Shown one piece after another: positions 1 to 64,000 of a DNA stretch of 64,000 bases. The translations under genes were made by a program, and so were the position numbers. The DNA lies in IMG/VR virus record IMGVR_UViG_3300009103_000001, positions 146,158-210,157 of that record; one strand, written 5' to 3'. The notes beneath the pieces were generated by a model. It was not told the DNA's origin and did no database searches. It worked only from the letters and a program-made list of their open reading frames with translations. Positions within the stretch are counted from its first letter, which is position 1, and each line of letters starts with the position of its first letter.

Positions 1-561
1 AGAACCACCTAACCAACCAAATCTTATTAATTTATTTGATTTTTCTGGGTTTGGTGTGAATTGTTTTTCTTCTGGGTCTATTGTATTAGGGAATACTACT
101 ACGTTTTTATTTAAATTTTTAATTTCTTCAGCGAATATTTTAGTGGTAGTACTAACATAGTTAACTTTTTTTATGTTTTCTCTTATTTTTTGACTTAATT
201 TTTCTTTAATTATTATCTGATAAGCAGGATGTTCTTTACTTGGTTGCCAATAATCATCTAAATCCATTATAGTCAAAATACCTAGTTTATGTATTTTATT
301 CAATATCTCAAACATATCTTCTAGATATACTTGTTGATATGCACCGTTTTTTAATGATGGTAGTGTTCTGTGAAAATGTATAATATCAAAATTTTTCAAA
401 TACTTTTCATCCCAACTAAAAGTATCTGTACCGGCTGGCACAATTTCAACATAGAAATCATCATTATACAATTCTTGTAATTTCATATGGGGTTCAATTG
501 AACGAAATTTTGAAACCCCTGTTCTATCTGAAGGGAATACTAAAACATTTATTTTACTCAT
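1..561 (-). CDS. Glycosyltransferase (GT-B/GT4-like), runs off the left edge (3' end missing)
   Basis: Not in the ORF track. Manual translation from ATG at 561 is open to base 1: MSKINVLVFPSDRTGVSKFRSIEPH...IMDLDDYW...VSTTT...VFPNTID...RFGWLGGS. The DxDD, PNxID and GWxGG motifs are typical of phage GT-B glycosyltransferases. Confidence 0.65.
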   Translation of the reverse strand, partial: MSKINVLVFPSDRTGVSKFRSIEPHMKLQELYNDDFYVEIVPAGTDTFSWDEKYLKNFDIIHFHRTLPSLKNGAYQQVYLEDMFEILNKIHKLGILTIMDLDDYWQPSKEHPAYQIIIKEKLSQKIRENIKKVNYVSTTTKIFAEEIKNLNKNVVVFPNTIDPEEKQFTPNPEKSNKLIRFGWLGGS

Positions 562-622
562 AATTTTTAATTTGTATTAATATAATACATTATGAGTACT
601 TAGTAAATAAAAAATTATTTTA

Positions 623-676
623 TTACTTTTTTACTTTTCCTTTGTTTCCTTTACAACCACATCCTTTTTGTGCCAT
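623..676 (-). CDS. 17-aa basic CxC micro-peptide MAQKGCGCKGNKGKVKK
   Basis: Manual translation: ATG at 676, TAA at 623-625. A-rich leader; fills the gap between two co-oriented genes. Confidence 0.5.
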   Translation of the reverse strand: MAQKGCGCKGNKGKVKK

Positions 677-702
677 TTTAATATTTCTTTTTTAGAATTT
701 AG

Positions 703-1227
703 TTATTTTTTCTTTACCGTTTTAATCTTTCTTAATAAACTGATATTTTCTTGTATCATTTTTTTATCAAAATACTTCTCAACGATAGAAGGTAAAGCTT
801 TAGCAATTTCTTCTGCTATCATTTTTCTTAAAATATTTGGATTTATAGTAGCAGCGTCTTGCTTTAAATTTTTTGGTGTGTGTCTTTGTTCAGTCATAAA
901 ATCAAAACCCATTTCATCATCATAATTTGGGTTAATATCTTTAATATCAGATTCATTAAATTCATTGACCATTGATGGTTGTGGTATTGGGTTATCCATC
1001 ATAGCTTTTTGTATTTCTGGTGGTAATTTTGATTTTTTTATCTGTTCTTTATATTGTGGTGAATCAATACTTATTTTAGGTTTTTCCATAACTTGTGTCT
1101 CACCCATTTGTTCATATAACCCATTAGTTTTTGTATTAGTTGTTGTAGTTGGGTTAGTGTCGTATTTTGTAGCAGCTTTATCTATAGCTTTTGCTTTTTG
1201 TAGTATTGCTTTTAATTTTGGGTCCAT
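703..1227 (-). CDS. Hypothetical phage protein
   Basis: 174-aa ORF starting 1 nt after the stop of the upstream WYL gene; no family recognised. Confidence 0.8.
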   Translation of the reverse strand: MDPKLKAILQKAKAIDKAATKYDTNPTTTTNTKTNGLYEQMGETQVMEKPKISIDSPQYKEQIKKSKLPPEIQKAMMDNPIPQPSMVNEFNESDIKDINPNYDDEMGFDFMTEQRHTPKNLKQDAATINPNILRKMIAEEIAKALPSIVEKYFDKKMIQENISLLRKIKTVKKK

Positions 1228-1228
1228 T

Positions 1229-1612
1229 TTAGAACTTTGCTTGTTTATAAATTTGTGTCATACTCCCATCACCTCTATCATTATACTTAGGAACCCTAGG
1301 GTCTCTATCTGATATTGGTGAATAAAAGATTTTTGGGGTTTTAACCCAAGATGTTATTCTATCTGCTCTAAATGTTTTCCATCCAGGTTGGTCAGTATCA
1401 GTAACACCCTCAACTTGGTAGACCCTAATTATTGGATTGCCAGCTTTAGATATACCATAAACATAGGGTTCAATCCATCTCCAACCCTTTTCCATAGTAT
1501 TATCACCCTCATAGTAACATCTTATTGTTCTATGTTTTTCTATGGCGTCCTCAATTTCAGACCTACTTGCATTTTCTAATATAAGATTTTCAAGTAGATA
1601 GTAAAGTTTCAT
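1229..1612 (-). CDS. Stand-alone WYL-like domain protein (start revised to 1612)
   Basis: IRCYY...WRWIEPY...IRVYQ...GWKTFRADRI matches the WYL pattern. ATG at 1612 (MKLYYLLENLILE) lies 1 nt after the upstream stop, so it is preferred to the track start at 1711. Confidence 0.7.
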   Translation of the reverse strand: MKLYYLLENLILENASRSEIEDAIEKHRTIRCYYEGDNTMEKGWRWIEPYVYGISKAGNPIIRVYQVEGVTDTDQPGWKTFRADRITSWVKTPKIFYSPISDRDPRVPKYNDRGDGSMTQIYKQAKF

Positions 1613-1613
1613 T

Positions 1614-1979
1614 TTACCAATATTGTTCACCGAAATTATATGTATAATAGTTAAACCCTGGTTTGTATTTATTACCAGATGAGTAAAGTAATACATCTTT
1701 TCTTTGTTCATCTATAAGTGTTCCAACACCTTGACCAGGACCAACCTCACCCCTACCATGGTCATCACCATCGTGTTGAGCGTTTGGATGTTGTGAACTA
1801 TATCCTTGGTTTGGCACATTCTTATATTCATTAAACGAGGTTTGCTGTGCTCTTTGTACATTACCCTCAACTTTAAGTGATGGTAATTGATTTGTTACAG
1901 CTCCACCATTTGGGTTTAATTCTTGTACTGAAGCAGCGTCTGTTAATATTGGTGCTATAGAAGTTAAATGATGTGACAT
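1614..1979 (-). CDS. Hypothetical protein
   Basis: 121-aa ORF in a tightly packed operon; GTATTTAT motif about 53 nt upstream. Confidence 0.7.
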   Translation of the reverse strand: MSHHLTSIAPILTDAASVQELNPNGGAVTNQLPSLKVEGNVQRAQQTSFNEYKNVPNQGYSSQHPNAQHDGDDHGRGEVGPGQGVGTLIDEQRKDVLLYSSGNKYKPGFNYYTYNFGEQYW

Positions 1980-2455
1980 AATTTTTTATTTTTATTAATT
2001 ATTGTTATAAAGTCTTCCATGACTCTTATATTATAAATACCTTCTTGTCTTAAAATTTTTTTAACATCAGAATCATTATTGTTTATTTTAACATTATCTA
2101 TGTTAATTTCATCTTTTTGATATTGGTTGGGCATCCCAACATTCTTCATGCTACTTTTTTTAGAGTCAATATTATTTCTCATATTACTTAAACTCATATT
2201 TACCCAATCTTTCATTTTTGTTCCACCATTCAAAAGATATGGTGTATCACTTTTTTTACCAGAAAAGTTATCAAAAAAGTTTTTAATTCTTTTTAATTGT
2301 TCATATGATATATTTTTATTATCACACAAATTTTTTAATCTGTTATAACCTTCAACTGTTTTATCACCACAATAAGCATTAAAAATTTTACTTAAATGTT
2401 TATTAACATCCTTATCTATAGTTATTTCTATGCCAACTAATTCACTATTAGCCAT
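1964..2455 (-). CDS. Hypothetical protein
   Basis: 163-aa ORF, start overlaps the stop of the upstream gene. Confidence 0.75.
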   Translation of the reverse strand: MANSELVGIEITIDKDVNKHLSKIFNAYCGDKTVEGYNRLKNLCDNKNISYEQLKRIKNFFDNFSGKKSDTPYLLNGGTKMKDWVNMSLSNMRNNIDSKKSSMKNVGMPNQYQKDEINIDNVKINNNDSDVKKILRQEGIYNIRVMEDFITIINKNKKLCHII

Positions 2456-3036
2456 TATTTAAATTTTTTTTTAAGTTCTTCTTTATACTCTACTGGTATA
2501 TCTGACATATCCATATCTAATAAAAAATTTAATAATATAGCTTTTTCTTCTCCAGTTGCGTTATTTTTTTCTATTAATTCTTTTAGTGAAGAAACTTTTC
2601 TAATTAAAATGGGGTTGGTATCTCTAATAGCATCTATATTTTGTATACCATTTAATCTTAAATCTTTTACTTTGTCTATAAATTCCCTATCAAAATCTTT
2701 TTTTGTAAAAATATCTTCTATTAAAGAATTCATTTTTATTCTAGAATTTTCTTTAATTTTATTTTTAGATTTTTTAGATTTTTTAGGTTTTTTAGGTTTT
2801 TTAAATTCTTTTTCTGGTGTTTCTAAATCATCATTAGTATCATCGTTCTCACCATAATATACCCTATAACCTAAACCATATTCATTATCAGCATTTTTAG
2901 GTTGTCTAGACATTCTTATAAAATCATCTGTAGTTAATTTAGATGTGGTCATGTTATCTATTTGATTTATAGGCATGTCCCCACCAATTCTACTACCATC
3001 TTTATCTATTAATTCTGAAAGAAATAAAATACTCAT
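2455..3036 (-). CDS. Hypothetical protein
   Basis: 193-aa ORF; ATATTTAT motif 14 nt upstream on the coding strand. Confidence 0.75.
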   Translation of the reverse strand: MSILFLSELIDKDGSRIGGDMPINQIDNMTTSKLTTDDFIRMSRQPKNADNEYGLGYRVYYGENDDTNDDLETPEKEFKKPKKPKKSKKSKNKIKENSRIKMNSLIEDIFTKKDFDREFIDKVKDLRLNGIQNIDAIRDTNPILIRKVSSLKELIEKNNATGEEKAILLNFLLDMDMSDIPVEYKEELKKKFK

Positions 3037-3065
3037 AATTACTTTTATATATAAATATTAGGTAA

Positions 3066-5984
3066 TTATGATAATTTTACTTTATTTTCTACAATATTAG
3101 ATGTTTTATAAACTAAATTAGAATCTTTAGAGTCTATTGAATCTATTGGGCCATTAAACCTATCTTTAATCATATATGTTGGTAATATTCTTTTCTTCTC
3201 CCAAAATTTAAATTCCTCTGGACTTGGTGTCATCAATTCTTTTAAATCGTCTTGGTCTCCAATATTAGTTGGTATACCAGAAACTAATTCTAATTCTGTT
3301 CTTGTAAAATATTGTTTTTCTGATGGGTCTGTTAATAATAAAGATTCTCTGATATGTGTATTAAATACTACTAAAAGTGGTTCTACTTTTTTATTAAAAG
3401 CATCAATATATCTAGGTACATTGTAATCACCTTTCATTTCTGGATTTTTTTCTATATCATCAGCACTAATTAAATAAGAATTAAAGATTAATGTACCCTC
3501 TGGTGGGTCTTTTTTTGTTTTTCTAACTTGTATATCTCCATGTGATTTTCTTGTCCCATTATTAACATAATACACATTATCACCTAATTGTGGGTTAATT
3601 TTATTTTCTATTAACAACTCCATATGTGCTTGTCTAGGTAATGGTTGACCGTTTTTATTTAAACCACGATTTCTATATTGTTTTATTGTTTTTTTAACTT
3701 TAGAGTTATTAGCTATTTCAGCTAATGGTATGTCCATATTATAAATTCTTTCTAAGTAATTATTATAATAATCTACAAACTCTTTACCATTACCATTCAA
3801 TAACATTTTTATACCATTATTTAAAAATGTTTTAATATATTTTTGTATTGTTTTACCTTTTATTGTATTACCAGTTAATTTAATTTTACCGTTTGGTTTT
3901 AATGTTGCGTAATTTTTACGAGATAAGTTAATAGTTGCTGGCCAAACTTCATCTATATCTAACCCCATAACCCCATGCATAAACCTATCATTATATTCAG
4001 CAACATCTGCGTCAATACCATTATATTCTTTACCCTCTTCAACAAACCTATGATAACCACGACCAATATATTTATGGTCATTAACTTTTTTGTCATAAGA
4101 AAAATTAACACCATCAGTATCTAACACTAAAGGTTTATAATTTCTTTCCATAAAAAACCCAATCATATGTCTCAAATATTGTCTACCAGTACAAGTAATC
4201 ATTTCACCCGAATCAATGTCACCCCAAGGGAATATGTATGGAGCGGATATAGAACCAAAAGCAGAGTTATTAAATATTTTAATCGGTAGTTGTTTTTTAT
4301 CGAATTTACTACCTAATTTTTCATTACCTTCTTTATAATATTTTCCAGATAGAAATTTATATTCATTACGAGTATCTAAAAGATATTGTAACATAGCTTC
4401 TAAAGCCCCAGAAACATCAACATCAGGGAATACATTATGTGTTAATTGTATCGATGGATAAAGTGAAGCGTAATCAAATTTAGCTATATTAATACTATAC
4501 CCTAAATTTAACAACCTAGATAAACCACCAACAAAATCTCTTTTAGGTTGTACATCTGGTAACGCTAAATCATTCTCATATGACCAAGCCATCATAAGTG
4601 TTTTCCACATTGTAGCGGTACCCATAGTGATTGAACGATTAAAATTTGTTGGTACTAAAGCCGCGGTTAAAAACCCAGCTTGAGCATAGATGTCATCCAC
4701 TTGTTCAGTTTCTAAAAGGTCGTCATTTAGATATTCTTTTAATAAGAACCTACCATTTACGGTTTCCCACTTATCTTCATAACCTTCAACAACCTTTGCT
4801 AATGGTTTATCATCACCCAAACCATACCATTGACCTGAAGTTGGATTATAGTTAAATTCTTTATTTTCTTTCCAAATCTCACCTAATTTAGTACCATCTA
4901 TATAAACTCTATTAGGTCTTTCCAAACCAGCTTCTTGAGCGATATACTTTAACTTACCAAATTGTAAATTTGAATTTAAAGCCATAGCTTGTCTAACCCT
5001 ATGATATGTATCCATAACATTATGTCCCCACAATAGTGTTTGGTCATAATCTTCAATTTCTGCACCCAATTTTAAAGTAGACTTTTTTCTTGTCATTTTT
5101 ATCATTGGATGTTTTGTTTTAGCGATTTCATCTAAATTCATGCCCAATAACTGTACTCTACCTGGTATTAGTTTTTTCTCTATTTTAGGTCTTCTACGAC
5201 CAGTAGTAACCTTAGTTTCTTCATTTTTACCAATTAAATAAGTCCAGTCAAAGTTTTCTGAGTTATAACCAATAATAATTGTTGGTTCCAACTCGTGTAT
5301 AATTTGGAAAAAGTCTTTTATCATTTGTCTTTCACCTTCCTCACTATAGTTACCGTCACCATCGTAAGCTGTTAATAATTTTTTAAAACCACGATTATCT
5401 TTAACCCCAATCATAAATGCATGACCATCAGATGGGCTAAGGCTAGTTGTTTCAATATCAAATGTTAGTTTATGGACTTCAGTATAATCTTCATAACCTT
5501 TAAAAAGTCTTTTACCAGTTTGAATCATAAATTGTTCTACTGGTGGTAATATTTGCACTAGTCTTCTATCTCTATCCCAAGGATTTACACCACCTTTTTT
5601 AAAAAAGTTAACTAAATCACGATAAGTACCACTAGTTTTAACAATATATTTAAAACCGTCTTCTAATCTTTTATTATTACCTGTTTTTAGTTTTTGTGTG
5701 TATATTCCGTATTTTCTGGCTTCTCTTCTAATAACCTCTAAATCGTCATTATAAAAACCACTACCTCTAAGTGATTTAGTCCAGCAAAATGGTGTGAATT
5801 TTTGTATTTTTATTTTTTTACCCTTAACTGGGTCATCTATGATAATATAAACTTTATTGGTTTCATCTATTGACCAATCATTCGTTTGGTCCAATTCAAT
5901 TGAAACTATGTACTTTTCTTCATCATAACCTTCTAGGAATTTTTTTATATCTTCTGGTGTCGCCTTTTTTATTTCTTCATTCAT
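3066..5984 (-). CDS. Family B DNA polymerase with 3'-5' exonuclease domain
   Basis: Exo motifs FDIETT and GYNSENFD; polymerase motifs DYASLYPSI, KIFNNSAFG and LDTDG. Confidence 0.95.
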   Translation of the reverse strand: MNEEIKKATPEDIKKFLEGYDEEKYIVSIELDQTNDWSIDETNKVYIIIDDPVKGKKIKIQKFTPFCWTKSLRGSGFYNDDLEVIRREARKYGIYTQKLKTGNNKRLEDGFKYIVKTSGTYRDLVNFFKKGGVNPWDRDRRLVQILPPVEQFMIQTGKRLFKGYEDYTEVHKLTFDIETTSLSPSDGHAFMIGVKDNRGFKKLLTAYDGDGNYSEEGERQMIKDFFQIIHELEPTIIIGYNSENFDWTYLIGKNEETKVTTGRRRPKIEKKLIPGRVQLLGMNLDEIAKTKHPMIKMTRKKSTLKLGAEIEDYDQTLLWGHNVMDTYHRVRQAMALNSNLQFGKLKYIAQEAGLERPNRVYIDGTKLGEIWKENKEFNYNPTSGQWYGLGDDKPLAKVVEGYEDKWETVNGRFLLKEYLNDDLLETEQVDDIYAQAGFLTAALVPTNFNRSITMGTATMWKTLMMAWSYENDLALPDVQPKRDFVGGLSRLLNLGYSINIAKFDYASLYPSIQLTHNVFPDVDVSGALEAMLQYLLDTRNEYKFLSGKYYKEGNEKLGSKFDKKQLPIKIFNNSAFGSISAPYIFPWGDIDSGEMITCTGRQYLRHMIGFFMERNYKPLVLDTDGVNFSYDKKVNDHKYIGRGYHRFVEEGKEYNGIDADVAEYNDRFMHGVMGLDIDEVWPATINLSRKNYATLKPNGKIKLTGNTIKGKTIQKYIKTFLNNGIKMLLNGNGKEFVDYYNNYLERIYNMDIPLAEIANNSKVKKTIKQYRNRGLNKNGQPLPRQAHMELLIENKINPQLGDNVYYVNNGTRKSHGDIQVRKTKKDPPEGTLIFNSYLISADDIEKNPEMKGDYNVPRYIDAFNKKVEPLLVVFNTHIRESLLLTDPSEKQYFTRTELELVSGIPTNIGDQDDLKELMTPSPEEFKFWEKKRILPTYMIKDRFNGPIDSIDSKDSNLVYKTSNIVENKVKLS

Positions 5985-6073
5985 ATATTTAGATTTTTGG
6001 TACGGGTTAATCTTTAACCACTCGTTATTAGTTAATAATAAAAATAAAAAAATACAATCTAAATAGATTTAGA

Positions 6074-7498
6074 TTATTTCTTACTAGAGTCGATTTTTTC
6101 TTTTAGTTTCTTTACGAAGGTTTGAGCAAATGCTTTCAAAAATCTATTACCATCTTTACCAAAATACATTAAACCAGATATATTAGTAATACATTTATGT
6201 CCGCCACTATTTGCCTGTAACATATCCCAACCAGTTACAGATAATAATTTTAAAGCCTTTTTTTCATTATTACTTAATGAAGTATATGGTTTAGACATTA
6301 CTGTTTTTAGTGCTTTTTGCCATCTTTCTATTGTATAATCTTTTGGGGCCTTTTTAGGCATACTATTTAAACCTATTATGCCGTCATCAGTATCTTCAAA
6401 CATGGCAATCATATCAGTATAATTAAACCCAACAGATTCATCATCAAAAGATTTATGTTTTTCAGCAAAATATTTTATAGTATCTACAGTTATTTTTTTA
6501 CTTTTTAATCTAGATTTATACACATCTAAAACTTCTTGAGCTATTTCACCCAAATTGACACCCTTTAATTCTCTATTAGCTTTGAACGGATTACAAGAAG
6601 ATTGTAATAACCCTAAAGGCCAAGCAATAACTAAAAAATTAGCATCAGGATAATTTTTAAAAGGAACATATCTATCGTAAGAACCGGGTTTAAATAGATT
6701 ACCACCACCATATTGAGCTATAATACCGTAATCTTCTAGGTAAGTCACTTTATCACTGTCTTTTTGTGATTGGATATAATTAGCAATATTTTTTTTCATA
6801 ATATCAGGAGAAACATACCCTTCTTCTTTAGCTAATCTAACTATGTTTAAATAAATGTTTAATAGAGATGGTGTTGATTCTAAAACTAGTCTTTCTAAGA
6901 ATCTTGGTTTATTTTTATAGGCTAATAAAAGTTTATTTGTTACTAAGGCCATTATTTTTTTATTTTTAGATAATTCTTTTTCTTTATCTAATTCAAAAAT
7001 ATAAGTCATAACATCTTCTGGTTTAATACCCATTTTAACAAAATCAGCAGAATCAACTGTTGATATCATTTTAATATCAAAATCTGGAAATATATCTGTT
7101 GGTGAAACTATTTGTGAAATAGTTTCTACGTTAGACCTAGATTGTCTAAAAGATTTTGAAGCTTGTTTTTCAGCACCAACTTGTTTATCGTGATGGTCGG
7201 TATGGACTACAAACATTGGTTTACCGTGAGCAAAGTCAACTAACACAGGCATTATATCACCCTTAGCCGAGGGTTTTTTTATGGCAAACTCTTTATCACC
7301 ATATTGTATAACTTCCGCATCAACAACTTTAATACCATTATTTTCTAAATAATTTTTCATAGCTAAAGCTGTTGTAACACCATCTAAATCTTGGTGAAAG
7401 TATATTTTAGCTTTATCATATCTATTAGATAAATTACGCATATTACGTAAACCACTTTCACTTAATATACTACTTAACATGTTTTCTTTTAATATCAT
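6074..7498 (-). CDS. DHH/DHHA1-family phosphoesterase
   Basis: FHQDLDG, LVDF, TDHH, TVDSAD and C-terminal SGGH motifs. Confidence 0.75.
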   Translation of the reverse strand: MILKENMLSSILSESGLRNMRNLSNRYDKAKIYFHQDLDGVTTALAMKNYLENNGIKVVDAEVIQYGDKEFAIKKPSAKGDIMPVLVDFAHGKPMFVVHTDHHDKQVGAEKQASKSFRQSRSNVETISQIVSPTDIFPDFDIKMISTVDSADFVKMGIKPEDVMTYIFELDKEKELSKNKKIMALVTNKLLLAYKNKPRFLERLVLESTPSLLNIYLNIVRLAKEEGYVSPDIMKKNIANYIQSQKDSDKVTYLEDYGIIAQYGGGNLFKPGSYDRYVPFKNYPDANFLVIAWPLGLLQSSCNPFKANRELKGVNLGEIAQEVLDVYKSRLKSKKITVDTIKYFAEKHKSFDDESVGFNYTDMIAMFEDTDDGIIGLNSMPKKAPKDYTIERWQKALKTVMSKPYTSLSNNEKKALKLLSVTGWDMLQANSGGHKCITNISGLMYFGKDGNRFLKAFAQTFVKKLKEKIDSSKK

Positions 7499-7680
7499 TT
7501 ATTATAAATATTTCATTATATAGTAAATAAAAAATTACGTTAAAAAAATAACTGTATACGTTGGGAAAGTATAGGTAACTTTTATATTATTTTAATACTA
7601 TATATGTATAAAAAATTAACTATGGAAAATAATATAAATACACTAATTGTTGAATTGATAATCGATATAAATAATAAATC

Positions 7681-8100
7681 ATGAGAAAACTAAAATTAAT
7701 TATATTACTATTATTAATACCATTTTTTAGTATTAAAACACAAAATGTAACAAAGTATAGAGTTGTTGCCGTAAGTTTTAATAAAAACGTTATTAGTGTC
7801 TCAAATACAATATCTGTAGTAAAACCATTGAGATTATACGCTCCAAATGTTTTTTCACCCGATGGTGATGGGATAAATGACCATTTTGAGGTTAAAGGTG
7901 TTGGTATAGAAGAGTTTGATTTAGAAATTTATAATAGATGGGGACAATTAGTGTATAAATCTGACACACTTTTAGCTTGGAATGGTGAATATAGAAACAG
8001 ACCAGTACCAATGGGTACTTATGTTTATCAAGTAAGGGCTAGAAATTATGATGGTTCTGATATAATAGTTAAAGATGGTACTGTAACATTAGTACGTTAA
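7681..8100 (+). CDS. Signal peptide plus gliding-motility/T9SS type-B C-terminal sorting domain
   Basis: N-terminal MRKLKLIILLLLIPFF, then PNVFSPDGDGINDHF...IYNRWGQLVY...WNG...GTYVY, the type-B CTD consensus. Confidence 0.85.
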   Translation: MRKLKLIILLLLIPFFSIKTQNVTKYRVVAVSFNKNVISVSNTISVVKPLRLYAPNVFSPDGDGINDHFEVKGVGIEEFDLEIYNRWGQLVYKSDTLLAWNGEYRNRPVPMGTYVYQVRARNYDGSDIIVKDGTVTLVR

Positions 8101-8300
8101 CAATCTTCAGATAATTCAATTAATTTATCTAAATATTCTTTAGCTTTATATAAATCTTGTTTTCCATTTTTATGTTTCCATCTAGTAACATATTTAACAA
8201 TATTACCCTCAAAAAAATCAAGATTATGTGAGTAGGCATAATCCCACATTTCAATACCAACATTATAATGATTTGGGTGTTTTACTTTTTCTTTTGACAT
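8097..8300 (-). CDS. DUF3310 / SaV-like small phage protein
   Basis: VKHPNHY...FFEGNIVKYVTRWKHKNG..DL.KA..YL pattern. Confidence 0.8.
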   Translation of the reverse strand: MSKEKVKHPNHYNVGIEMWDYAYSHNLDFFEGNIVKYVTRWKHKNGKQDLYKAKEYLDKLIELSEDC

Positions 8301-8338
8301 ATTTTTAAAAATAACTTTTTTATTATTAATAAATTTAA

Positions 8339-8346
8339 TATATTTG
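8339..8346 (+). promoter_or_regulatory. Bacteroidota-type -7 element TATATTTG upstream of the receiver-like gene
   Basis: Exact TAnnTTTG 22 nt before the ATG; no clear TTTG at -33. Confidence 0.45.
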
Positions 8347-8368
8347 TGAATAATAAATAAAATAAATA

Positions 8369-8722
8369 ATGAAAAAATTATTATGGTTAGACGATGTTAG
8401 GGACCCATTTGTGATGTCACAATGGTTATTACAATGGGCGCCAGAATATTACTACGAAAAGGATGAAGGAACCCATGAAGTTATTTGGGTTAAACATTAT
8501 GATGGATTTGTAGATTGGATACAAGAAAATGGTTTACCAACTGAAATTGGATTTGACCATGACCTTGGTAGAACATTAAGTGGTATGGATTGTGCTAAGT
8601 GGTTGGTCGACTATTGTATCCACCATAATAAAGAAATACCACAATTTTTCGTACAAAGTGCAAACCCTGTTGGTAAACAAAATATAATAACATTACTTAA
8701 TAACGCTAAAAAACATATATAA
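8369..8722 (+). CDS. Cyclic-phosphate-processing receiver-like domain protein
   Basis: LWLDD.RDP, FDHDLG, GMDCAKWL and SANPVG motifs. Confidence 0.7.
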   Translation: MKKLLWLDDVRDPFVMSQWLLQWAPEYYYEKDEGTHEVIWVKHYDGFVDWIQENGLPTEIGFDHDLGRTLSGMDCAKWLVDYCIHHNKEIPQFFVQSANPVGKQNIITLLNNAKKHI

Positions 8723-8727
8723 AAATA

Positions 8728-10548
8728 TTAACCAATAATTTTATTAAATAACTCATTTGTTATATCTAATGTTTCATGTTCATCACCCATTACAGTATCG
8801 ATAATTTTCCTTTTCTTTTCTAAAACACTATAAATCATCTCATCTATAGTTCCAACAGCGATTGGGTAATACACATTAACGGTTTTATTAGTACCGATTC
8901 TCCAAGCTCTATCTTCTGCTTGAGCATGGTTTGATGGGACAAAATCTAAATCATTCATTATAACAATTTCAGCTTTAGTTAATGTTATTGCGGTACCAGC
9001 TGAAATTAAATTACCTATAAAAATTTTTATATCGTCATTTTCTTGGAATTGGTCTATTGACCTTTGTTTTTGTTTATCATTCATTTTACCGTTATGACCA
9101 ACAGCAATTTTTCCAAAGTGGTCTATTAAAGCGTCAAATGAATGTGTAAAAGTGGTAAATATTATAACTTTTTTTCCATTTTCTATAGCTTGTTCAGCTA
9201 GTTCAATACTTTGTTTTGTTTTTTCTAAAGCCAAATATTTTCTTAAAACAACTAATTCAACCATATGCCTACCAGCTCCTAAATTTTTACCCTCACTTTT
9301 AGCCCACTCTAAATACTCATTAAAAACATTATTATATTCTTTCATATCATCAATTTCCATATAATATGGTGCAACAATTTTTGGGGGTAAGTCTAAATGG
9401 TCTTCTTTCTTTCTTCTTAATATTAATGATTTCGTTCTTTCATGTAACTCTTCTAGATTAGAAGCCCCATCAGTAATCCAAATATCTTTATAAAAACCAT
9501 TTTTGGTTTTTTTACGAAACTTTTTAGCGGCACAATACCTAAAAGCATAATATTTCCAACTATTAGTTATTGGAGATTCACATAAATATAGTAAATTATA
9601 AAAATCCATTGGTCTATTGGCTATTGGCGTTCCTGTTAATAACCATTTTCTTTCAATAACCTTACTTAATTGATTAATTACTTTAGTTCGTTGTGATTTT
9701 GGGTTTTTAGCCATATGACACTCATCTACTATCATTAACTCAAAACCTTCATTAGCTAAGTGACGATTTATCTCATGGTCCTTATATTTTTTTCTACCAT
9801 CCACAAGAGTGTGAAAATTTTTTAAAATATCATAATTGATTATAGTAAATTTTTTAGGGTTCCAATGTCCGGTTTTAATTATTGAAATATCCTCTTCTGG
9901 TACAAAATTAGATATTTCTCTAAACCAATTAATTTTAGCGTTAGCAGGACAAATAACTAATATTTTATCTACACCACATTCTAATGCGGCTATTATTGAC
10001 ATATAGGTTTTACCTAACCCCATATCATCACCCAAGATACATTTATTTTTACTTAATAAAAACTTTACACCTTTTTCTTGGTGTTTAAAAGCTTTCCACC
10101 CTCTTTTATCTATTTTAGTGTATTTTTCGAAATCAACATTAACATTAACATCTTTTTCATATAAATTTTCAAAAACTTGTGTTTTTGGTACATAAAACAT
10201 TGGTGAGTATTTTTGGTTTTTAAATACTTTACCTTTAACGTGGTAACTTTTTTCTGTATCACCTAAAACTACCTCAACTAATATTTTTTCTGGAATATGA
10301 TTTAAATCAAATTTTTCTTGTAGTTGTTTACCTAAAAACTCAGTAATACCAACCACTCTGTTTAAATTAAAAGGTTCTTTATTGAAATTATTATTTATAT
10401 ATTCTGATAAACTAGGGGTTATTGGGAATGGCCCCTTTTTTTCTAATTTTTCTTTTAATGATAAAATATATTCATTATTTCCATTATATTTTTCTAATTT
10501 AAATAATGTTTTTCTATTTTTTAATTTATTAATATCTAACATAATCAA
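8728..10548 (-). CDS. SNF2-family helicase/translocase
   Basis: GDDMGLGKT (Walker A), VDECH, LTGTP and QAEDRAWRIG motifs. Confidence 0.92.
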   Translation of the reverse strand: MIMLDINKLKNRKTLFKLEKYNGNNEYILSLKEKLEKKGPFPITPSLSEYINNNFNKEPFNLNRVVGITEFLGKQLQEKFDLNHIPEKILVEVVLGDTEKSYHVKGKVFKNQKYSPMFYVPKTQVFENLYEKDVNVNVDFEKYTKIDKRGWKAFKHQEKGVKFLLSKNKCILGDDMGLGKTYMSIIAALECGVDKILVICPANAKINWFREISNFVPEEDISIIKTGHWNPKKFTIINYDILKNFHTLVDGRKKYKDHEINRHLANEGFELMIVDECHMAKNPKSQRTKVINQLSKVIERKWLLTGTPIANRPMDFYNLLYLCESPITNSWKYYAFRYCAAKKFRKKTKNGFYKDIWITDGASNLEELHERTKSLILRRKKEDHLDLPPKIVAPYYMEIDDMKEYNNVFNEYLEWAKSEGKNLGAGRHMVELVVLRKYLALEKTKQSIELAEQAIENGKKVIIFTTFTHSFDALIDHFGKIAVGHNGKMNDKQKQRSIDQFQENDDIKIFIGNLISAGTAITLTKAEIVIMNDLDFVPSNHAQAEDRAWRIGTNKTVNVYYPIAVGTIDEMIYSVLEKKRKIIDTVMGDEHETLDITNELFNKIIG

Positions 10549-10598
10549 TTAAATATAAAAACAAATGAAATAAAATAAACTAAATAGGGAATAACTAA

Positions 10599-10606
10599 AT
10601 ATTTAT
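10599..10606 (+). promoter_or_regulatory. Putative phage late-promoter motif ATATTTAT
   Basis: Same motif at 24290, 26767, 34509, 37386, 39072, 43375, 46425, 49278 and 53764 (+), and at 3051 and 7504 (-), each 5-50 nt upstream of a start codon. Confidence 0.55.
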
Positions 10607-10620
10607 AAAAAAAAAGAATT

Positions 10621-11136
10621 ATGCCTAATAAAAAAAAGTGGCCAATAACTCGTGTAAGTAAATTTTATGATAAAACAGATTTTAGTCTAGAAAATGATAT
10701 GGCTAGAGAATTTGTTGAGGGTGACCTTAATTTTATTGTGGTTTTGTTTAAGGTTGATAGAATTAAAAGTCAAACCGATGATACATATGGTGAAGCTGAT
10801 GCTGAAGAAATACAATTTCACCCACCATTAGAGATTAAAGTTAGACCAGTATTAAACCCATCTGAACAAAAATCATATTCAGAAGGTTATGGTAGATATG
10901 AAGATTATGGTAATTTAGTTTTTACTGTATTTGTAGACCAATTAAAAGAATTAGATACCGATATAGATTATGGTGATTATATTGGTTATCCAGATTTTGA
11001 AGATAATATAAAATATTTTACAGTTGTTAATGATGGTAAAATATACTCAGATAATGAACATACAAGATTAGGGTATGAGGGGTATTATAGAACAATAACT
11101 TGTGTTACAGCAGATGAAGATGAATTTAATGGTTAA
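10621..11136 (+). CDS. Probable neck/head-tail connector protein (T4 gp14-like)
   Basis: First gene of the structural block; D..YGE motif and size fit neck proteins. Assignment is from memory of the family. Confidence 0.45.
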   Translation: MPNKKKWPITRVSKFYDKTDFSLENDMAREFVEGDLNFIVVLFKVDRIKSQTDDTYGEADAEEIQFHPPLEIKVRPVLNPSEQKSYSEGYGRYEDYGNLVFTVFVDQLKELDTDIDYGDYIGYPDFEDNIKYFTVVNDGKIYSDNEHTRLGYEGYYRTITCVTADEDEFNG

Positions 11137-11138
11137 TT

Positions 11139-12176
11139 ATGGCTTTACCTAAAAAAAGAAAAAAAAATATAGATATAAAAGTTGTTGACCCTAACAGTGG
11201 TCCAGAAAAATGGGTAAGTCAGTTTTTAGAAAAAAATAAACAATTTTTACCTAGGTCAGTAGATTTTGCTGATTTAGATGGTGGGTTTATTGATTTTGTA
11301 AATAATGATTTAGGTATAGTATTAAAGGGAAAAAGAGTACCAACACACTTTTTAACACTACAGAGATGGAATGAATTCGCTAAAATTTGGCCACACACAG
11401 ACAAGTATAAAAACATGAAAATACCATTTATTTCTATTGTTAGAAGACCTAATCCGGAAACAGGTACTAACCCTGCCGACTTTAAAATACCGATAAGAAA
11501 AAATTTCCCTTATATGCAAATACCTGTTTGGGACGGTAACCGTAAGGGGGCGGATATATACGGTATACCAAACCCAGTAGGGGTGGATATGTTCTATACT
11601 GTTAGATTTTTTTGTTATAGAATGCGTGAATTAAATAAATTAAGCCAAAAAGTCTTACAAACATTTGCGTCAGCACAAGCATATATTAACATAAAAGGAC
11701 ATTATTTCCCTATTATGTTAGAATCTATTGGAGATGAAAGTCAAATAGACGATTTAGAGGGTAAAAGATTTTATGTACAAACATATGAGATGAAGTTAAT
11801 GGGTTATATTGTAGATGAGGAAGAATTTGAAGTTAAACCAGCTGTTAGTAGAATTTTTGTCACACAAGAAGTGGATGATAAAAAACCAAAACCAATTGTT
11901 AACTTTATGAATGATGAAGATAATGATAAATCATTAAAATGTATAATACAATTTTTACCAAATGCTCCAACACAAATTAAATTTAAAGCAGACAATAAAA
12001 CTAATTTTTCTAGTATTGAGGTAGATAATATAACTACTTATGATATATATAAAAATGGTGTGTTAGTAACTGTACCTTTCACTGTAGAAGATACTGACCT
12101 TATAACTATTAATATTGTTAAAACAGATTCAACTAAAATTAGTGAAATAATACTTAGAGGATTAATTATAGTATAA
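11139..12176 (+). CDS. Probable tail terminator / sheath completion protein (T4 gp15-like)
   Basis: Follows the neck-like gene; YTVRFF...ELNKL..KVLQTF...FPIMLESI pattern. Confidence 0.45.
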   Translation: MALPKKRKKNIDIKVVDPNSGPEKWVSQFLEKNKQFLPRSVDFADLDGGFIDFVNNDLGIVLKGKRVPTHFLTLQRWNEFAKIWPHTDKYKNMKIPFISIVRRPNPETGTNPADFKIPIRKNFPYMQIPVWDGNRKGADIYGIPNPVGVDMFYTVRFFCYRMRELNKLSQKVLQTFASAQAYINIKGHYFPIMLESIGDESQIDDLEGKRFYVQTYEMKLMGYIVDEEEFEVKPAVSRIFVTQEVDDKKPKPIVNFMNDEDNDKSLKCIIQFLPNAPTQIKFKADNKTNFSSIEVDNITTYDIYKNGVLVTVPFTVEDTDLITINIVKTDSTKISEIILRGLIIV

Positions 12177-15100
12177 TGAGTGACGGATGTGGACCTGACA
12201 TAGTAAAATATTTTATTGTAGAACCTGGTGGTAGTGGTTCTGCAACGTTAACTGGGGTTACTGGTAATTTTAGTGTTTGTTCTGGAACAACATTTTTAAA
12301 CACCATATCTGGTTGTACAGATAATGTTAATTTTAATAATAATATTTTTTATAATAATGGAGAAGTATTATTTGATTCCACTTTAACCGCCTGTACGGGA
12401 ATATACACATCAAACATATATGGTTGTTCACCAATAACAGTTCAGGACGATTTAATATTAAATAGTGGTTTAACTTTTAATACGATAACTAATAATAATA
12501 TTTTAGATAGGGTATTAGTTGTTAATAGTGGTGGTACTGTGGAATATAGAGATGTTAGTTCTATTGCACCAGAAGCGAAACTACAAAACACATATTTTGT
12601 TTCCTCATTAAGTGGTGACAATTCTACGGCTTTGGTTGGGGACATAAATAAGCCTTGGAAAACGATAACGGGTGCTAGAGATGCATTATTAACTGATGCG
12701 TTAAGTGGGCAAACTTTAATATATGTATACCCAGGTATATATGATGAAGAAGAGATACAATATGAAAATGGTAATATGTATCTATCTCCAGGGGTTTTAA
12801 TAAAACCACCAAGAAGGTTTCATAGTTTAGATATTATTGGGGTAAACACGGGAACTAAAACTTTTACTGTTAATGGTAATTGGGCAACTTATATTACAGT
12901 AGGTTCCCAATTTAAAATGATAGGAAGTACAGGAAATGATGGTATTTATACCGTTTTTAGTGTTTCTGATGTTGCGGCTACAACCGAAATAATAACTGTA
13001 GAACCTATTCCAGATGCTACGGTTGATGGATATATTACTTCTAATAGATATATTATTCCTCTAGGTATTGCCCCAACATATGCACCACTATCTTCATCTG
13101 CAACAACATTTAATTTGTTTGGTGAAGGTGAAATTTATATTGATAAAACCATTGACGATGATTGGGCCAATGGCTTTATTAGTGCCAATAATGATAGTCA
13201 GTTATATTGTGATATAAATAAAGCAACTATAGTTAAGGGGATTATTTGTGGCTTGGGAGGTGATAGTAATGTTATATTTAAAGGTAATGTTTTATCTGTA
13301 ACAGAAGATGGTTATGCAATGTCACCCAGAGGAAGCTCTAATTCTGTATTTGATTTTCAAAAAATTATAAGTTCTGGAACTACTTGGACGTATCGTATTA
13401 ATGGTTTTAATGGTACAACCGTTCTTAATGCAGGTACATTACAAAATTATGGTGGTGGTGGATTATATGATGCTCCAATATCGATATCATATATGAGTGG
13501 TGGTAGGGCGACTATAAATTGTCCTGAAATAATTGCTGGTGATAGTGCTAAATATGGTGTGGTTACAACATTTAATAGTGGTGGTAGATTTGAAGTTAAT
13601 GGAAATATAATAGCTGGTACTGGAGTTCAGGGCGTTAGTATTAGTAGAGATACTGGTTGTGAAACAATAATAAATGGTAACATTACGACATATGATTCAT
13701 ATGCGTATATTAACGATAATATTTTAGGTGGTAGTAGTTCTAATTCTAAAACTTATATTAATGGTGATATAATTGTAACAAATGGTACAGCAAATGCGAT
13801 ACGACACAATTCCCAAACACTTAGATTAAATGGTGAAATACTAAATGTTGACCCCTCTGGTACAGGAACAACTTATAACGGTATTAATATTGCTAATTCT
13901 GGAAATCTTATAATAGATAATCTTAAAATAAAAACAGATAATGAATCAATTACCGCAAGTGCTCCTAGAACAGTAAATATAGAAAATGCTTTATATATTG
14001 ATAAACCATTACATTCCAACATAACAACAACTGGTTTATATAATTTTACAGGGACTACAAATGTGGGTGATTTAGTAATATATAATACTCCGACAAATGA
14101 CAATTCTTTAACTCAGATATTAGGTAGAAATTCTACAACTGGTGCTATAGAATATGTAGATGTTAATTCTATTATAACTGGAGCAACTTCACAAGATACA
14201 TTTGTTACAGGATTCACATTTAATAATTCAACTTACGATTTAACAATTAAACAAAATGAAGGACAACCTGATTTAGTCTCTAACTTAGCTGTTTTAGCTT
14301 CAGACGTATATGTTCTTAGTGGTGTATATAACCCTTCAACAGGTATTGTAACTTATACAAATTCAACAGGTGGTACATTCCAAGTTAGTGGCTTTACAAC
14401 AGGTATGACCGATTCTTATACGACTGACGCGTACATAAGTGGTACAGAGATACGATTTGATAATAATATTCAGGGGATTAATTTTTATAGTGTAGATTTA
14501 TTACCATTATTAAGTGGTAAAACCGATAATACAACATTCAATAGTTATACCGCGATTACCCAAATGCAACTTGATACTAAAGTAGATTCTGCTAATAATG
14601 TTGGTGGTGCGAATGAATTTTTTAAAGATAAAAGTGGCACAACATTAAACTTTAGAACCCTTTCAGGTGGTTCAAATACAACAGTTTCTACAGTAGGTGA
14701 TGTGGTTAAGGTGGACGTTACTATTCCAGCTGATACAAACACATTTGTCACAGGATTCACTTATAACGACTCTAATACATTCACTATATCTAGAAATGAT
14801 GGCGTAGATTTATCGGCCTCTATTAACACAATGACAGGTTTAACTGTTAATGGTTCTGTATCAGCAACAACTTATTTTGGTGATGGGTCTAACTTAACAG
14901 GCATCTCTACCGATGATAACTTTGTTACAGGTGGTACTTTTAGTACTGGAACACTTACTTTAGAAAGACAAAACGGTATTGTAACTGTTACAGGGTTTAC
15001 TAATGATATTGATACATTTAGTACTGGTGGTACTGTAACACAAGCCGCGACAAGTGGTAGTAGTGAGGTAATAGTACAGATAACTGGAAACGATGGTTTT

Positions 15101-17122
15101 ACACCATATAATATAACAGGATTAACAGATACTTTTGTTAGTGATTTTTCTTTTAGCTCCAATACATTTACAATAACCCAAAATGACGGCTCCACTTTTG
15201 ATAGTAATTTAAATACGATTGAATTAGGTAATATATTAAGTGCTGTTACATTTAATATAGCAACATCAGGTACTATTTCAGCCACAACATTTAATGGCGG
15301 TACATTTAATGGAACCTTTATTGGTGATGGTAGTGGTTTAACAGGTATAACAGACAACGATACTTTTGTAACAGGGTTTACATATAATAACGCAAATACA
15401 TTAACAATAGAAAGAAATGATGGTATTAATTTAAGTACTTCGATTAATACAATGACAGGTTTAACTGTTAATGGAACATTATCAGCAACAACTTATTATG
15501 GTGACGGAAGTAATTTAACTGGTATTGGTGGGACATTTACAGGAAACACATCCGCTACTTGTATTACAGATTTATGGGTAACAAACATTAGTGGGTGTAG
15601 TCCGGTTACTATAGGTACAGAAGCAATATTTAACCAAGATGTAAGTGGCGCTACATCTTATTGGACAACCCCAAATACTGGTGGTGGTGGGCCAGGTTCA
15701 ATGACTCCAGCGATAACGATAACACAACAAGGTAGTAGTCAAAATTATTCGGGTCCAGCCATAAAACTTCATAATACAGTTAATAATGAAAATGCTTATT
15801 TATTTTATCAAGATGGTGGTAGTGGTGCAGATAATGGTAACGCATTTAACTTTATAAGTGACGGTGGTTTTAATTTTGAGGCATCTGGTGACTTTGGAAC
15901 TGGCGGTACAGGATTTTTCAAAATCGCTAAAGGGCAATCAAGTTTTATAATAGATGATAATGGGTCAGCACCAAGAACAGATATTAAAATACATAATGCT
16001 AATGGTGGTACGGCATACGCAAGATTAAATTTAGGGGCAACTAATGATTATTGGTATTTTGAGGCAGATGACATTACTACACCAATGCATATTGGGTGGG
16101 ATGACGGTGTTACAGAAAAAAATGTTTTTATATTTACTACAGATTCAGGAACTATAGATACACCACTTTTCATAACAAGTGGGGCAAGTACAAACCAAGA
16201 CCTTTTAACTGTTAGTGGAAGAACAAGAACAATAAATTTCCAAATGATAAGTGGCGCAACTGATGGTTATATTTTAACTTCAGACGCAGATGGTAACGGT
16301 ATATGGTTACCAAATATTTTTGTTACAGGAACAACTTTCGCTAGTAATCAATCAATAACATCAAGAAATGATGGTACAGAGATTTTTAAATTAAGTGGTG
16401 GTACGAATGTAACCTTATCAAACCCATCATCAAATCAAATTAAGATAGATGTAACAGATACCAATACAACAATAACTGGGTTTACTTATGATGACGCTAA
16501 CACATTCACAATAAGTGATAGTGATGGGTCAAATTATTCTGCTTCTATTAACACAATGACAGGATTAACCATTAATGGTGATTTAAATGTTAATGGAGAA
16601 TCAGTATTTAGTGGAAATAGTACAGATGTTGTACAAATATATGGTTCTGGGTCAACATCTCCAATATTTAGAATTCAAGGTTCAAGTGGTGAGTTGTTTA
16701 GTGTAACAGATAGTCTTGTTGGTGAATTATTCGCTGTTAATGATATTTCTGGGATACCTATTTTACAAGTATATTCTGATAATAGAATAATATTGGGCGA
16801 TAATTTAGCCCCATCATTATATACAACCGCTAAAGTAACCGCCTCATCTGGTTCATCGACATCTATTTATTCAGTACCAGTTAGTGCATATACGGGTGCG
16901 TGGTTTGAGTATACGGCTAATGATGGAACAAATTTAAGGGCGGGTAACATAGCTTCAATATTTACTGCTTCAGATGTTAATCATAATGAAACAACAACCA
17001 CAGATATTGGGAATACAAACGATTTAATAATGGATGTTTCGGTTTCTGGTGGTAATGCAACACTAACAGCGTCAGCAACTACGAGTAATTGGGAAATAAA
17101 AACAATTATAAGGAGTATTTAA
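12176..17122 (+). CDS. Large tail fibre/spike protein with beta-helix-like domain and T/G-rich repeats
   Basis: 1648 aa. FVS...G.NS.AL...KPWKTI...YVYPGIY precedes a beta-helix-like region; multiple DTFVTGFTY.D.NTFTI repeats. Confidence 0.75.
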   Translation: MSDGCGPDIVKYFIVEPGGSGSATLTGVTGNFSVCSGTTFLNTISGCTDNVNFNNNIFYNNGEVLFDSTLTACTGIYTSNIYGCSPITVQDDLILNSGLTFNTITNNNILDRVLVVNSGGTVEYRDVSSIAPEAKLQNTYFVSSLSGDNSTALVGDINKPWKTITGARDALLTDALSGQTLIYVYPGIYDEEEIQYENGNMYLSPGVLIKPPRRFHSLDIIGVNTGTKTFTVNGNWATYITVGSQFKMIGSTGNDGIYTVFSVSDVAATTEIITVEPIPDATVDGYITSNRYIIPLGIAPTYAPLSSSATTFNLFGEGEIYIDKTIDDDWANGFISANNDSQLYCDINKATIVKGIICGLGGDSNVIFKGNVLSVTEDGYAMSPRGSSNSVFDFQKIISSGTTWTYRINGFNGTTVLNAGTLQNYGGGGLYDAPISISYMSGGRATINCPEIIAGDSAKYGVVTTFNSGGRFEVNGNIIAGTGVQGVSISRDTGCETIINGNITTYDSYAYINDNILGGSSSNSKTYINGDIIVTNGTANAIRHNSQTLRLNGEILNVDPSGTGTTYNGINIANSGNLIIDNLKIKTDNESITASAPRTVNIENALYIDKPLHSNITTTGLYNFTGTTNVGDLVIYNTPTNDNSLTQILGRNSTTGAIEYVDVNSIITGATSQDTFVTGFTFNNSTYDLTIKQNEGQPDLVSNLAVLASDVYVLSGVYNPSTGIVTYTNSTGGTFQVSGFTTGMTDSYTTDAYISGTEIRFDNNIQGINFYSVDLLPLLSGKTDNTTFNSYTAITQMQLDTKVDSANNVGGANEFFKDKSGTTLNFRTLSGGSNTTVSTVGDVVKVDVTIPADTNTFVTGFTYNDSNTFTISRNDGVDLSASINTMTGLTVNGSVSATTYFGDGSNLTGISTDDNFVTGGTFSTGTLTLERQNGIVTVTGFTNDIDTFSTGGTVTQAATSGSSEVIVQITGNDGFTPYNITGLTDTFVSDFSFSSNTFTITQNDGSTFDSNLNTIELGNILSAVTFNIATSGTISATTFNGGTFNGTFIGDGSGLTGITDNDTFVTGFTYNNANTLTIERNDGINLSTSINTMTGLTVNGTLSATTYYGDGSNLTGIGGTFTGNTSATCITDLWVTNISGCSPVTIGTEAIFNQDVSGATSYWTTPNTGGGGPGSMTPAITITQQGSSQNYSGPAIKLHNTVNNENAYLFYQDGGSGADNGNAFNFISDGGFNFEASGDFGTGGTGFFKIAKGQSSFIIDDNGSAPRTDIKIHNANGGTAYARLNLGATNDYWYFEADDITTPMHIGWDDGVTEKNVFIFTTDSGTIDTPLFITSGASTNQDLLTVSGRTRTINFQMISGATDGYILTSDADGNGIWLPNIFVTGTTFASNQSITSRNDGTEIFKLSGGTNVTLSNPSSNQIKIDVTDTNTTITGFTYDDANTFTISDSDGSNYSASINTMTGLTINGDLNVNGESVFSGNSTDVVQIYGSGSTSPIFRIQGSSGELFSVTDSLVGELFAVNDISGIPILQVYSDNRIILGDNLAPSLYTTAKVTASSGSSTSIYSVPVSAYTGAWFEYTANDGTNLRAGNIASIFTASDVNHNETTTTDIGNTNDLIMDVSVSGGNATLTASATTSNWEIKTIIRSI

Positions 17123-17123
17123 A

Positions 17124-17816
17124 ATGAGTTTTGGAGATAAGAATTTTACATATGGTCCTAGAATAATAAAGGGTGGTTTGGTATTCTATGTAGATGCAGC
17201 AAATCCTAAATCTTATGTTAGTGGAGATACAACAACTAATGACTTAATTTCAAATATTACTGGAACGCTAGAAAATGGTGTAGGTTACTCAATTGATAAT
17301 AACGGTAGTTGGTCATTTGACGGTAGTGATGATAATATATCTTGTGAACCAATAAATGAAATAAATAATGTAACATCATTAACATTTTCGTTTTGGGGTA
17401 AAAAGAATGGGTCAGGAGAGGTATTAGGGTTCAACACGATTCAAGATGTCACCACAGATAAAGTAGTTCTTTACTGGTGGTCAAATGGAATTGTTTATTT
17501 TGCTTGTAGAAATGGGGCATCAAATGTAAGTCCTAGCATTTCATTATCATATGATACTAATTGGCATCATTTTGTGGGTGTTTATGTTGGTGGGGGTAAT
17601 TTAAAATTATATGTTGATGGGGAATTATCTGATACTGAAAGCGGTGCACCAGCATCCCTAAGTTCAAATATTGGTGATAATTTAACCATTGGTTATGTTA
17701 ATAATAGTAACTATTCAAAAGGAAACATATCAAATGTTAAAATATATAATAGGGCGCTTTCACAAACAGAAATAACACAAAACTATAACGCACTAAAAGT
17801 AAGATTCGGATTATAA
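17124..17816 (+). CDS. LamG/concanavalin-A-like domain protein (1 module)
   Basis: GLVFYVDAAN.KSY, SFDGSDD, WHHFVGVY, LYVDG and ISNVKIYNRALS motifs. Confidence 0.85.
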   Translation: MSFGDKNFTYGPRIIKGGLVFYVDAANPKSYVSGDTTTNDLISNITGTLENGVGYSIDNNGSWSFDGSDDNISCEPINEINNVTSLTFSFWGKKNGSGEVLGFNTIQDVTTDKVVLYWWSNGIVYFACRNGASNVSPSISLSYDTNWHHFVGVYVGGGNLKLYVDGELSDTESGAPASLSSNIGDNLTIGYVNNSNYSKGNISNVKIYNRALSQTEITQNYNALKVRFGL

Positions 17817-20614
17817 TGGGGACGACAAGTGGATATATAACTAGAAATCAAGACTTAATCATTAATATGGATGCAGCTAACTCTCGTTCATATACTAGTG
17901 GTAGTACAACTTGTGAATGTTTGGTATCTACAGTATCGGGTACTTTTGAGAACGGAACTAGTTTTTCACCAGAATTTGGTGGGGGATGGACATTTGATGG
18001 GACAAATGATTATTTAAATTTAGGAAACAGACCAAATATAAATCCAGAATTAGATAGTTTTACGTGTAATATTTTTTTTAAGATAGACCCATCTTCTACA
18101 AGTAGTAATATTATTGCTAGTAAGGGTAATAATATAACCTCAGATATTGGTTGGATGATATATTATTCTAGTACTAATGAGGTTTTAACTGTTAGGTGTA
18201 ATGGAAACAATACTACATCTCAAAGAGCAGCACAATATATTCCAATAAATAAGGGTCAAAACTATATGGTTACAATGGTAATTAATAGAACCGATAACAC
18301 GATTAAAGGTTATTTAAATGGTAGTAATGTTGGTTGGGTAAATGGTAATTATAGTCAATCATTTACAGGAAATTCAATATCTGGTTTTGGTTCAATAACA
18401 AATAGTGATGACTTTTTAATAGGTGAAAGACCAAATCTAAATTTACCAATGTTTGGAACTATATATTTTTTTCAAACATATAATTTTGCACTATCTGAAG
18501 CACAGGTGTATAGAAATTTTAGTTTTTTTGGTGGTAGGTATGATTTATCAGTTCCACCTCCACCTCCAACATTTTTTGATGATTATTCATTTAAATTTGA
18601 TGGTGTGGATGAGTGGATAAGTTTAGGCGTAATAGATGATTTAAATGGCGGTATAAGTGATTTTAGTACCTCAACTTGGTTTAAATACGATGGTACTTTA
18701 GGTACATTAAGTCATATGATTTTAAGTGGTGGTATAGGTGTTACTGATAGATTTTATATTCAATTAATAGCAAACAATACTTTAAGGTATGCTATGGGTG
18801 GTGGTTTTGATGATGTCACAATTACCACATTAAGTACTGGAACTTGGTATAATTTAATAACTGTACAAAACGGAGCAGATGTAGATATTTATTTAAATGG
18901 AAGTTTACAAGGTAGTTTTACCGACCAAATACCTACAAGCAACATTGGTACTATAGTAAAGATTGGAAACTATATAAGTGGCAGTTATTATTGGGATGGT
19001 AACATAGATGAGGTGGCAATTTGGAATAGTGTTTTAACAACCGACAATATTAACGATATCTACAATAGTGGTACACCCACTGATTTAACAAGTTTAAATC
19101 CAGTTGCTTGGTATAGAATGGGAGATAATGCCGTTTACAAATCACCACAATGGTTATTACCATCAAATGAAAATAAGGATAAATTCAGTAATTATTCGAT
19201 GAGTTTTGATGGTACTAATGATTATATTGATTGCGGTGTTCCAACTTATTTAGATGGTAGTGAAACGGTAAGTGTTTCAATGTGGGTTAAATTTACAGAT
19301 GTAACTACCGCTAGTTATACTACACTATTAACTTTAGGTTCTTCTTCACCAAGAGATTTATTTATGAGAATTAGACCATATGGAACCTCAAGAAGGATTG
19401 AGTTTGGTGTGTCTAATAATTTCGCAAGAGCAACAAGTACGGAATTTTCTGATTTTTCTTCAGGAGTTTGGTACCACGTAATGGGGTTTTTTAATAGAAA
19501 TCTTAATGATGGTACTGATTGTGAAATATGGTTAAATGGTTCAAAAATATTTGATATTGATGTTAATACATCTTTACCCGCAACCATTACAGATAATATG
19601 TATTTAGCTGCATTAGGAGAATGGGCACCACTTGAGGGTAGCTTGTGTGAAGTCGCTGTATGGAATACTGATGAAAGGGCTAACGCGTCAACAATATATA
19701 ATGGAGGTGTTCCTTCAGACCTTTCAAGTCTTAATCCAAATTCATATTATAGATTGGGTGAAAACGCAACATTCAAAGACCCACAATGGCTATTACCAAA
19801 TAACGAAAATAAAGATAAGGCATCAAATTATTCAATGAGTTTTGATGGCGCTGATGATTATATAACGGTTCCTAATTTCACAACAAGTGGTGATGATGTA
19901 ACTATTTCTTTTTGGTTTAAATCTGTAAATTTATCTGGTAGTGACCCACATACTACATCTGCATTTGTTTGGGGTGATAGTAATAACTTTGTGTATTATA
20001 ATGTCAATGAAGTAATTTATGCAAAAATAAATGGAAGTACCTCAATAATAGTTGCGAATTCTGGTGGTGTACCTCAATTGTTTGGGTTAGGTAATTGGCA
20101 TCATTTAGCTGTTGTTAAAAACAGTTCTACTGTTACTTGGTGGATAGATGGAATTTCTTACTCAGACTTAGGTTCTGGTGGTTCTGGTGGGTTTACAATG
20201 AATACAATAGGTTCAGCAACTGCGGGAGCATATTACTTCTTAAATGGAAGTATGGATGATGTTGCAATTTTTGATACTGCTTTAAGTAGTGGTGATATAG
20301 CAACAGTTTATAATAATGGAACACCATCTGACTTATCTTCCTTAAATCCATTATGTTATTGGAAACTTGGAGATGACGCAACATTTAACACAAACTGGAG
20401 TATCACTGACCTAGGAAATGGTGGGTATTCTGGTGGTACAAGTAGTAATATGGATATAAATGATAGAGTAGGTGAAGCGCCAAGTAGTTCAGGAAATACA
20501 GTTAGTATCAACATGGATATAAACGATAGAGATGGAAATGCACCAAATAGTGAAAATAACGCATTAAGTTATAATATGGTATTAAGTGGAAGAACAACTG
20601 ATGTACCAACATAA
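17816..20614 (+). CDS. Multi-LamG adhesin/fibre protein (4 modules)
   Basis: Four FDG.(N/D)D-initiated modules with IDEVAIW-type ends. Confidence 0.85.
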   Translation: MGTTSGYITRNQDLIINMDAANSRSYTSGSTTCECLVSTVSGTFENGTSFSPEFGGGWTFDGTNDYLNLGNRPNINPELDSFTCNIFFKIDPSSTSSNIIASKGNNITSDIGWMIYYSSTNEVLTVRCNGNNTTSQRAAQYIPINKGQNYMVTMVINRTDNTIKGYLNGSNVGWVNGNYSQSFTGNSISGFGSITNSDDFLIGERPNLNLPMFGTIYFFQTYNFALSEAQVYRNFSFFGGRYDLSVPPPPPTFFDDYSFKFDGVDEWISLGVIDDLNGGISDFSTSTWFKYDGTLGTLSHMILSGGIGVTDRFYIQLIANNTLRYAMGGGFDDVTITTLSTGTWYNLITVQNGADVDIYLNGSLQGSFTDQIPTSNIGTIVKIGNYISGSYYWDGNIDEVAIWNSVLTTDNINDIYNSGTPTDLTSLNPVAWYRMGDNAVYKSPQWLLPSNENKDKFSNYSMSFDGTNDYIDCGVPTYLDGSETVSVSMWVKFTDVTTASYTTLLTLGSSSPRDLFMRIRPYGTSRRIEFGVSNNFARATSTEFSDFSSGVWYHVMGFFNRNLNDGTDCEIWLNGSKIFDIDVNTSLPATITDNMYLAALGEWAPLEGSLCEVAVWNTDERANASTIYNGGVPSDLSSLNPNSYYRLGENATFKDPQWLLPNNENKDKASNYSMSFDGADDYITVPNFTTSGDDVTISFWFKSVNLSGSDPHTTSAFVWGDSNNFVYYNVNEVIYAKINGSTSIIVANSGGVPQLFGLGNWHHLAVVKNSSTVTWWIDGISYSDLGSGGSGGFTMNTIGSATAGAYYFLNGSMDDVAIFDTALSSGDIATVYNNGTPSDLSSLNPLCYWKLGDDATFNTNWSITDLGNGGYSGGTSSNMDINDRVGEAPSSSGNTVSINMDINDRDGNAPNSENNALSYNMVLSGRTTDVPT

Positions 20615-20626
20615 TATTTAAATGAT

Positions 20627-23600
20627 ATGATAATAACACATAACGGAATAATTGTAATGAATAATGGGACTATCCTAAGTAAGGTGTCAGGTGATGGACC
20701 AGGTCCAGGCCCATTCACACCGTTTTCTAACGATTATTCATTTGAATTTGATGGTACGGATGACTACGTTTCGATTTATAACGGTGCGTCAGGAAGTGGC
20801 CCAATACAGTTTACTGCTTCAGATGATTTTTCTATTTCTGCATGGATAAAAACATCAAGTCTATCATTAACTAATTATATCTTATCATTTAGGGGTACAG
20901 CTTTAATATGGTTAAATACTTTTGCATCAAGTGGAAATATAAGGGCAAGATTATATTTGAGGGATAATAGCTCAAATGTTGTAACTATATCAACCTTTAA
21001 TAATTCAACTGGTTGGATTGCTGCAGATACTTGGACTAATGTAATAGTCACAAGAAATGGGACAACAAAAGAATTAAATATTTATTTAAATGGACAATCA
21101 GCACAACTAACAACATCAGACACCACAACTGATGATTTTACTTTATACGATAAAATAAGTATAGGAAATGATAATTATACAACTGGTCGCTATTGGTTTG
21201 ATGGTAAAATAGATGAGGTTTCTATTTTTAATACTGAATTATCGTCTGGTAATATCTCAACAATCTATAATAATGGTACACCCTCTGATTTAACAAGTTT
21301 AAACCCAGTTGTTTGGTATAGAATGGGAGATAATGCCGTTTACAAATCACCACAATGGTTACTACCAAATAATGAAAATAAGGATAAGATATCAAATTAT
21401 TCAATGTCGTTTGATGGTACTAATGATTATGTAGAGACATCTAACACTTTTTCATTGTTAGATGGTCAGACAACCGCTACCTTTTCAATGTGGATTAAAC
21501 CAGATGCCATTGGAGCTTATCAGTATTTGTTTTCAGTAGTTAGGAGTGCAACGAGTACAGAATTTCAAGTTTCATGTTATTTGGATAATGTAGGTAGGAT
21601 TAGAGTGTTTGGAGATAGTACAGCAAGATATGTTTATTCAAATACAGGGGTAGTGAGTGCAGGGGTTTGGACTCATCTTTGCGTTACTTTTGATTTATCA
21701 CAATCACTTGCAGACAGGGTAGCAATCTACGTTGATGGGGTTGATGAAGTAGCGGTGGGATTTGCCCAGATGCACCAAACTCAATTCGCAACCTCAACAA
21801 GTGGGTTAGCAATAGGAAGAAATCAAAATGGGCATTTACCAAATTTTGCAGGATTGATAGACGATGTATCTGTTTGGGATTCTGACCAATCCGCTAATGT
21901 TTCTACAATTTATAATGGAGGTGTTCCTTCGGACCTTTCAAGTCTTAACCCTATTAATTATTGGAGAATGAGTGAAAACGCAACATTCAAAGACCCGCAA
22001 TGGTTATTGCCAAATAACGAAAATAAAGATAAATTCAGTAATTATTCAATGAGTTTTGATGGGACGGATGATTATATAAGTTTAAATTCATTAAATTCAA
22101 CTTTACAACCTTTATCAGTTGGTACTATATCAATGTGGTGGAAACCAACTAACTCAACCCCATCACCTGGTGAGTGTTTATTTAGTGTGGCAAGTACAAC
22201 AGTTACAAATGATTATTTCGCCATGTATAATACCTCAAGTGGTAAATTTTATGCCCAATTAAAAGATAACAATACAAATTATTGGGTATTAGAAACTGAT
22301 ACTGCTGTATTTTTAAATGATGCTTGGGCACACGTTGTAATAAGACATAATGGTACTGAACCAGAATTATATGTTAATGGAAGTAAACCATCACAAACTT
22401 TTACAATATCCATAAATAAAACTAAGTGGTGGGATGATATTACAATAGAACTAATAAATATAGGTTCTTTAATTTGGTCTGGTGGTCATTCAGGCAAAGC
22501 AACTGGTAATATAGATGAAGTTTCTGTTTTTGATTCTGCGTTATCGTCTGGTGATATTTCTGCAATTTACAATAATGGTACACCCACTGATTTAACAAGT
22601 TTAAATCCCATAGCTTATTATAAAATGGGAGATGACGCAACCTTCTCTACAAACTGGACCATACCTGACCAAACTGGAAGTAATGATGGCACAAGTGCTA
22701 ACATGGATATTAATGATAGGGCTGGAGATGCTCCAAGCAGCTCAGGAAACACAGTTAGTTATAACATGGACATTAATGATAGGGTAGGAGAAGCACCAGG
22801 TAGTGAAAACAACGCATTAAGTTATAATATGGTATTAAGTGGAAGAACCATAGATGTACCAAAAGAACCATTTTCAAAAAATTCAATGAGTTTTGATGGT
22901 ACGGATGATTATATAGACTTATCACAACAAAATTTAGGAACAACAAACACTATTAGTTTATGGTTAAAAAACCCATCAGTTAAAGGTGTAGTACAAGAAA
23001 CTTTATTAGGTAACCCACTAAACACATTTAATCAATTTTTAAATGTTGATTGGAATACCGGTAAAATGTTTTATAAAGACAATTCTAATAATAGAGTTGA
23101 ATGGAATACTTTATCCAATATTAATAACACTAATTGGAATAATATTATAATTACAAGAGTCGGTGCAACAGTAACTTTATATTTTAATGGGGTAAGTCAA
23201 GGAACTGGTACATCTTTTGGTACGTTAGGAGATAGTGAATTTAGATATTTAGGTATTAATTTTAATAGTAATACACAAGCGTTTGAGGGTAATATTGATG
23301 AAATGGCCGTTTGGGATACCGACCAAACATCAAATATCTCAACAATATATAATAATGGTGAACCTACTGACTTAACAAGTTTATCTCCACATTTGTGGTT
23401 TAGGTTGGGTGAAAACGCAACATTTAAAGACCCACAATGGTTAATTCCAAATAACGAAAATAAAGATAAATTCAGTAATTATTCGATGAGTTTTGATGGT
23501 ACAAATGATTATATTGATTGTGGTGATAGTAATGATTTTAGTTTTGGTAATGGGACAACTGACAGTCCTTTTAGTGTTTCATTTTGGTTAAACGCTAGTA

Positions 23601-24277
23601 CTTTCGCAACTAATCTTGGGATTATATCAAAAGATTATGATGGTTCTAATAGAGAGTGGACTATTGGTCAATTTTCATCATCTAATAAAATAAGATTTTT
23701 ATTAAAAAATAATGGTGGTGGTAATCAACAAAGTATTGACAGTACAAATACATTATCAACAGGACAGTGGTATCACATAGTTTGTACATATGATGGGAGT
23801 GGCGGTAATAATGCAGCTGATGGATTAACAATTTATATTGATGGAACCGCTGAAACACCAACAAACATTACCAAACAAACTTATACTGCTATGGCTAACA
23901 CCATTGCCCCGTTAACATTTGGGGCATACCAAACAGGTGCGAGTCAATTAGGTATAAGCGGTAAAATTGATGACGTTTCAATATTTTCAGTAGAACTATC
24001 AAGTTCAGAAGTATCCACCATTTGGAATAATGGTATACCTAAAGATGAAAGTGGTACACCTAATTTGGTTGGTTACTGGAGAATGGGAGAAGAATCCATT
24101 GTGGGATATATTGGTGGTGTTCCAGCATACTGGACCATACCTGACCAAGTAGGTGGTAATGACGGAATAAGTACCAATATGACTATTGATGACAGAGTTG
24201 GAGACGCTCCAGATAGTTCAGGAAATACAGTTAGTTTTAACATGGATATTAATGATAAAACTACTGACGTACCATAA
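20627..24277 (+). CDS. Multi-LamG adhesin/fibre protein (5 modules)
   Basis: Five FDGT.DY-initiated modules; one internal and one terminal cap block. Confidence 0.85.
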   Translation: MIITHNGIIVMNNGTILSKVSGDGPGPGPFTPFSNDYSFEFDGTDDYVSIYNGASGSGPIQFTASDDFSISAWIKTSSLSLTNYILSFRGTALIWLNTFASSGNIRARLYLRDNSSNVVTISTFNNSTGWIAADTWTNVIVTRNGTTKELNIYLNGQSAQLTTSDTTTDDFTLYDKISIGNDNYTTGRYWFDGKIDEVSIFNTELSSGNISTIYNNGTPSDLTSLNPVVWYRMGDNAVYKSPQWLLPNNENKDKISNYSMSFDGTNDYVETSNTFSLLDGQTTATFSMWIKPDAIGAYQYLFSVVRSATSTEFQVSCYLDNVGRIRVFGDSTARYVYSNTGVVSAGVWTHLCVTFDLSQSLADRVAIYVDGVDEVAVGFAQMHQTQFATSTSGLAIGRNQNGHLPNFAGLIDDVSVWDSDQSANVSTIYNGGVPSDLSSLNPINYWRMSENATFKDPQWLLPNNENKDKFSNYSMSFDGTDDYISLNSLNSTLQPLSVGTISMWWKPTNSTPSPGECLFSVASTTVTNDYFAMYNTSSGKFYAQLKDNNTNYWVLETDTAVFLNDAWAHVVIRHNGTEPELYVNGSKPSQTFTISINKTKWWDDITIELINIGSLIWSGGHSGKATGNIDEVSVFDSALSSGDISAIYNNGTPTDLTSLNPIAYYKMGDDATFSTNWTIPDQTGSNDGTSANMDINDRAGDAPSSSGNTVSYNMDINDRVGEAPGSENNALSYNMVLSGRTIDVPKEPFSKNSMSFDGTDDYIDLSQQNLGTTNTISLWLKNPSVKGVVQETLLGNPLNTFNQFLNVDWNTGKMFYKDNSNNRVEWNTLSNINNTNWNNIIITRVGATVTLYFNGVSQGTGTSFGTLGDSEFRYLGINFNSNTQAFEGNIDEMAVWDTDQTSNISTIYNNGEPTDLTSLSPHLWFRLGENATFKDPQWLIPNNENKDKFSNYSMSFDGTNDYIDCGDSNDFSFGNGTTDSPFSVSFWLNASTFATNLGIISKDYDGSNREWTIGQFSSSNKIRFLLKNNGGGNQQSIDSTNTLSTGQWYHIVCTYDGSGGNNAADGLTIYIDGTAETPTNITKQTYTAMANTIAPLTFGAYQTGASQLGISGKIDDVSIFSVELSSSEVSTIWNNGIPKDESGTPNLVGYWRMGEESIVGYIGGVPAYWTIPDQVGGNDGISTNMTIDDRVGDAPDSSGNTVSFNMDINDKTTDVP

Positions 24278-24326
24278 AAATAAAATAATATATTTATAAT
24301 AATAACAATAAAAAAAACAATAAATT

Positions 24327-24590
24327 ATGTCACATAAATATGAACACAGAAATTTTATGATTTTCAATGTAAGTGAATTGGGTTCTGTTAACTTTTCAGA
24401 AGTTTTGGAATCTTCAATTAATACAGTTAGAAAATCCATAGATGGAACACAAACATTCGTTAAATGGGATGATGAAACAATACCACCTTCGGTTGATGCT
24501 TTAACAACAAAAGATGGTCCACATCTTTACGAAGATATGTTAGCAATATTATCAACTTCTGGTTGGACAAATACAGAAATAGTTGAGTAG
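24327..24590 (+). CDS. Small LamG-cluster-associated protein (possible fibre chaperone)
   Basis: 87-aa ORF with its own ATATTTAT motif; VRKSIDGTQTFVKW motif. Function inferred from context only. Confidence 0.6.
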   Translation: MSHKYEHRNFMIFNVSELGSVNFSEVLESSINTVRKSIDGTQTFVKWDDETIPPSVDALTTKDGPHLYEDMLAILSTSGWTNTEIVE

Positions 24591-24592
24591 TT

Positions 24593-26740
24593 ATGAGTGG
24601 AGTAGTCGGACCAAGATTATCGACCATACCACCAACATTTTTTGATGATTATTCATTTAAATTTGATGGGTCAGATGATAATATACCTATTGGTACAGCA
24701 TCACTTGGTATAACATCATCAATATCTGTTTCTGCTTGGGTTAAAATACCCACCACAAACACAGGTGGACCAGCACCAAATATTCAAGAAATAATATGTG
24801 AGGATACAACAGGTGGAACACAAAGAAATTGGGGTTTATTTTGGAGACATATAAGTGTAGCAAACAAGTATTTTCAATTTAGCGTTTTTCACACCGATGG
24901 TACGGCTACAGGAATTCAATCGACAGGAATAGTCCCTAATGATGGTAATTGGCATCACGTTATGGGAACTTTTGATGGAACAACAAATGCAAATGGATTA
25001 AAATTATATGTCGATGGTACTTTATTTCAAACTACTGCTGGAAGTACAGGAATAAGAAGTACATCAACTGTAGAACCTTCAATTGGTAGTTTAACTAATG
25101 CAGGAAATTGGTTTTTTGAAGGTAACATTGATGAGGTATCGGTTTGGGATAGCGTACAAGATATTAGTAATGTTTGGGATGGTAATGGTAAACCGATAGA
25201 TATAACTTCCACAAATCCAATGGTTTGGTACAGAATGGGAGACAATGCAACATATAGGGACCCTCAATGGTTACTTCCAAATAACGAAAATAAAGATAAG
25301 GCATCAAATTATTCAATGTCGTTTGATGGCACTAATGATTATATTGATTGTGGTAATATCCCAGAAATAAAAAATAATACTGAAATGACACTTTCATTTT
25401 GGGCAAAAATTGAAGATATGGCTTTCAGGATTTTATTTGGTCAAAATTTAGTGGCGGGTAATGATATTTTTCAATTATATCTATGGGGAGCAACACCTGT
25501 TTTGTATATGTGGATAAAAAATGGTGGTACGGGAACGGTTAGTTATGTAGACAACGCAACATTAACTTCTTTAGTTAGTGTTGGGGTTTGGAATCATTTT
25601 ACATTAGTGTTTAATGGTTCTTTAACTAATGACGATAGATGTAAATTATTTATTAATGGTGGTGGTGATGCAATTACAAATAGAGGTACAATGCCAACAG
25701 CATTTACTAATAGTGATGAACCATTTTTAATAGGTAGAGGAACAAATGGTTATTTTCAAGGAAATATAGACAATGTTGCAGTTTGGGATTCTGACCAATC
25801 CGCTAATGTTTCTACAATATATAATGGTGGCATTCCTTCAGACCTTTCAAGTCTTAATCCTATTAATTATTATAAAATGGGAGAAAACGCAACATATAGG
25901 GGTCAATGGTTATTACTTTCAAATGAGAATAAAGATAAATTTAGTAATTATTCAATGAGTTTTGATGGGACGGATGATTATATTACAATGGGTAACCCTT
26001 CAGAACTACAAATTACAGGAAATCTTACTTTATCTGCGTGGATAAAACATCCTAACCCAATTACAAATAATAATTTTATTTGTGGTAGGGATAACGGCTC
26101 TGCTAGTCGTAACTATTCTATTTGGAGTAGAAGTGGGACAGGAGTAGCGTTTGCTATATTTAAAAGTGGTGTATTTACATACATAGCAGATAGTGTCACA
26201 ACAGTAGATGATGGTGAATGGCATCATGTGATGGGGGTTAATGATGGCACTGACTTGAAACTATACATCGATGGGGCGTTAAAAGGGACTAATTCTGGAG
26301 GTGGAGGAACCATCGACAATGATGTTGTAGATTTTACGGTTGGGTCTTACGTGGTTTATAGTGGAGATGAGTTTGAGGGTCAGATTGATGGTGTGGCTGT
26401 TTTTAATAGTGATAAGAGTGGTAATATAAGTACAATCTACAATGGTGGTATTCCTACAGACCTATCGGGAGAATCTGGGTTGGTTGGCTATTGGAGAATG
26501 GGAGAAGATGCAACTTTCTCCACAAACTGGACAATACCAGACCAAGTAGGAGGTAATGATGGCACAAGTGTTAACATGGATATTAATGACAGAGTTGACG
26601 ACGCACCAAGTAGTTCAGGAAATACAGTTAGTTATAATATGGATATTAATGACCGAGTTGGGGATGCCCCAAATAGTCAAAATAATATATTAAGTGCAAA
26701 CATACCATTAAGCGGAAGAACAACTGATGTTCCCACGTAA
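24593..26740 (+). CDS. Multi-LamG adhesin/fibre protein (3 modules)
   Basis: Three LamG modules with the same linkers and terminal cap as the two paralogs. Confidence 0.85.
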   Translation: MSGVVGPRLSTIPPTFFDDYSFKFDGSDDNIPIGTASLGITSSISVSAWVKIPTTNTGGPAPNIQEIICEDTTGGTQRNWGLFWRHISVANKYFQFSVFHTDGTATGIQSTGIVPNDGNWHHVMGTFDGTTNANGLKLYVDGTLFQTTAGSTGIRSTSTVEPSIGSLTNAGNWFFEGNIDEVSVWDSVQDISNVWDGNGKPIDITSTNPMVWYRMGDNATYRDPQWLLPNNENKDKASNYSMSFDGTNDYIDCGNIPEIKNNTEMTLSFWAKIEDMAFRILFGQNLVAGNDIFQLYLWGATPVLYMWIKNGGTGTVSYVDNATLTSLVSVGVWNHFTLVFNGSLTNDDRCKLFINGGGDAITNRGTMPTAFTNSDEPFLIGRGTNGYFQGNIDNVAVWDSDQSANVSTIYNGGIPSDLSSLNPINYYKMGENATYRGQWLLLSNENKDKFSNYSMSFDGTDDYITMGNPSELQITGNLTLSAWIKHPNPITNNNFICGRDNGSASRNYSIWSRSGTGVAFAIFKSGVFTYIADSVTTVDDGEWHHVMGVNDGTDLKLYIDGALKGTNSGGGGTIDNDVVDFTVGSYVVYSGDEFEGQIDGVAVFNSDKSGNISTIYNGGIPTDLSGESGLVGYWRMGEDATFSTNWTIPDQVGGNDGTSVNMDINDRVDDAPSSSGNTVSYNMDINDRVGDAPNSQNNILSANIPLSGRTTDVPT

Positions 26741-26821
26741 TTTTTATTCATTTTAATTAATTCTACATATTTATTAATATAATAACATTTTAATCTACTG
26801 GATAGGGAAAGTAATTAAATA

Positions 26822-29800
26822 ATGGCGAACGAATTTGTAATAAAGAACGGTTTTATCTCCAAGGGAGATTCTATAGTTAATGGAACCATTTCTGGTGAAA
26901 CATTAAATCTTACAACAATACCGACAAACGATAATTCTCAAACACAAGTATTAGTTAGAAATAATACCACAGGTGTGGTAGAATATAGAGACGCATCATC
27001 ATTAAGTGGTGGGTCAGGGACAAATACATTTGTAACAGGAACAACTTTCGCTAGCAATCAATTTGTTACCACAAGAAATGATGGTGTAGATGTATTAAAA
27101 TTTAGTGGTGGGTCAAACGTAACTTTATCCAACCCATCTTCAAACCAAATTAAAATAGATGTTTCTTTACCACCATCTATGAATACGTATGTAACTGGTT
27201 TTACATACAACGATAATAACACATTTACAATATTTGATAACGTTGGTGGGGTATTCCCAGCAACAATTAATCAAGTAAGTGGTTTAACGGTTAATGGTGA
27301 TATTACAGTAACAGGTATATCTAATTTAAATACTGTAACCGCCACCACAATTGATTTTGATTTAAATTATACTGGTGCAACGGCAGAAGGTAGATTGTCT
27401 TGGAACGGAGATGATGGGACACTTGATTTAGGAATGGGTGGTGGAAATGTAACCCAACAAATTGGTCAAGAAATATATTATAAAATTAAAAATCAAAGTG
27501 GGGCAACAATATCTAATGGTAGGGTTATTAGAAATGCGGGTTCGCTTGGTGCATCAGGAAGAATATTAGGTGAGTATATGATTGCGGATGGTACATATCC
27601 TTTCGCAAAAACTTTAGGTATTGCAACAGAAGATATCGCAAATGGTGACGAAGGTTTTGTTACTGAATTTGGTGTTGTTAGAGGAATTGACACCACAGGT
27701 TCTATTTATGGTGAATCTTGGTCAGATGGTGATGTATTATATGTGTCTCCAACCATTGCTGGTGGATTAACAATCGTTGAACCAACCGCACCGAATCAAG
27801 TTTTAGAAATGGGCGTTGTATTAAATTCGGCTATTAATGGTTCTATATTTGTAGATAGACATCTTTCTACTAAGTTAGGTGATATTAGTGATGTAGAAAC
27901 CACAGGTTGTACAAATGGTGATTTAATTGTTTATAACTCCGCAACCACTGTTTGGGAATATAGTAAAGTATTAAATGGTGATTATGATATTAACGGGACA
28001 TTGTCTGCAACAACATATTATGGTGATGGTTCTAATTTAACTGGAATATCTACACAAATAGATACTGGAAATGTTCTTTGGGTTGATAATATATTTGGAA
28101 ACGATGGTACTGCATTAGTAGATAGACAAGATAGACCTTGGGCTAGTATCGCCACCGCTATTAGTAATGCATCTACAAATGATACTATATTAGTTAGACC
28201 AGGTGATTATGTTGAATCATCGTTTACGTTAAACCCAGCGACATCATTAGTAAGTCAAGGTGGGGCTAAAGTAACATCTATCAGTGCGTCAACTACTACA
28301 GGTAATTTTATTACTATTTCAGGTTCTTCTTATATGGAAGGATTTACAGTTTATACCCCCACAGATGATTCCGCAGCATTATATATGAACGACTCAACCG
28401 CTGGTATTGTAACCACTTTAAATGATGTACATTTTAAAGGTTCAAGTACAGTATCACCACCTTTAGGTAAGGGTGTTGTTATGGATACGGGATTAGCTGG
28501 TAATGGTAAAATTATATATAGAGAACTTAGATATGGTGGTGGTAATTTAAATATATTAGCTGAAGTTAATAAAGGTATTTTTGCATTAGATGGTATGCAT
28601 GTACCAGGTGGAGGAACAGTTAATAAAGCCATCCAAATGAATGGTGGTAGAGGTCAATTAATTAATGTTAATGTTGGTAACCCCTCTTGCGATACTGCAT
28701 TAAGTGTTAGTGGTACATCTTCAAACAAACCAGTTGTTGCGGGATTTGGTTTTAACATATTTAATGTTCCAATAGGGATAGAAATAACATCAGATGACTA
28801 TGATGTTGAGGTTCAACAAGGTAGATTAGATGCTGGAACTACAAACGTATTAGTGTCAAGTGGTGTTACAGGGTCAAATGGTAAATTAAATCTAACCTCA
28901 TTTTCAATGGATTCAACAAAGTTGTCTATTCCGTATGGTTGGGTTGATTCACCACACACATTTCAATTTTCAGATATTGGTAATTCACAAAATATTGAAC
29001 CTATTTTAAGAAGTTGGTCAAACTTTGAGGTTGGTCATGCAAATAAGGGGTTTGAAACCAATCTTGGTCGTGGTTCTGAATATCAGAATGGGTTACATGT
29101 TCATAGTAGTGGAACAACAGGTACAACACACCTTTCAATGTCTGCCAAAACAGAGGGTGTTACTTGGTCTTTTGAGTCATTAACCGCTGGAGAACAACTT
29201 TATATTGGTAGTGAAGAAAAATATTCTAATGGTGAATTTGTTAGATTTAACGGTTTTGAGGTTGGTTATACTGGTTCGACTGGTGGGACATATACAATAG
29301 AATATTATTCTGGTGGTACTTGGGTAGATGTAAAATATCAAGTAGTACACCATAATTTAGGTTATAATTACGCAAATACATTGTTTTCTAGGTCGGTTGA
29401 TTCTTTGGAGGATATTAGGATTGGTATAGATGAGAATAGTGGTTGGGAAAGTACAACACTTTTTGGTCATGAGGCAAAATGGATTAGAATTACAATGGTT
29501 ACACCTCCAGCATCCTTACCCCAATTTGATTTATTGTGGTTGGAACCATCACATACAGAAGTTAATGATAATGGTATATTAAATTTTTACGGTAATGCTC
29601 TATATAGGGACACATTAGTTTCTGCTGGTAATATATTTGGTTTAGATGGTGCGGTTACAGATGCATCAATAACGGTTGGTTCTACGGTAACTTGGGACCA
29701 TATTATGGAAAACTCACAATTTAATACTTCGGGTATGATGGGCACTCAACCAGGTGATGCAATAATGTTACAAAGTATTCTACCTAAAGGTACTTGCACA

Positions 29801-30211
29801 GCATACCCTTTAAGAGTAATTATACATTATATTTTAACAGGTAGTGGCCCATTAACTACTTTACCAGAAATAACTTTATCCGTTGTTGGGAAAGAGACTT
29901 ATAATAATTTTAACGCAGACCCAGCAGGTGGATTGGCACCAACAAGGAGAACTTTAACAAATACAAATGATTTAACTACTGGTGGTGAGGAAGTAAATAT
30001 AGAATTAGGAGAACTAGCTGATTTTTCATCAGAATATCTTTCTGTTACTGAAGAATATGATTTTGACATATCTTCATTATATGAAAGTGATGGGGTATTT
30101 ATAAGAATAGAATTTTTTGATGAGGGTGTACCCTCACAAACAATAACATTTCCCGCAATTGAAGCTTCAATTGTTAAATGGGCATTGGGTGATAGAATAA
30201 GAGTAGAATAA
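26822..30211 (+). CDS. Tail fibre/spike protein, paralog of the 12176-17122 protein
   Basis: Shares PTNDNS.TQ...EY, TFVTGTTFASNQ, SATTYYGDGSNLTGIST and the beta-helix entry motif (LWVDNIFGND...RPWASI...VRPGDY). Confidence 0.75.
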   Translation: MANEFVIKNGFISKGDSIVNGTISGETLNLTTIPTNDNSQTQVLVRNNTTGVVEYRDASSLSGGSGTNTFVTGTTFASNQFVTTRNDGVDVLKFSGGSNVTLSNPSSNQIKIDVSLPPSMNTYVTGFTYNDNNTFTIFDNVGGVFPATINQVSGLTVNGDITVTGISNLNTVTATTIDFDLNYTGATAEGRLSWNGDDGTLDLGMGGGNVTQQIGQEIYYKIKNQSGATISNGRVIRNAGSLGASGRILGEYMIADGTYPFAKTLGIATEDIANGDEGFVTEFGVVRGIDTTGSIYGESWSDGDVLYVSPTIAGGLTIVEPTAPNQVLEMGVVLNSAINGSIFVDRHLSTKLGDISDVETTGCTNGDLIVYNSATTVWEYSKVLNGDYDINGTLSATTYYGDGSNLTGISTQIDTGNVLWVDNIFGNDGTALVDRQDRPWASIATAISNASTNDTILVRPGDYVESSFTLNPATSLVSQGGAKVTSISASTTTGNFITISGSSYMEGFTVYTPTDDSAALYMNDSTAGIVTTLNDVHFKGSSTVSPPLGKGVVMDTGLAGNGKIIYRELRYGGGNLNILAEVNKGIFALDGMHVPGGGTVNKAIQMNGGRGQLINVNVGNPSCDTALSVSGTSSNKPVVAGFGFNIFNVPIGIEITSDDYDVEVQQGRLDAGTTNVLVSSGVTGSNGKLNLTSFSMDSTKLSIPYGWVDSPHTFQFSDIGNSQNIEPILRSWSNFEVGHANKGFETNLGRGSEYQNGLHVHSSGTTGTTHLSMSAKTEGVTWSFESLTAGEQLYIGSEEKYSNGEFVRFNGFEVGYTGSTGGTYTIEYYSGGTWVDVKYQVVHHNLGYNYANTLFSRSVDSLEDIRIGIDENSGWESTTLFGHEAKWIRITMVTPPASLPQFDLLWLEPSHTEVNDNGILNFYGNALYRDTLVSAGNIFGLDGAVTDASITVGSTVTWDHIMENSQFNTSGMMGTQPGDAIMLQSILPKGTCTAYPLRVIIHYILTGSGPLTTLPEITLSVVGKETYNNFNADPAGGLAPTRRTLTNTNDLTTGGEEVNIELGELADFSSEYLSVTEEYDFDISSLYESDGVFIRIEFFDEGVPSQTITFPAIEASIVKWALGDRIRVE

Positions 30212-30221
30212 ATATATTAAA

Positions 30222-31478
30222 ATGGCAACTACAAATCAATTATTATACACACAAGAGTTTACAGGAACAACATTTACTGTAACACATAATTTAGATAGAT
30301 TAAATTTAGATTATAGAGTTGTTTGTAGTGGTAGTAGTAGACCAGATTTAGTACAATCTATAGAATTTTCGACTGGAAATGAAAGAAATAGTTTTGATGT
30401 TTATTTAACTTCATCTAATGTTGGTGTATTACAAGTATTGGATACTACTAGATATCCAATTAATTTACCTTCACCTGAAAGAATTAATGTAGGTTCTCAA
30501 ATAGGGTTCATTAGTGGAACAACTCTTAATGGTGATATATTAGAATTAAATAGAACTGGTGGTCATCCAGCACTTACAACAGATTTATCTACAATTGATA
30601 CCGATAGATATGTGACTGGTGCAACATTAAATTCAACAACTTTAGAAATAGGAAGAAATGGTGGACTTTCAGCTGTAACGGCAGATTTATCAAGTATAGA
30701 TGGAACTGTTAAGCGGGTTGATGGTGTGGGGACAGTTAATGGGTTAACATTGACTGGTACTATAACTGATAATGGTGATTTAACTTTAGGTGGTACACTA
30801 GCTATAAATGATGGTGATTGGTCTGGAACTGATTTATCTATTACAAATGGTGGTACAGGACAAAGTAACGCACAAGATGCGATAAACGCATTAACTCAAG
30901 TTAGTAGTGCGACAAATGAACATGTATTAACAAAAGACACCTCCACAGGTAATGCGACATGGAAAGCTGGTGGTGGTGGAACAGATAAATTTGTTAGTGG
31001 TGGTACTTTTAATACGGGAACAACTAGTATAGATTTAGTTGGTAACTCTTCAGACACAACATTTAGTGTTGATATGGGAATCATACAACATGATAGACAA
31101 GTCGCTGACATACCTACATGGAGCCCTAGTGGTCCATCGTCATATACTGACATTACTGATGCTACTCTCGACACAGGTAATTTAGGCACAAATGGTGATT
31201 ATATTATAATATTTAACGCTAACTGGCAAGGTAGTGCTAAAAATGAAGAAGCTGATTTTCAGATACTTGTTGGTGGTTCTGTGGTATCAATTAGTGAAAG
31301 GGGTCATTCTAATCATAAAGCTGGTGAAGATTACACAATATCTTCATCTATTATGGTTGAAAATGTTGCTAGTGGTACAACAATTAAAGTACAAGGTAAG
31401 ATAAGTGGTGGTAATTTAACAGTGCAAAGGGGTACATTAATAATTGACGGAATAAGAACAACAAACAATATATCATAA
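30222..31478 (+). CDS. Fibre-like structural protein
   Basis: G/T-rich; contains GGTGQSNAQDAINAL and D.(F/Y)V(S/T)G.T repeats shared with the neighbouring fibres. Confidence 0.6.
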   Translation: MATTNQLLYTQEFTGTTFTVTHNLDRLNLDYRVVCSGSSRPDLVQSIEFSTGNERNSFDVYLTSSNVGVLQVLDTTRYPINLPSPERINVGSQIGFISGTTLNGDILELNRTGGHPALTTDLSTIDTDRYVTGATLNSTTLEIGRNGGLSAVTADLSSIDGTVKRVDGVGTVNGLTLTGTITDNGDLTLGGTLAINDGDWSGTDLSITNGGTGQSNAQDAINALTQVSSATNEHVLTKDTSTGNATWKAGGGGTDKFVSGGTFNTGTTSIDLVGNSSDTTFSVDMGIIQHDRQVADIPTWSPSGPSSYTDITDATLDTGNLGTNGDYIIIFNANWQGSAKNEEADFQILVGGSVVSISERGHSNHKAGEDYTISSSIMVENVASGTTIKVQGKISGGNLTVQRGTLIIDGIRTTNNIS

Positions 31479-31479
31479 T

Positions 31480-32214
31480 ATGAATTATAATTTATTTGCA
31501 TATAATATTAGTGGACAAACAGTAGGGGTAGATATAAATTCTTGGTGGCCCGAAGAATTAAATGGTAACGAACCATTTGTTTTAGTTAGTGGTCAAACAT
31601 TTAATGGGTATGATAATATAACCTCAATTGAGGATATGTATAATTGGGGGTCTAACCCTTGCGGTAGTTATCAAACTTGGCAAAAAGGTGTTAGATTATG
31701 TGGTTATGAAACTGGTTGGACAGCAATGACAGATACAGAAAAGGATATTATTATAGATATGTATGCATATCCAGAAGGTTCAACGGAAATAGTAACTTAT
31801 TTGGTAATAACAAAAGGGATGACAGTTAATGAAGCAGAAGATTATTTAATTGATAAGTGGCACATCTATTGGAATAGTTTCTTGGAAGATTGTCCAGAAA
31901 GATGGAGTAATGCGGCTAAGGTTACTGTAGGTTATTTACCATTTAGTGCATCATCACAATTATTAGATACAGTAAATGTACTGGTTGACAAATATATTGT
32001 TGCTGGAAGATTGGGGATTGGTTATGGTGATACAAGTGATGGGTTAATGAATTTCATTATGTCATCAAGTGGTTACGTTGGAAATGGATTAGAAGAATAT
32101 TGTACTTCACAAGGGTTTACACTAAAGAAAGGTGATTATGATAATTTTAGATTGGATTTACAAAATACTATAATTGACCCTTATTTTTGGCCTGAGATAG
32201 AACAATATATTTAA
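31480..32214 (+). CDS. Hypothetical protein (possible fibre-associated)
   Basis: 244-aa ORF 1 nt after the previous stop. Confidence 0.7.
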   Translation: MNYNLFAYNISGQTVGVDINSWWPEELNGNEPFVLVSGQTFNGYDNITSIEDMYNWGSNPCGSYQTWQKGVRLCGYETGWTAMTDTEKDIIIDMYAYPEGSTEIVTYLVITKGMTVNEAEDYLIDKWHIYWNSFLEDCPERWSNAAKVTVGYLPFSASSQLLDTVNVLVDKYIVAGRLGIGYGDTSDGLMNFIMSSSGYVGNGLEEYCTSQGFTLKKGDYDNFRLDLQNTIIDPYFWPEIEQYI

Positions 32215-32261
32215 CCTTTATTTTTACTTTAAACTTACTATTTTAATATAAAATTTAAGTT

Positions 32262-32672
32262 TTGGATAGAGTTTTATTTAAATCTAATAAAATAGGTATT
32301 AAAAAATCACCCATACATGGTTGGGGTGTATTTGCATTGGAAGATATTGAAATTGGTGATTTGATTGAGGAATGTCTCTATGTTCCAATAGAAACCTATA
32401 ATGAGGGTGATGTGATAATACATTATTCATTTCCCTATCCAAGAATTTTTGGTGAGATTAAAGATAGTAATAAAAAAATAGATAAAATAATTCAAGTAAT
32501 AGTATTAGGGTATGGTTCATTATATAATCATTCTCTAACACCAAATATTGATTATGTAACTAATACTGAATTAGGTGTGTTTGAATTTATATCGTTTAAA
32601 AAAATAAAAAAAGGAGAAGAATTATTTATAAAATATCATAATAATCCAGATTTTATAAAAGAGAAAAAATAA
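32262..32672 (+). CDS. SET-domain protein (lysine methyltransferase)
   Basis: SPIHGWGVFA, YNHS..PN and IKKGEELFIKY motifs; TTG start. Confidence 0.88.
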   Translation: MDRVLFKSNKIGIKKSPIHGWGVFALEDIEIGDLIEECLYVPIETYNEGDVIIHYSFPYPRIFGEIKDSNKKIDKIIQVIVLGYGSLYNHSLTPNIDYVTNTELGVFEFISFKKIKKGEELFIKYHNNPDFIKEKK

Positions 32673-33322
32673 TGGAAGCAACATTTAAAATAAACATGGT
32701 GGATATTTGTGACATCCAATTAGGTGACCATTTTAATACATTAGTAAACAAATATTCTAATATTGCACAAACTTTAAATCCTGATAAATTTAATAAAGAA
32801 GAATTAGATTTAAACTTTCCTTATATAGAATCTAAACAACGTAAGTATTATGGTTTAGTAGAAACACTATGGAATAGTGGGTTATTAAAAGATAATATGA
32901 AAATTATAGATTTAGGTTGTGGTTTATGTACAACATTATATAATTTAAATTTACAATTTAAAAATTATAATATACCATCTAGTTTTTATGGTGTAGAATA
33001 TAATGAAGAGTTATTAAAAATATTTACCAAATATTTAAGTCCTCTTTGGGAAAATAATTTCCCTAAATTTGCTTTAGGCGATATTATGGACTGTGATTTG
33101 TCACAATACGATTTAATATTATCATATCAACCATTTAAAGATTTAGAATTATTAGAAAAAATGTATAATAAAGTTTTTAGTGAAATGAAATCTGGTTCTG
33201 TTTTTCACGAACACAATTATAAAGATAGAGAAGAAACTTTACTAAGAAGTGTCAATAATAACATTGAACCGAAAATATCTTTATTTGGTGGTGAAAAACA
33301 ACCTTTATTTATAAAAAAATGA
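32672..33322 (+). CDS. Class I SAM-dependent methyltransferase
   Basis: IDLGCG, YGVEYN, GDIMD and YDLILSY motifs. Confidence 0.8.
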   Translation: MEATFKINMVDICDIQLGDHFNTLVNKYSNIAQTLNPDKFNKEELDLNFPYIESKQRKYYGLVETLWNSGLLKDNMKIIDLGCGLCTTLYNLNLQFKNYNIPSSFYGVEYNEELLKIFTKYLSPLWENNFPKFALGDIMDCDLSQYDLILSYQPFKDLELLEKMYNKVFSEMKSGSVFHEHNYKDREETLLRSVNNNIEPKISLFGGEKQPLFIKK

Positions 33323-34266
33323 AAGCATTAGTAGTTTCAGGTGGTGGTAGCAAGGGCGCCTTTGGTGGTGGTGTTGCACAATACCTAATAGAAAAAGAAA
33401 AAAAAGAATACGATTTATTAATAGGGACTTCCACTGGTAGTTTACTTGTACCATTTATTGCCATAAAAAAAATGGATACATTAAAAGAGGCATACACAAC
33501 TGTTACCCAAAAAGATATTTTTAATGTTAACCCATTTAAAGTTAAAAGTGATGCAAATGGTGTAGTTAAAGTGGGGATTAATTTTAAAAATGTTTTATGG
33601 AATATATTGGTTAGGAGGAAGAAGTCATTTGGTGATGCAGATAATCTTAAAAAATTGATAAGGAGATTTATGAGTGAAAAAGATTATAGAAAAATAAAAG
33701 ATTCGGGTAGAGAAGTAATTTGTACCACCACAAACCTAACATTAGGTAAACCAGAATATAAATCAACAAAAGAATATGGGTATAAGGATTTTTGTGATTG
33801 GACATTAGCTTCAGCAACAGTACCACCATTTATGAGTGTGGTAGAAAAGGATGGTTATGAATATGCGGATGGAGCAATATTGGAACATGCTGCGATACAA
33901 GAAGCGATAAATAGAGGGGCGAAAGAAATAGATGTTATTATTCTTAGAAAGGAAGAAACTGAATTACCCCCAGAATTAATTAGAAATGCTTTTCACTATA
34001 TATTTAGAACAATAGATTTAATGATGTTGGAGATAGGTAGGTCTGATGTTCAGATTGGTAAATTAAAATCTAAAAAAAATGATGTTAAATTAAATTTTTA
34101 TTATACACCAAGAAAACTTACCAACAATTCTTTGATATTTAATAAAGAGAACATGTCGAGTTGGTGGGAAGAAGGTTATATGTCCGCAAGAAAGAGATTT
34201 TGTAAGTCATATAATTTATGTGGCAAGAAAAAGGCTAAGTTAACATATGATGGTACAATAGATTAA
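33319..34266 (+). CDS. Patatin-like phospholipase
   Basis: GGGSKG, GTSTG (catalytic Ser) and DGA (catalytic Asp). Confidence 0.92.
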   Translation: MKALVVSGGGSKGAFGGGVAQYLIEKEKKEYDLLIGTSTGSLLVPFIAIKKMDTLKEAYTTVTQKDIFNVNPFKVKSDANGVVKVGINFKNVLWNILVRRKKSFGDADNLKKLIRRFMSEKDYRKIKDSGREVICTTTNLTLGKPEYKSTKEYGYKDFCDWTLASATVPPFMSVVEKDGYEYADGAILEHAAIQEAINRGAKEIDVIILRKEETELPPELIRNAFHYIFRTIDLMMLEIGRSDVQIGKLKSKKNDVKLNFYYTPRKLTNNSLIFNKENMSSWWEEGYMSARKRFCKSYNLCGKKKAKLTYDGTID

Positions 34267-34415
34267 TATTCACCATAAATATCTTTCTTAGGGGTACATT
34301 TTTCTCTTATTAACTTCTCAACAAAGGAGAACATTTTAAGGCCGTTTTTTTCACAATAGTCTTTTAATAATTTATGTGAATGAGGTGTTATTTTTAGGTT
34401 TTTAGTTCTTTTCAT
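34263..34415 (-). CDS. 50-aa ribbon-helix-helix-like DNA-binding protein (not in ORF track)
   Basis: MKRTKNLKITPHSHKLLKDYCEKNGLKMFSFVEKLIREKCTPKKDIYGEY: strand, helix, Gly turn, helix. Stop interlocks (TTAA) with the patatin stop. Confidence 0.7.
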   Translation of the reverse strand: MKRTKNLKITPHSHKLLKDYCEKNGLKMFSFVEKLIREKCTPKKDIYGEY

Positions 34416-34459
34416 TAGCTTTTCTTTATAAGTATGACAAAAGTAAGACTTTTATCTCA

Positions 34460-34489
34460 TTTATTTTGTGGTATATACCACAAAATAAA
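34460..34489. promoter_or_regulatory. Perfect 30-bp palindrome TTTATTTTGTGGTAT-ATACCACAAAATAAA
   Basis: Checked base by base. Lies between the divergent RHH gene and the tail sheath gene; operator or hairpin role is inferred. Confidence 0.75.
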
Positions 34490-34553
34490 ATTTTTGGGTT
34501 TTTAAGTAATATTTATATAAAAAATAACTTAGAAACAAAAAAATAAAAATTAA

Positions 34554-37337
34554 ATGCCTGATAATAAGATATTCGTATCACCTGGTGTATTTACATCTGA
34601 AAAAGATTTAAGTTTTGTAGCCCAACAAGTTGGTGTTACCACATTAGGTGTGGCTGGAGAAACTGTAAAAGGACCAGCTTTTGAACCCATATTTATAACA
34701 AACTATGATGAATACACAACAATATTTGGTGGATTAAATCCAGCTAAATTTAGTGATAACAAACCAAAGTATGAAACATCGTATATAGCAAAAAGTTATT
34801 TATCACAATCAAATCAACTTTTTATTACAAGAATTTTAGGTCTTACTGGTTATGACGCTGGTTCGGCTTGGATGATTACAACGGACGCTAATTACGACCC
34901 AGATACAATAGTTACTGGTACTACATCAGCGTTTAGGGCTGATTTTAGTGGTGGAACAACATATTTTAATTTTACCGATACTTTTGGTCCAGGTGGAGCT
35001 GTTGACGCGATGTGGTTATATAGTTTAGGTTTATTCCCTAATGGACCAACCTTAACAACAGAAGCCGTACCTGGTATTACCACAACATACCCAGAAGGTA
35101 TTGTTTTCACAAAAACAGCACCAACAACATTTAGTGGTACTTCAGCGATAGTTACATTATTAAGTGGTTCTAGTTTAAGTGGTACTATAACTGGTACAAC
35201 TACAGATTATACAGCGACAGCATACACAGAATATGAAGGTATTGTATTAGCTATGTTAAGGTCAAGAGGTAGTGTTTCTAGTGATGTGTTATCATACGAT
35301 ACTTTACAAACAAGTGGTGGTGTTGAAATAAATATTAATGGAGCATCTACTGACCCAGAAGCTGATTTTGAATTATCCGCAACAACATCTAGTAGTGTTG
35401 TTAAATATGATGTGTCTTTAGATACTACAGCAAGAAATTATATAACTAGAGTATTGGGTACGGATTGTTTTGATAAAGACGCTTTAATATTTGTAGAAGA
35501 ACAATACCCAAATTTATTGGCAGATTTAATATCCAATAACTATATTTTAGGGTTAAATGGTACTTTAGCTTTTACAACTGATTTTGACAACTATCAACAA
35601 CAATGGCAAACACCTGAAACACCATGGGTTGTTTCTGAACTACGTGGTAATGTTGTAGATAAATTATTTAAATTTATAACAATATCGGATGGTAATTCAG
35701 CAAATAAAGAAATTAAAATTTCTATTCAAAACATTAAACCAGATACTAAACAATTTGATGTTGTTGTTAGAGAATTTTATGATACAGATTCTAGACCTTC
35801 AATTGTTGAAAGGTTTGCTAAATGTGTTATGGACCCAACTGATGACAATTATGTAGCTAGAAGAATAGGTACAGCAGATGGTGAATTTAGTTTAAGAAGT
35901 CAATATATAATGGCGGTTATGAATGAGGACGCACCAATAGACGCTTTCCCAGCAGGATTTGAAGGTTACATTGTTAGAGATTATGACGCTGGTGTTTTAC
36001 CACCTAGTTTAGTTTATAAAAACACTTATGACCCAACAAATGAAAGAATTAAAAAGGTTTATTTAGGACTTTCTAATACTGTAGGTATAGACCAAAATAT
36101 GTTTAACTGGAAAGGTTATACTAATGACAGTACACCAAATCAATGGACGGCAACAACTAGTGGTTTCCATATGGATAGTGGGGCAACTATAGCCGGTGAT
36201 TTTGTTGTTGGGTGTTGTCCTTTTAGAACTACAGCTGGAATTGAAGGTACTAATTATGAATCTATTTTCTCTAGAAAATTTACTTTCGCACCTTACTTAG
36301 GGTTTGATGGTTGGAATTGTTATAGACAATCAAGAACAAATACTGATAGGTATAAGGTTGGTAAAGCAGGGTTTACAGCAGGTTTAGCTTCAACTGAATT
36401 TACACAGTATGGTTCTGATTTAGGTAATTCAGATTATTACGCTTACTTAGAGGGTATAGAAACTTATCAAAATCCAGAAGCGGTTAATATAAACGTATTA
36501 GCAACACCTGGTATAGATTACTCAGAAAATGAAGACCTTGTAGCATTAACAATCGATATGGTGGAAGAAGATAGAGCTGATTCAGTGTATATTTTGACAT
36601 CACCAGAAGGTGTAACTTATGATAATAGTGCTCAACTAACTGGTATAGGGTTTACTACAGCAGATGTTCTAGCACCAGAAGATATTGTTGACTTATTAGA
36701 TGTGGCAGATATTGATTCTAATTATACAGCAACATATTGGCCTTGGATTCAAGAAAGAGATACAGAAAATAGTTTAAATGTTTGGTTACCACCAACATTA
36801 GAAGTTGTTAGAAATATAGCTTTAACAGATAACGTATCTTTCCCTTGGTTCGCTTCAGCTGGTTATACAAGAGGTCTTACAGAAGCTCTTCAAGCTAGAC
36901 TTAAACTTACTGAGGAAATGAGAGATACATTATATGAAGGAAGAATTAACCCAATGGCAACATTCTCAGACCAAGGGGTTGTGATTTGGGGTAATAAAAA
37001 CCTACAAATTAAAGATTCTTCTTTAGATAGACTTAACATTAGAAGATTGTTATTACAAACAAGAAAATTAATTTCAGCAGTAGCTGTTAGATTATTGTTC
37101 GAACAAAATGACCAAATAGTTAGAAATCAATTCCAAAACTTGGTTAACCCAATATTGGAAAATATTAAAAGAGAAAGAGGTTTAGCTGATTTTAGAATTC
37201 AACTATCTGATGACCCAGAAGAAATTGATAGAAATGAGTTAAGAGGTAAAATATTCTTAAAACCAGTACCTTCATTAGAATTTATTATATTAGAGTTTAA
37301 TGTAACTTCTACTGGGGCTTCTTTTGATGATGTATAA
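34554..37337 (+). CDS. Contractile tail sheath protein
   Basis: FVSPGVFTSEKDLS N-terminus; YWPWI, WFASAGYTRG, INPMATF, VIWGNKNL and LNIRRLLL. Confidence 0.95.
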   Translation: MPDNKIFVSPGVFTSEKDLSFVAQQVGVTTLGVAGETVKGPAFEPIFITNYDEYTTIFGGLNPAKFSDNKPKYETSYIAKSYLSQSNQLFITRILGLTGYDAGSAWMITTDANYDPDTIVTGTTSAFRADFSGGTTYFNFTDTFGPGGAVDAMWLYSLGLFPNGPTLTTEAVPGITTTYPEGIVFTKTAPTTFSGTSAIVTLLSGSSLSGTITGTTTDYTATAYTEYEGIVLAMLRSRGSVSSDVLSYDTLQTSGGVEININGASTDPEADFELSATTSSSVVKYDVSLDTTARNYITRVLGTDCFDKDALIFVEEQYPNLLADLISNNYILGLNGTLAFTTDFDNYQQQWQTPETPWVVSELRGNVVDKLFKFITISDGNSANKEIKISIQNIKPDTKQFDVVVREFYDTDSRPSIVERFAKCVMDPTDDNYVARRIGTADGEFSLRSQYIMAVMNEDAPIDAFPAGFEGYIVRDYDAGVLPPSLVYKNTYDPTNERIKKVYLGLSNTVGIDQNMFNWKGYTNDSTPNQWTATTSGFHMDSGATIAGDFVVGCCPFRTTAGIEGTNYESIFSRKFTFAPYLGFDGWNCYRQSRTNTDRYKVGKAGFTAGLASTEFTQYGSDLGNSDYYAYLEGIETYQNPEAVNINVLATPGIDYSENEDLVALTIDMVEEDRADSVYILTSPEGVTYDNSAQLTGIGFTTADVLAPEDIVDLLDVADIDSNYTATYWPWIQERDTENSLNVWLPPTLEVVRNIALTDNVSFPWFASAGYTRGLTEALQARLKLTEEMRDTLYEGRINPMATFSDQGVVIWGNKNLQIKDSSLDRLNIRRLLLQTRKLISAVAVRLLFEQNDQIVRNQFQNLVNPILENIKRERGLADFRIQLSDDPEEIDRNELRGKIFLKPVPSLEFIILEFNVTSTGASFDDV

Positions 37338-37346
37338 TAAAAACAA

Positions 37347-37382
37347 TAAAAAGGGGATTAAATTAATTTTTTTCCCTTTTTT
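37347..37382 (+). terminator. Possible intrinsic terminator after the sheath gene
   Basis: AAAAAGGGGA...TCCCTTTTTT, an imperfect stem with a long loop. Confidence 0.4.
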
Positions 37383-37409
37383 AATATATTTATAGTAAAA
37401 TAGAATATT

Positions 37410-37922
37410 ATGTCAAAAATTATAAAAAAAGGTGAATTAGATTTAGTTATTGAATCAACACTAAAAGAAGTAAAATTAAATGTAGATAGTGGCATTGAAG
37501 TTGAGTTAGACTCAAACTTAGAAGTTAATGAGGCTAAAACATATAATACTTCAAAAAATAATTCTTCTACTAAAGTAGAGGCTAAAACATATAATACTTC
37601 AAAAAATAATTCCTCAAGTAAAACCGAATCTGAAGATGTTATTGGTACTGGTGATACTGGTGATTCTGATGAAGCTGGTGCACCTGAGTCTGAAAAGGGT
37701 GAAAAAGAGTTTGATAAAGATGAAGATAAAACAAATATCTCAGAAAAAGAAAATACTTGTGATGATTGTGGTAAGTCTAATGAAGATTGTGAATGTGAAA
37801 AAGAAGATATCGTTGAGGTATCAGTAAGTGATTTGGCAGAATCAGTTGTTAAAACAACACAAAACGACATATTAAAAGAAAGTCTTGAAAACTTTAATAA
37901 ACTAATAAATTATAGAAAATAA
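37410..37922 (+). CDS. Acidic low-complexity protein, probable internal head/core protein
   Basis: Leader ending TLKE; C-terminal ILKESLENFNKLINY; internal tandem duplication. Confidence 0.7.
   Translation: MSKIIKKGELDLVIESTLKEVKLNVDSGIEVELDSNLEVNEAKTYNTSKNNSSTKVEAKTYNTSKNNSSSKTESEDVIGTGDTGDSDEAGAPESEKGEKEFDKDEDKTNISEKENTCDDCGKSNEDCECEKEDIVEVSVSDLAESVVKTTQNDILKESLENFNKLINYRK
37530..37612 (+). repeat. 35-nt exact direct repeat with 48-nt period (EAKTYNTSKNNS x2)
   Basis: GAGGCTAAAACATATAATACTTCAAAAAATAATTC at 37530-37564 and 37578-37612. Confidence 0.95.
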
Positions 37923-37929
37923 TTAAAAA

Positions 37930-38640
37930 ATGACTAAAAGATATAAAATCAGAAAAGAACAATTAGAAAGAGTAGTAGAGTCTTTCGTAATGGAGTCAGC
38001 AGCACCTGAAGCTAAAAAACATGTACAGGGATATAATGATAAAGAAGATGAGTCTTTAGGTATGAGAACTGGTAAGGAATCTACTAAAAAACAATCTGAT
38101 AAAGCTCGTAGAGATGATTCATATGGTAAATGGGGTAAAAGAGGTAAATATGGACCTGAAGCTAAAAAACATAAAATGTCAATGGGAGCTGAACAAACTG
38201 ATGATTCTGGTGAAGGTATGAAAAAACCTTCAGTTGCGAAATCTATGAAGATGAAACACGCTCCTGAAGCTAAAAAACATGTTAAAGGTGGTTCACTTTC
38301 TGAAGCTAAAAAAAAAGAAATAACTAAACTTTTAGAGAATGGTGACATTTCTGAAGCAGAATTACAAGAATTTTTCGGTATTGGTTCTAAAATGAGAAAG
38401 AATAAAATCGAAAAGGAATTAAAAACTAGAGCATTTGCTTGGACAAAAAAGGGAGCAATATCAAAACCTAGTCAACAAGACTTAGATGATATAATGAAAA
38501 AAGCTGAAGAAGATGATTATAGTGGTACTATAAGAATACAAAACGGTAAAATCGCATATCAAACACAAGATGAATTTATGGCTTCTGGTGGTAAATACCA
38601 AGGTTCTGGAAATCCACAAGGAGGTGGTTTTGCTGGTTAA
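37930..38640 (+). CDS. Lys-rich low-complexity protein, probable internal head protein
   Basis: Leader ending FVME; PEAKKH x3 plus SEAKKK. Confidence 0.7.
   Translation: MTKRYKIRKEQLERVVESFVMESAAPEAKKHVQGYNDKEDESLGMRTGKESTKKQSDKARRDDSYGKWGKRGKYGPEAKKHKMSMGAEQTDDSGEGMKKPSVAKSMKMKHAPEAKKHVKGGSLSEAKKKEITKLLENGDISEAELQEFFGIGSKMRKNKIEKELKTRAFAWTKKGAISKPSQQDLDDIMKKAEEDDYSGTIRIQNGKIAYQTQDEFMASGGKYQGSGNPQGGGFAG
38005..38280 (+). repeat. 18-nt exact repeat CCTGAAGCTAAAAAACAT x3 (PEAKKH)
   Basis: At 38005-38022, 38155-38172 and 38263-38280; partial fourth copy at about 38300. Confidence 0.95.
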
Positions 38641-38658
38641 TACTAAATAAAACTAACT

Positions 38659-38690
38659 AAAAAAGGTGTCTAATAGACACCTTTTTTTTT
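38659..38690. terminator. Bidirectional intrinsic terminator
   Basis: AAAAAAGGTGTCT-AAT-AGACACCTTTTTTTTT between convergent genes. Confidence 0.85.
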
Positions 38691-39033
38691 ATAACCTTAT
38701 TTCATATTTTTGTAAAATATGTTTATTATTTTCTTTTAAAATACCACTTGATTCGTAGAACACTATTAAAGTTTTATATGATAAAAAAGCCGTATCTCTA
38801 TTAAATTTTGTTATCTTATGCCAACTATATGTTAAAAAAGACAGTATAAGTACTGGTAAATAAAACATATAACTATATCCTAATAAAAATATAAGTATAG
38901 ATATAATAAATTGTGACATAAAATGATTAAATCTAGTATTAGATTTATCGGTTAATTTATTAACATCATCAACAGATTCTTTTATTTGTGAATCCATTAA
39001 TTTTAATATTTCAATATCATTCATTTTAACCAT
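38689..39033 (-). CDS. Small membrane protein
   Basis: Hydrophobic segment QFIISILIFLLGYSYMFYLPVLILSFLTY; host-type promoter upstream. Confidence 0.65.
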   Translation of the reverse strand: MVKMNDIEILKLMDSQIKESVDDVNKLTDKSNTRFNHFMSQFIISILIFLLGYSYMFYLPVLILSFLTYSWHKITKFNRDTAFLSYKTLIVFYESSGILKENNKHILQKYEIRL

Positions 39034-39059
39034 TTTATTATAAGTATTTTAATATATTA

Positions 39060-39091
39060 CAAATATAGTGAATATTTATATAAAAAACAAA
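39060..39091 (-). promoter_or_regulatory. Bacteroidota-type housekeeping promoter TTTG-N20-TATATTTG
   Basis: CAAATATA at 39060-39067 and CAAA at 39088-39091 on the + strand; 20-nt spacer. Confidence 0.7.
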
Positions 39092-39096
39092 TTTTA

Positions 39097-39957
39097 ATGA
39101 ATAAAATTCTAATAACAGAGTCACAATATGGTAAATTAAGGTCTTTTTTATTGGAAATGAGATTGCGGTCTTATATTTTTGATTGGGACGATAATATACT
39201 TCATATGCCAACTGAGGTATTAATAGACAAAAAAGTTGACGGTGAATGGGTACCAATGTCTATGGCAACAGGTGATTACGCTAAATTTAGAGAAGACCCA
39301 AATTATAGATTAAGAAATAATAAACCTTCCCAAGCTTTTAAATGGTTCTCAGATAATGATGCTTTTATAAAAGATGTTAAAAAGGCAATACATCATGAAA
39401 GTTTTGCACCTAGTTTTAACAAATTTAAAGAAGCTTTAATAAATTCTAATCCATTCGCAATAAATACAGCAAGAGGACATCAACCAACTACAATTAAAAA
39501 AGGTGTAAGAATTTTTATTGATATGGTTTTAACAGATAGTGAAAAAAATGAGATGGTCAATAATATTAGGAAAAATTTAAAATTAGCTGAAGGGTTAAAT
39601 GACGAACAAACCATTGATTTATATTTGGATGAACTGGGTGAGTATTATCCAGTATCTTCAGGTGAGTTTGGCAAGAGATTTGGTTTAGATGTACACGGAA
39701 GTGCAGCTAGTCCTGAACACGCTAAAAAAGTTGCTATAGAACATTTTACTAAAAAAGTATTTGATAATATGGACAAACTTATAAATAGTGGTTATAAAAA
39801 AATGTCTGTTGGATTTTCTGATGACGATTTGGGTAATGTTAGAGCTGCTGAAGAATTTATAGAAAATGAATTAAATAAAATGTACCCTGAGTTACACTTT
39901 GTTGTTTATGATACATCAGATAAGGGTATAAATAAGTTGGTCATCGAAAAAGAGTGA
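39097..39957 (+). CDS. HAD-superfamily hydrolase with N-terminal leader
   Basis: FDWDDN (motif I), NTARG (II), KK (III) and GFSDDD (IV), after MNKILITESQYGKLRSFLLE. Confidence 0.7.
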   Translation: MNKILITESQYGKLRSFLLEMRLRSYIFDWDDNILHMPTEVLIDKKVDGEWVPMSMATGDYAKFREDPNYRLRNNKPSQAFKWFSDNDAFIKDVKKAIHHESFAPSFNKFKEALINSNPFAINTARGHQPTTIKKGVRIFIDMVLTDSEKNEMVNNIRKNLKLAEGLNDEQTIDLYLDELGEYYPVSSGEFGKRFGLDVHGSAASPEHAKKVAIEHFTKKVFDNMDKLINSGYKKMSVGFSDDDLGNVRAAEEFIENELNKMYPELHFVVYDTSDKGINKLVIEKE

Positions 39958-40469
39958 AAAAATTAATCAAAAAAATATTAAAAGAAGAGTCAAAAGATTT
40001 TGATTGGACAAAGTCTGTAGACCCATTAGATGATTTTAGTGATTATTTTTATGGTACTGGTAACTACATCTTTAGAAAAAATACTCCAGGTAGATATATT
40101 AGACGTGATAGTGGTTGGTGGCGTAATTGGATTGAAGACGTTGAAATGGCACACCCAGCTATTATGGAAGATGTGGCAGACCTAGAGGATATGGTTGGGG
40201 ATTTAGTTAATCCAAGAAGAGGAAAAACTAAAGAATATAAAAAGTTAGCTGTTGATGTTTATGAGTTTTTTAAGGGGGTAAGAGTATTGGGTGGTAAGAG
40301 TATTATTGAAGACTCTGCTTCAACAATATTAGATGCTTATAATATCTTTGGTTTATATGCTGAACAAAATAATTTAACAATATTTGAGGTTATGGACATT
40401 TTTACTAGTTGGTTGGATAAAATGGATAATGAAGGTATACCATTACATGACAAGAACAAAGATGGGTAA
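39954..40469 (+). CDS. Hypothetical protein with KKILKE leader
   Basis: GTG start overlaps the previous TGA (GTGA). Confidence 0.75.
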   Translation: MKKLIKKILKEESKDFDWTKSVDPLDDFSDYFYGTGNYIFRKNTPGRYIRRDSGWWRNWIEDVEMAHPAIMEDVADLEDMVGDLVNPRRGKTKEYKKLAVDVYEFFKGVRVLGGKSIIEDSASTILDAYNIFGLYAEQNNLTIFEVMDIFTSWLDKMDNEGIPLHDKNKDG

Positions 40470-42102
40470 ATTAAGTTACATATTAGAAGAGGTTATACTA
40501 GAATCTCGTAGAAAGGATGTTATTGAAAAACATAGAAAAATTTTAGATGGAGGTTTTGGTGATACTTTTGGTGAAAATCCGACACATTTAGACGGTAAAT
40601 GGGTAGATTCTTTTGATGATGTCGTGATTTGGGTGGAAAAGGAGTTATCGCACCCAAAATACTTAGATTTTGTTTTAGGTGGGTTATGTTGTGGCGGATA
40701 TGGTGCAGAACCAGATTATATGGTTGACTTAGTTAATGACTTTCATGAATTATCAGAAAGAAATTACATAGAAAATAAGGATATATACTCCAAGGAATAT
40801 CAATCATCACCTAGTTCTAATTACACAGATTTTAATAGATTAGAAGAAGTTATAGAAAACGCCAAAATAAATTTAGAAAAAAAAGAAACAGAAAAAAGAG
40901 TTAAAAAAGATAAAGTAGTAATATATGAAGATGATAGGTGGCGTGTTATAGTACCTAAAACACATGAAGCTTCTTGTCATTATGGGGCTGGAACAAAATG
41001 GTGTACAACTAGTAAAGACGAGGTTGGTCATTTTACTAATTATACTGATATAGGTATATTATATTATATATTAGATAAAACAAAAACATCTGACGTAGAT
41101 GATGTTATGTATAAAATAGCCTTATTTTTAAGGTATCGTGTAACAAAAGAAGATTTTGGTGATGTTTATACAGCTATACCATTTAATAGGGCGGCAGAAA
41201 TGTTTGATTCACAAGATAGAGAGGTTAATTTTGAACACGTATTACCACTTTTACCAGCTGAGTTAGAAAATAGTGTAATAGCATATTATTATAAGATAAT
41301 AAAAGAAAATAATAATAGATTTGAACATAACACCAAAAAAATGTTTGTAGATAATAATTATCTAAATATTTTTATTGATAAATTTAATACAAAAACACTA
41401 AATGATGACTTTTTTAGTGGTATGGGTACTTTAGATTGGGACGTAAAAAATACTCATGGTTTAGTTTTCTTTAATTTTGGTGACGCGACATATTATTTAT
41501 ATTTTTTACCCACAACCAAAAATAGTGAAAATTCATATTTATATGATTTGTATGTTCGCAAACACGGTAGTGAGGCTAATATTCGAATTGATAAAGAATT
41601 TTTACCAGAAAGACAAATATCTAAAAAACTTAAGTTAGGACAAGATGAAAAATCTATTGTAAATGATATGATGGATTATTCTGTGTATGAGGTTTTAGCG
41701 GCAATAAAAAGACACTATTTTAATAAAAAAATTGAATCTGGTGATTCTAAAACATATATTGAAAAGGATAATACTATATATTGGAAACCTTTAAATAGTG
41801 CCTCTTCTTATAAATTTAAATATCCACCTAAAGAGGGTTCATTAACTTATGAATTTATTAAAGCAGTAAAGGAAAATCCAGGTATAACACCAAAAGAATT
41901 TTATAAAGATAAGTATGATTTTGATTATTATTCTGGGTATAATACACAGTTCTTCGGTTCAATTAAAGATTCGGGTATACTTAGAGTTGAAAAAGGACCA
42001 TATGGAATATTAAAATATTATTTAGGGCCTAATTATGAAGCATGGACAAAGGGTAATATAAAAAGATTACATGGTAGACATAAACCAATACACTTGTGGT
42101 GA
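40462..42102 (+). CDS. Protein with PcfJ-like motif (start revised to 40462)
   Basis: MGKLSYILEEVILE leader; VPKTHEASCHYGAGTKWCTT motif. The track start at 40384 overlaps the upstream gene by 86 nt. Confidence 0.65.
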   Translation: MGKLSYILEEVILESRRKDVIEKHRKILDGGFGDTFGENPTHLDGKWVDSFDDVVIWVEKELSHPKYLDFVLGGLCCGGYGAEPDYMVDLVNDFHELSERNYIENKDIYSKEYQSSPSSNYTDFNRLEEVIENAKINLEKKETEKRVKKDKVVIYEDDRWRVIVPKTHEASCHYGAGTKWCTTSKDEVGHFTNYTDIGILYYILDKTKTSDVDDVMYKIALFLRYRVTKEDFGDVYTAIPFNRAAEMFDSQDREVNFEHVLPLLPAELENSVIAYYYKIIKENNNRFEHNTKKMFVDNNYLNIFIDKFNTKTLNDDFFSGMGTLDWDVKNTHGLVFFNFGDATYYLYFLPTTKNSENSYLYDLYVRKHGSEANIRIDKEFLPERQISKKLKLGQDEKSIVNDMMDYSVYEVLAAIKRHYFNKKIESGDSKTYIEKDNTIYWKPLNSASSYKFKYPPKEGSLTYEFIKAVKENPGITPKEFYKDKYDFDYYSGYNTQFFGSIKDSGILRVEKGPYGILKYYLGPNYEAWTKGNIKRLHGRHKPIHLW

Positions 42103-42638
42103 AAAAAATAATACTTAAAATATTAAATGAAGGTGATTGGGATTGGGTTACAAATATACCACCATTTTTAGAGGTTGGTGACCCAGTTAGTAATAAAAAC
42201 CCAAAAGATAGTTGGAGGGTTATATGGAAAAATGGTTTTGGTGAGGATTATGGTACTTGGACTGATGAGTGGGCCAATATTAATAATAATGTAGAGGGTA
42301 TTGAAAGGTTAGAGTGGTTAATTAAAATTTTAAGTTTTAGTATGAAACCTGAACATAGAGGTCACATACCTATAGAAATATTATCCGAATTAGCTGCCGG
42401 TGGTGAGTCTTGGGTTTTAGGTCCATGGGACACCCAATATCGTAATGAACTAGAAGGTGAGGATAAGGAAGAAGCTATATTTTTAGCTAAAGATTGGTTA
42501 GTAGATTTATTAGAGGATTGGCATATTTTAAATCGTGACGATTATCATGCTTATTATGCAACATTGGAGGCTTGGGAGGTTAGGTATTTTGATAAATATG
42601 GTATAGAACATTTTGTTAAGGTAAATAATCTATGGTAA
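42099..42638 (+). CDS. Hypothetical protein with KILNE-GDWDW leader
   Basis: GTG at 42099 overlaps the TGA of the upstream gene; leader resembles the KKILKEESKDFDW leader at 39954. Confidence 0.7.
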   Translation: MKKIILKILNEGDWDWVTNIPPFLEVGDPVSNKNPKDSWRVIWKNGFGEDYGTWTDEWANINNNVEGIERLEWLIKILSFSMKPEHRGHIPIEILSELAAGGESWVLGPWDTQYRNELEGEDKEEAIFLAKDWLVDLLEDWHILNRDDYHAYYATLEAWEVRYFDKYGIEHFVKVNNLW

Positions 42639-42648
42639 GTCCCTTATC

Positions 42649-43338
42649 TTATTTTTTGTTAGGTTTTCCAATAACCTCATCAATAATTCCATAGTCTAAA
42701 GCCTCATTAGCACTTAACCATAAATCTCTTTGAGCGTCTTTTTCAACTCTTTTAGCGGTTTTACCACAATAACCGGCTAATAATTCAAATAATTCCTTAT
42801 TTATTTTCTCCCACTCGTCAAACCCAATTCTAGCGTCTATTATGTTTCCGCCAACACCACCACTTGATTGGTGTAACATTGTTCTTGAGTGTTTTAGTGA
42901 ACTTCTCATACCCTTTGTACCCGCTCCAAGTAATAATGAACCCATTGAAGCGGCCATACCAGTATTAATTGTCTGTATGTCCGCGTCAATATAACTCATA
43001 ACATCTATCATAGATAATCCAGCTTTAACTGAACCACCTGGTGAGTCAATATGCATTGTTATTGTTTTGTTTGGGTCTTGTTGTGATAAGAATAGTAGTT
43101 GTGCTTGTACTATAATAGCCATCCTATCGTCTACTGGTCCAGCACACCATATAATTCTGTCCATCATTAGTCTGTCAAAAACAGACATTGCGGCCACATT
43201 TAATTGACGTTCTTCTATAATTGTAGGTGTTACTGAATATTCTATGTTTGGAACCTTGGATTGTAGGTTTTGATAACTGTGTAGTGTATTTGAATTTACA
43301 TTCAAATGTTTTGTTGCGTAATTATTAAATTCTGACAT
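42649..43338 (-). CDS. clpP: ATP-dependent Clp protease proteolytic subunit
   Basis: EERQ..VFDRLMMDRII, IDSPGGSV, AASMG (Ser), MLHQ (His), GG..G handle and RDLWLSA.EALDYG.ID. Confidence 0.93.
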   Translation of the reverse strand: MSEFNNYATKHLNVNSNTLHSYQNLQSKVPNIEYSVTPTIIEERQLNVAAMSVFDRLMMDRIIWCAGPVDDRMAIIVQAQLLFLSQQDPNKTITMHIDSPGGSVKAGLSMIDVMSYIDADIQTINTGMAASMGSLLLGAGTKGMRSSLKHSRTMLHQSSGGVGGNIIDARIGFDEWEKINKELFELLAGYCGKTAKRVEKDAQRDLWLSANEALDYGIIDEVIGKPNKK

Positions 43339-43369
43339 TTTTATATTGTTATTAAATTTTTAACTACAT

Positions 43370-43401
43370 CAAAGATATTTATTATTATATAATAAGTCAA
43401 A
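43370..43401 (-). promoter_or_regulatory. Bacteroidota-type promoter TTTG-N20-TATCTTTG upstream of clpP
   Basis: CAAAGATA at 43370-43377 and CAAA at 43398-43401; 20-nt spacer. Confidence 0.7.
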
Positions 43402-43416
43402 TAAAAAAACATTATA

Positions 43417-43806
43417 ATGGCACACGAAAAAAAAGTAGAAGAAATAACATTATACGAAACTGTTGATGGAAAGGTTTTTGAATCTAAGGATTCAGCTTTA
43501 GAACATGAAAATGATATATTAGGTGATGAAGAAGAAAGAGTAACAAAACTTAATATTACAAATGCTTTAGTATCAAATTATAGAAAATATTTAGGGTATA
43601 ACGGTAGTTACGCTGTTTTTGATAAAAGTTATTTAAAACATAAAATTTATTCAATTGCCGCAACATCAAACCCATCAGAAATACTATATAGTTTATTTGT
43701 TGATACACCAGAACACACATTAAAGTTACTTTTGGATATGAAAAGTAACGACCTTAAAGGCTATGAAGCAATAAGTGACGAAGAAGTAGAAGTAGTTGAA
43801 AAATAA
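43417..43806 (+). CDS. Hypothetical protein
   Basis: N-terminal Y.T.DG..F.....A..HE motif shared with the next gene. Confidence 0.7.
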   Translation: MAHEKKVEEITLYETVDGKVFESKDSALEHENDILGDEEERVTKLNITNALVSNYRKYLGYNGSYAVFDKSYLKHKIYSIAATSNPSEILYSLFVDTPEHTLKLLLDMKSNDLKGYEAISDEEVEVVEK

Positions 43807-43829
43807 TTTATAAATAAAAAAAATATAAA

Positions 43830-44168
43830 ATGAAATCTTACGTAAGATACAAAACATCGGATGGACAATATCATGATGATGAAAAATCGGCAAACACACA
43901 TCAAAATAATTTAAATAGAAAAAATTTAAAAACATATCGTGTAGAACAATATAACGCAATGTTAGATAGATTGTCTGGGAAAAATGATATATGGAAAAAT
44001 ATTAAAAATAATAAGTACGATTCTTCTGATTCTAATGAGATTATACTTAAAATTTTTACTGAGTATAATAGAGACTTAATATTATTAGCCACTAATAACG
44101 CACATGAAGCCGGTGAATTACCAATAGAGGGCCCTGGTCTTATTGCTAGACCCAAAATAGCCGAATAA
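43830..44168 (+). CDS. Hypothetical protein, paralog of 43417-43806
   Basis: YKTSDGQYHDDEKSANTHQ aligns with YETVDGKVFESKDSALEHE. Confidence 0.7.
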   Translation: MKSYVRYKTSDGQYHDDEKSANTHQNNLNRKNLKTYRVEQYNAMLDRLSGKNDIWKNIKNNKYDSSDSNEIILKIFTEYNRDLILLATNNAHEAGELPIEGPGLIARPKIAE

Positions 44169-44170
44169 AA

Positions 44171-46411
44171 ATGGATGAAAAAAAATATAATAACGCGTTA
44201 ACATTATTAGAAGAAAAAGAACTAGAAAAATTAAAACTAGACCTTTTAGAATGCTTAAAAGATATAGAATCTTTAAATGATAAAGTTTTCTTAACTGAAA
44301 GTGAAAAAATGTTAATGGAGGTTTCATTGTGGGATAAAGCTAAATATTATCTAGGTAAGATAGGTAGGTATAAAGCTGGGGGAAAAATATTTGGTAAGAA
44401 AAAGGTAGACCAAGAAGCGGCAGAAAAAATAGAAACAATATTAAATAAAAAGGGTAACGAATTTATTAAAAATCTTCACACAACAATCCAAAAAATGAAT
44501 AAAGGTGAAGATGGTAAAGGAAAGGGTGAATTTCCAAATAATATGGACCCTGAAATATTTTTAGAAATAGTTTTAACAATCGCAGCAACATATGACTCAA
44601 TTGTTGGGGCAACTAAAAAAGATGCTGAAGATGAAGGGTTTTTACCTGTTGATATGGCGAATAAAATAATTGCCGACCTTAGAGATTATGTTAAAAAATA
44701 TTTAGATGTAGATGTACAGTGGACACGTTCAATATTTGACCATGAAGAAGAATCTGATGGTGATTTATTAAATGAAAAATGGACTGACAAGGTTTGGAAT
44801 TTTGTTACTGGTGGTGGTAAAGATGATAAACATAAAGAAGTTAGAACAAAATTACAGGGTAAGGTAGGTAAGGATTCAGAAAAATTCGATTCTGAAAGAA
44901 TGAAAACACTATACTCTAATAAACTACCTTTAATACTTAGTGCTATAGGTGGTTCTTTAGGGGCTCTAGGTTGGTTAGCTCAAACAGATTGGTTAAAAAG
45001 TTTATTGGAGTCTTGGTTAAATACCGATGGTGTTCCAGGTCAAGATGCTGTAACACAATCTTTTGATGGTGGTAATGCAGACCCTGAAGGGATGGTTCAT
45101 TGGATGAGAGAAATTGACCCTAGTAATCCAGTTGAAACCGGTTCTGATATTAGTGATTTTATTAGTAAACATGGGGCGGAAAATGTTAGTCATATGTTTG
45201 ATGGTAATGGTGCTGGTGATTCTATGGAACAAATCGGTAAATTAAAAGACTTAATCGGTGGCGATGGAGCCAATCAAAGTGTTGGTGAGTTATTTAGGGG
45301 TGATACCTATGGTGACATGAAGGGGGGTAGAAATTTATTTGGTATTAGTAAGGCAGCCTCATTTGCGTCTAAGGTTATTGTTAAACAAGCGGTTAAAGCT
45401 ACGGCTGGTTCTGTTGCTGGAACAGTTTTAGCGGGTAAATTAGCCTTTTTAGGTTCTATACTGTTACCTATAGGTATAGGTATTTTAGGGACTGGTATTT
45501 TAGTTAAAACCATGAGGGTTAAGGGTAGAAACCAATCTAGAAGTAGGACATTGGATGATTTACTGCAATCATTACAGGATATTAAACCAACAAAAGTAAA
45601 CCCACCAATAATAGAACCAGACCCACCAGGACCAGGACCAGAGCCCGATGTAGACCCAGAGTTCTTAAAGGGAAATAGGAATATGCAATTAGCCCATTTA
45701 TCAAAATTATTTTTACCAATCGGTGAAGATTTTTGGTCACGATTGGGATTAAAAGATGGAACAAAAATACCTAGTGGATTTTTAGATGCAGCGTTAGCAC
45801 AAGGAAAACCAAACCAAGAAAAATATTTAAATGCCTATTATGACCATTTGGTTAAAAACAATTCTTTCACTAAGGAGGTCAGTAAAGATGATTGGATTAT
45901 GACAACACTAAAACAATCAGATAATTTAGCTTTAATAAGGTGGATTAGAAATACTAGAAAAGGTATAGGTAGTTTCTTAAATGCTTTAAGAAAGGCTTTT
46001 GATGATTTTAGTATTGGTGATAGAGCTAAGGCTAAACCATTAAGACCTGGAAAAGAAGGTGAAGCTATGGCTTTAGCTGGTGGTCAAACAGATGAGTCAA
46101 TAAAAAAAGAAGATAATTTACTCGTAGAAGTTGGTTTGGGGAAAATCGCTGGAGCGGCTGGTTTTGATGAAAATTTATTTATGAAAAATTTACCACAGTT
46201 TATGGCTATGTTAAGTGCTATGTATTATAGTACGAAAGGAGAACCATTACCATATGATGGTGAAGCTGTAATGAAAAGGTGTGAAAAGTATGGGTGTAAA
46301 GCCGGCTCTGATAAGACATATGAAAAAACAAAATCCGATGATTACCAATTTATGGAACAATCATCTAAATTAACAGAAGAAATTAAAAGAATTAAAAATT
46401 TAATGCAATAA
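44171..46411 (+). CDS. Large protein with two hydrophobic segments, candidate internal/ejection protein
   Basis: 746 aa; several L-x-E sites; Gly-rich hydrophobic helices; C-terminal LTEEIKRIKNLM. Confidence 0.6.
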   Translation: MDEKKYNNALTLLEEKELEKLKLDLLECLKDIESLNDKVFLTESEKMLMEVSLWDKAKYYLGKIGRYKAGGKIFGKKKVDQEAAEKIETILNKKGNEFIKNLHTTIQKMNKGEDGKGKGEFPNNMDPEIFLEIVLTIAATYDSIVGATKKDAEDEGFLPVDMANKIIADLRDYVKKYLDVDVQWTRSIFDHEEESDGDLLNEKWTDKVWNFVTGGGKDDKHKEVRTKLQGKVGKDSEKFDSERMKTLYSNKLPLILSAIGGSLGALGWLAQTDWLKSLLESWLNTDGVPGQDAVTQSFDGGNADPEGMVHWMREIDPSNPVETGSDISDFISKHGAENVSHMFDGNGAGDSMEQIGKLKDLIGGDGANQSVGELFRGDTYGDMKGGRNLFGISKAASFASKVIVKQAVKATAGSVAGTVLAGKLAFLGSILLPIGIGILGTGILVKTMRVKGRNQSRSRTLDDLLQSLQDIKPTKVNPPIIEPDPPGPGPEPDVDPEFLKGNRNMQLAHLSKLFLPIGEDFWSRLGLKDGTKIPSGFLDAALAQGKPNQEKYLNAYYDHLVKNNSFTKEVSKDDWIMTTLKQSDNLALIRWIRNTRKGIGSFLNALRKAFDDFSIGDRAKAKPLRPGKEGEAMALAGGQTDESIKKEDNLLVEVGLGKIAGAAGFDENLFMKNLPQFMAMLSAMYYSTKGEPLPYDGEAVMKRCEKYGCKAGSDKTYEKTKSDDYQFMEQSSKLTEEIKRIKNLMQ

Positions 46412-46467
46412 TTTAATTATTGGCATATTTATTATAAAAGATAACAATAAACTAAAAACAATATATT

Positions 46468-46956
46468 ATGGCAGATTTGCTGATGAGGATGCCCGTACCG
46501 TATGAACCAAAGAAAAAGAATAGGTTTATATTTAGATTTCCTACACCACTTGGTATTCAAGAATGGTTTGTGGCATCAGGTTCAAGACCTAGCGTCACTA
46601 TAGAAGAAACTGAAATACAGTTTTTAAATACCTCAACTTTTGTTGCTGGTAGATTTACATGGGAGACAATTGATGTTACATTCCGTGACCCAATTGGTCC
46701 TTCAGCAGCTCAAGCCCTTATGGAATGGGTTCGTTTACACGCTGAATCTGTTACTGGTAGAATGGGTTACGCAGCTGGTTATAAAAAAGATGTAGAATTA
46801 GAATTACTAGACCCAACAGGTGTTGTAATCGAGAAATGGATTTTACAAGGTACTTTCTTAACTGGTGTTAACTTCAACGATTTAGATTACTCTTCAAGTG
46901 ATATAGCTGATATTAACGCTACACTTAGATTTGATAGAGCAGTACACGTATTCTAG
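46468..46956 (+). CDS. Tail tube protein (T4 gp19-like)
   Basis: EPKKKNRFIF, FVAGRFTWETIDVTFRDPI, WVRLHAES.TGRMGYAAGYKK and EKWILQG.F. Confidence 0.92.
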   Translation: MADLLMRMPVPYEPKKKNRFIFRFPTPLGIQEWFVASGSRPSVTIEETEIQFLNTSTFVAGRFTWETIDVTFRDPIGPSAAQALMEWVRLHAESVTGRMGYAAGYKKDVELELLDPTGVVIEKWILQGTFLTGVNFNDLDYSSSDIADINATLRFDRAVHVF

Positions 46957-46978
46957 TCTAATAAAAATACTAAAAATT

Positions 46979-47006
46979 ATCCTCTTTTTTTAAGAGGATT
47001 TTTTTT
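46979..47006 (+). terminator. Intrinsic terminator after the tube gene
   Basis: ATCCTCTT-TTTTT-AAGAGGAT followed by a T run. Confidence 0.7.
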
Positions 47007-47014
47007 GCCCAGAT

Positions 47015-47110
47015 TTAAAATATTGTCATTATATAAAATAGTTGTAAAGCAACAATTAGACCTAATGTTGCAGTAACTAATAATATAAAAGTTTTATTAT
47101 TGTTTTTCAT
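47015..47110 (-). CDS. Possible 31-aa single-pass membrane peptide
   Basis: MKNNNKTFILLVTATLGLIVALQLFYIMTIF; fills the gap between two terminators. Confidence 0.4.
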   Translation of the reverse strand: MKNNNKTFILLVTATLGLIVALQLFYIMTIF

Positions 47111-47124
47111 TTTTTTTAAGAATT

Positions 47125-47147
47125 AAAAAAGGGGGATACACCCCCTT
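47125..47147 (-). terminator. Intrinsic terminator of the peptidase gene
   Basis: Minus strand reads GGGGG-TGTAT-CCCCC-TTTTTT immediately after the stop. Confidence 0.8.
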
Positions 47148-47150
47148 AAT

Positions 47151-48176
47151 TTACCAATCGAATTTTATGTCATTTGGTGAGTCATAGTACCTCACTGAAT
47201 AACCACCATTAAAATCGTCATAATCCCACATGTCATCGAAATCATCATTAGATTCAAACCTAGTGATATCCTCTACAGTTTCATCGTCTTCGTCATCACC
47301 CAACCACTCAAAATCATCAACATAGTGTTGTTCTTCCGAATGATTTTCAGATATAGGAGTACGACCAAACATAGAGGACCATAGGTTTTTCTTTGGTTTA
47401 TCGGACCTAACATATTTAGCTTCACCTAAAACATCAACTATTTTAAGACCCAATTCGAAAGCGTTTTCAACATCCTCAACAAGGACATATTCACTTTTGG
47501 TGTGATACCTATAGTACCCCGCCGCTAAGTTAAGACAAGAGAAATCGAATTTTTCGATTAACTGCCATATGTCAGTGTAAGGATGTTTAGCCCAATCATT
47601 AATACCGTGTTCAAGTATTAAAGGGCTCACTTTCTTACCAAAGTCGGTGTCAACACCAAACAAGTCCTTACTCATTAGAGACATACTCATAGAGTTTCCC
47701 TCTGGGGAGTCGTATTGAATGGCGTAACCGACATCTTTGAAGAATTGTGGGTCCGCGTAACGAGAACCCAAACACCCAATCTCTTCTGATACAAAAAAGG
47801 CAGCTTTAACGTTGTCCAATTTGTCCAACATCTCAAGACAAAGAAAGACACCACACTTATCGTCACCACCGATACCCGATGGCTCCTTAGTTTCACTGTC
47901 AATTCCAGTCAAGGTTAACCTACCTTGTTTGTCACTAGATTCTACAACTTTTAGATTATGGTTGATGTGATGAACGGTATCAGTATGAGAAACAAAACAA
48001 GGATAAAACTCTGCCTCACCTTTTGTAACATACACATTATTGTGTCCATCGATTGTATAATCGAAGCCTTTCTCTTCCAAAACGTCCTTTAGGTATTGAA
48101 CCATAAGGTCTTCTTCCCTTGAATGTGTCGGAACAGAAAGAACCTCTTTTAATCTATTTAATTTACTTTCAGTCAT
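47151..48176 (-). CDS. M20/M28-like zinc peptidase
   Basis: SHTDTVH, GGDDKCGV, VSEEIG and YTD motifs; final YH. Confidence 0.8.
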   Translation of the reverse strand: MTESKLNRLKEVLSVPTHSREEDLMVQYLKDVLEEKGFDYTIDGHNNVYVTKGEAEFYPCFVSHTDTVHHINHNLKVVESSDKQGRLTLTGIDSETKEPSGIGGDDKCGVFLCLEMLDKLDNVKAAFFVSEEIGCLGSRYADPQFFKDVGYAIQYDSPEGNSMSMSLMSKDLFGVDTDFGKKVSPLILEHGINDWAKHPYTDIWQLIEKFDFSCLNLAAGYYRYHTKSEYVLVEDVENAFELGLKIVDVLGEAKYVRSDKPKKNLWSSMFGRTPISENHSEEQHYVDDFEWLGDDEDDETVEDITRFESNDDFDDMWDYDDFNGGYSVRYYDSPNDIKFDW

Positions 48177-48195
48177 AGTTTTTTAATTTATAATA

Positions 48196-48227
48196 CAAAT
48201 ATAGACATAATTTTTTTAATGGCCAAA
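48196..48227 (-). promoter_or_regulatory. Bacteroidota-type promoter TTTG-N20-TATATTTG upstream of the peptidase
   Basis: CAAATATA at 48196-48203 and CAAA at 48224-48227; 20-nt spacer. Confidence 0.75.
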
Positions 48228-48336
48228 TAATTATACAAAAAAAATCATTTTTTTCCTATTTATTATCACAAGCTTTACTTTATACTTAATATCTATAAAG
48301 TTATATTAATAACAAATATAAAAAAAAGTTTTTATA

Positions 48337-49092
48337 ATGTCTACAGAAAAAAATGAAATAAGTTTTGAAACGCCCTTTGATGTATTAGAATTACCATCAA
48401 AAGGTCTGTTATATCCAGGTCGACCAGAAACAGTTAAAGTTGAATATCTTACGGCCGCAGATGAAAATATTTTAACATCCCCAAATTTAATTAGAAGTGG
48501 TAAAGTTTTAGATGTTCTTTTAGAAAAAAAGATTAAAAGTACCGAAATACCAATGAAAGATATGTTAGTTGGTGATAGAAATGCTATTATGATTTGGTTA
48601 AGAGCGACAGGATATGGTGAAATGTATCCAGTTAGAATGGCTGACCCTATTACTGGTGAGGAATTTGAAACGGAAATAGATTTATCGAACTTAAAAACTA
48701 AGGAGTTGACAGCTCAACCAGATGAAAATGGTGAATTTAGTTTTGATTTACCAAGAAGTAAAAAGAAAGTTAAATTTAAACTTTTGACCGTTGGTGATGA
48801 AACTAGTATTGCTAAAAAATCGGAAATTAGAGGTAAAAACACACAAATTAGTAACGCTTTAACATATAGACTACAAGCACAAATTAAGGAAATTGATGGG
48901 AATAGAGACCCTAATGTGATATCAAGATTTGTAAATGTAATGCCAGCCTACGATTCACTTAAATTTAGAGAATATTCGGATGATATTGAACCAGGAATAG
49001 ATTTAGAGGTGGACGTGGAGGGTCCATCTGGCCCCTTTCGTAGTCCCTTTACAATTGGACTCAACTTTTTTTGGCCTAACGCCAGAGTATAG
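48337..49092 (+). CDS. Tail assembly chaperone / baseplate hub assembly protein (T4 gp26-like)
   Basis: LELPSKG..Y, LTAADENIL, GDRNAIMIWLRATGYG; located between tube and tape measure. Confidence 0.75.
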   Translation: MSTEKNEISFETPFDVLELPSKGLLYPGRPETVKVEYLTAADENILTSPNLIRSGKVLDVLLEKKIKSTEIPMKDMLVGDRNAIMIWLRATGYGEMYPVRMADPITGEEFETEIDLSNLKTKELTAQPDENGEFSFDLPRSKKKVKFKLLTVGDETSIAKKSEIRGKNTQISNALTYRLQAQIKEIDGNRDPNVISRFVNVMPAYDSLKFREYSDDIEPGIDLEVDVEGPSGPFRSPFTIGLNFFWPNARV

Positions 49093-49270
49093 AAAAAATT
49101 TAATAGAACAAATTTATTATATGGTTAAACATATGAACTTCGGTTATATCGAAGTTCAATACATGCCTGTATATGAAAGACGTGTTTATTTAGATATGTG
49201 GCAAAAAGAGATGGAAGAACAACATAAACAACATAAACAAGCCCAAGCTAAAAGTAGGCGTAAAAGGTAA
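49055..49270 (+). CDS. Short chaperone partner (gp51/gpT-like), probably a frameshift extension of the upstream gene
   Basis: Only a TTG start, inside the upstream gene; YMVKHMNF...MPVYERRVYL..W..E pattern; T7 run at the overlap. Confidence 0.6.
   Translation: MDSTFFGLTPEYRKNLIEQIYYMVKHMNFGYIEVQYMPVYERRVYLDMWQKEMEEQHKQHKQAQAKSRRKR
49066..49072 (+). other. Candidate programmed frameshift slippery site (T7)
   Basis: AAC TTT TTT TGG in frame 0 versus ACT TTT TTT GGC in the +1 frame. Confidence 0.55.
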
Positions 49271-49300
49271 TTAATGGATATTTATTAATAAAAACTTTTT

Positions 49301-51073
49301 ATGACCAAAAAATTAATGGATATTATAAAAGAAGATGTTCCTTCAGAACTTCAACAATATAAGAAACCATATGATAAAATGATGAAATCTGCGTCAGATG
49401 ACACAGAAATGGTTCAGGCAAAACTAAGAGGTAGTGATGATGATTTGGACTCCGCCGCATCTAAATTTGGCATGGGGTCTGGTTTAGATTTTTATCCATT
49501 AGTTTCCATGGAAAAACCCTTCAATACAGCATTTGAGGTTAAATTTGTTGGTGCTAAAATACCTGTTCATTGGAAGGGTGAAAAATCAGAAATAGAAGGT
49601 GATTCAGAGGTAGATTCGTTTAATGCGGTAATTTGGTTAGACCCAGAGTCTTTTAAAAAAGTTAAAGGTGGTTCTACAGATGATGAATACAAATTCAAAA
49701 TTGTTAAAATTGATAACAAAGAGTTAAATGATAATTATTTAATTTTTAGAGGTAATGAAATAAACATTACAGATAAAAGAGTAGGTAAGGTTACACCACA
49801 ATTAAGTACTAGTAAAAAATATAATATAAATATATCTATCGGTGATGATGAGGTTACTGGTGGAGATGGTGGTGATACTGAAGGTGGTGACGTTGATGTA
49901 CCAGAAGAAATAGCTAACGGTAGGAATAGAAATGAGATATTTAGATTGTTATTAAATAGGTTTGGTGGTTTTAATGGTTATGTTGTTCATGGTGATGGAT
50001 TTAAAAATATTGAGGACGCTAGAGCCTATGGTAGGTTATTAAAAGCTATAAAAGCCGGAAAAGAAGATGAGTCAAAGGCAAAAGAATTTAGAGATAAAGT
50101 TAATAGAGATTCATATGCTATGATGATTTCTAATCTTAGAAAATCATTTCCTAGTAATTTTTTATCAAAACTATCAAAAGCTTTTCCAGAGTTTAACATA
50201 ACTTTCAATAAAGAAAGTATTGGAGAAAATATTGTTAAACAAAATTTATTAGAAGAAGAAAATTCAGACAAATATAAAAGGTGGAATATTGTATTTCCTG
50301 GTAAGGTTGTTGGTGGTAAGTCTATAGATGCTTTGGATAAAAATATTATTAATTTTATGAAAGCCGTTAAAAAATGGTTTGCTGTGCCAATAGATTATAG
50401 AGGAAAAAAACAATCATATACAATAAATTATGATGAAGATAAGGTTAATAAATATTTTTCAACTTTTTATAGTAAAAAGGAGAGTATGCTATCTATTGGT
50501 AATATCTTGAATGAAATAGTTAAAGATAGATTACATGAAGATGATGAAAATATTGGAACTGATACAGAAAAAAAACAGAAAATAGAACCAAAAATACAAT
50601 TAATTTTTAATAAAATAGAAGTTAAAGGTATGAAACGTGGTGAACAAAATTATAGTGATGATGATTTTGATAGAACAGCAAAATCTTTATCAGGTGGTGG
50701 TAAAGTAGAATTAAAGATTTCAAATTTTGAATTTAAAGATTCTTTAGATAAGATTAAGGAAAAAGCTGAAAAATCTAGTAAAAATTTCAGTTCAGGAGAG
50801 GTAGAATCTTTTATAGATGTATTAAAAAACATGAATAATAATACTGTTGGTTTAAAATCCGATAGAGAAAATTTAATGTTAAATATTGGTAAAACTAAAC
50901 TAAATAAAAATATATGGTTAAACATACCTATTAAAGATAATGGGGGTGATTTAAATGTTTTACTTAAAAAATTAGGTAATGGTGATACCTTTATTAAATG
51001 TAGTATAGCTTATGCTGACCCATACGACCCATTCATTAAGGATGATATTGTTATTAAATTAAAGTTAAAATAA
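49301..51073 (+). CDS. Hypothetical protein with DIIKE leader, candidate internal head protein
   Basis: 590 aa; internal LLEEE, ILNE and LHE sites; shares a domain with the 44171-46411 protein. Confidence 0.7.
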   Translation: MTKKLMDIIKEDVPSELQQYKKPYDKMMKSASDDTEMVQAKLRGSDDDLDSAASKFGMGSGLDFYPLVSMEKPFNTAFEVKFVGAKIPVHWKGEKSEIEGDSEVDSFNAVIWLDPESFKKVKGGSTDDEYKFKIVKIDNKELNDNYLIFRGNEINITDKRVGKVTPQLSTSKKYNINISIGDDEVTGGDGGDTEGGDVDVPEEIANGRNRNEIFRLLLNRFGGFNGYVVHGDGFKNIEDARAYGRLLKAIKAGKEDESKAKEFRDKVNRDSYAMMISNLRKSFPSNFLSKLSKAFPEFNITFNKESIGENIVKQNLLEEENSDKYKRWNIVFPGKVVGGKSIDALDKNIINFMKAVKKWFAVPIDYRGKKQSYTINYDEDKVNKYFSTFYSKKESMLSIGNILNEIVKDRLHEDDENIGTDTEKKQKIEPKIQLIFNKIEVKGMKRGEQNYSDDDFDRTAKSLSGGGKVELKISNFEFKDSLDKIKEKAEKSSKNFSSGEVESFIDVLKNMNNNTVGLKSDRENLMLNIGKTKLNKNIWLNIPIKDNGGDLNVLLKKLGNGDTFIKCSIAYADPYDPFIKDDIVIKLKLK

Positions 51074-51080
51074 TTAACTT

Positions 51081-53675
51081 ATGGCAGAAAATTTAGACCC
51101 AAAAAACTTAGATAAGTTTGTTAAAAATATGAAAGCCGCTCAAGAATACTCTAAGGAGGTTAATGAGAGTTTTGCGGCGTGGGGTAGGTCTGCAGCTAAA
51201 ATAAAAGAATATAGTGACGCGATAAAAAATAGACAAAAAATTATTGCTGAACTACAAAATCAGATTGCTGACGCTACTGAGGAAGAAAAAGAACAGTTAG
51301 AAGCTCAGATAGCCTATGAACAAGAGAAGATAAAACTTAATCAAGAACAATTAAAATTATTAAAAAAACAACGTAGTACTTTAAAAACTTTAGCCAATGA
51401 AACAATAAGTTTCTTAGGTAAACAAGGTGGTTTAGTTAATAAAGTTGTCGATGGTTTTACTAAGATGGATGGTTCTGCTAGAAGAATTTCAGTAGAAATG
51501 GGTATGGGTACCCTTAGAATGAGCCAATTTCAAATGGCTTCAGCTCAAGCAGCACAACAATTAGAGTTAATTGGTATTGAAGCGGCTGGAGCGGCTGAAA
51601 TGATGAGTTCATATGCTGACGAGACTGGTAGACAAGTTATACTTGGTAAAACACAGTTGGTACAAATGGGGGCTTTATCAAAAAGAACTGGTATGGCTCA
51701 CACAGAAATGGCTGGGTTAGCTGGTCAAATGGAAAGTTTTGGTATTGGTGCTGATGATTCTGTTGAACTGATTAGTGAAATAGCTGATATGTCTGACAAA
51801 ATGGGTGTGAATACTGCTAAAGTAATTAAGAAAGTACAAGGTAACTTAAAATTAGTAAATAAACTTAGTTTTAAGGGTGGTATTAGAGGTATGGCCCAAA
51901 TGGCAGCTCATGCTGAAAAATATAAGATAAACATGGAAGAGGTGGCTGGTTTCGCTGAAAAAGTATTTAGACCTGAAGGTGCTATTGATGCAGCAGCTAA
52001 TCTACAAGTGTTAGGTGGTAGTTTAGCTAATATGGGTGACCCTTTTCAATTAATGTATCAGGCTAGGCATGCTCCTGAAGAATTGGCCAAGTCATTAACC
52101 AAAGCGGCTGCTCAATCCGCGGTATTTAATAAAACTACTGGTGAGTTTGAAGTTAATGCTTTAGAATTAGACAGGTTGAGGGAGGCTTCTGAAGCTACAG
52201 GTATGAGTATGGAAATGCTTGTTGGTGTGGCTAAACAGAGTGCTAAAATGAATATGTTTGAAGATGTTTTAAAGGTTGGTGGTGAAGATAAGGAGTTTCT
52301 ATCTTCAATTGCTGAAATGAAAGATGGTAAAGCCCAAATAGCTATTGATGTAGACCCTAAGACTGGTGAAAAACAATATGCAAAACTATCAGAACTTTCT
52401 GCTAGTGAACAAATGGCTGCGGCCAAAAGACTAAAAAAGGAAAAAGAGTCAAATGAAGAGGCGGCTAGAAGAGCACAAGCTTCAATGGAGTTAATGAGAA
52501 ATAGTATGAACGCTTTATTAGCCTCATTTTATCCAGTATTAGTACGATTAGATAAAACACTTAGACCATGGATTGAATGGTTTGTCGACCAAACATTATG
52601 GTTAGGTAGTATGATTAAAAAATATTTTTCACCTTTGGGTGCAGTATTAACCGCTTTCGCACTTAAGTTTGGTATTAAGATGGCCACATGGATTATGCGT
52701 GGTAGGTGGTTAGGTATGGGGTTCAATATGACAGCCGGTAAGGGTGGTATGTTAAGTAGGATGTTTGGTGGTAAAGGTGGTGGTGGACCAGTAACAAAAT
52801 CTGGTAAACCCGATATGAGGTTTAAAGCTAATAAAACAGCGATGGGCGGTCAATCAGCGAAAGGTTTAGGTGCGACAGGTAAAGCCGTAGGTGGTTTTTC
52901 AAGTGCTGTTGGTAGTGCTGCACAAATTATCGCAATAGCCGGAGCTTTGTGGATTTTATCAGACGCGATAGTTAAATTAGCCGAAATACCTTGGCCAAAC
53001 TTATTAATGGCAACAGGTGTTCTTCTTGCTTTGGGCGTTGGTTTAGCTATTTTTATGAATTTTATGGCTGGTTTAGGACTTAATCCAGCTGTGTGGTTAG
53101 GTGTCGCTTTATTATTAGCGGTTGGTGCGGCATTTATGATGTTAGGTGCAGCAATTTACTTCATATCGGCGGGTGTTGCTTTAATTGTAGAATCCTTTAC
53201 TGGTTTATTCAGTGTTATAAATGCTGATAATATTGGTGCTTTATTATTACTAGGTCCAGCTTTAGCTGGTATTGGTTTAGGTATGATGGTTTTAACCGCT
53301 TCATTGATTGGTTTTGGTTTAGCGTGGCTCATTGGTGGTTGGGCTTTTGAAGACATGGCAGAGTCTATTGGGGCTTTAGGTAATACAGATTTATCTGGTT
53401 TAGGTACTGCTGTCCAAGCGATAAATAATGTTGACATGAATAAAATCGAGGCTCTTAGAGATTTAGCTAGTGCATTATCACTATTTAGTTTATTTAGTGG
53501 TGGAGGTATTAAAATTGATTTCGGTGATTTAGATGTTAAAGGTAAGATTGATTTAGAAGGAGAAGGTGGCGGAAGAACTTCAACTGATTGGGTAGAAGAC
53601 CCAATATTTGTATCTAAATTAAAAGATTTAATTTGGGAAACAATGGAAGCTGATAAAACTGGCGGCAAGCCTTAA
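51081..53675 (+). CDS. Tape measure protein
   Basis: Ala/Gly-rich helical protein with coiled-coil N-terminus and hydrophobic C-terminal half; canonical position after the chaperones. Confidence 0.85.
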   Translation: MAENLDPKNLDKFVKNMKAAQEYSKEVNESFAAWGRSAAKIKEYSDAIKNRQKIIAELQNQIADATEEEKEQLEAQIAYEQEKIKLNQEQLKLLKKQRSTLKTLANETISFLGKQGGLVNKVVDGFTKMDGSARRISVEMGMGTLRMSQFQMASAQAAQQLELIGIEAAGAAEMMSSYADETGRQVILGKTQLVQMGALSKRTGMAHTEMAGLAGQMESFGIGADDSVELISEIADMSDKMGVNTAKVIKKVQGNLKLVNKLSFKGGIRGMAQMAAHAEKYKINMEEVAGFAEKVFRPEGAIDAAANLQVLGGSLANMGDPFQLMYQARHAPEELAKSLTKAAAQSAVFNKTTGEFEVNALELDRLREASEATGMSMEMLVGVAKQSAKMNMFEDVLKVGGEDKEFLSSIAEMKDGKAQIAIDVDPKTGEKQYAKLSELSASEQMAAAKRLKKEKESNEEAARRAQASMELMRNSMNALLASFYPVLVRLDKTLRPWIEWFVDQTLWLGSMIKKYFSPLGAVLTAFALKFGIKMATWIMRGRWLGMGFNMTAGKGGMLSRMFGGKGGGGPVTKSGKPDMRFKANKTAMGGQSAKGLGATGKAVGGFSSAVGSAAQIIAIAGALWILSDAIVKLAEIPWPNLLMATGVLLALGVGLAIFMNFMAGLGLNPAVWLGVALLLAVGAAFMMLGAAIYFISAGVALIVESFTGLFSVINADNIGALLLLGPALAGIGLGMMVLTASLIGFGLAWLIGGWAFEDMAESIGALGNTDLSGLGTAVQAINNVDMNKIEALRDLASALSLFSLFSGGGIKIDFGDLDVKGKIDLEGEGGGRTSTDWVEDPIFVSKLKDLIWETMEADKTGGKP

Positions 53676-53786
53676 TTATTATTTATTATTTATATTTTAT
53701 TATTAATCTATTTATTTAAAGCTGTTATGCGCATAAATTTCGTAAGTAAATTTAAATATGTAAATATTTATTAAAAAAGTATTTTT

Positions 53787-56700
53787 ATGCCAAACGCAAT
53801 AAATCCAGATTCTTATAACATTGACTATTTCCCTTCATCTCTGTTGGGTGTAACAACCGCTGATGATTATAGAGAACATCTTTTTCTTAAAAACCTTGGT
53901 GGTGCTATAGCACCAGAATTAGTGAGTTCTCCAGCTGGTTCATTTTCAGTACCTTTTCAAGATAGAGGTGATTTTAAATCGATTAATTATGGTGGCATTG
54001 GTAATCCAGGTAATATTGAAGAATGGTTATCTGAAGGTGGTTTTCCTACTACAGTACATGAGGTTAGGGACATTGGTTTATTACAAGCACAAAATAAATA
54101 CGGACCACCAACAATATCAGCATATAATTGTCCAGAGTTAATACCAGAAGATACGGGATTCATACAATACCCAACGTCAAGTGGTGGTGATGATTATAAA
54201 ACAATTTTAATTAATGACGCAATTGATAGTAATGTTGGTTTGGGACCTGGAGCAACAATTAATTTCCCTTCAGAATTAAATGATATAGCAAAAGAGAGAA
54301 GAAAAGAGGAAGCGATTAATAGGGTTAAACTAAACGTAGAAGATAATGTATTAGGCAAGTTAAATTTGGACCCATTCGGTTTATTAGCAGGACAAGATTT
54401 AATTTTAAGAGATTATAAAATAACAACAAGAAGAAATATTGTTGGTAAAATATTTGATACTGTCGCTGATTCAGCTGGTTTTAACATACCAACAAGTCCT
54501 ATTAAAAAGGGTGCCTTTGGTAGATATGGTGATTTAGATAACGCTGAAACATATAAAGATTTATTAAAAGCTACTGGTTCAGGTACAAAAAGTTTATTAT
54601 TTGATTCTGTTGGAAAAAATAAATATGGACCACAATTACAAGAACCAAAAGGATTTATCGCTAATACAGTTGGTGCTGGACAGGCTCCACAACAAAATAC
54701 ATATTTAACAGACCCAACAGAACAAATACAAGAAGAGAAAAAGGCGAAAAGAAATAAACCATTAGTTGATAAAGTTAATCAAGCGATTGGTAAAGCTATT
54801 GATGCTGTCGCTGGTTCACAAGCGATAGGTAAAGAAGACGACCAACCACCTAGTGAATTTAAAAACCCAACGGTTGAACCAGAACTTAATAGTGAAGATT
54901 ATGGTTTTGATGGGTTACCAAATAGGTCTAAAGATACATGGGAATTGGCTGGACCTACTACTGAATTTGATATAGATGAAGGTAGTATAGGGACTAGAGC
55001 TCCATTTGGTCAACAAACTGATTTAGGTTTCTTTTCGTTAAAACAAGAAATGTTTTGGGGCTCCACACCTAAAGGTTCAACAAACCCATTTAAAAGAGGT
55101 ATTTTAAAATATACACAGGATTTAATAAACAACACAAATGATAACACAGATATAATAAGTAAAGCTAGATTTATTGGTGTGGTTAATGATGATAGTAATT
55201 TCGATTCAAAAACTAGAAAACATAAAAACTATTCAATGGGTAATACTGTATCTTCTGATGGAACTTATTGTCGTTCATGGTCTGTTAGAAACCCATATTT
55301 AAAAGTAGGTGATTTAATTAGACATGGGGCTAGTGATGGTGCTGGTGGTTTTAATAGTTTAACACGACCAGATAGGGATTTAAGTGTACTAGGAAACAAT
55401 GGTTTTGTTAAGGTTGCACCATATGTTGGTGAAAAACAAGGTGGTTATGATAGTGGTGGTAAGGTTTTAAACTTAGGTGACCCAACCATACAAAAATATA
55501 TGTTATCAATTGAAAATTTAGCTTGGCAAAATACAGAACATATATTAAAAGTACCACCATGTGAAGTTGGACCAAACGGTGGTAGAATAATGTGGTTTCC
55601 ACCATATGATATTAATTTTACAGATAACTCAAGTGTTAGTTGGGATACAACAAATTTTATTGGTAGAGGTGAGCCAATATATACATATAATAATACTGAA
55701 AGAATGGGTACATTAGCTTTTAAATTGGTTATTGACCATCCATTAGCAATTTCAGAACTAAGAGAACAAGGTGAACAGGCACTATTTCAATTTTTTGCAG
55801 GATGTAAAAACCCATTAGAAGAGGCAAGTGCTTTAATATCTGTGTCAGATATAGAAGAAGTTAAAATACAAAATACACAAACAAAGTTGTTCCCAAACCC
55901 AAAATACCAAGAAATTCAAACACAACCAGCAGGAGACCCACCATCACCAGTTAGTTTTTATTTTAGAAATGCGAGAAAAGGAGCTAAAGATACTGTTGGT
56001 ACACAACCAGACACAGAAATTAATGCTGGTTATTTATATGGTGACCCACCAACAGTATTACCATATATTGAAGAACAAACACCACAGGGACCAATAGGAG
56101 TATATAATCCAGCATTTTCTGGTGATGTGGCTGCAAACTATGAACAAAATCTTGATGACGCTAGAAATAAACTGGCTGTAGAAAGAATAACAGATGAAAT
56201 AATACCGTTTTTATTATCACCAAGAGGTAAAAGATTTACTATTAATATTGTTGGTAAAACTAGTGATGCAAATACATCAAGTTTTAATGAAAAATTAGGT
56301 GAAGCTAGAGCTAAAAATACCGAAGAATGGTTTTATCAACTTCTAAAAGGTAGTGAGTTGGGTACCGACCCAATAAAGGCTGAAAATCTCGGTTCAGAAG
56401 AAACATACCCAACAGAAACAACGTGGAAAGGCAGTAAGTTAAGATGGAATGTTTATTCGACAGGTGAAAAGGGGTCTTCTGATTCTGTAATAATAAACGA
56501 GGATGGTTCAACATCAATTGGCAGAGATGATAATAAAGTATATGGTGATACAGATTATAATGACCCAGGTGCGGTTAACGATAGAAGAGTAGATATAACA
56601 TTTACACATAACCCAGAAATAGATGATTCAATGATTGGACCTGCATCTGGAGAAAAAGAGTTTATATCTGTAACTACAACATCTGAAATAATACAACAAA

Positions 56701-58106
56701 GAGAAATTGACGCTGAAAGAAAAAAAGAATTGGAACAAATTGAACAAGCTAAAGTATTAGCGAGAAAGGCGTCACAATATATGGCTTGGGAATGTTCTTA
56801 TTTTGAGAAAATGAAACAAGATGACCCATTTGTGTATGATACACTAACACAAAAATTAAAATATTTTCATCCCGCATTCCACTCAATGACACCTGAAGGC
56901 TTTAATTCAAGGTTAACATTTTTAAAACAATGTACAAGACAAGGTCCTAATATTGCATCAAATGAACCAAATAATTTAGCATTTGGTAAACCACCTATAT
57001 GTGTATTAAGGGTTGGTGATTTTTATCATACAAAAATAGTTATTGACACAGTTAACTTAACATTTGACCCACTTATTTGGGATTTAAATCCAGAAGGAAT
57101 TGGGGTACAACCAATGGTTTGTAGTGTTGACCTTAACTTTAAGTTTATTGGTGGTTCATCATTAGGTGGACCAATAGCACAATTACAGAACGCCGTTGGG
57201 TTTAACTTTTTTGCTAACACAGGGTTATATAACCCAAGAACAATATATGAATCTGTGGGTGAATATAAGGCTAAAGAGGTGGACCCATCAACAGGTAAAG
57301 AAACAGAAACAAAAATAGATACACCAAATGAATCTAAACAACCATTTGGTTATGGAGCATTTATTGTACCAGGTGAGTCAATTCAAGATGGTGAGTTTAG
57401 TACTGAGGACCCAGTTAATGATTTTTATGAACAAAAACAAATACAAGCAGAAGCTGATAGAGCTAAAAAGGCTAAAATGGCACAAGCCGAAAGGGATAGA
57501 ATTGCGGCAAAAGAAGCGAAAGAGGCTAAAGAAGCCGCTATAGAGTCTGAAAAAGAAATAGCTAAAACATTTGGTAGTGTAACAAAGGCTACACTTAGGA
57601 ATTTAGGTGCCGGAAGTTGGTCCGAAACTGGTGTTTTATCTTTAGAGGTAGAAACAAGTGACCCATTTATAGTTTGGGATTCAGCACAACCAACAGACGT
57701 AAGTGGTACAGATAGTCCATTTAACTCTAATAATAAATATGGTACTGGTATTACGGCTTTAGTTGGTGAAGGTTTGAATGATGTTTTCTATTATTATCAA
57801 GACTTTGATAGTTGGGTTTCTTTTAATGGTACAAGTACTAAAAAAATTACTATTGTGTTTAAAAATTCATATAAAGCTTTAGATACCACGGGTAAAGGTA
57901 AAAATAGAAACTCAGAAAAAGTAGGAACTACACAATCTGTTAATGGTAAAACAATTTCGTTCACAATATTTGGTAAATTAATTGGTGATAGTGGTGAGGA
58001 TATAAAAGTTTCTACAAATATAACTTTTATAATGTCAGCAGAAGATAACGGTAAAACAAAAACATCATTTAATAATGAAAGCGAGATAATACCAACTACA
58101 ACATAA
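53787..58106 (+). CDS. Tail tube initiator / baseplate protein (gpU/gp48-54-like) with inserted OmpA-like domain
   Basis: WFPPYD..F.DNS.VSW..T.FIGRGEP.YTY and PP.C.LR.GDFY.TKI.I half-motifs flank an IVGKTS...FNEKLGEARA...NDRRVDI segment. Confidence 0.65.
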   Translation: MPNAINPDSYNIDYFPSSLLGVTTADDYREHLFLKNLGGAIAPELVSSPAGSFSVPFQDRGDFKSINYGGIGNPGNIEEWLSEGGFPTTVHEVRDIGLLQAQNKYGPPTISAYNCPELIPEDTGFIQYPTSSGGDDYKTILINDAIDSNVGLGPGATINFPSELNDIAKERRKEEAINRVKLNVEDNVLGKLNLDPFGLLAGQDLILRDYKITTRRNIVGKIFDTVADSAGFNIPTSPIKKGAFGRYGDLDNAETYKDLLKATGSGTKSLLFDSVGKNKYGPQLQEPKGFIANTVGAGQAPQQNTYLTDPTEQIQEEKKAKRNKPLVDKVNQAIGKAIDAVAGSQAIGKEDDQPPSEFKNPTVEPELNSEDYGFDGLPNRSKDTWELAGPTTEFDIDEGSIGTRAPFGQQTDLGFFSLKQEMFWGSTPKGSTNPFKRGILKYTQDLINNTNDNTDIISKARFIGVVNDDSNFDSKTRKHKNYSMGNTVSSDGTYCRSWSVRNPYLKVGDLIRHGASDGAGGFNSLTRPDRDLSVLGNNGFVKVAPYVGEKQGGYDSGGKVLNLGDPTIQKYMLSIENLAWQNTEHILKVPPCEVGPNGGRIMWFPPYDINFTDNSSVSWDTTNFIGRGEPIYTYNNTERMGTLAFKLVIDHPLAISELREQGEQALFQFFAGCKNPLEEASALISVSDIEEVKIQNTQTKLFPNPKYQEIQTQPAGDPPSPVSFYFRNARKGAKDTVGTQPDTEINAGYLYGDPPTVLPYIEEQTPQGPIGVYNPAFSGDVAANYEQNLDDARNKLAVERITDEIIPFLLSPRGKRFTINIVGKTSDANTSSFNEKLGEARAKNTEEWFYQLLKGSELGTDPIKAENLGSEETYPTETTWKGSKLRWNVYSTGEKGSSDSVIINEDGSTSIGRDDNKVYGDTDYNDPGAVNDRRVDITFTHNPEIDDSMIGPASGEKEFISVTTTSEIIQQREIDAERKKELEQIEQAKVLARKASQYMAWECSYFEKMKQDDPFVYDTLTQKLKYFHPAFHSMTPEGFNSRLTFLKQCTRQGPNIASNEPNNLAFGKPPICVLRVGDFYHTKIVIDTVNLTFDPLIWDLNPEGIGVQPMVCSVDLNFKFIGGSSLGGPIAQLQNAVGFNFFANTGLYNPRTIYESVGEYKAKEVDPSTGKETETKIDTPNESKQPFGYGAFIVPGESIQDGEFSTEDPVNDFYEQKQIQAEADRAKKAKMAQAERDRIAAKEAKEAKEAAIESEKEIAKTFGSVTKATLRNLGAGSWSETGVLSLEVETSDPFIVWDSAQPTDVSGTDSPFNSNNKYGTGITALVGEGLNDVFYYYQDFDSWVSFNGTSTKKITIVFKNSYKALDTTGKGKNRNSEKVGTTQSVNGKTISFTIFGKLIGDSGEDIKVSTNITFIMSAEDNGKTKTSFNNESEIIPTTT

Positions 58107-58112
58107 AAAATA

Positions 58113-58430
58113 ATGGCAAGAAGATATTACGATAGATACCAAGATTTTAAGGAAAATGGAAAAAGTACAACATTACCATTTTTAAAATTACCAGTGAAGA
58201 AAACAGATAAAAGAACTGTTACTGATAGCAGAACTAGATTTGACAAGATTAGTCAACAATATTATGGTACACCATACTATGGATGGTTAATTTTACAAGC
58301 TAACCCAGAATATGGTGGACTTGAGTTTGACATTCCTGAAAATACAATTATAATAGTACCATATCCTTTAAATACTTCTTTACAGGATTATCAGGCAGCA
58401 ATAACAAGATATAAGAGATTATATGACTAA
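58113..58430 (+). CDS. LysM-like baseplate protein (P2 gpX / T4 gp53-like)
   Basis: RFDKISQQYYG..YYGWLILQANP...IP..T.I.VP pattern and position. Confidence 0.75.
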   Translation: MARRYYDRYQDFKENGKSTTLPFLKLPVKKTDKRTVTDSRTRFDKISQQYYGTPYYGWLILQANPEYGGLEFDIPENTIIIVPYPLNTSLQDYQAAITRYKRLYD

Positions 58431-58441
58431 AAGTTTTTAAA

Positions 58442-61400
58442 ATGGGAGTATTAGATGGTCCAGAACCAAGAGTTTATTCAGATAATGGCATTAGATATAT
58501 TGACCCTAACCCTACTGATGAAATTATAAACCAAGAAGACTTAGTTATTTACGTTAATTTAAAGGCTAGGACAAAGGGTAGAAGTATAGTAACAAATACA
58601 GATGCTTCAATAATAGAAATAGAGGGTTTTAATTCTAATGTAGCAAAAGAAACAAATTTCACTTATCCTACCGGACAAAGTGAATTAACAACAGATTGGA
58701 CAAATATTGGTGGTGGTACATTATTACCTGGTGAAGACACTGGTGGTTTTGGTATTACAAATGTTAACATCGAATTTAAGTCTAGTTTCATGCCAAAGAT
58801 TGTAATAGATTTTGTGGACATTAGAGGTGCAACACTTTTTGAACAAGGGCCATGTTCACCTTACGCAGCATTTTTTCATTTACCATACCCAGTGTTTGAA
58901 TTAACAATAAAAGGTTATTATGGAAAACCAGTTAAATATACCTTAGCTTTAGTTAAGTTTAACACAAAGTTTAATGCTGATACTGGTAATTTCGAATCAA
59001 GGGGTGAATTTGTAGGGTATACATATGCTTTTTTAGCAGACATACCAATGGGGTATGTTATGGCAGCAACCTATATGACAAAACCACTTAATGGTAAAGA
59101 AGTTTTAAAAGAAAAATGGGACAAATTAAAACAAGAACACCCAGAATTAGCCAACACAACAGATGGATTACCAAACGAACCACTAACAATACAAGATTTA
59201 ATATTAAAATCACAAAAGTTAGAAAAATTAGCACCATCAATAAGAAGTAGTCCAGAAGTTAATACGTTAAATAAAATTAACGCAATTAAAGATGACTTCC
59301 AAAAGGTGATAGCATTAATTACAGAATACCAACGAAAATTTAAAGAAATGGGTGGTAAAAGTAAAAAAGGTGGTGATGGTTTAGGTAATAAAATGGTGAC
59401 AGAACTAAGTAATTTAACAAAACTAAATCAAGGTACTGAGGGTGACCCAGGATTATCGTTAATATATTTTGGTGATGGTACTGAAACATCATTTAAAACA
59501 AGCCTTATTGGTACAAAATTAACTTTATTAATTTCTGAATTACAGGCGGGCGGTGTAATAAATGATATTAATTTAACAAGTTTTATACCTGATATTACTA
59601 TAGAAAAAATAAATAATAATTGTGTAAATTTTTTGGGGGGAACTGATGATAGAACTCAGGAATCTTATATTGATATTGGTGAATCTGTTTTAGTACCATT
59701 AAATATACAATTAAAGAGTTTAGATGAGTTTAATAAAAAAATAAAAGACAATGTAAAAGATGAGATAAATAGAGTGGTTAAAAGTGAAGCAGGTTTAGGT
59801 TTTAACCCAAGTGTTAGAAATGTTTTTGCTATAATTTTAATAAATGTTGAAGTATTTTTAGAGTTAATGGTGGTAACATCTGAAAACGCTGAAAATGAAC
59901 ATAAAACTAACTCTGAAAATATTAAAGGTAGTTTAAGTAGTACTAATAATATTTTAAATAATAAAAATAAAGATTCAGTAATATACCCATGGCCAACTTA
60001 TTATGAAGTTACAACTGGTACTCTTAAGGGTGAAAAAGAAACATACCCAGGTGAAAATATAAATTTTATTGCTTGGCCAGAAGTTATTTTTGTTGAAGAT
60101 TTTGTTAACGCTTTAACAAAACTTAGAATAGAATTAGATATTATAGCTGGTGATTTTGAAGATATGGCGGGCTTCGATAATTATAGACCAATATCACCAT
60201 TTGAAACACAAGCTTTTGGTGATGAAAGGGCACCAAATAGATGGTTTAATTTTGAACAATCTGGTGAACAGTTTATTAATGAGATTTGGAGAATTTTAGG
60301 TGAAAATGCTTTTTTAGTTGGTGACTATACTATGATTAATAGTCTTACTTTATGGAAGTCACAATTAGGTTTAAGAGATACATGGGGATATAATACACAA
60401 ACACAAACACCAGCAGGGATACCAAACCCATCAATGGGTGGGCCACCGAGATTCAAAGACTTAGATTTAGGTATTTCAAATGGTAAAATAACAAATAGAT
60501 ATAAATATACAGAACAAGAAGGTTGGGGTAAAAGAGGTGCAAGAGGTAAGATTACTACAACAAATAAAGAAAGAATGAAACAGTGGGGATATGTAGATGG
60601 TTTAAATTTCATCAACATATGTAAAGACGATGTTATATTAACATATGTAAAGAATTTAACAAATACAGAAGGTGGTGGCATAACAGATGAAGATGTGGAT
60701 TCAATAACAGAAAGTATAATAAGTTATATGTCAAAAAATAGTGATTTTACTGAACAAACATTTGACGAATGGAGAAACACAGCTTCAGCTGAAATAAATA
60801 ATGGTGTAGCTAATTCAGATTTTATACCAGACCCAGCAGTAGAACCCGAATATTGGAAAAATGCTTCACAGGGAGAAGATGGTGGTGAGGGTATGTACAA
60901 AGATAATCCAGACCCATTACCAGATAGTGCCGGAAACTCAGTATTAACACTAAAGGGTCCTATTAAGTTAAATGAGAACCTTGAAGTATCAGAAACATAT
61001 ATTTCAGCTAACCCACACAGAAATGCAATGTCTGGTGTTAGACTATTAGAACCAACGTCTAGTGAGTTAGATGGTAGAAATATTGATTTAAATATTGATA
61101 CCATTCCTGGTGGACAAGCCATGATTAGTGCTTATGAAGAAAATTATAGTGACACAACAGAATCAGACACAGATTCAGAAGAAACAAAAACAGGCGCTGT
61201 AAAAGGAAATTTATGTAGAATACTTTTAGATGGTAGAGGAAAAGGTGAATTAGGGTCTGTACAAAAAAGAAAAGAGCCAATAGCTTATCATAGTGAGATA
61301 AAAAAAACAAGTTTTACTAGCCCATATGATGTTCAAATTAGTTGTAGTTCCAATGCGAATTGTGGGTTCGCTAGAGATGAGTATAGGTTAAATGCAGACC

Positions 61401-63880
61401 CAAAAACAGGTTTATTATCATACGGTAAAGATTATAAATCAAACTTTTTTGTACAGGCCTATGAAAAAGGTTCAGGAAGTGATGAAGGTAGAGCGTTTTG
61501 GCATTTAGGTTCATCTAGAACTGTTTGGTATAACGCCCCAACAACCATTGGAAACGGTTTACAAGCTAATGCTGTTTGGGCAGATTTTATTGGAGCTACC
61601 GCTTGGTCAACAGATGGTTTAGCAGATTTATTATGGCAAACACCGTTATGGACACTTAATTACCCTTTATATAAGAGACCAGCATACACCATTACACTTG
61701 GATTTAAAACAGGTGGTGGGCCTAAGAATTATGTCTCACTATCTGAGAGACTCAATGCTGGAAATAAAGATGACCCACAAACATCTATTTCTACAGAAGA
61801 AAACTATAGTAGAAATTTTGATACTTGGTGGGGTTTAAATCAATATACAGTTAAAAGATTTGACCCAAATAACCCAGATGCGGCTGGCGGTCAGTTTGAT
61901 AAAACCTATAGAAATTATGGTAAACTAAAAGACCAAATTAAACCCTTAGCTTATTTATTTATAATGTCACAGGGTTTAAATGACCCAAATGATAGTTTTG
62001 GTTATTTTCCACCATACGATGGAATTTCTTTTAACCATATTGGTTGTTTTTCTAGTTTTGGTAGTTCTACTTGTATGGCAGACGTACCAAAATCTTGGGT
62101 TTTAGTTATTGGAGCAATTTTATGGAGAGCAAAGGAAAGTGGTAATTTAAATTGGTATTTAAGTTCAAATAATGATAACATAGAACCATCAAAAGCTTTA
62201 CCAAATGGGTGGAATAATGCGAATAAATCAGTTGGTATAGATGATTTAAATGACCCTGTTTGGTTTTTCCATAATTCCATCTCAAAACCATGGCATTGGG
62301 GTGGTTGTGTTTTTGATAACTGGGGAGCTACTCAAACTGGTGGAGGAATAATAGAGTGGAATGGTGGTGCTACTAGGTGGTCTAGAAAGTATTTAGGACA
62401 AACAGATACTGGTGTTGATAGGTGGGCTGGCACAGAATATTATGACCCAGATTCTACCTCCCCAAACACCCCAAAGGGTACCGATGACAATAAATGGCGT
62501 CGTACTAATTTTGCCATAGGACCTGACGTAGATTTTAGTTCACTTCATGGTGAGGATACGGGTAGTGTTAAGGAATTTACTAAAACTGAGCCAAGTTATA
62601 GAGGATGGACAAAATCACATGTTGGGGGTCAAATAGGGAGTGTAAAACGTTCAGACCAAAGTCTTGGAACATTACCAAAAAGGGAAGCGGAAGGGATTTT
62701 TGTTAAAGTTAATAGTAACATGCGTGGAGAACATAATATAAATAAAGGGTTATTCGATGTTTGTAGACCAGACCAAATACCAGTAATATATTATACACCA
62801 GGAGCAAACTATACGAATAAAAGAGATTCATGGGTTGGACAAGGACAAAATGACGGACCATATAGATTTCCATATAGACCAAAAACATTAGTTATTAGTG
62901 ATATTTCTGGTCAAGAAAAAAATCAAGACATTAAGGGGACAACTTATTCTTGGCCTAGTGGGGGTAACTCTAATTGGGTTAAAAATGCGACATATGATAA
63001 TAGATATCTTGATTTGAAGAGAGATGTTAAGGAATTAATGTATTTACCATCTAGTATAAAAAAAGATTTTATAAAAGCTTTTGAAGATTTCGCTAATGAT
63101 GCTCAGAGTTGGTTACCAGTTGTAGACCCATTAAATTGGGCAGCTAGTAGTAAAATGTTAGGTGAATATGAGGGAATAGATGGTACTGTCGCAGCATACC
63201 AAGGCATTAAGGGATTTCTTAGTGAAACAGAAAGAAATAATTTGAGTTGGGGTAAGGGTACTACCAAATCAACAGGATTTCAATTAGCTTATAGATTGGA
63301 CGTTAAACCGACATTGAGGACTTATAGTGTTGGTACATTAGGTAAAAGTGCGGCTAAGTCAACAGAGACCAACGCAAGAAGTGAGGCTGAAAGTGATGCC
63401 ATTACTAGTGGTGCTGTCTGTTTTACTTATGGACATAAAGTTAGACAAACATTTAATAAAGTTAAAAATATAGAAGATATAAATATTGGGGACACGGTTT
63501 TAAGTTATGACTTAGAGGAAAATGAATTTTTAGAAAAAGTGGTTAAAGATATTAAAATTAATTATATGGATAAATTAATTAAAATAATATTAAAAAATGG
63601 TATACATATAACCACCACAACACAACACCCATTTTTTATAAAAAATAAAGGATTAGCTTCTTATGATAATAGTGGGGTATCAACAGAAATGGGTGGAACT
63701 ATAAAAAAATTAAATATTAACGATATTTTATACTATTATAATGATAATGAGTTTATTGAAGTAGAAATTAAAAATATAATATTAATAAATAAACAAAAAA
63801 AGGTTTTTGATTTAGAGATAGAAGGTGGTAGTTCTTATATTGTAAATAATGTTTATACACATCAGGGTACTAAAAATTAA
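58442..63880 (+). CDS. Baseplate hub-like protein with C-terminal Hint domain
   Basis: 1812 aa; follows the LysM-like gene; N-terminal GFGI..V.I.F...F.P.I.I.FVD.RG region is hub-like. Confidence 0.6.
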   Translation: MGVLDGPEPRVYSDNGIRYIDPNPTDEIINQEDLVIYVNLKARTKGRSIVTNTDASIIEIEGFNSNVAKETNFTYPTGQSELTTDWTNIGGGTLLPGEDTGGFGITNVNIEFKSSFMPKIVIDFVDIRGATLFEQGPCSPYAAFFHLPYPVFELTIKGYYGKPVKYTLALVKFNTKFNADTGNFESRGEFVGYTYAFLADIPMGYVMAATYMTKPLNGKEVLKEKWDKLKQEHPELANTTDGLPNEPLTIQDLILKSQKLEKLAPSIRSSPEVNTLNKINAIKDDFQKVIALITEYQRKFKEMGGKSKKGGDGLGNKMVTELSNLTKLNQGTEGDPGLSLIYFGDGTETSFKTSLIGTKLTLLISELQAGGVINDINLTSFIPDITIEKINNNCVNFLGGTDDRTQESYIDIGESVLVPLNIQLKSLDEFNKKIKDNVKDEINRVVKSEAGLGFNPSVRNVFAIILINVEVFLELMVVTSENAENEHKTNSENIKGSLSSTNNILNNKNKDSVIYPWPTYYEVTTGTLKGEKETYPGENINFIAWPEVIFVEDFVNALTKLRIELDIIAGDFEDMAGFDNYRPISPFETQAFGDERAPNRWFNFEQSGEQFINEIWRILGENAFLVGDYTMINSLTLWKSQLGLRDTWGYNTQTQTPAGIPNPSMGGPPRFKDLDLGISNGKITNRYKYTEQEGWGKRGARGKITTTNKERMKQWGYVDGLNFINICKDDVILTYVKNLTNTEGGGITDEDVDSITESIISYMSKNSDFTEQTFDEWRNTASAEINNGVANSDFIPDPAVEPEYWKNASQGEDGGEGMYKDNPDPLPDSAGNSVLTLKGPIKLNENLEVSETYISANPHRNAMSGVRLLEPTSSELDGRNIDLNIDTIPGGQAMISAYEENYSDTTESDTDSEETKTGAVKGNLCRILLDGRGKGELGSVQKRKEPIAYHSEIKKTSFTSPYDVQISCSSNANCGFARDEYRLNADPKTGLLSYGKDYKSNFFVQAYEKGSGSDEGRAFWHLGSSRTVWYNAPTTIGNGLQANAVWADFIGATAWSTDGLADLLWQTPLWTLNYPLYKRPAYTITLGFKTGGGPKNYVSLSERLNAGNKDDPQTSISTEENYSRNFDTWWGLNQYTVKRFDPNNPDAAGGQFDKTYRNYGKLKDQIKPLAYLFIMSQGLNDPNDSFGYFPPYDGISFNHIGCFSSFGSSTCMADVPKSWVLVIGAILWRAKESGNLNWYLSSNNDNIEPSKALPNGWNNANKSVGIDDLNDPVWFFHNSISKPWHWGGCVFDNWGATQTGGGIIEWNGGATRWSRKYLGQTDTGVDRWAGTEYYDPDSTSPNTPKGTDDNKWRRTNFAIGPDVDFSSLHGEDTGSVKEFTKTEPSYRGWTKSHVGGQIGSVKRSDQSLGTLPKREAEGIFVKVNSNMRGEHNINKGLFDVCRPDQIPVIYYTPGANYTNKRDSWVGQGQNDGPYRFPYRPKTLVISDISGQEKNQDIKGTTYSWPSGGNSNWVKNATYDNRYLDLKRDVKELMYLPSSIKKDFIKAFEDFANDAQSWLPVVDPLNWAASSKMLGEYEGIDGTVAAYQGIKGFLSETERNNLSWGKGTTKSTGFQLAYRLDVKPTLRTYSVGTLGKSAAKSTETNARSEAESDAITSGAVCFTYGHKVRQTFNKVKNIEDINIGDTVLSYDLEENEFLEKVVKDIKINYMDKLIKIILKNGIHITTTTQHPFFIKNKGLASYDNSGVSTEMGGTIKKLNINDILYYYNDNEFIEVEIKNIILINKQKKVFDLEIEGGSSYIVNNVYTHQGTKN
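63419..63865 (+). other. Hint (intein-like) domain, 149 aa, no endonuclease, ends HQ followed by G
   Basis: Block A CFTYGHKV (Cys1660), IEDINIGD.V, block B TTQHPF, block F KVFDLEIEG..SY and block G VYTHQ, then GTKN-stop. Confidence 0.9.
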
Positions 63881-63884
63881 CTAA

Positions 63885-64000
63885 ATGACTTACCAGACAA
63901 GAATATCAGCACTAAAAATAGGTGGTAAAACAGTAGAACAGGAACAGGATGAAGTTGATGTAAATAATCCTAAAGCTGATGCTGCTATAGGGGATTTAAA
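63885..64000 (+). CDS. Start of next ORF, runs off the right edge (3' end missing)
   Basis: ATG 4 nt after the hub stop; MTYQTRISALKIGGKTVEQEQDEVDVNNPKADAAIGDL is open to the window edge. Confidence 0.6.
   Translation, partial: MTYQTRISALKIGGKTVEQEQDEVDVNNPKADAAIGDL

What the first reader, a model, noticed from the sequence alone, without database searches (positions are those of the whole stretch)
1229..51073. Shared hydrophobic-x-E leader on many unrelated proteins: candidate capsid-targeting and prohead-protease cargo system that includes enzymes
Seen: otherwise unrelated ORFs begin with a basic/amphipathic leader ending in a hydrophobic-x-E. Examples: WYL (LLENLILE), DHH (ILKE..SILSE), 37410 (STLKE), 37930 (SFVME), HAD 39097 (ILITE..FLLE), 39954 (KKILKE), 40462 (EEVILE), 42099 (KILNE) and 49301 (DIIKE). 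Related C-terminal tails are ILKESLENFNKLINY and LTEEIKRIKNLM. Several of these genes sit behind the ATATTTAT late-type motif rather than the host promoter. Known: T4 gp21 cleaves after (I/L)-x-E, and T4 internal proteins carry a short removable capsid-targeting leader ending in E. Inference: this phage tags a varied cargo, including a phosphoesterase, a HAD hydrolase and a WYL protein, for packaging, maturation and injection with the DNA. That would give an enzymatic payload acting before phage gene expression.
Basis: partly seen in the sequence, partly recalled or inferred. Interest (0 to 1): 0.82.

Follow-up and report, generated by a model that had tools for sequence, protein, structure and literature searches.

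The report
Shared N-terminal tag on phage proteins
A short, portable helix is attached to the front of many unrelated proteins in this uncultured giant T4-like phage and in about ten thousand metagenomic protein families; it looks like the tag phage T4 uses to load proteins into its head, but that function is not shown.

Summary
"Hydrophobic-x-E" near an N-terminus is close to chance: 22 of 46 genes have it, against 29% of internal windows.

A longer amphipathic motif is far above chance. It has a short form (M-K-x-h-h-K-K-h-h-x-E) and a long form (h-R-L-T-E-S-D-L-x-x-h-V-K-R-h-h-x-E). It heads six consecutive genes between tail sheath and tail tube, plus the DHH and WYL genes.

- In related phages it sits on at least 20-50 unrelated protein bodies and on about 5% of ORFs.
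- It is virtually absent from cellular genomes.
- A profile of it matches 9,561 protein clusters, mostly at residue 1.
- It is the best conserved part of its proteins, yet AlphaFold places it outside the fold.

The phage is a jumbo T4-superfamily myovirus of more than 300 kb. Head modules from related contigs, recovered with a capsid protein as query, carry a gp21-type prohead protease and a capsid-protein site of the form L-x-x-E followed by A, S or T. Some encode tagged mini-proteins inside the head operon.

A T4-like capsid-targeting, cleavable leader is the best explanation, at about 45%. It remains untested, and several facts fit it poorly. The C-terminal tails, gene 49301 and the "late" promoter claim are not supported.

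The parts
37410..46411 (+). Variable gene island inserted between the tail sheath and tail tube genes. Six of its eight plus-strand genes carry the tag.
   Evidence: In Mel-JY01 and Flavobacterium phage immuto the sheath gene is followed directly by the tube gene. The island's content varies among 80 related loci.
37410..37469 (+). Long-form tag (type A, 20 aa, ...L-V-I-E-S-T-L-K-E) of gene 37410-37922. The body is acidic and hypervariable, with a conserved C-terminal F-N-K-L-I-N-Y.
   Evidence: Column conservation is 0.8-0.9 over residues 1-17 and drops to 0.2-0.3 after residue 20 across 21 relatives. It shows cross-family similarity.
37930..37995 (+). Long-form tag (type B, 22 aa, ...Q-L-E-R-V-V-E-S-F-V-M-E) of gene 37930-38640. 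The body is basic.
   Evidence: It is conserved in 28 relatives whose bodies diverge (129-304 aa).
39097..39156 (+). Long-form tag (type C, I-L-I-T-E-S-Q...F-L-L-E) of gene 39097-39957, a protein with HAD-like motifs.
   Evidence: In alignment A2, Glu8 is at least 90% conserved. Distant relatives and huge-phage homologues align only from residue 23. In the AlphaFold model the tag has pLDDT 66-73 and the core above 90.
39954..39986 (+). Short-form tag (type D, M-K-K-L-I-K-K-I-L-K-E) of gene 39954-40469. The GTG start overlaps the upstream stop codon.
   Evidence: It scores 35.3 bits with a matrix trained on other genomes; the null maximum is 4.4.
40462..40503 (+). Tag-like start (K-L-S-Y-I-L-E-E-V-I-L-E) of gene 40462-42102.
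   Evidence: Its first ~50 residues are homologous to those of the WYL protein (blastp E=0.002). Relatives keep h-h-L-E followed by S or G then R. Its C-terminal domain recurs behind canonical short tags in other phages.
42099..42131 (+). Short-form tag (M-K-K-I-I-L-K-I-L-N-E) of gene 42099-42638, followed by D-W-D-W.
   Evidence: It scores 12.3 bits. In family alignment A3 the invariant residues are concentrated in the first 23 positions. In the AlphaFold model residues 1-36 have pLDDT about 50 and the domain above 80.
7457..7498 (-). Degenerate tag (M-I-L-K-E-N-M-L-S-S-I-L-S-E) of the DHH-like gene 6074-7498, which lies beside polB.
   Evidence: Relatives L140 and L207 carry the canonical short tag, and L199 and L130 a 7-residue one. 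All keep h-h-x-E followed by S-G or T-G. The Pfam DHH match is weak (E=0.0011, below cut-off).
1574..1612 (-). Tag-like start (M-K-L-Y-Y-L-L-E-N-L-I-L-E) of the WYL gene, taken to start at Met34 (gene 1229-1612).
   Evidence: Pfam WYL E=4.4e-5. The public gene call is 133 aa. A metagenomic protein pairs the long tag with a weak WYL_2 match.
49301..49333 (+). It is a weak candidate only, in a baseplate/tape-measure neighbourhood.
   Evidence: Matrix empirical p=0.03. No informative relatives were found.
37386..37393 (+). Promoter-like ATATTTAT in front of 37410. Further copies sit at 34509 (sheath), 39072, 43375, 46425 (tube), 49278 and 53764.
   Evidence: Ten of 15 plus-strand copies lie 17-56 nt upstream of a start codon. 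The motif is general, not late-specific.
34554..37337 (+). Tail sheath gene, the left anchor of the island.
   Evidence: Pfam Phage_sheath_1 and Phage_sheath_1C. The closest cultured relative is Mel-JY01 at 31% identity.
46468..46956 (+). Tail tube gene (gp19-like), the right anchor of the island.
   Evidence: Pfam Phage_T4_gp19 is weak. It is 84-93% identical in related loci.
42649..43338 (-). ClpP-family protease gene inside the island, on the opposite strand.
   Evidence: Pfam CLP_protease at 200 bits. It is present in the island of relatives whose sheath is at least 64% identical. No link to the tag is shown.

Best explanation
The tag is a portable targeting peptide of 11-22 residues. It forms an amphipathic, basic helix that ends in h-h-x-Glu. 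The proposal is that it docks otherwise unrelated small, soluble phage proteins onto the very acidic scaffolding core of the T4-type prohead. There the gp21-type prohead protease would cut after the Glu, as it does at L/I-x-E sites in T4, so that the cargo stays in the head with the DNA and can be ejected into the next cell.

Shown here:
- The motif exists, is portable, and sits mainly at N-termini.
- It is restricted to viruses and lies outside the predicted fold.
- Related phages have the protease and matching sites in their capsid protein.

Inferred, not shown: docking to the scaffold, cleavage, presence in virions, and injection.
For: - T4-superfamily morphogenesis genes are present.
- Seventy-three head loci of the wider clade have both a gp21-like protease and the capsid gene. 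The capsid protein has L-(I/L)-(N/T/S)-E followed by A, S or T where T4 gp23 has F-L-T-E|A. Scaffold N-termini read K-K-S-I-I-E-E-A-L-L-E.
- T4 leaders read directly from NC_000866 have the same h-h-x-E ending: IPII/IPIII ...E-F-I-A-E|A, gp24 ...E-L-L-R-E|S, gp22 ...Q-L-I-A-E|A.
- The tag's length matches the 10-20 residue T4 capsid-targeting sequences (PMC5694885).
- Unrelated bodies share only the tag, as in T4 internal proteins (PMC3012670).
- Conservation stops at the Glu, and a variable hydrophilic linker follows.
- DHH relatives keep h-h-x-E followed by S-G or T-G behind leaders of 7 to 25 residues.
- The tag is unstructured relative to the domain in AlphaFold models.
- It is virtually absent from 596 Gb of cellular genomes, where the only match read as genuine lies on a viral contig in a Prochlorococcus single-cell assembly; IMG/VR gave at least 120 matches before the scan stopped.
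- Tagged mini-proteins lie between protease and scaffold genes in L233, L234, L291 and L314 and, by coordinates, L235.
- Some proteins consist of the tag plus a poly-lysine run, which looks like a DNA-neutralising internal protein.
- Tagged proteins are small (median 174 aa) and very hydrophilic.
Against: - No proteomic or N-terminal data exist, and no cultured relative was found.
- This genome's own capsid and protease genes were not found.
- About 5% of ORFs carry the tag. They include replication-cluster genes (DHH, WYL) and a GP88/L5-gp82-like protein.
- Tagged genes are not enriched in head modules: 5 of 268 genes between portal and capsid.
- Internal second and third copies occur.
- The residue after the final Glu is Glu in 61% of short tags.
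- A D-F-D-W motif is conserved beyond the proposed cut in 30 of 132 short tags.
- There is no sequence homology to the T4 capsid-targeting sequence, and the tag pattern finds nothing in the T4, Mel-JY01 or immuto stretches held.
Confidence: 0.45

Rival explanations
1. The tag is a phage-specific docking or sorting helix for a partner other than the prohead. It would bind a common phage-encoded hub, compartment or chaperone, or co-assemble clients with one another. Its resemblance to protease sites would be incidental.
For: - The tag is virus-only, portable, conserved above the body and outside the fold.
- Internal and repeated copies exist.
- About 5% of ORFs carry it, including replication-cluster genes.
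- A second conserved motif, D-F-D-W, follows it in 23% of short tags.
- Most tagged genes lie in accessory regions of small genes.
Against: - No candidate receptor has been identified.
- It does not explain why both conserved Glu residues sit in L/I/V-x-E contexts that match the clade's capsid maturation site.
- It does not explain the tagged genes inside head operons.
Confidence: 0.28
2. The tag is a membrane-targeting amphipathic helix, like the MinD or FtsA targeting sequences. It would bring soluble phage proteins to the inner membrane.
For: It is a short cationic amphipathic helix with hydrophobic residues at i, i+1, i+4 and i+5. The comparison with MinD and FtsA rests on my own knowledge.
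Against: - It is followed at once by acidic residues.
- It is absent from cellular proteins of any host.
- Its clients are nucleotide or nucleic-acid type enzymes and poly-lysine peptides.
- Long forms carry several acidic residues on the helix.
Confidence: 0.08
3. The tag is a nucleotide-level cassette. The conserved 5' coding stretch would act as an A/U-rich translation-initiation enhancer for hosts that do not use Shine-Dalgarno sequences, or as a recombination linker for gene shuffling. The peptide would be a by-product.
For: - Codons 7-9 are AAA-ATA-TTA in 86-98% of short tags, although ATA makes up only 39% of Ile codons in the protein bodies.
- The stretch is very A/T-rich.
- TATTTAT often lies 6-16 nt upstream.
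Against: - The other positions use synonymous codons at body frequencies.
- The free position 3 is polar in about 95% of cases, using G/C-containing codons.
- Long forms keep the same hydrophobic periodicity with different codons.
- Internal copies without a Met exist.
- Nothing is conserved upstream.
- Host genomes lack it.
Confidence: 0.05
4. The tag is an N-terminal degradation signal for a Clp protease, read by host ClpX or ClpA together with the ClpP encoded inside the island. It would time the removal of these proteins.
For: - A bona fide ClpP gene sits in the island and is conserved there.
- The Met-basic-hydrophobic start resembles published ClpX N-motifs (own knowledge).
Against: - More distant relatives (sheath about 45-53% identical) have tagged genes in the sheath-tube gap but no ClpP there.
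- ClpP lies on the opposite strand.
- Nothing is tested.
Confidence: 0.05
5. The pattern is chance or compositional. Lys, Ile, Leu and Glu are common in an AT-rich genome, and Lys codons are favoured after start codons.
For: The loose h-x-E motif is no commoner at N-termini than expected. Many ordinary genes start M-K, M-S-K or M-N-K.
Against: - Cross-family N-terminal similarity is 539 pairs against 9.
- Tag frequency is 5.5% at true starts against 0.35% at internal Met positions.
- A 34-position profile matches 9,561 library proteins at E<=0.001.
- Six consecutive genes carry it in the window.
Confidence: 0.02

Closest known systems
Capsid targeting sequence (CTS) of phage T4 internal proteins IPI/IPII/IPIII, and the short propeptides of gp24, gp22, gp67 and gp68
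   Same: - An N-terminal peptide of 10-20 residues that ends in h-h-x-Glu.
- It is the only element shared by otherwise unrelated proteins.
- The phage lineage has a gp21-type protease that cuts after L/I-x-E.
- Cargo genes are scattered in variable regions (PMC9026906, PMC3012670, PMC5694885).
   Different: - There is no sequence homology to M-K-T-Y-Q-E-F-I-A-E.
- The tag is strongly basic.
- It comes in a short and a two-part long form, each part with its own h-x-E.
- It is used on about 5% of ORFs rather than a handful.
- It sometimes occurs as internal repeats.
- It is often followed by a second conserved motif.
- Function is untested.
N-terminal propeptides of head and ejection proteins in phiKZ-like giant phages (phiKZ, 201phi2-1, SPN3US)
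   Same: These are giant phages in which many head-internal proteins are processed after Glu by a gp21 homologue, with redundant cleavage sites in the propeptides (PMC9026906, PMC10052503).
   Different: Those propeptides are mostly long (over 100 residues) and family-specific. Their cleavage motif is S/A/G-x-E, and no common portable leader has been described. The present phage is not phiKZ-like.
Phage P1 Dar protein packaging (N-terminal capsid-targeting signal of DarB, dependent on DarA/Hdf)
   Same: It is an N-terminal signal that directs anti-defence enzymes into the head for co-injection. This rests on my own knowledge; PMC9024508 and PMC12810830 appeared but were not read.
   Different: It is a single system with a few clients, has no shared short consensus tag, and belongs to a different head lineage.

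Membership tests
T4-type capsid targeting / prohead-protease-cleaved leader | Short (10-20 aa) peptide at the extreme N-terminus | tested here: met
   - The tag is 11 aa (short form) or 20-22 aa (long form).
- All 152 IMG/VR matches lie at ORF starts.
- About 135 of the top 150 profile hits start within the first 15 residues.
- A minority of proteins have extra internal copies.
T4-type capsid targeting / prohead-protease-cleaved leader | Ends in the protease motif (L/I)-x-E, followed by a small residue | tested here: inconclusive
   - h-h-x-E is conserved: A3 has I8, L9 and E11 invariant, A2 has E8 at 90% or more, and DHH relatives keep it.
- In the wider set the next residue is most often A, then S.
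- In strict short tags the next residue is E in 61%.
T4-type capsid targeting / prohead-protease-cleaved leader | The same leader on otherwise unrelated proteins | tested here: met
   - The tag joins roughly 20-25 body families around the sheath.
- 109 short-tag proteins fall into 49 body families.
- The bodies include DHH, WYL, a HAD-like protein, GP88/L5-gp82 and zinc-ribbon proteins.
T4-type capsid targeting / prohead-protease-cleaved leader | The phage encodes a gp21-family prohead protease and T4-type scaffold and capsid proteins | tested here: inconclusive
   These are present in 73 head loci of the wider clade. The head module of this genome was not recovered in about 125 kb examined nor by two capsid-protein searches.
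T4-type capsid targeting / prohead-protease-cleaved leader | Sequence homology to the T4 CTS | tested here: not met
   Only the general pattern M-K-x-h...h-h-x-E is shared. The tag pattern finds nothing in the T4, Mel-JY01 or immuto stretches held.
T4-type capsid targeting / prohead-protease-cleaved leader | The leader is removed by the prohead protease during maturation | not testable with these tools
   This needs N-terminal proteomics or an in-vitro cleavage assay.
T4-type capsid targeting / prohead-protease-cleaved leader | The leader is sufficient to load a foreign protein into the head, and the cargo is found in virions | not testable with these tools
   No cultured member was found. All database relatives are metagenomic 'hypothetical protein' entries.
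   - Invariant D-W-D-D-N, T-A-R-G, K and G-F-S-D-D-D lie in HAD order.
- There is no Pfam hit and no PDB profile hit.
- A confident AlphaFold model (pLDDT 85.7) has no Foldseek match at E<0.1; the best HAD protein, cN-IIIB, scores E=0.43.

The most novel reading that the evidence does not exclude
The tag is not a T4-style head-loading leader. It would instead be the address label of a previously unrecognised virus-encoded protein-sorting system. One conserved helix, N-terminal or repeated internally, would deliver about 5% of the proteome of a large group of uncultured jumbo phages to a single phage-made receptor or assembly. That amounts to about 10^4 client families in public data.
Probability: 0.28. 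Interest if true: 0.9.

Novelty: new variant of a known kind. Interest (0 to 1): 0.78.

Why it matters
If the tag is a head-loading signal, it works as a sequence "zip code". It would let one read from sequence alone the set of proteins that thousands of uncultured giant phages carry in their capsids and inject ahead of gene expression. That set is where anti-defence and host-takeover factors are expected.

T4 has a handful of such proteins. Here the repertoire would run to tens per genome and about 10^4 families.

It would also offer a natural, compact tag for loading foreign proteins into phage heads of Bacteroidota-type hosts.

Even if the function is different, a conserved unit that no Pfam model matched in the ten proteins scanned, found on 9,561 protein clusters, is a large piece of viral dark matter made testable.

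Tried and rejected
- **Head module of this genome.** I walked about 48 kb beyond the window's right end and about 10 kb beyond its left with the look-up of encoding contigs (7 look-ups), and ran two IMG/VR searches with clade capsid proteins. The module was not found.
- **Cultured relatives with virion proteomes.** I ran tblastn of 39097, 40462, 37930, a tagged protein from the Prochlorococcus single-cell viral contig, and a 40-aa leader. The results were only uncultured huge phages, irrelevant hits, or nothing.
- **Literature.** String searches for the motif found no paper.
- **ESM Atlas.** Searches for 44171 and 39954 gave no usable lead.
- **Protein family scans.** Pfam and PHROGs on island proteins and on ten large tagged proteins came back mostly empty.
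- **Foldseek.** The search with the HAD-like model gave no significant match.
- **Rejected: tagged window proteins as paralogues.** There is no body similarity except the WYL/40462 N-terminal region.
- **Rejected: ATATTTAT as a late-specific promoter**.
- **Rejected: a shared C-terminal tail system**.
- **Rejected: ClpP as the prohead protease.** The clade has gp21-type proteases.
- **Caveat on the Glu residues.** Their invariance in alignment A4 is not evidence, because my selection pattern required them. Their conservation rests instead on A2, A3 and the DHH relatives.

Full report
**What the window is.**
- It is about 30% G+C and has no close relative among 50,697 phage records.
- It encodes a tail sheath, a gp19-like tube, a T4 baseplate hub, ClpP, patatin, a SET domain protein and a methyltransferase. 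It also encodes a WYL protein and a weak DHH match.
- The sheath's nearest cultured relatives are Microcystis phage Mel-JY01 (31% identity) and Flavobacterium phage immuto.
- The window is the last 64 kb of a 210-kb JGI contig. The genome continues on a 97-kb contig carrying gp32, DnaB, RNR, gp25 and large baseplate proteins.
- This is therefore a jumbo T4-superfamily myovirus of more than 300 kb. A CHU_C-domain protein hints at a Bacteroidota host.
- In Mel-JY01 and immuto the sheath is followed directly by the tube. Window 37.4-46.4 kb is therefore an inserted island, and its content varies among 80 related IMG/VR loci.

**Checking the observation.** [ILVMF]-x-E occurs in the first 25 residues of 22 of 46 genes and of 14 of 37 unflagged genes. 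It occurs in 29% of internal windows.

Aligning the flagged N-termini shows a longer amphipathic pattern, h-h-x-x-h-h-x-E, preceded by basic residues. Relatives resolve it into two forms:
- a short form, M-K-x-L-I-K-K-I-L-K-E;
- a long form, about M-K-K-h-I-R-L-T-E-S-D-L-x-x-L-V-K-R-h-I-x-E, whose second half is the short form.

One orthologous family (Y-M-F-F-S-N-L-E-Q) carries either form, so the two are interchangeable.

Statistics for the strict motif:
- Among 669 ORFs in 117 body families, the first 30 residues give 539 cross-family similar pairs (62 family pairs). Residues 36-65 give 9 pairs (4 family pairs).
- A pattern for the motif hits the six-frame window 11 times, 6 of them at gene starts.
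- A matrix trained only on other genomes scores 39954 at 35 bits and 42099 at 12 bits, above all 3,150 null windows.
- In head-module loci chosen without regard to the tag, 5.5% of ORFs start with it, against 0.35% of internal-Met pseudo-starts.
- About 64 further genes of this genome lack it. Six of its eight tagged genes in the unbiased sample are consecutive genes of the island.

**How widespread it is.**
- A degenerate DNA pattern for the short form found at least 120 IMG/VR stretches before the scan reached its limit.
- These yielded 152 ORFs, all at true starts. The 109 unique complete proteins fall into 49 body families. Four more lie elsewhere on this phage's own contig.
- The same pattern found 13 stretches in 596 Gb of cellular genomes. 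Those inspected were chance matches or not at an ORF start. The only match I take as genuine lies on a 63,985-bp contig of a Prochlorococcus single-cell assembly, the same length as an IMG/VR viral contig that carries two tag matches.
- A 34-position profile of 35 long forms matched 9,561 of 1.84 billion cluster representatives at E<=0.001. About 135 of the top 150 matches begin within the first 15 residues.
- None of ten hits scanned had a significant Pfam match over the motif. All listed database members are metagenomic, and nearly all are named 'hypothetical protein' or unnamed. Literature string searches found nothing.

**Anatomy.** The tag is an add-on to the proteins that carry it.
- HAD-like relatives in more distant phages have a shortened leader or none. 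Huge-phage homologues align only from residue 23.
- DHH relatives carry leaders of 7 to 25 residues in front of a fixed h-h-x-E followed by S-G or T-G.
- The C-terminal domain of 40462 recurs behind short tags in other phages.
- In the families following the sheath, conservation is 0.8-0.9 through the tag and collapses after the Glu.
- In the 42099 family the invariant residues cluster in the first 23 positions. AlphaFold nevertheless gives residues 1-36 a pLDDT of about 50 and the domain above 80. In the HAD-like protein the tag has pLDDT 66-73 and the core above 90.
- High conservation outside the fold is what a partner-binding peptide looks like.
- Tagged proteins are smaller (median 174 against 247 aa) and much more hydrophilic than other ORFs.

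**Protein level or nucleotide level?** Most tag codons vary synonymously at body frequencies. The free third position is polar in about 95% of cases, often with G/C-containing codons. Long forms keep the same periodicity with different codons. Internal copies without a Met exist. Nothing is conserved upstream except a frequent TATTTAT. Selection is therefore mainly on the peptide. One unexplained point remains: codons 7-9 are AAA-ATA-TTA in 86-98% of short tags.

**Evidence bearing on the head-loading idea.** I recovered about 100 head modules of the wider clade.
- Their gene order is terminase, portal, a protein of about 255 aa, small genes, a gp21-like protease, a very acidic scaffold of 410-560 aa, then the capsid protein.
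- Where T4 gp23 is cut (F-L-T-E|A), these capsid proteins read L-(I/L)-(N/T/S)-E followed by A, S or T.
- Scaffold and post-portal proteins begin with h-h-x-E helices.
- T4's own cleaved N-termini, read from its genome, end in the same way. Their length range is 10-20 residues (PMC5694885).
- In L233, L234, L291 and L314, between one and four tagged mini-proteins lie between the protease and scaffold genes. L235 has three at the corresponding coordinates.
- Some mini-proteins consist of the tag plus a poly-lysine run.
- T4 internal proteins are described as diverse defence proteins that share only the targeting sequence (PMC3012670). The targeting sequence is seen as a way for T4-like phages to incorporate varied proteins (PMC9026906).

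**What fits poorly.**
- The tag is on about 5% of ORFs, including DHH beside polB, WYL in the replication cluster, and a GP88/L5-gp82-like protein.
- Tagged genes are not enriched in head modules.
- Second and third internal copies occur.
- Glu follows the final Glu in 61% of short tags.
- A D-F-D-W motif persists beyond the proposed cut in 23% of short tags.
- There is no virion evidence, and the head module of this genome was not found.

**Sub-claims.**
- ATATTTAT is a real promoter-like motif shared with the sheath and tube genes. Its core TATTTAT precedes 33% of all ORFs and 43% of tagged ORFs in related loci, so "late" is unproven.
- The two C-terminal tails are conserved only within their own families.
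- Gene 49301 is unsupported.
- The 'HAD' label rests on motif order alone.

**Verdict.** This is a genuine, widespread and apparently undescribed portable peptide tag. A T4-like capsid-targeting, protease-cleaved leader is the best single explanation, at about 0.45. A different phage-specific docking or sorting role comes next, at about 0.28.

Noticed in passing
L168:4250-4873:+ and L336:18806-19318:+ (same genome, outside the window); L186:6027-6650; L217:4514-5137: These proteins of about 170-207 aa have first ~75 residues homologous to the N-terminal propeptide and N-arm of T4-type major capsid proteins (W-x-x-L-G-L-L-E-G-L...). An h-x-S-E sits where the capsid protein is matured. They may be capsid-propeptide mimics, which would be a second route into the prohead.
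   Followed up: partly
L113:4897-5322:-, L194:4562-4999:+, L104:3099-3512:-: These ORFs of 137-145 aa are homologous only to a central stretch of gp23 (T4 residues 248-308). They are flanked by tagged genes. Their meaning is unknown.
   Followed up: no
window 47151-48176 (-): A conserved MH-clan (M20/M42-like) metallopeptidase-like gene sits between the tube and baseplate hub genes. The matches are weak (Pfam E=4.5e-4; PDB acetylornithine deacetylase E=0.003). Together with ClpP at 42649-43338, the tail module holds two unusual peptidase genes.
   Followed up: partly
short-tag codons 7-9 across loci L099-L218: Lys-Ile-Leu is encoded as AAA-ATA-TTA in 86-98% of 129 unique leaders, although ATA makes up only 39% of Ile codons in the bodies. 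This is partial nucleotide-level conservation and is unexplained.
   Followed up: partly
L267:11247-11348:-, L281:4972-5073:-, L292:7582-7683:-, L304:9557-9823:-: These mini-proteins of 79-88 aa consist of the long tag followed by a run of 10-14 lysines.
   Followed up: no
window 12176-31478 (+): A run of very large, mutually similar proteins (932, 1216 and 715 aa, 40-43% identical) ends in the same ...S-G-R-T-T-D-V-P-T tail. Repeat-rich 1648-aa and 1129-aa proteins lie alongside. They are probably a family of tail fibres.
   Followed up: no
window 58442-63880 (+) and L010:6831-9437: An 1812-aa baseplate-region protein has weak Hint/intein-splicing Pfam hits. It is followed by an 868-aa Phage_lysozyme2 protein.
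   Followed up: no
window 7681-8100 (+), 32262-34266 (+); L336:13934-16007: Accessory genes of cellular type are present. They include a secreted CHU_C-domain protein (a hint of a Bacteroidota host), a SET-domain protein, a methyltransferase and a patatin-like phospholipase. On the second contig there is a phosphate-selective porin O/P gene and a PHO4-like transporter gene.
   Followed up: no
proteins P0001, P0003, P0005, P0008, P0057: These metagenomic proteins carry two or three copies of the long tag, dividing them into modules. One cluster holds both a 288-aa two-tag form and 136-aa single-module forms. This suggests fusion and fission of tagged modules, or polyprotein-like processing.
   Followed up: partly

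What the first reader, a model, noticed from the sequence alone, without database searches (positions are those of the whole stretch)
32262..34266. Coupled SET methyltransferase + class I methyltransferase + patatin operon between fibre and sheath genes
Seen: three overlapping genes (shared-base and ATGA overlaps) with intact catalytic motifs. Known: SET domains methylate protein lysines; patatins are phospholipases used as effectors in CBASS and secretion systems. Two methyltransferases plus a lipase in a phage is unusual. Inference: a virion- or host-protein methylation module, or a phage-borne effector/regulator (lysis, envelope remodelling, exclusion of competing phages).
Basis: partly seen in the sequence, partly recalled or inferred. 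Interest (0 to 1): 0.6.

Follow-up and report, generated by a model that had tools for sequence, protein, structure and literature searches.

The report
Variable cargo slot in marine phage
The three enzyme genes are real and intact, but related phages carry them in every combination, so they are independent optional cargo in a variable slot next to the tail genes, not a three-part machine.

Summary
Three intact, overlapping plus-strand ORFs encode a 136-aa SET-domain protein, a 216-aa class I SAM methyltransferase (MT) and a 315-aa patatin-like hydrolase (PAT). They lie between the tail-fibre genes and the tail sheath of an uncultured marine jumbo myophage (210-kb IMG/VR fragment).

The "coupled module" interpretation does not hold. 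Close relatives carry SET+MT+PAT, SET+PAT, SET+MT, SET alone, MT alone or PAT alone. Homology breaks fall exactly at gene boundaries, one relative keeps a 134-nt patatin scar, and each gene has its own divergence.

- SET is the most constant occupant of the slot. It is a minimal vSET-like lysine methyltransferase family found on about 290 viral contigs. In 11 of 30 sequence clusters it sits directly upstream of an SNF2 helicase, without MT or PAT.
- PAT is 46-49% identical to chromosomal patatins of Bacteroidota. It is not a CBASS effector.
- MT belongs to a small, apparently phage-restricted family; its substrate is unknown.

All three genes are under purifying selection. I read this as an accessory-gene hotspot at a module junction. 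The enzymes' targets remain inferred.

The parts
26822..31478 (+). Two tail-fibre-like genes (1129 aa and 418 aa) upstream of the slot
   Evidence: ORFs. Both are conserved but mosaic in relatives. No strong family hit; fibre-like composition and position.
31480..32214 (+). Conserved 244-aa ORF (orf244), the left boundary of the variable slot; function unknown
   Evidence: 71-84% identical in L003, L004, L011-L013 and L028. No Pfam, PHROG or NCBIfam hit. Atlas leads are below 0.8.
32262..32672 (+). Minimal SET-domain protein-lysine methyltransferase (136 aa, TTG start), the most constant occupant of the slot
   Evidence: PF00856 E 1e-12. Best solved relative is PBCV-1 vSET 1n3j, E 1.3e-12. GWG, NHS and Y125 are invariant in 19 phage homologues. 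dN/dS 0.08-0.13. About 290 viral contigs carry relatives.
32672..33322 (+). Optional cassette: class I SAM-dependent methyltransferase (216 aa), substrate unknown
   Evidence: PF13847 at 38.2 bits. Only 32 relatives among 5.8 billion proteins, all metagenomic. AF2 model has a Rossmann core at pLDDT 75 with residues 1-54 unmodelled. Z plateau of 12.4-13.9 over many unrelated MTases. Absent from SET+PAT and SET-only relatives.
33319..34266 (+). Optional cassette: patatin-like acyl hydrolase (315 aa), Ser38/Asp184 dyad, no signal peptide
   Evidence: PF01734 at 86.5 bits. AF2 pLDDT 87. Foldseek matches CapV/CapE, PlpD and patatin at TM 0.56-0.61. 46-49% identical to chromosomal genes of Edaphocola, Saprospiraceae, Nonlabens and Cyclobacterium. 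Deletion scar in L014.
34263..34415 (-). Conserved Arc/RHH-like 50-aa gene, the right boundary of the slot; convergent with, and overlapping by 4 bases, whichever gene fills the slot
   Evidence: phrog_582 and phrog_3180 Arc-like repressor at E 1e-3; PF10723 weak. 71-82% identical in all close relatives and 55-60% next to the sheath gene in the wider clade.
34460..34489 (.). Perfect 30-nt palindrome followed by a T-run, between the RHH gene and the sheath gene; likely terminator and/or operator
   Evidence: Terminator-like site. Relatives keep a hairpin at the same place with different stem sequences.
34554..37337 (+). Tail sheath (927 aa)
   Evidence: phrog_23 E 2e-53; PF04984 and PF17482.

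Best explanation
The three genes occupy a recombination-prone accessory-gene slot. It lies at the 3' end of the tail-fibre operon, bounded on the left by a conserved 244-aa ORF and on the right by a conserved antisense RHH gene and the sheath gene. The phage belongs to a clade of uncultured marine large myophages that probably infect Bacteroidota.

The genes are packed tightly and are probably co-transcribed, with translational coupling suggested by the overlaps. They act independently of each other.

(1) SET is a long-standing gene of this phage lineage. It is a minimal vSET-like SAM-dependent protein-lysine methyltransferase. Its target is unknown. I infer a DNA-associated or virion protein.

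(2) PAT is a host-derived cytoplasmic patatin-like serine hydrolase. I infer that it cleaves host membrane glycerophospholipids late in infection, either as a non-essential aid to lysis or to release fatty acids.

(3) MT is a phage-restricted class I methyltransferase cassette of unknown substrate.

Shown: gene identities, intact motifs, purifying selection, independent presence and absence, exact cassette boundaries, and the relatives of PAT in Bacteroidota. Inferred: transcription, substrates and physiological roles.
For: - Domain and motif evidence.
- All subsets of the trio occur in relatives whose flanks are 80-90% identical.
- Homology breakpoints fall at 32668/32670, 33313-33335 and 34262, which are the gene boundaries.
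- L014 keeps a 134-nt 5' remnant of PAT fused to the RHH gene end, and L003 lacks the 5' two-thirds of SET.
- Contigs from independent cold-seep, brine and other metagenomes join 32214 to 33319 (no SET, no MT; 248+806 nt) and 32635 to 33313 (no MT).
- Divergence differs by gene within the same genome pair. Window vs L012: dS is 0.46 for SET, 0.78 for MT and 1.6 for PAT.
- GC drops to 27% at 32-34 kb against 31-35% in the flanks.
- SET relatives are on about 290 viral contigs. In 11 of 30 clusters SET directly precedes an SNF2 helicase, and MT or PAT is near SET only in the window clade.
- PAT has more than 6000 relatives. Its nearest cellular ones are chromosomal Bacteroidota genes in non-conserved, housekeeping-type contexts.
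- The MT family has only 32 members, all metagenomic.
Against: - No expression data exist: no RNA run holds the locus.
- The overlaps TAATG and ATGA would fit co-regulated partners.
- Two relatives (window, L012) keep all three genes, so a facultative interaction when all are present cannot be excluded.
- Several relatives are short contigs cut at one boundary (L005-L007), so their state is partly unknown.
- The substrates of all three enzymes are unknown.
- The host assignment rests on PAT similarity and the lack of Shine-Dalgarno sequences.
Confidence: 0.8

Rival explanations
1. SET, MT and PAT form one functional module. For example, the methyltransferases modify or license the lipase, or all three act on one virion or host target.
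For: Tight packing with 1-base and 4-base overlaps on the same strand. The full trio is kept in two genomes, the window and L012.
Against: Every subset occurs in close relatives and in independent metagenomes. Each gene stays under purifying selection where the others are absent. Across 30 SET clusters, MT and PAT are near SET only in this one clade. PAT's cellular homologues stand alone.
Confidence: 0.06
2. The patatin is a defence-type effector carried by the phage: a CapV/CapE-like lipase activated by a signal. It would kill the cell to exclude competing phages, or act as a timed lysis trigger.
For: The closest solved folds are the CBASS effectors CapV and CapE (TM 0.57-0.61). PADLOC phospholipase effector models hit at E 3e-12. 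The gene sits in a variable accessory slot.
Against: NCBIfam CBASS_lipase scores 46 bits against a cut-off of 200. No SMODS cyclase is found in the 210-kb record or next to PAT in any relative. The nearest relatives by far (46-49% identity) are stand-alone chromosomal Bacteroidota patatins in housekeeping-type neighbourhoods.
Confidence: 0.1
3. SET is a virion-linked enzyme. It would methylate lysines of tail-fibre or other structural proteins (for example for protease resistance or adhesion), or be packaged and injected like chlorovirus vSET.
For: In the window clade SET is the last conserved gene of the fibre operon. In three other phage lineages a SET gene directly follows fibre-like genes: L017 after a collagen-like fibre (phrog_5073, E 5e-129), L024 between a 1384-aa protein and the sheath, and L025.
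Against: In the largest set of relatives (11 of 30 clusters) SET instead heads an operon with an SNF2 helicase, divergent from structural genes. In others it lies among glycosyltransferases. A natural variant lacks SET altogether. There are no proteomic data.
Confidence: 0.25
4. SET acts on a DNA-associated protein (host nucleoid protein, RNA polymerase or a phage DNA-binding protein), functionally linked to the SNF2 ATPase.
For: SET overlaps the start of an SNF2-family helicase gene by 4 bases in L059/L060, and is adjacent to SNF2 in 11 clusters whose SETs are only 41-100% identical to each other. By established knowledge, characterised viral, bacterial and archaeal SET proteins methylate histones or chromatin proteins (vSET: H3K27). 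vSET is the best solved match.
Against: In the window genome SNF2 (8728-10548, minus strand) is 22 kb from SET, so adjacency is not required. No substrate has been identified.
Confidence: 0.3

Closest known systems
Chlorovirus PBCV-1 vSET (A612L; PDB 1n3j)
   Same: Virus-encoded minimal SET domain of about 120-136 aa without pre- or post-SET cysteine modules. Best solved-structure sequence match (E 1.3e-12). Shares the GxG, NHS and C-terminal Tyr motifs.
   Different: vSET methylates histone H3K27 of a eukaryotic host, whereas the host here is inferred to be a bacterium without histones. The window clade has a roughly 17-residue insert in the SET-I region. Dimerisation, packaging and substrate were not tested.
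Patatin-based putative lytic cassette of Wolbachia phage WO, and the patatin 'AMG' of marine megaphage Mar_Mega_1
   Same: A phage-borne patatin-like phospholipase. In WO it also lies beside the tail module and is proposed to act in lysis (PMC9203015). Mar_Mega_1 is a marine megaphage in which the gene is reported as an auxiliary metabolic gene (PMC9723777).
   Different: There is no holin-like or ankyrin partner here; the neighbours are SET/MT and an RHH gene. The gene is optional among close relatives. Function is untested in all of these cases.
CBASS phospholipase effectors CapV / CapE
   Same: Closest solved folds (TM 0.57-0.61) with the same Ser-Asp dyad architecture and similar length.
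   Different: 15-20% identity. Far below the NCBIfam equivalog cut-off (46 vs 200 bits). No cyclase partner. The nearest sequence relatives are housekeeping-type Bacteroidota patatins.
Hyperplastic / moron regions of T4-like and other large phages (established knowledge)
   Same: A fixed position between conserved structural genes where unrelated small genes are inserted, swapped and deleted, with lower GC and mosaic divergence.
   Different: Cassettes abut or overlap without recognisable flanking repeats or promoter stem-loops. One occupant (SET) is nearly constant.
Bacterial and archaeal SET proteins (Chlamydia NUE, Legionella RomA, Methanosarcina SET; PMC3980110, PMC2904774)
   Same: Prokaryote-associated SET-domain lysine methyltransferases. 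PF00856 is found in 144 of 301 sampled Bacteroidota genomes.
   Different: Bacteroidota chromosomal SETs match only the C-terminal ~50 residues of the phage protein. The phage family is distinct, at 43-47% identity among phages.

Membership tests
SET-domain protein-lysine methyltransferase (PF00856) | Profile match above the curated cut-off | tested here: met
   48.9 bits vs 22.4, covering 1-104 of 105 model positions.
SET-domain protein-lysine methyltransferase (PF00856) | SAM-binding GxG, the NHS motif and the catalytic Tyr of the ELxxxY motif | tested here: met
   G20-W-G22, N89-H90-S91 and Y125. G20, G22, N89, E120 and Y125 are invariant in 19 phage homologues.
SET-domain protein-lysine methyltransferase (PF00856) | Pseudoknot fold and lysine methyl transfer | not tested
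   No model of SET was made, because both prediction jobs went to MT and PAT. Activity needs an assay.
vSET-like minimal viral SET | Stand-alone SET core without Cys-rich pre-/post-SET modules; histone H3K27 substrate | tested here: inconclusive
   The architecture is met (136 aa, ends 11 residues after Y125). The substrate cannot be the same in a bacterial host (inference) and was not testable.
Class I (Rossmann) SAM-dependent methyltransferase | Motif I, acidic residue after strand 2, Asp of motif III, Rossmann fold | tested here: met
   D80-L-G-C-G84, E109 (E or D in relatives) and D137 invariant. PF13847 at 38.2 vs 27 bits. AF2 core Z 13.9 to solved MTases.
Any specific MTase subfamily (tRNA, DNA, lipid, protein, small molecule) | A clear best match to one subfamily by sequence or fold | tested here: not met
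   NCBIfam gives nothing near its cut-offs. Foldseek TM is 0.44-0.54 and VIA Z 12.4-13.9 is flat across unrelated enzymes. The DOT1-named Atlas clusters are leads only.
Patatin-like phospholipase (PF01734) | Gly-rich oxyanion loop, GxSxG nucleophile elbow, DG[A/G] catalytic Asp, patatin fold | tested here: met
   G8-G-G-S-K-G13, G36-T-S38-T-G40 and D184-G185 are invariant in 30 homologues. 86.5 vs 27.7 bits. Model pLDDT 87, with matches to CapV, CapE, PlpD and patatin.
CBASS effector CapV | Equivalog-level profile score and an adjacent CD-NTase cyclase | tested here: not met
   46.4 bits vs a cut-off of 200. No SMODS hit in the record and none beside PAT in relatives.
Phage WO-type patatin lytic cassette | Patatin next to the tail module together with holin-like and ankyrin genes, in a phage lacking an endolysin | tested here: inconclusive
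   The position next to tail genes is met. No holin-like or ankyrin neighbour. Four endolysin Pfams were not found, but the record is only 64% complete.
Obligate three-gene functional module (SET+MT+PAT) | Conserved co-occurrence of the three genes in relatives | tested here: not met
   All subsets are observed. MT or PAT is near SET in 1 of 30 SET clusters.

The most novel reading that the evidence does not exclude
The small SET proteins are a previously undescribed, widely conserved family of bacteriophage-encoded protein-lysine methyltransferases. They are on about 290 viral contigs, and this genome carries two paralogues. In most lineages the gene is translationally coupled to an SNF2 ATPase. 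The family would then act as a 'writer plus remodeller' pair on host nucleoid or transcription proteins, or alternatively would methylate virion fibre proteins. Either case would be protein-lysine methylation as a phage takeover or virion-maturation strategy in bacteria.
Probability: 0.25. Interest if true: 0.7.

Novelty: new member of a known kind. Interest (0 to 1): 0.35.

Why it matters
For the finding as posed, the result is deflationary. The trio is a chance assembly of independent accessory genes in a phage hotspot, not a new multi-enzyme system.

Three things remain useful.

(1) The case shows, with exact boundaries, a deletion scar and coexisting haplotypes, how large marine phages shuffle cargo at a module junction.

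(2) A phage-specific minimal SET family emerges. It is conserved across a deep clade of uncultured large myophages and I found no paper on it in the searchable literature. Its target, if found, would show what protein-lysine methylation does in phage-bacterium conflicts.

(3) The patatin's nearest cellular relatives point to Bacteroidota as the likely host. Because the gene is naturally present or absent among otherwise similar phages, its role could be tested in lysis, lipid salvage or exclusion.

Tried and rejected
- **Close cultured relatives:** megablast of the locus against GenBank phages gave no match. The sheath protein finds nothing above 31% identity, so there is no cultured relative and no host record.
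- **MT in phage collections:** a single-sequence MT search in viral contigs and GenBank phages found nothing. Relatives appeared only through tblastn over loci fetched with the other genes, and in the word search.
- **MT subfamily:** the PDB sequence search, Foldseek, VIA-align, ESM Atlas features and Atlas fold search gave no specific subfamily. The resemblance of 'YQPF' to the (D/N)PP(Y/F) motif of amino-methyltransferases was considered. I dropped it because the first position is not conserved.
- **orf244:** no family and no Atlas lead.
- **Expression:** no RNA run holds the locus, so co-transcription could not be checked. The sigma-70-type promoter scan was not above the shuffled expectation (62 vs 64).
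- **Endolysins:** PF00959, PF01510, PF13539 and PF01464 were not found in the 64%-complete record. This gives no conclusion on lysis.
- **RHH gene as a patatin-specific antitoxin:** rejected, because it is present where PAT is absent and across the wider clade.
- **Conserved neighbours of PAT in Bacteroidota chromosomes:** none found.
- **Literature:** searches for SET-domain proteins in phages returned nothing relevant.
- **Not done:** Complex prediction was not used, because I do not claim that these proteins bind. The large representative search was not used, because family scans and the word search settled the identities.
- **Other:** one mis-specified genome search was corrected. No alternative genetic code was used. 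Read laying was given 4,021 letters.
Full report
**Source.** The window is bases 146158-210157 of a 210,157-bp linear IMG/VR virus record that CheckV rates 64% complete. It has about 31% GC. It carries a family B DNA polymerase, an SNF2 helicase, ClpP, T4-like baseplate and tube proteins and a 927-aa sheath. This is a fragment of a large T4-like myophage. It has no cultured relative. The locus has no megablast match in GenBank phages, and the sheath protein reaches at most 31% identity there, with an uncultured huge phage, a Microcystis phage and Flavobacterium phages on top. Near-identical DNA occurs in marine, cold-seep and brine metagenomes from several studies.

**Observation.** The junctions read TAATG and ATGA.
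- All three pass Pfam's curated cut-offs: SET 48.9 bits, Methyltransf_31 38.2, Patatin 86.5.
- The catalytic motifs are present and conserved in relatives. In SET they are G20-W-G22, N89-H90-S91 and Y125. In MT they are D80-x-G-C-G84, E109 and D137. In PAT they are G8-G-G-S-K-G13, G36-T-S38-T-G40 and D184-G-A.
- Pairwise dN/dS against relatives is 0.08-0.13 for SET, 0.06-0.18 for PAT and 0.25-0.43 for MT, so all three are functional genes.
- Upstream lie two fibre-like genes and a conserved 244-aa ORF. Downstream lies the sheath gene.
It overlaps the patatin stop codon by four bases.

**Test of coupling.** I fetched relatives from IMG/VR with the patatin and SET proteins, from metagenome assemblies and from public runs. 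I mapped all neighbourhood proteins onto them.

In phages whose SET, RHH gene and orf244 are 70-95% identical to the window's, the slot between orf244 and the RHH gene holds:
- SET+MT+PAT: window, L012.
- SET+PAT: L002, L004, L005.
- Truncated SET + PAT: L003, where the 5' two-thirds of SET is deleted.
- SET+MT: L009.
- SET alone: L010, L011, L013.
- SET, an unrelated 67-aa ORF and a 134-nt remnant of the patatin 5' end fused to the RHH gene end: L014.

Three further configurations come from other contigs:
- On a 245.9-kb contig, MT alone follows orf244 and unrelated genes come next (L028).
- On a 129-kb contig and in L008, PAT alone precedes the sheath gene (L030, L008).
- Contigs from a brine and a cold-seep metagenome join 32214 to 33319, that is orf244 directly to PAT with neither SET nor MT. 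The brine contig has 248 and 806 nt on either side of the joint. Another contig joins 32635 to 33313, which is SET to PAT.
- Weaker joints (sides of 20-30 nt) suggest an empty slot. I do not rely on them.

DNA homology to the window stops at 32668, restarts at 32670, stops at 33320-33324, restarts at 33313-33335 and ends at 34262. Those are the gene boundaries.

Divergence differs by gene within the same genome pair. For window versus L012, dS is 0.46 for SET, 0.78 for MT and 1.6 for PAT. Local GC drops to 27%.

This is the signature of a cargo hotspot with cassette gain, loss and exchange.

**SET.**
- The best solved relative is chlorovirus PBCV-1 vSET (E 1.3e-12).
- The word search finds 332 relatives. 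A profile scan of IMG/VR finds 290 contigs.
- Relatives at 43-47% identity belong to a deep clade of related large myophages. Their polymerase, sheath, RHH gene and the two genes g171 and g345 are 37-60% identical to the window's.
- I clustered the SETs of the best 80 loci at 80% identity, which gave 30 clusters. In 11 of them SET lies immediately upstream of an SNF2-family helicase, with a 4-base overlap in L059/L060. That pair is divergent from g171/g345, with the RHH and sheath genes beyond.
- Others lie among glycosyltransferases or directly after fibre genes: L017, L024 and L025.
- Only the window's cluster has MT or PAT nearby.
- In the window genome the SNF2 gene (8728-10548, minus strand) abuts g171/g345 without SET. 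SET lies about 22 kb further on, at the end of an inserted baseplate/fibre block.
- The record also holds a second SET paralogue, 134 aa and 35% identical, outside the window.
- SET domains are common in Bacteroidota (144 of 301 sampled genomes). Those proteins match only the C-terminal ~50 residues of the phage protein, so the phage family is distinct.
- I found no paper on SET proteins in bacteriophages in the searchable library. PHROGs holds only an unannotated family.
- The target is unknown. Adjacency to SNF2 in most lineages favours a DNA-associated protein, while the position after fibre genes in four lineages favours a virion protein. Neither is shown.

**Patatin.**
- The AlphaFold model is confident (pLDDT 87).
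- Its closest solved folds are the CBASS lipases CapV and CapE (TM 0.57-0.61), followed by PlpD and potato patatin.
- It is not a CBASS effector. It scores 46 bits against an NCBIfam cut-off of 200. No SMODS cyclase is in the record, and none is next to it in any relative.
- By sequence it belongs to a family of more than 6000 proteins. The nearest cellular members are 46-49% identical over the full length. They are chromosomal genes of Edaphocola, Saprospiraceae, Nonlabens and Cyclobacterium, found in varied, housekeeping-type neighbourhoods and without signal peptides.
- I infer a host-derived gene and a Bacteroidota host. The A-rich, Shine-Dalgarno-free regions before the start codons fit that.
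- Phage-borne patatins are already on record. In phage WO one is a putative lytic enzyme beside the tail module (PMC9203015). In a marine megaphage one is reported as an auxiliary metabolic gene (PMC9723777).
- Because close relatives do without it, it cannot be essential. I favour an accessory late function on host membrane phospholipids, either as an aid to lysis or for fatty-acid release. That is inference.

**Class I methyltransferase.**
- The family has only 32 members among 5.8 billion proteins, all from metagenomes. The nearest Atlas cluster is 100% viral.
- The model shows a standard Rossmann core, with an unmodelled but conserved N-terminal 54 residues.
- Structural matches form a flat plateau across unrelated methyltransferases.
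- The substrate stays open.

**Verdict.** The genes and motifs are confirmed. The coupled-operon reading is not supported. The locus is an accessory-gene slot at the fibre/sheath junction, holding one lineage-wide SET gene and two optional cassettes. As a system it is ordinary for large phages. The phage SET family is the part that deserves experimental follow-up.

Noticed in passing
window 34263-34415 (minus strand): A conserved 50-aa Arc/RHH-like gene lies between the trio and the sheath gene. It is convergent with, and overlaps by 4 bases, whichever gene fills the slot. It also sits next to the sheath gene in the wider phage clade (55-60% identity), so it is probably a regulator of the sheath/late region and not a partner of the patatin.
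   Followed up: partly
window 34416-34553, especially 34460-34489: A perfect 30-nt palindrome followed by a T-run lies in the RHH-sheath intergenic region. Relatives keep a hairpin at the same position with different stem sequences (compensatory changes). They also share a GTATGA(C/A)AAAA repeat and an ATATTTAT box further on. The region is a candidate terminator, operator and late promoter.
   Followed up: partly
G000:C1:65191-65595 (L138:1450-1854), outside the window: A second intact SET-domain gene (134 aa, 35% identical to the window's SET; GFG, NHS and Tyr motifs kept) lies in the same phage record, among acidic proteins of unknown function.
   Followed up: partly
L059/L060 8001-10153, and 11 clusters of related loci (L070-L135): In most related phages the SET gene overlaps the start of an SNF2-family helicase gene by 4 bases. 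This arrangement is kept while the SETs diverge to about 41% identity.
   Followed up: partly
L014 513-875: This SET-only relative carries an unrelated 67-aa ORF in the slot plus a 134-nt remnant of the patatin 5' end fused to the RHH gene end. It is a deletion scar showing that the patatin was lost there.
   Followed up: yes
L003 5811-5948: Here the SET gene lacks its 5' two-thirds (the equivalent of window 32283-32530 is missing) while the patatin is intact. So SET, too, is dispensable in nature.
   Followed up: yes
L028 6678-11136 (245.9-kb contig): In the MT-only relative the genes after the slot differ completely. They include a DruA-like protein (PF14236, a Druantia defence component family) and a DnaJ homologue, and the sheath gene does not follow.
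   Followed up: no
L140 (G000:C1:131237-134533), outside the window: A cluster of three or four methyltransferase-like and glycosyltransferase-like genes, unrelated to the window's MT (BLASTP E 0.16), suggests a glycan or small-molecule modification pathway in the same phage.
   Followed up: no
L004 7097-7372 (also L003, L005): The RHH-sheath intergenic region of these relatives is about 130 nt longer and holds three tandem copies of a roughly 22-nt unit (GGGGTAAATTTGATTTTATA-like) that the window lacks.
   Followed up: no
window 8728-12176: SNF2 helicase (minus strand) lies divergent from g171 and g345 (plus strand), as in the related clade. In the window, however, about 22 kb of baseplate/fibre genes plus the slot lie between g345 and the RHH gene, so a large block has been inserted or rearranged relative to the relatives.
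   Followed up: partly
window 37410-37922: This 170-aa acidic, serine-rich ORF contains an internal direct repeat (KTYNTSKNNSS occurs twice). A mirror-image antisense ORF of the same length overlaps it. It was not examined.
   Followed up: no

What the first reader, a model, noticed from the sequence alone, without database searches (positions are those of the whole stretch)
34263..34516. Hidden RHH regulator facing a perfect 30-bp palindrome at the head of the tail-sheath operon
Seen: a 50-aa RHH-pattern ORF missed by the track, divergent from the sheath gene. Between them is TTTATTTTGTGGTATATACCACAAAATAAA, a zero-mismatch palindrome 44 nt from the RHH start and 19 nt from the ATATTTAT motif. 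Known: RHH proteins (Arc/MetJ/CopG) bind operators as dimers of dimers and often autoregulate. Inference: a dedicated switch tuning tail morphogenesis. Alternatives are an RNA hairpin/terminator or a cruciform.
Basis: partly seen in the sequence, partly recalled or inferred. Interest (0 to 1): 0.66.

Follow-up and report, generated by a model that had tools for sequence, protein, structure and literature searches.

The report
Phage RHH repressor gene beside palindrome
A small, strongly conserved DNA-binding (ribbon-helix-helix) gene does sit back-to-back with the tail-sheath gene of this uncultured jumbo phage, but comparison with about 90 relatives indicates that its likely binding site is a set of 11-bp repeats next to its own start, not the perfect 30-bp palindrome, which is a lineage-variable hairpin element of uncertain, possibly terminator-like, role.

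Summary
The 50-aa ORF (34263-34415, minus strand) is a true gene. Over 200 viral contigs encode it at 74-86% identity. In almost every relative checked it lies divergent from the sheath gene. Model, fold matches and sub-threshold family hits all point to ribbon-helix-helix (RHH). The palindrome (34460-34489) is perfect, unique, and the longest in the 210-kb record.

The proposed link between the two is not supported. Phages with identical RHH DNA-reading residues carry eight or more different palindromes at this position, or none. What tracks the protein is an array of 11-bp repeats (34429-34461; AGTATGA heptads) between the ORF start and the palindrome. It overlaps a flavobacterial-type -7 box, occurs once per genome, and changes sequence in the clade where the protein's N-terminus changes.

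Best reading: a local autorepressor acting on the repeat array. The palindrome is a separate element. Here it has the anatomy of a rightward intrinsic terminator just ahead of the sheath promoter motif ATATTTAT, but that anatomy is poor in most relatives, so its role stays open.

This is an ordinary kind of regulator in an uncultured, probably Bacteroidota-infecting, phage clade. Interest is modest.

The parts
34263..34415 (-). 50-aa ribbon-helix-helix-like gene. Predicted extended N-terminus 1-10, helix 11-24, helix 28-39 and a conserved tail ...PKKDIYGEY. Invariant residues K5 N6 K8 I9 H14 L17 K18 C21 G25 E33 I36 C40 D45 Y47.
   Evidence: ORF list. 214 viral contigs at 74-86% aa identity and 217 protein clusters. 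Alignment A1. AF2 model at pLDDT 75. Foldseek and VIA top hits are nearly all RHH proteins, Z 5.0-5.6. PHROG Arc-like repressor E 0.001. PF10723 at E<=0.01 in 81 of 92 members.
34263..34266 (.). 4-nt overlap (TTAA) of the convergent stop codons of the patatin-like gene (+) and the RHH gene (-). There is no room for a terminator between them.
   Evidence: In relatives the gene on the 3' side is on the + strand in 79 of 81 unique loci where one was found, and often shows the same -4 overlap.
34429..34461 (.). Three 11-bp repeats: TAAGTATGACA / AAAGTAAGACT / TTTATCTCATT. They contain heptads H1 AGTATGA (34431-37) and H2 AGTAAGA (34442-48), plus a degenerate inverted H3 (consensus TCATACT; TCTCATT here). 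This is the proposed RHH operator.
   Evidence: Conserved block AAGTATGA-Y-AAAAGTATGA-N6-TCATACT in 90 aligned intergenic regions. Autocorrelation peaks at lag 11 in all three clades and not in the sheath-proximal control. Relatives carry 3-5 repeats. The repeat sequence changes to TTCTGCC/TTCTACC plus inverted GGTGAGAA in the clade whose protein N-terminus changes. The array is unique in this record and in a complete 288-kb relative.
34438..34445 (-). TACTTTTG on the minus strand. It matches the flavobacterial sigma-A -7 box TAnnTTTG and lies 22 nt upstream of the RHH ATG, inside repeat 2. It is a candidate RHH promoter element, but no -33 TTTG sits at the expected distance.
   Evidence: Read from the sequence. 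Consensus from PMC9723704. The same record has TTTG-N19/20-TATATTTG upstream of other genes. Promoter function is inferred only.
34460..34489 (.). Perfect 30-bp palindrome TTTATTTTGTGGTAT|ATACCACAAAATAAA. As RNA it forms a 13-bp stem with a 4-nt loop.
   Evidence: RNA fold -14.9 kcal/mol, z -4.1 on the + strand, and -17.0, z -5.9 on the - strand. Relatives have a palindrome at the same place with a different sequence, or none.
34490..34503 (+). T-rich tract ATTTTTGGGTTTTT directly after the palindrome. It includes the conserved (T)AnTTTT(G/C) box (AATTTTTG, 34489-96) that lies 12-13 nt before ATATTTAT in all relatives.
   Evidence: Terminator-like call on the + strand. Tail score 2.49, close to the 90th percentile (2.66) of the intergenic background. 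The box is also conserved in relatives without a hairpin, as TACTTTTG.
34509..34516 (+). ATATTTAT, the phage-specific promoter-like motif of the sheath gene. It ends 37 nt before the ATG at 34554.
   Evidence: Invariant in the aligned relatives. Found 5-61 nt upstream of 43 ORFs in the record, with a positional peak at -30 to -11.
34554..37337 (+). Tail sheath gene, 927 aa.
   Evidence: Pfam Phage_sheath_1 and Phage_sheath_1C. tblastn hits to sheath genes of phages.
33319..34266 (+). Patatin-like phospholipase gene, last gene of the upstream + strand block. Its read-through transcript would run antisense across the RHH gene and reach the palindrome.
   Evidence: Pfam Patatin E 3.6e-24. It is not a conserved neighbour in most relatives.

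Best explanation
The ORF encodes a small ribbon-helix-helix DNA-binding protein. It is conserved in a large clade of uncultured jumbo myoviruses, whose host is probably a member of the Bacteroidota.

Its most likely target is not the palindrome. It is the array of three 11-bp repeats (heptads AGTATGA, AGTAAGA and a degenerate inverted copy, 34429-34461) between its start codon and the palindrome. RHH dimers spaced one helical turn apart on this array would cover the -7-like box TACTTTTG of the gene's own promoter and shut it off. This is local autorepression, as in Arc, CopG and omega.

The 30-bp palindrome is a separate, lineage-variable, self-complementary element. In this phage it is followed by ATTTTTGGGTTTTT and has the anatomy of a rightward intrinsic terminator. 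It would stop read-through from the upstream + strand block, which must cross the RHH gene in antisense, just before the sheath gene restarts from its own ATATTTAT promoter.

Shown: the gene is real, the fold is RHH-like, the synteny holds, the repeats exist and track the protein, and the palindrome varies independently of the protein. Inferred: binding, repression, promoter assignments and termination.
For: RHH fold:
- PHROG Arc-like repressor E 0.001 and 0.0024.
- PF10723 at E<=0.01 in 81 of 92 family members, and Omega_Repress in 6.
- The AF2 model has an extended N-terminus and two helices.
- Foldseek and VIA hits are almost exclusively RHH domains such as CopA(SO), PutA, omega, NikR, CopG and Arc, with Z 4.3-5.6 over 40-49 residues.

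Gene reality and synteny.

Repeat array:
- Conserved AAGTATGA-Y-AAAAGTATGA-N6-TCATACT block.
- Lag-11 autocorrelation of 0.43-0.47 against about 0.3 at other lags in all three clades, with no lag-11 peak in the sheath-proximal control.
- Three to five iterons in relatives.
- Where the protein changes from MKR[DT]KN[LI]KIT to K-E-I-K-N-I-K-I-[SD], all three sub-sites change together, to TTCTGCC/TTCTACC plus inverted GGTGAGAA.
- One copy per genome, including a complete 287,855-bp relative.
- It overlaps TACTTTTG, which matches TAnnTTTG.

Palindrome independent of the protein: identical N-terminal 11-mers go with 8-10 different palindromes or none.

Terminator-like anatomy here:
- Scan hit on the + strand.
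- Stable hairpin, z -4.1, and tail score 2.49.
- Within the KNLKIT clade a T-run of 5 or more accompanies the hairpin in 21 of 31 loci, against 2 of 21 without it.
- A terminator followed by ATATTTAT recurs at 37348-37393 and elsewhere in the record.
Against: - No binding or transcript data exist. No RNA run holds this sequence.
- Every single RHH sequence match is below curated thresholds: Pfam 17.4 bits against a cutoff of 21, Foldseek E>0.2.
- The conserved repeats could partly be promoter elements rather than operator sites.
- No -33 TTTG lies at the expected distance from TACTTTTG.

Against the terminator part:
- In most hairpin-bearing relatives 3-10 A-rich nt separate the stem from the T-run. 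The median tail score, 0.94, equals the background median.
- The T box is anchored to ATATTTAT and is kept in relatives without a hairpin.
- The record's clear terminators have the opposite polarity, with a 5' A-run, a contiguous GC core and a 3' T-run.
- The hairpin/T-run association is not corrected for shared ancestry.
- Over half of the relatives with the same convergent gene layout have no hairpin.
Confidence: 0.45

Rival explanations
1. The palindrome is the operator of this RHH protein, bound as a dimer of dimers, and it tunes transcription of the sheath operon and of the RHH gene itself.
For: The palindrome lies between the two divergent genes, is perfect, and is unique in the record. 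RHH proteins commonly bind symmetric or repeated sites (established knowledge). The RHH-sheath synteny is deeply conserved. The palindrome abuts the third 11-bp repeat.
Against: The palindrome sequence differs (GTGGTAT, GTTGTTAT, ATGGTTT, GTGTTAT, CTATTAT, GGGTAT and others) or is absent among phages whose RHH N-terminus and beta-strand are identical. All KNIKIT-type and distant-clade relatives lack it yet keep both gene and synteny. Its half-site bears no resemblance to the conserved heptads. GTGGTAT is not organised into other sites in the genome.
Confidence: 0.1
2. The palindrome is the operator of a different dimeric regulator, from the phage or the host, acting on rightward transcription. 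It spans the -33 box and spacer of a possible sigma-A-type promoter: TTTG at 34465-68, a 20-nt gap, then AATTTTTG at 34489-96. Its centre also lies about 34-35 nt upstream of ATATTTAT, at the same distance in nearly all hairpin-bearing relatives.
For: - Both arms change together while position is fixed.
- The 5' arm is T/G-rich on both strands, and TGT...ACA outer positions are common.
- The record uses TTTG-N19/20-TATATTTG promoters.
- The element occurs once per genome, as expected of a locus-specific operator rather than a general terminator family.
Against: No candidate protein was identified. The -7-like box has A instead of T at its first position. The spacing is 17 rather than 19-21 nt in several relatives (read from the sequences). 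Many relatives lack the palindrome altogether.
Confidence: 0.2
3. The palindrome has no dedicated function. It is a neutral AT-rich quasi-palindrome kept perfect by hairpin-templated correction during replication, and it decays in some lineages.
For: It is present in only about a third of unique intergenic regions. Decayed versions exist (L011, L101/L103, L100). No G-T wobble cells were seen that would point to selection at the RNA level. Stems in several relatives are very weak, from -1.8 to -5 kcal/mol.
Against: Palindromes with arms of 10-15 nt occur at the same place in several subclades. The position is fixed relative to flanking conserved blocks. The hairpin is associated with a longer T-run.
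Confidence: 0.15

Closest known systems
Arc and Mnt repressors of Salmonella phage P22 (RHH; immI region)
   Same: A protein of about 50 aa with an N-terminal strand and two helices. It is phage-encoded, sits in a divergent promoter region, and has sub-sites one helical turn (11 bp) apart that overlap its own promoter. Arc chains are among the best structural matches: 1b28, 1baz, 1myl, at Z about 4.3-4.6 and about 20-24% identity.
   Different: No significant sequence similarity (PDB profile search E=1). The candidate operator here is 3-5 direct and inverted 11-bp repeats, not one 21-bp symmetric site. The neighbouring gene is a tail sheath, not an antirepressor. The phage is a virulent-looking jumbo phage, with no immunity region identified.
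Omega repressor (pSM19035, inc18 plasmids) and ParG
   Same: RHH dimers bind cooperatively to arrays of 7-bp heptads in direct and inverted orientation upstream of their own genes. Omega_Repress is matched by 6 of 92 members, and 1irq has Z 5.1.
   Different: Omega heptads are contiguous (7-bp period), while the period here is 11 bp. There is no partition or toxin-antitoxin cassette nearby.
CopG / RepB-RCR_reg (PF10723) plasmid copy-control RHH proteins
   Same: Best Pfam family, matched at E<=0.01 by 81 of 92 members with best E 1.6e-4. These are small autoregulators that cover their own promoter.
   Different: The window protein scores 17.4 bits against a gathering cutoff of 21. There is no Rep gene or rolling-circle origin nearby, and the context is a phage structural module.
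Intrinsic (rho-independent) terminators placed just ahead of late promoters, as in T4-type phages and elsewhere in this record
   Same: A hairpin, then a T-run, then the promoter motif, as at 37348-37393 after the sheath gene.
   Different: The stem has only 3 G-C pairs. Its A/T flanks have the opposite polarity to the record's clear terminators. Most relatives have a poor T-tail directly after the stem.

Membership tests
Ribbon-helix-helix (MetJ/Arc/CopG) superfamily | Topology of about 45 residues: an N-terminal beta-strand followed by two alpha-helices | tested here: met
   The AF2 monomer model has residues 1-10 extended, helix 11-24 and helix 28-39, at mean pLDDT 75. The strand itself only forms in the dimer, so it appears as coil. 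VIA gives Z 5.0-5.6 over 41-46 residues to RHH domains, and the top 50 rows are almost all RHH.
Ribbon-helix-helix (MetJ/Arc/CopG) superfamily | Sequence match to a curated RHH family above its threshold | tested here: inconclusive
   The window protein scores 17.4 bits on PF10723 against a cutoff of 21, E 0.0043. 81 of 92 homologues match at E<=0.01, best 1.6e-4. Many database homologues carry a precomputed PF10723 hit. PHROG Arc-like repressor families give E 0.001 and 0.0024. The PDB profile search gives Arc at E=1 and SvtR (2kel) at E=0.24.
Ribbon-helix-helix (MetJ/Arc/CopG) superfamily | Glycine-containing turn between the two helices (G-x-S/T/N; from memory of the family) | tested here: inconclusive
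   G25 is invariant in 92 sequences and lies in the predicted inter-helix turn, residues 25-27. The third position is K27, not S/T/N.
Ribbon-helix-helix (MetJ/Arc/CopG) superfamily | Obligate homodimer forming a two-stranded antiparallel beta-ribbon | tested here: inconclusive
   The homodimer prediction gave no verdict: score 0.38 against a mark of 0.42, controls 0.00. This is not evidence either way.
Ribbon-helix-helix (MetJ/Arc/CopG) superfamily | Sequence-specific binding to repeated or symmetric operator sub-sites | not testable with these tools
   Candidate sub-sites exist, namely the 11-bp repeats at 34429-34461 that co-vary with the protein clade. Binding needs EMSA or footprinting.
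RHH antitoxin of a type II toxin-antitoxin pair | A co-directional toxin gene immediately adjacent in the same operon | tested here: not met
   The gene is a lone minus-strand ORF. Its 3' neighbour is a convergent + strand gene in 79 of 81 unique loci, and its 5' neighbour is the divergent sheath gene.
Intrinsic (rho-independent) terminator | A stable stem-loop immediately followed by a U-rich tract on the transcribed strand, downstream of a co-directional gene | tested here: met
   This holds for the window only. The stem has 13 bp and a 4-nt loop, -14.9 kcal/mol, z -4.1. ATTTTTGGGTTTTT follows after 0-1 nt, with tail score 2.49. The patatin gene ends 193 nt upstream on the same strand.
Intrinsic (rho-independent) terminator | The same stem-plus-U-tract anatomy conserved in relatives, and resemblance to the genome's other terminators | tested here: not met
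   The median tail score of 31 hairpin-bearing relatives is 0.94, equal to the background median. More than half of the relatives have no hairpin. The record's clear terminators have a 5' A-run, GC core and 3' T-run, the opposite polarity.

The most novel reading that the evidence does not exclude
The RHH gene, its 11-bp iteron array and the adjacent palindrome or T-box together form a conserved timing switch at the left edge of the tail module of a large uncultured clade of Bacteroidota jumbo phages. In this reading the early-made RHH covers host-type (TAnnTTTG-like) promoter elements in both directions. Late read-through from the upstream operon then crosses the RHH gene in antisense and silences it, because the convergent stop codons overlap by 4 nt. 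The palindrome sets how much of that read-through enters the sheath operon.
Probability: 0.12. Interest if true: 0.55.

Novelty: new member of a known kind. Interest (0 to 1): 0.33.

Why it matters
If confirmed, this would be the first assigned regulator in a very widespread clade of jumbo phages. The clade has more than 200 contigs, genomes up to about 300 kb, no cultured relative in the phage database and largely unannotated genes.

The region is compact and well defined: iterons, a host-type -7 box and a phage-specific ATATTTAT promoter class. That would give an entry point to the early/late transcription programme of phages of the Bacteroidota, which is poorly known.

As a mechanism, an RHH autorepressor on repeated sub-sites is textbook, so the finding is useful annotation rather than a surprise.

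Tried and rejected
- DNA and protein searches of cultured phages found nothing for the region or the RHH. Only distant sheath homologues turned up, 31-34% identical.
- The homodimer prediction returned no verdict. It is not used as evidence.
- The sequencing-run search found no RNA holder, only contigs with a 6% word share from brine or seawater studies. Read laying was therefore not run, because contigs cannot show RNA ends.
- The PDB profile search was topped by spurious local SUMO matches to LKxYCexxGL.
- Testing the terminator idea by the orientation of the gene on the RHH's 3' side was uninformative, because that gene is on the + strand almost everywhere.
- I looked for G-U wobble cells that would reveal which RNA strand is under selection. 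None were found.
- The pair count is biased, because the sequences were chosen for having a palindrome.
- Leftward sigma-A-type promoter models that use the palindrome's TTTG as a -33 box were rejected: the gap to TACTTTTG is 35 nt.
- A replication-origin reading (iterons plus hairpin) was considered. It has no support from GC skew or from neighbouring genes.
- A toxin-antitoxin reading was rejected because there is no partner gene.

Full report
**1. Context**

The window is bases 146158-210157 of a 210-kb IMG/VR virus record estimated 64% complete. It has about 30% G+C. Long + strand blocks of large, mostly unannotated genes are interrupted by a few minus-strand genes.

The 927-aa ORF at 34554-37337 is a tail sheath (Pfam Phage_sheath_1 and 1C). 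Its nearest cultured relatives are only 31-34% identical: Microcystis phage Mel-JY01 and Flavobacterium phage immuto. The region has no DNA match among cultured phages.

**2.

The ORF 34263-34415 (-) and the palindrome 34460-34489 are exactly as described, as are the 44-nt and 19-nt distances. A perfect 15+15 palindrome is far beyond chance: simulated 64-kb sequences reached arms of only 8-11 nt. It is the longest perfect palindrome of the whole record.

**3. The ORF is a real, conserved gene with an RHH-like fold**

- tblastn found 214 viral contigs encoding it at 74-86% identity.
- The word search found 217 protein clusters, on contigs up to about 300 kb, nearly all named hypothetical.
- There was no hit in cultured phages.
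- In 92 distinct sequences, 14 positions are invariant.

The evidence for the fold is individually sub-threshold but unanimous:
- PHROG Arc-like repressor families at E 0.001 and 0.0024.
- PF10723 RepB-RCR_reg at 17.4 bits (cutoff 21) for the window protein. It is matched at E<=0.01 by 81 of 92 homologues, and Omega_Repress by 6.
- An AF2 model with an extended N-terminus and helices 11-24 and 28-39, pLDDT 75.
- Foldseek and VIA lists made up almost entirely of RHH domains, Z 4.3-5.6 over 40-49 residues.

The homodimer prediction gave no verdict.

**4. Synteny**

In 147 fetched loci the gene lies divergent from the sheath gene, with an intergenic region of about 130-160 nt. This holds down to 44% sheath identity.

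On its 3' side the gene converges with a + strand gene in 79 of 81 unique loci. Often the same 4-nt stop-codon overlap is present. The identity of that neighbour varies, and patatin is present in only a minority. So the gene is a lone reverse-oriented gene fixed to the left edge of the tail module.

A few distant relatives lack it and keep ATATTTAT in front of the sheath gene.

**5. Anatomy of the intergenic region, from 90 unique aligned relatives**

Reading the + strand from the RHH start:
- (a) A conserved block AAGTATGA-Y-AAAAGTATGA-N6-TCATACT.
- (b) A variable zone of about 25-30 nt.
- (c) A conserved (T)AnTTTT(G/C) box.
- (d) After 12-13 nt, the invariant ATATTTAT.
- (e) An A-rich leader to the sheath ATG.

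The palindrome occupies zone (b).

**6. The palindrome does not track the protein**

At the same position, relatives carry palindromes with different cores: GTGGTAT/ATACCAC, GTTGTTAT/ATAACAAC, ATGGTTT/AAACCAT, GTGTTAT/ATAACAC, CTATTAT/ATAATAG, GGGTAT..ATACCC and others. In 23 distinct sequences the five core columns are 100% Watson-Crick, with 2-4 pair types each. That count is biased, because the sequences were picked for having a palindrome.

Phages with the identical N-terminal 11-mer (MKRTKNLKITP or MKRDKNLKITP), which includes the presumed DNA-reading strand, have 8-10 different palindromes, or none. All KNIKIT-type and distant-clade relatives have none. A sequence-specific operator for this protein should not behave like that.

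**7. What does track the protein**

Block (a) is an array of 11-bp repeats:
- Autocorrelation of the RHH-proximal 60 nt peaks at lag 11 (0.43-0.47 against about 0.3) in all three clades. The sheath-proximal control shows no lag-11 peak.
- Some relatives have four or five repeats.
- In the window the repeats are TAAGTATGACA / AAAGTAAGACT / TTTATCTCATT (34429-34461), and the third, inverted copy is degenerate.
- In the distant clade the protein N-terminus reads ...KEIKNIKI[SD] instead of MKR[DT]KN[LI]KIT. There the two direct copies become TTCTGCC and TTCTACC, and in several members the inverted copy becomes the matching GGTGAGAA or GGCAGAA.
- The tandem heptad pattern occurs once in this record and once in a complete 287,855-bp relative with terminal repeats, directly upstream of the gene.
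- On the gene's sense strand, repeat 2 contains TACTTTTG. This matches the flavobacterial sigma-A -7 consensus TAnnTTTG (PMC9723704).

One-turn spacing of sub-sites that overlap the protein's own promoter is the classic RHH autorepressor layout (Arc, CopG, omega; established knowledge). Binding and repression are inferred, not shown.

**8. Host and promoter classes**

TTTG-N19/20-TATATTTG or TATCTTTG lies upstream of about 8-11 genes. In the window these include minus-strand genes such as the prohead protease (42649-43338) and a peptidase (47151-48176). ATATTTAT lies 5-61 nt upstream of 43 ORFs, including the sheath gene. Shine-Dalgarno-like words are not enriched before starts.

Together these point to a Bacteroidota host with an early, host-type promoter class and a phage-specific class. 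This is an inference. The sequencing-run search points to saline waters.

**9. What the palindrome might be**

In favour of a rightward intrinsic terminator:
- The scan calls it one.
- The RNA hairpin is stable, -14.9 kcal/mol, z -4.1.
- ATTTTTGGGTTTTT follows at once, with tail score 2.49, close to the background 90th percentile of 2.66.
- The upstream + strand block has no other place to terminate, because the convergent genes overlap.
- A terminator followed by ATATTTAT recurs in the record, at 37348-37393 and elsewhere.
- Within the KNLKIT clade, hairpins go with T-runs of 5 or more (21 of 31 against 2 of 21; Fisher 4e-5, not corrected for ancestry).

Against:
- In most hairpin-bearing relatives the T-run is 3-10 A-rich nt away from the stem, and the median tail score equals background.
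- The T box is anchored to ATATTTAT and is kept, as TACTTTTG, where there is no hairpin.
- The record's clear terminators have the opposite flank polarity and contiguous GC cores.
- Most relatives manage without any hairpin.
- The element is single-copy per genome. That suits a locus-specific protein site as well as it suits a terminator.

Alternatives that remain open:
- An operator for another dimeric regulator. It would overlap a possible rightward sigma-A-type promoter (TTTG 34465-68, 20 nt, AATTTTTG 34489-96), or sit about 34-35 nt upstream of ATATTTAT.
- A functionless quasi-palindrome kept perfect by templated correction.

**10. Verdict**

The specific pairing of RHH with the palindrome is not supported.

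The best-supported model is an autoregulated RHH acting on 11-bp iterons, with the palindrome a separate, lineage-variable element that in this phage looks like a rightward terminator. This is a new member of a known kind. Interest is modest, and rests mainly on giving a handle on an abundant, uncultured phage clade.

Noticed in passing
window 38689-39033(-), 42649-43338(-), 47151-48176(-), 8369-8722(+), and others in the record: A class of Bacteroidota-type promoters (TTTG, 19-20 nt, TATATTTG or TATCTTTG) lies 13-49 nt upstream of about 8-11 genes. In the window these are mostly the minus-strand genes set among + strand structural blocks, including a prohead protease and a peptidase. It suggests a Bacteroidota host and a host-RNA-polymerase-dependent gene class.
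   Followed up: partly
whole record; in the window e.g. 10599, 24290, 26767, 34509, 37386, 39072, 43375, 46425, 49278, 53764 (+) and 3058, 7511 (-): ATATTTAT, usually followed by (A/T)A(T/A)AAAA, lies 5-61 nt upstream of 43 ORFs. It differs from the host-type TATATTTG box mainly by G to A plus an added T. This recalls the relation between T4 late promoters (TATAAATA) and the sigma-70 -10 box. It is probably the phage's late promoter class. Many of the implied leaders would be very short.
   Followed up: partly
window 37348-37381, 38659-38687, 46979-46999: These are clear terminator-type hairpins with a 5' A-run, a GC core and a 3' T-run. The first follows the sheath gene and lies 4 nt before the next ATATTTAT. 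The second lies between convergent genes and looks bidirectional.
   Followed up: partly
window 32262-34266 (+): A SET-domain protein (32262-32672), a SAM-dependent methyltransferase (32672-33322) and a patatin-like phospholipase (33319-34266) sit between large structural genes and the tail module. The patatin gene is present in only a minority of relatives, at 38-91% identity, so this stretch is a variable accessory region.
   Followed up: no
window 34263-34415 (protein residues 14, 21, 40, 45, 47): H14, C21, C40, D45 and Y47 are invariant in 92 homologues, and the C-terminal tail (P/K)K(K/T)D(I/L)YGE is conserved beyond the RHH core. This hints at a metal or redox site, or at a partner-binding tail.
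   Followed up: no
L110 (contig IMGVR_UViG_3300042868_007959; G002:201038 and 202184): In this relative about 2.4 kb is inserted between the RHH gene and the sheath gene, and two further copies of the tandem heptad motif lie inside the inserted stretch.
   Followed up: no
L145-L147, L152 (intergenic 258-278 nt); also L015/L045 (354 nt), L083 (208 nt), L088 (634 nt): These are longer intergenic variants. In L145 the extra DNA next to the RHH start holds a direct repeat GGGGTAAATTTG x2. These relatives also have a patatin gene 91% identical to the window's.
   Followed up: no
L043, L046, L047, L053, L054, L068 (upstream of the sheath gene): These distant relatives (sheath 44-53% identical) lack the RHH gene. 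The sheath gene directly follows a + strand gene, still with (A/G)ATATTTAT, which is preceded by weak A/T hairpins and T-runs.
   Followed up: partly
L133 record (G004): IMG/VR classes this 198-kb relative as a provirus, whereas a 288-kb relative has direct terminal repeats. The lifestyle of the clade may be worth checking.
   Followed up: no

Follow-up and report, generated by a model that had tools for sequence, protein, structure and literature searches.

The window analysed here comprises 64,000 nucleotides and represents the final 64 kb of a 210,157-bp virus record, with a GC content of 31.7%. ORF1 (48337..49092, plus strand) starts with ATG, stops at the TAG of 49090-49092 and encodes the zero-frame product of 251 aa, which ends in ...IGLNFFWPNARV. 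ORF2 lies in the +1 frame relative to ORF1; it is open from 49007 to 49270 on the same strand and would give 71 aa from its first start-type codon, the TTG at 49055. Counted from this TTG, the two ORFs overlap by 38 nt (49055..49092), and here frame 0 reads AAC TTT TTT TGG CCT AAC GCC AGA GTA TAG. Embedded in the overlap is a run of seven T (49066..49072), composed of the codons of Phe244 (49066-49068) and Phe245 (49069-49071) and the first base of the Trp246 codon (49072-49074). This run is the proposed +1 slip site, UUU_U. A slip of one base forward at either Phe codon would lead into ...GLNFF-GLTPEYRK and join 245 residues of ORF1 with 65 residues of the +1 frame, giving 310 aa. Our coordinates and translations agree with an earlier note on this DNA, which had described a 38-nt overlap across AAC-TTT-TTT-TGG and products of about 310 and 251 aa.

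The +1 frame is divided by the slip site into two parts. The upstream part (49007..49072, plus strand) is open, contains the TTG at 49055 as its sole start-type codon, and is probably not translated. The downstream part (49073..49270, plus strand) consists of 65 codons and a stop, and encodes GLTPEYRK...MPVYERRVY...KR. The slip site forms the beginning of a near-invariant 15-nt core, TTTTTTTGGCCTAAC (49066..49080, plus strand), which contains the rare codons GGC and CTA. The T7 run is also free of indels in contigs from two other studies, of a cold-seep and a brine metagenome, in which SNPs are present, and both ORF1 and ORF2 are under purifying selection. A search of the phage collection at the nucleotide level gave no match.

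The ORF pair is located between the genes for the tail tube and the putative tape measure. The tail tube protein (gp19-like; 46468..46956, plus strand) matches phrog_4542 with an E value of 2.5e-29, and its gene is followed by a terminator-like hairpin at 46979-46999. On the other side, the gene at 51081..53675 (plus strand) encodes a putative tape measure protein of 864 aa, which is coiled in its N-terminal part and hydrophobic, rich in Gly and Ala, in its C-terminal part. Its product is weakly similar to the annotated tape measure protein of Flavobacterium phage immuto (E 2e-6) and gave no family match among the Pfam and phrog profiles. The order of tube, chaperone and tape measure is not continuous in the window, as a peptidase gene (opposite strand) and a 590-aa ORF are inserted. 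Six cultured phages share the order sheath, tube, T4_baseplate ORF, small +1 ORF and tape measure, in which the pair takes the canonical place of G/T. The succession of tube, ORF pair and tape measure is exact in immuto, HSE3, LIS04 and SP-15, while in Mel-JY01 one small extra ORF precedes the large downstream gene, which is annotated as hypothetical only. A 746-aa ORF upstream of the tube gene of the window was considered as an immuto-type sheath and rejected on comparison.

ORF1 matches the Pfam family T4_baseplate (PF12322) with 36.4 bits against a cut-off of 24.5 (E 5.8e-9), the alignment covering residues 32-133 only, and it also matches phrog_150, 'baseplate hub' (E 4e-9). ORF2 matches phrog_634, 'baseplate hub assembly catalyst' (E 2e-5), at profile positions 68-120, and the same profile is matched by 9 of 21 family members. 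In a pairwise BLASTP comparison the ORF2 tail aligns with gp51 of P-SSM2 (E 1e-5), and when ORF2 alone was searched by tblastn the sole matches were immuto phages, with an E value of 0.1. The matches to PF12322, phrog_150 and phrog_634 are in line with the gp26-like and gp51-like assignments that had been made for the two ORFs in the earlier note.

In T4, gene 26 (208 aa) and gene 51 (249 aa) are divergently transcribed, and their products are similar to each other (E 2e-6, 20% identity). The whole PF12322 profile is covered by both proteins, with residues 1-206 of gp26 and residues 1-201 of gp51, and the phrog_634 segment is found at the C-terminus of gp51 only (residues 147-246, E 1e-23). 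The tail alignment of the window's family falls on residues 222-248 of T4 gp51 in a comparison by hhalign against the single sequence, which is weak (E 0.0096), and the same tail alignment gave no hhalign match to T4 gp26. The end of T4 gp26, ...GLKEFFELL, stands where ORF1 ends with ...GLNFFWPNARV, and T4 gp51 runs on into ...SKMIPAERGFVLKLIEK, which is aligned with ...YMPVYERRVYLDMWQKE of ORF2. Since gp26 and gp51 share the full domain and ORF2 corresponds to the gp51 tail only, the short form would be the equivalent of gp26 and the long form that of gp51. The idea that a gp26-like protein is joined to a gp51-like protein holds for its gp26 part; judged by these alignments, ORF2 is a C-terminal extension, the part setting gp51 apart from gp26, and not a whole gp51 itself. 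The alignments also suggest that T4 gp26 and gp51 are the same short/long chaperone pair, made by duplicate genes.

The structure of ORF1 was modelled with AlphaFold (AF2), using alignment rows from IMG/VR and databases, and the model reached a pLDDT of 87 and a pTM of 0.80. A fold search with this model in BFVD gave 63 matches at E<=1e-3, including annotated baseplate hub proteins such as the SP-15 baseplate hub subunit (TM 0.84) and entries named 'baseplate hub assembly protein, T4-like'. Foldseek against the PDB returned nothing significant. In an exhaustive structural comparison with 48,161 PDB chains, the top three were 3FGX (Z 5.9), 3KLU/YqbN (Z 5.6) and 2OB9/HK97 (Z 5.0), all matching ORF1 residues 1-102 with weak Z scores; 2OB9 matches residues 131-220 as well (Z 4.9). 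These three chains are the solved phage tail assembly chaperones, and Z scores of ~4.5 were reported between them and a chaperone-like query protein of another study (PMC9603447). Three chaperones in the top three ranks are unlikely to be there by chance, and the model is suggestive of a tail assembly chaperone-like fold for ORF1. The second match of 2OB9 suggests, at the level of the model, that two chaperone-like domains are arranged in tandem in the T4_baseplate body. Together with the position of the pair between tube and tape measure, these top matches speak for the link that had been drawn between the T4 hub pair and the G/GT mechanism.

The arrangement was compared across 132 homologous loci, drawn from GenBank phages, IMG/VR and three distant cluster representatives, which yielded 99 distinct junctions spanning 27-100% identity to ORF1. 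In every one of the 99, the gp51-like ORF lies in the +1 frame across the ORF1 stop; its length ranges from 53 to 122 codons, and one ends at a contig end. Within the short stretch that is open in both frames, 98 junctions contain a UUU in frame 0 whose next base is U or C, the lone one without UUU_Y being that of locus L058 (ATT TTC ATT). The sequence TTT TTT TGG CCT occurs in 67 of the 99 junctions, TTT CTT followed by TGG, TAC or GGA in 16, and CTT TTT TGG TTT TAA in four. Other sites are TTT CTA TGG, TTT TTA TGG and TTC TTT CGT, and TTT TTT followed by CGT, CAC, AGT, TAT or TAC. The T run is interrupted in about one fifth of the junctions with the +1 arrangement kept, and a homopolymer of at least seven bases, as for a transcriptional slippage site, is not conserved across the family. 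Conservation of the T run and of the frame offset had been named in the earlier note as a check on a programmed shift: the offset is shared without exception, and the T run is kept in the majority of junctions only.

The conservation pattern also changes at the site. The zero-frame tail after Phe-Phe is variable in sequence and 2-11 codons long. The +1 peptide after Phe-Phe is conserved between clades as (F/Y)-G-L-(T/S/N)-x-(E/S/D)-Y, and further on a second +1-frame motif, M-P-x-x-E-R-R-x-Y, is conserved. Among 19 distinct sequences from the closest clades, 14 of the 15 positions of the core do not vary, wobble positions of either frame included. Downstream of the site, the codon position that varies most is shifted to the +1 phase. 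Conservation shifts to the +1 frame at the Phe-Phe codons. In HSE3 the +1 frame opens just 12 nt before the site, which confines homologous shifting to about 20 nt around these codons. The near-invariance of TGGCCT, which encodes Trp-Pro in frame 0 and Gly-Leu in +1 and includes rare codons, suggests a role at the nucleotide level or selection on both C-termini.

All of the best 120 of 1405 ORF1 homologues (66-100% identity) are 204-264 aa long. A search with ORF1 among 1.8 billion cluster representatives gave 2490 matches; in the best 150 of these 2490, alignments reaching the query C-terminus nearly all end a few residues (usually 0-3) from the end of the protein, whatever the length of the N-terminus, and no fused ORF1-ORF2 form was found among these 150. 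Since the C-terminal ends coincide in this way, the stop behind ...FFWP.. is stably kept in the family.

These observations are best accommodated by a chaperone pair of the G/GT type produced by programmed +1 ribosomal frameshifting on UUU_U, which we consider the likely reading from comparative sequence data and the predicted fold. ORF1 and ORF2 would together constitute one tail/hub assembly chaperone gene with two decodings. The majority of ribosomes would stop at the ORF1 TAG and release the 251-aa protein, the equivalent of T4 gp26 and lambda gpG. In a minority, the P-site tRNA-Phe on UUU (49066-49068 or 49069-49071) would move +1 to the overlapping UUU, and decoding would resume at the GGC of 49073. 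The slipped product would be the 310-aa protein with a basic tail of 65 residues, equivalent to T4 gp51 and lambda gpGT. Both products would be made and needed in a set ratio, the shared domain presumably coating the tape measure and the tail recruiting another tail component. A search for RNA runs that contain the locus listed none. The invariable offset, the near-universal UUU_Y and the lack of a conserved start codon favour the programmed +1 shift at the Phe-Phe codons that the earlier note had suggested.

The shift would be made by the ribosome at a site for which no stimulator was found. RNAalifold gave no conserved pairs around the site, and the small hairpin present in the window (z -1.65) is not conserved. 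No conserved Shine-Dalgarno-like tract was found upstream of the site. In the codon usage of the phage, UGG, which occupies the A site in frame 0, is more frequent (15 per 1000) than GGC, the codon read after a +1 shift (3.7 per 1000), which is the opposite of a simple hungry-codon model. The site also differs from the prfB type, which has a stop codon in the A site and a Shine-Dalgarno-like stimulator 3 nt upstream; here the A site holds UGG (in relatives UUU, CUA or CGU), and a conserved purine tract is absent.

A different origin of the downstream protein, which we regard as unlikely, would be expression of ORF2 as a small gene in its own right. Translation would then begin at a start codon within ORF2 (the TTG at 49055 or a non-canonical one), or ribosomes would re-initiate after ORF1, and a free gp51-like peptide of ~8 kDa would result. 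Such an organization has a counterpart in the Kyanoviridae. T4-like cyanophages and pelagiphages carry a single T4_baseplate gene ending in ...GLQSFF and followed by a short ORF annotated as gp51, and in all 68 distinct junctions of P-SSM2-like cyanophages this tail ORF occupies the -1 frame and begins with an ATG that follows the gp26 stop at a distance of 2 nt. There the tail apparently has its own ATG and is produced as a small protein of its own, and the arrangement would mean that a free tail peptide can be functional, which is the strongest point in favour of separate initiation. In the junction of HTVC008M, AGT TTT TTT TAA, the open -1 frame of the tail ORF spans a T8 run with no nearby start, so a -1 shift may operate. 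Potential starts also exist in the window's own clade: a TTG is located 15-18 nt before the site in the window and in loci L001, L002 and L004-L008, and a GTG is found 42 nt upstream of the site in 41 of the 99 junctions, in some cases preceded by GGAG. Initiation without a Shine-Dalgarno sequence is frequent in flavobacterial and cyanobacterial hosts, and non-Shine-Dalgarno hosts could initiate at such codons. However, in 22 of the 99 junctions the +1 frame is devoid of ATG, GTG and TTG from the upstream stop to the site, ATG is present in just 17, and no start codon is conserved in position. The statement that ORF2 has only an internal TTG start is borne out in the window, where the TTG is not preceded by a purine-rich tract. 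Because a conserved ATG is visible where the tail is independently initiated, as in the P-SSM2-like phages, its absence in the window's clade is informative. Separate initiation would moreover leave the strict +1 offset and the overlap across UUU_Y unexplained, and the +1-frame conservation starts at the T run and not before it.

The remaining alternatives concern how the two frames are connected. If RNA polymerase slipped on the T7 run, some transcripts would lack one U and give an identical long form; such slippage is quite unlikely in our assessment. The run of seven T is invariant in the 67 junctions with TTT TTT TGG CCT, and slippage is known to occur at homopolymer runs of such length (PMC5009743). 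Seven bases are nevertheless at the low end for a bacterial polymerase, TTT is the preferred Phe codon of this phage genome (32% GC) anyway, and the relatives with runs of only 3-4 T (TTT CTT TGG, TTT CTA TGG, TTC TTT CGT) keep the +1 arrangement. The interrupted runs thus argue against polymerase slippage as a general mechanism, and equally against sequencing error. A ribosomal shift of -2, left open beside +1 in the earlier note, would be distinguished by the junction NFFFGLTPEYR instead of NFFGLTPEYR; we judge it very unlikely. Although the T7 run allows perfect -2 re-pairing and the distant L058, lacking UUU_Y, fits -2 better, the sites TTT CTA TGG, TTT CTT TGG and TTC TTT CGT permit +1 but not -2 re-pairing, and it is because several relatives allow only +1 re-pairing that the forward shift is preferred. 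Finally, the frame offset could be an indel of sequencing or assembly, homopolymer runs being error-prone, or a sign of a decaying gene. This explanation has practically no probability left: contigs of three studies agree on the junction, all 99 relatives share the arrangement, those with interrupted runs included, and the purifying selection on both ORFs speaks against decay. Sequencing error and a pseudogene are refuted by the independent contigs and the 99-junction comparison.

We give about even chances to the broader proposal that the G/GT principle is universal in long-tailed phages, the T4 lineage included, with the T4_baseplate family as a divergent chaperone of duplicated domains whose short/long pair is realised in at least three ways. 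If this is true, one way would be the conserved +1 shift on UUU_UGG in a very large clade of environmental sequences (2490 cluster representatives and hundreds of loci in IMG/VR), another, in Kyanoviridae, a tail peptide with its own initiation or else a -1 shift, and a third the two paralogous genes of T4. Few natural +1 frameshift sites of bacteria that work without a stop codon would then be as widespread as these. A review describes G-T frameshifting as conserved among the long-tailed phages with one exception, 'except T4' (PMC5009743), and the locus offers a testable explanation for this exception, with duplicate genes there and recoding here. We found no paper joining this statement to a frameshift in the T4_baseplate family, and no described frameshift in the gp26/gp51 family was found in the literature searched.

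The analysis also bears on annotation and on experimental work. None of the GenBank relatives inspected annotates a frameshift; the tail ORF is unannotated, truncated or named 'hypothetical protein', and the long form is missing in all of them, an annotation that the present reading would correct. The relatives provide a large natural set of stop-independent +1 sites (UUU_UGG, UUU_CUU, UUU_CGU) useful for studies of +1 efficiency. Cultured test systems are available in Flavobacterium phage immuto, Bacillus phages SP-15 and HSE3 and Microcystis phage Mel-JY01.

Xu, Hendrix and Duda reportedly described in 2004 the tail assembly chaperone frameshift as conserved among long-tailed phages, a subject that has since been reviewed (PMC5009743). 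The lambda gpG/gpGT pair resembles the pair of the window in several respects. Both are overlapping ORF pairs flanked by the genes for the tube (major tail) protein and the tape measure, in both the downstream ORF has no start of its own, and the short and long products share an N-terminal body, for which the model in our case is suggestive of a chaperone-like fold. In contrast, lambda shifts -1 on a heptamer, whereas the shift proposed here is +1 on UUU_U. The gpG body has ~130 residues, compared with the 245-residue two-domain T4_baseplate protein of the window. Furthermore, the order of tube, chaperone and tape measure genes is broken in the window by the peptidase gene and the 590-aa ORF, unlike in lambda.

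The closest relatives by family are the hub assembly chaperones gp26 and gp51 of T4 (PMC3004832). T4 gp26 and the short form are members of a common Pfam family and have the same ...GL-x-x-FF end, and T4 gp51 and the long form share the Pfam family and a tail of the same M-P-x-x-E-R type. In T4, however, two divergently transcribed paralogous genes without a frameshift do what the window would achieve in one locus, and the T4 proteins keep Cys-rich zinc-ribbon motifs that are absent from ORF1. The Kyanoviridae (P-SSM2, HTVC008M) are similar to the window in having a single T4_baseplate gene with a homologous short tail ORF directly behind it and the tape measure gene next; their tail ORF is in the -1 frame, whereas ORF2 is in the +1 frame.

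At the level of the slip site, other systems provide closer parallels. The UUU UGG of the window is the same hexamer as the proposed site of Yersinia yopN-tyeA, which has been named as an example (PMC5009743, PMC3789692); mutating the yopN site did not abolish the hybrid protein, so that site is unconfirmed by mutagenesis (PMC3789692). The relatives from Firmicute phages have UUU CGU C, as in influenza PA-X (UCC_UUU_CGU), and the CUU UGG C of phage immuto is one base from the prfB site (CUU_UGA_C). In yopN-tyeA, PA-X and prfB, as proposed here, the P-site tRNA slips +1 onto an overlapping, near-identical codon. Compared with prfB, the window lacks both the A-site stop codon and the Shine-Dalgarno stimulator.

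Forward shifts have also been reported for tail chaperones, namely in the haloarchaeal myovirus HSTV-2 and in 350 'forward' cases among SEA-PHAGES annotations (PMC10274946). These belong to unrelated chaperone families, none of those found involving the T4_baseplate family; a preprint on phage G refers to a frameshifted chaperone and does not mention this family. Since forward shifts are already known from HSTV-2 and the actinophage annotations, the T4_baseplate case is a variant and not a new kind. Its value lies in its breadth, in the natural series of site variants and in the reinterpretation of T4 gp26 and gp51.

The core of the proposed +1 slip site is shared at the DNA level with another organism. 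A 169-nt contig of this organism (run X1) matches the window only at 49065..49096, a 32-nt segment with two differences that spans the slip-site core to the stop codon of ORF1, the gp26-like gene. The flanks of the contig are unrelated to the window. This short match shows the degree to which the core is conserved in DNA sequence. The sole relative lacking UUU_Y (zero-frame UUU followed by U or C) is L058, a contig from logan SRR33225610 (2005..2051), which reads ATT TTC ATT at this position. Here, the shift would require either that tRNA-Phe slips by −2 (from UUC to UUU) or that tRNA-Ile slips by +1.

ORF1 (48337..49092) lacks the N-terminal extension found in many T4_baseplate homologues (among P0122–P0270, matching cluster representatives), which carry 100–250 extra residues before the domain and reach total lengths of 300–544 aa. 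In addition, when ORF1 is compared with L045, L003, and L046–L049, zinc-ribbon-like CxxC...C motifs are present in both T4 proteins (gp26 and gp51) and in homologues from Firmicute phages and megaphages, whereas ORF1 and its marine relatives possess no cysteines at the corresponding positions. The metal site seems to have been lost in the clade formed by ORF1 and its marine relatives.

The surroundings of the chaperone pair contain additional genes. A peptidase-like gene on the − strand (47151..48176) separates the tail tube gene from the chaperone gene; it matches phrog_4191 at E 8e-43 and gives weak matches to M42, M28, and M20. In cultured relatives, the small ORF of the pair is directly followed by the tape measure gene, whereas in the window a 590-aa ORF (49301..51073), with no match in Pfam or PHROG, separates the pair from the putative tape measure gene. 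A 324-aa ORF occupies the same position in the homologous locus L056. A terminator-like hairpin with a T run behind it (46979..46999) is located directly 3′ of the tail tube gene, and such a hairpin is also annotated at this place in Bacillus phage SP-15. The hairpin may determine how abundant tube transcripts are relative to those of the downstream genes.

In Pelagibacter phage HTVC008M (NC_020484, 16366..17255, − strand), gp26 ends with AGT TTT TTT TAA. The gp51-like ORF, in the −1 frame, stays open across the T8 run, and the annotated ATG of this ORF leaves out the conserved HIDLETYY segment. Slippage or a −1 frameshift may occur at this site. In all 68 distinct junctions of P-SSM2-like cyanophages (L054 and L139–L218), the canonical −1 heptamer T TTT TTC lies just 5′ of the gp26 stop, and the gp51 ATG, 2 nt past this stop, is likewise kept in 68 of 68. 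These cyanophages may produce a fusion product besides the free gp51 peptide.
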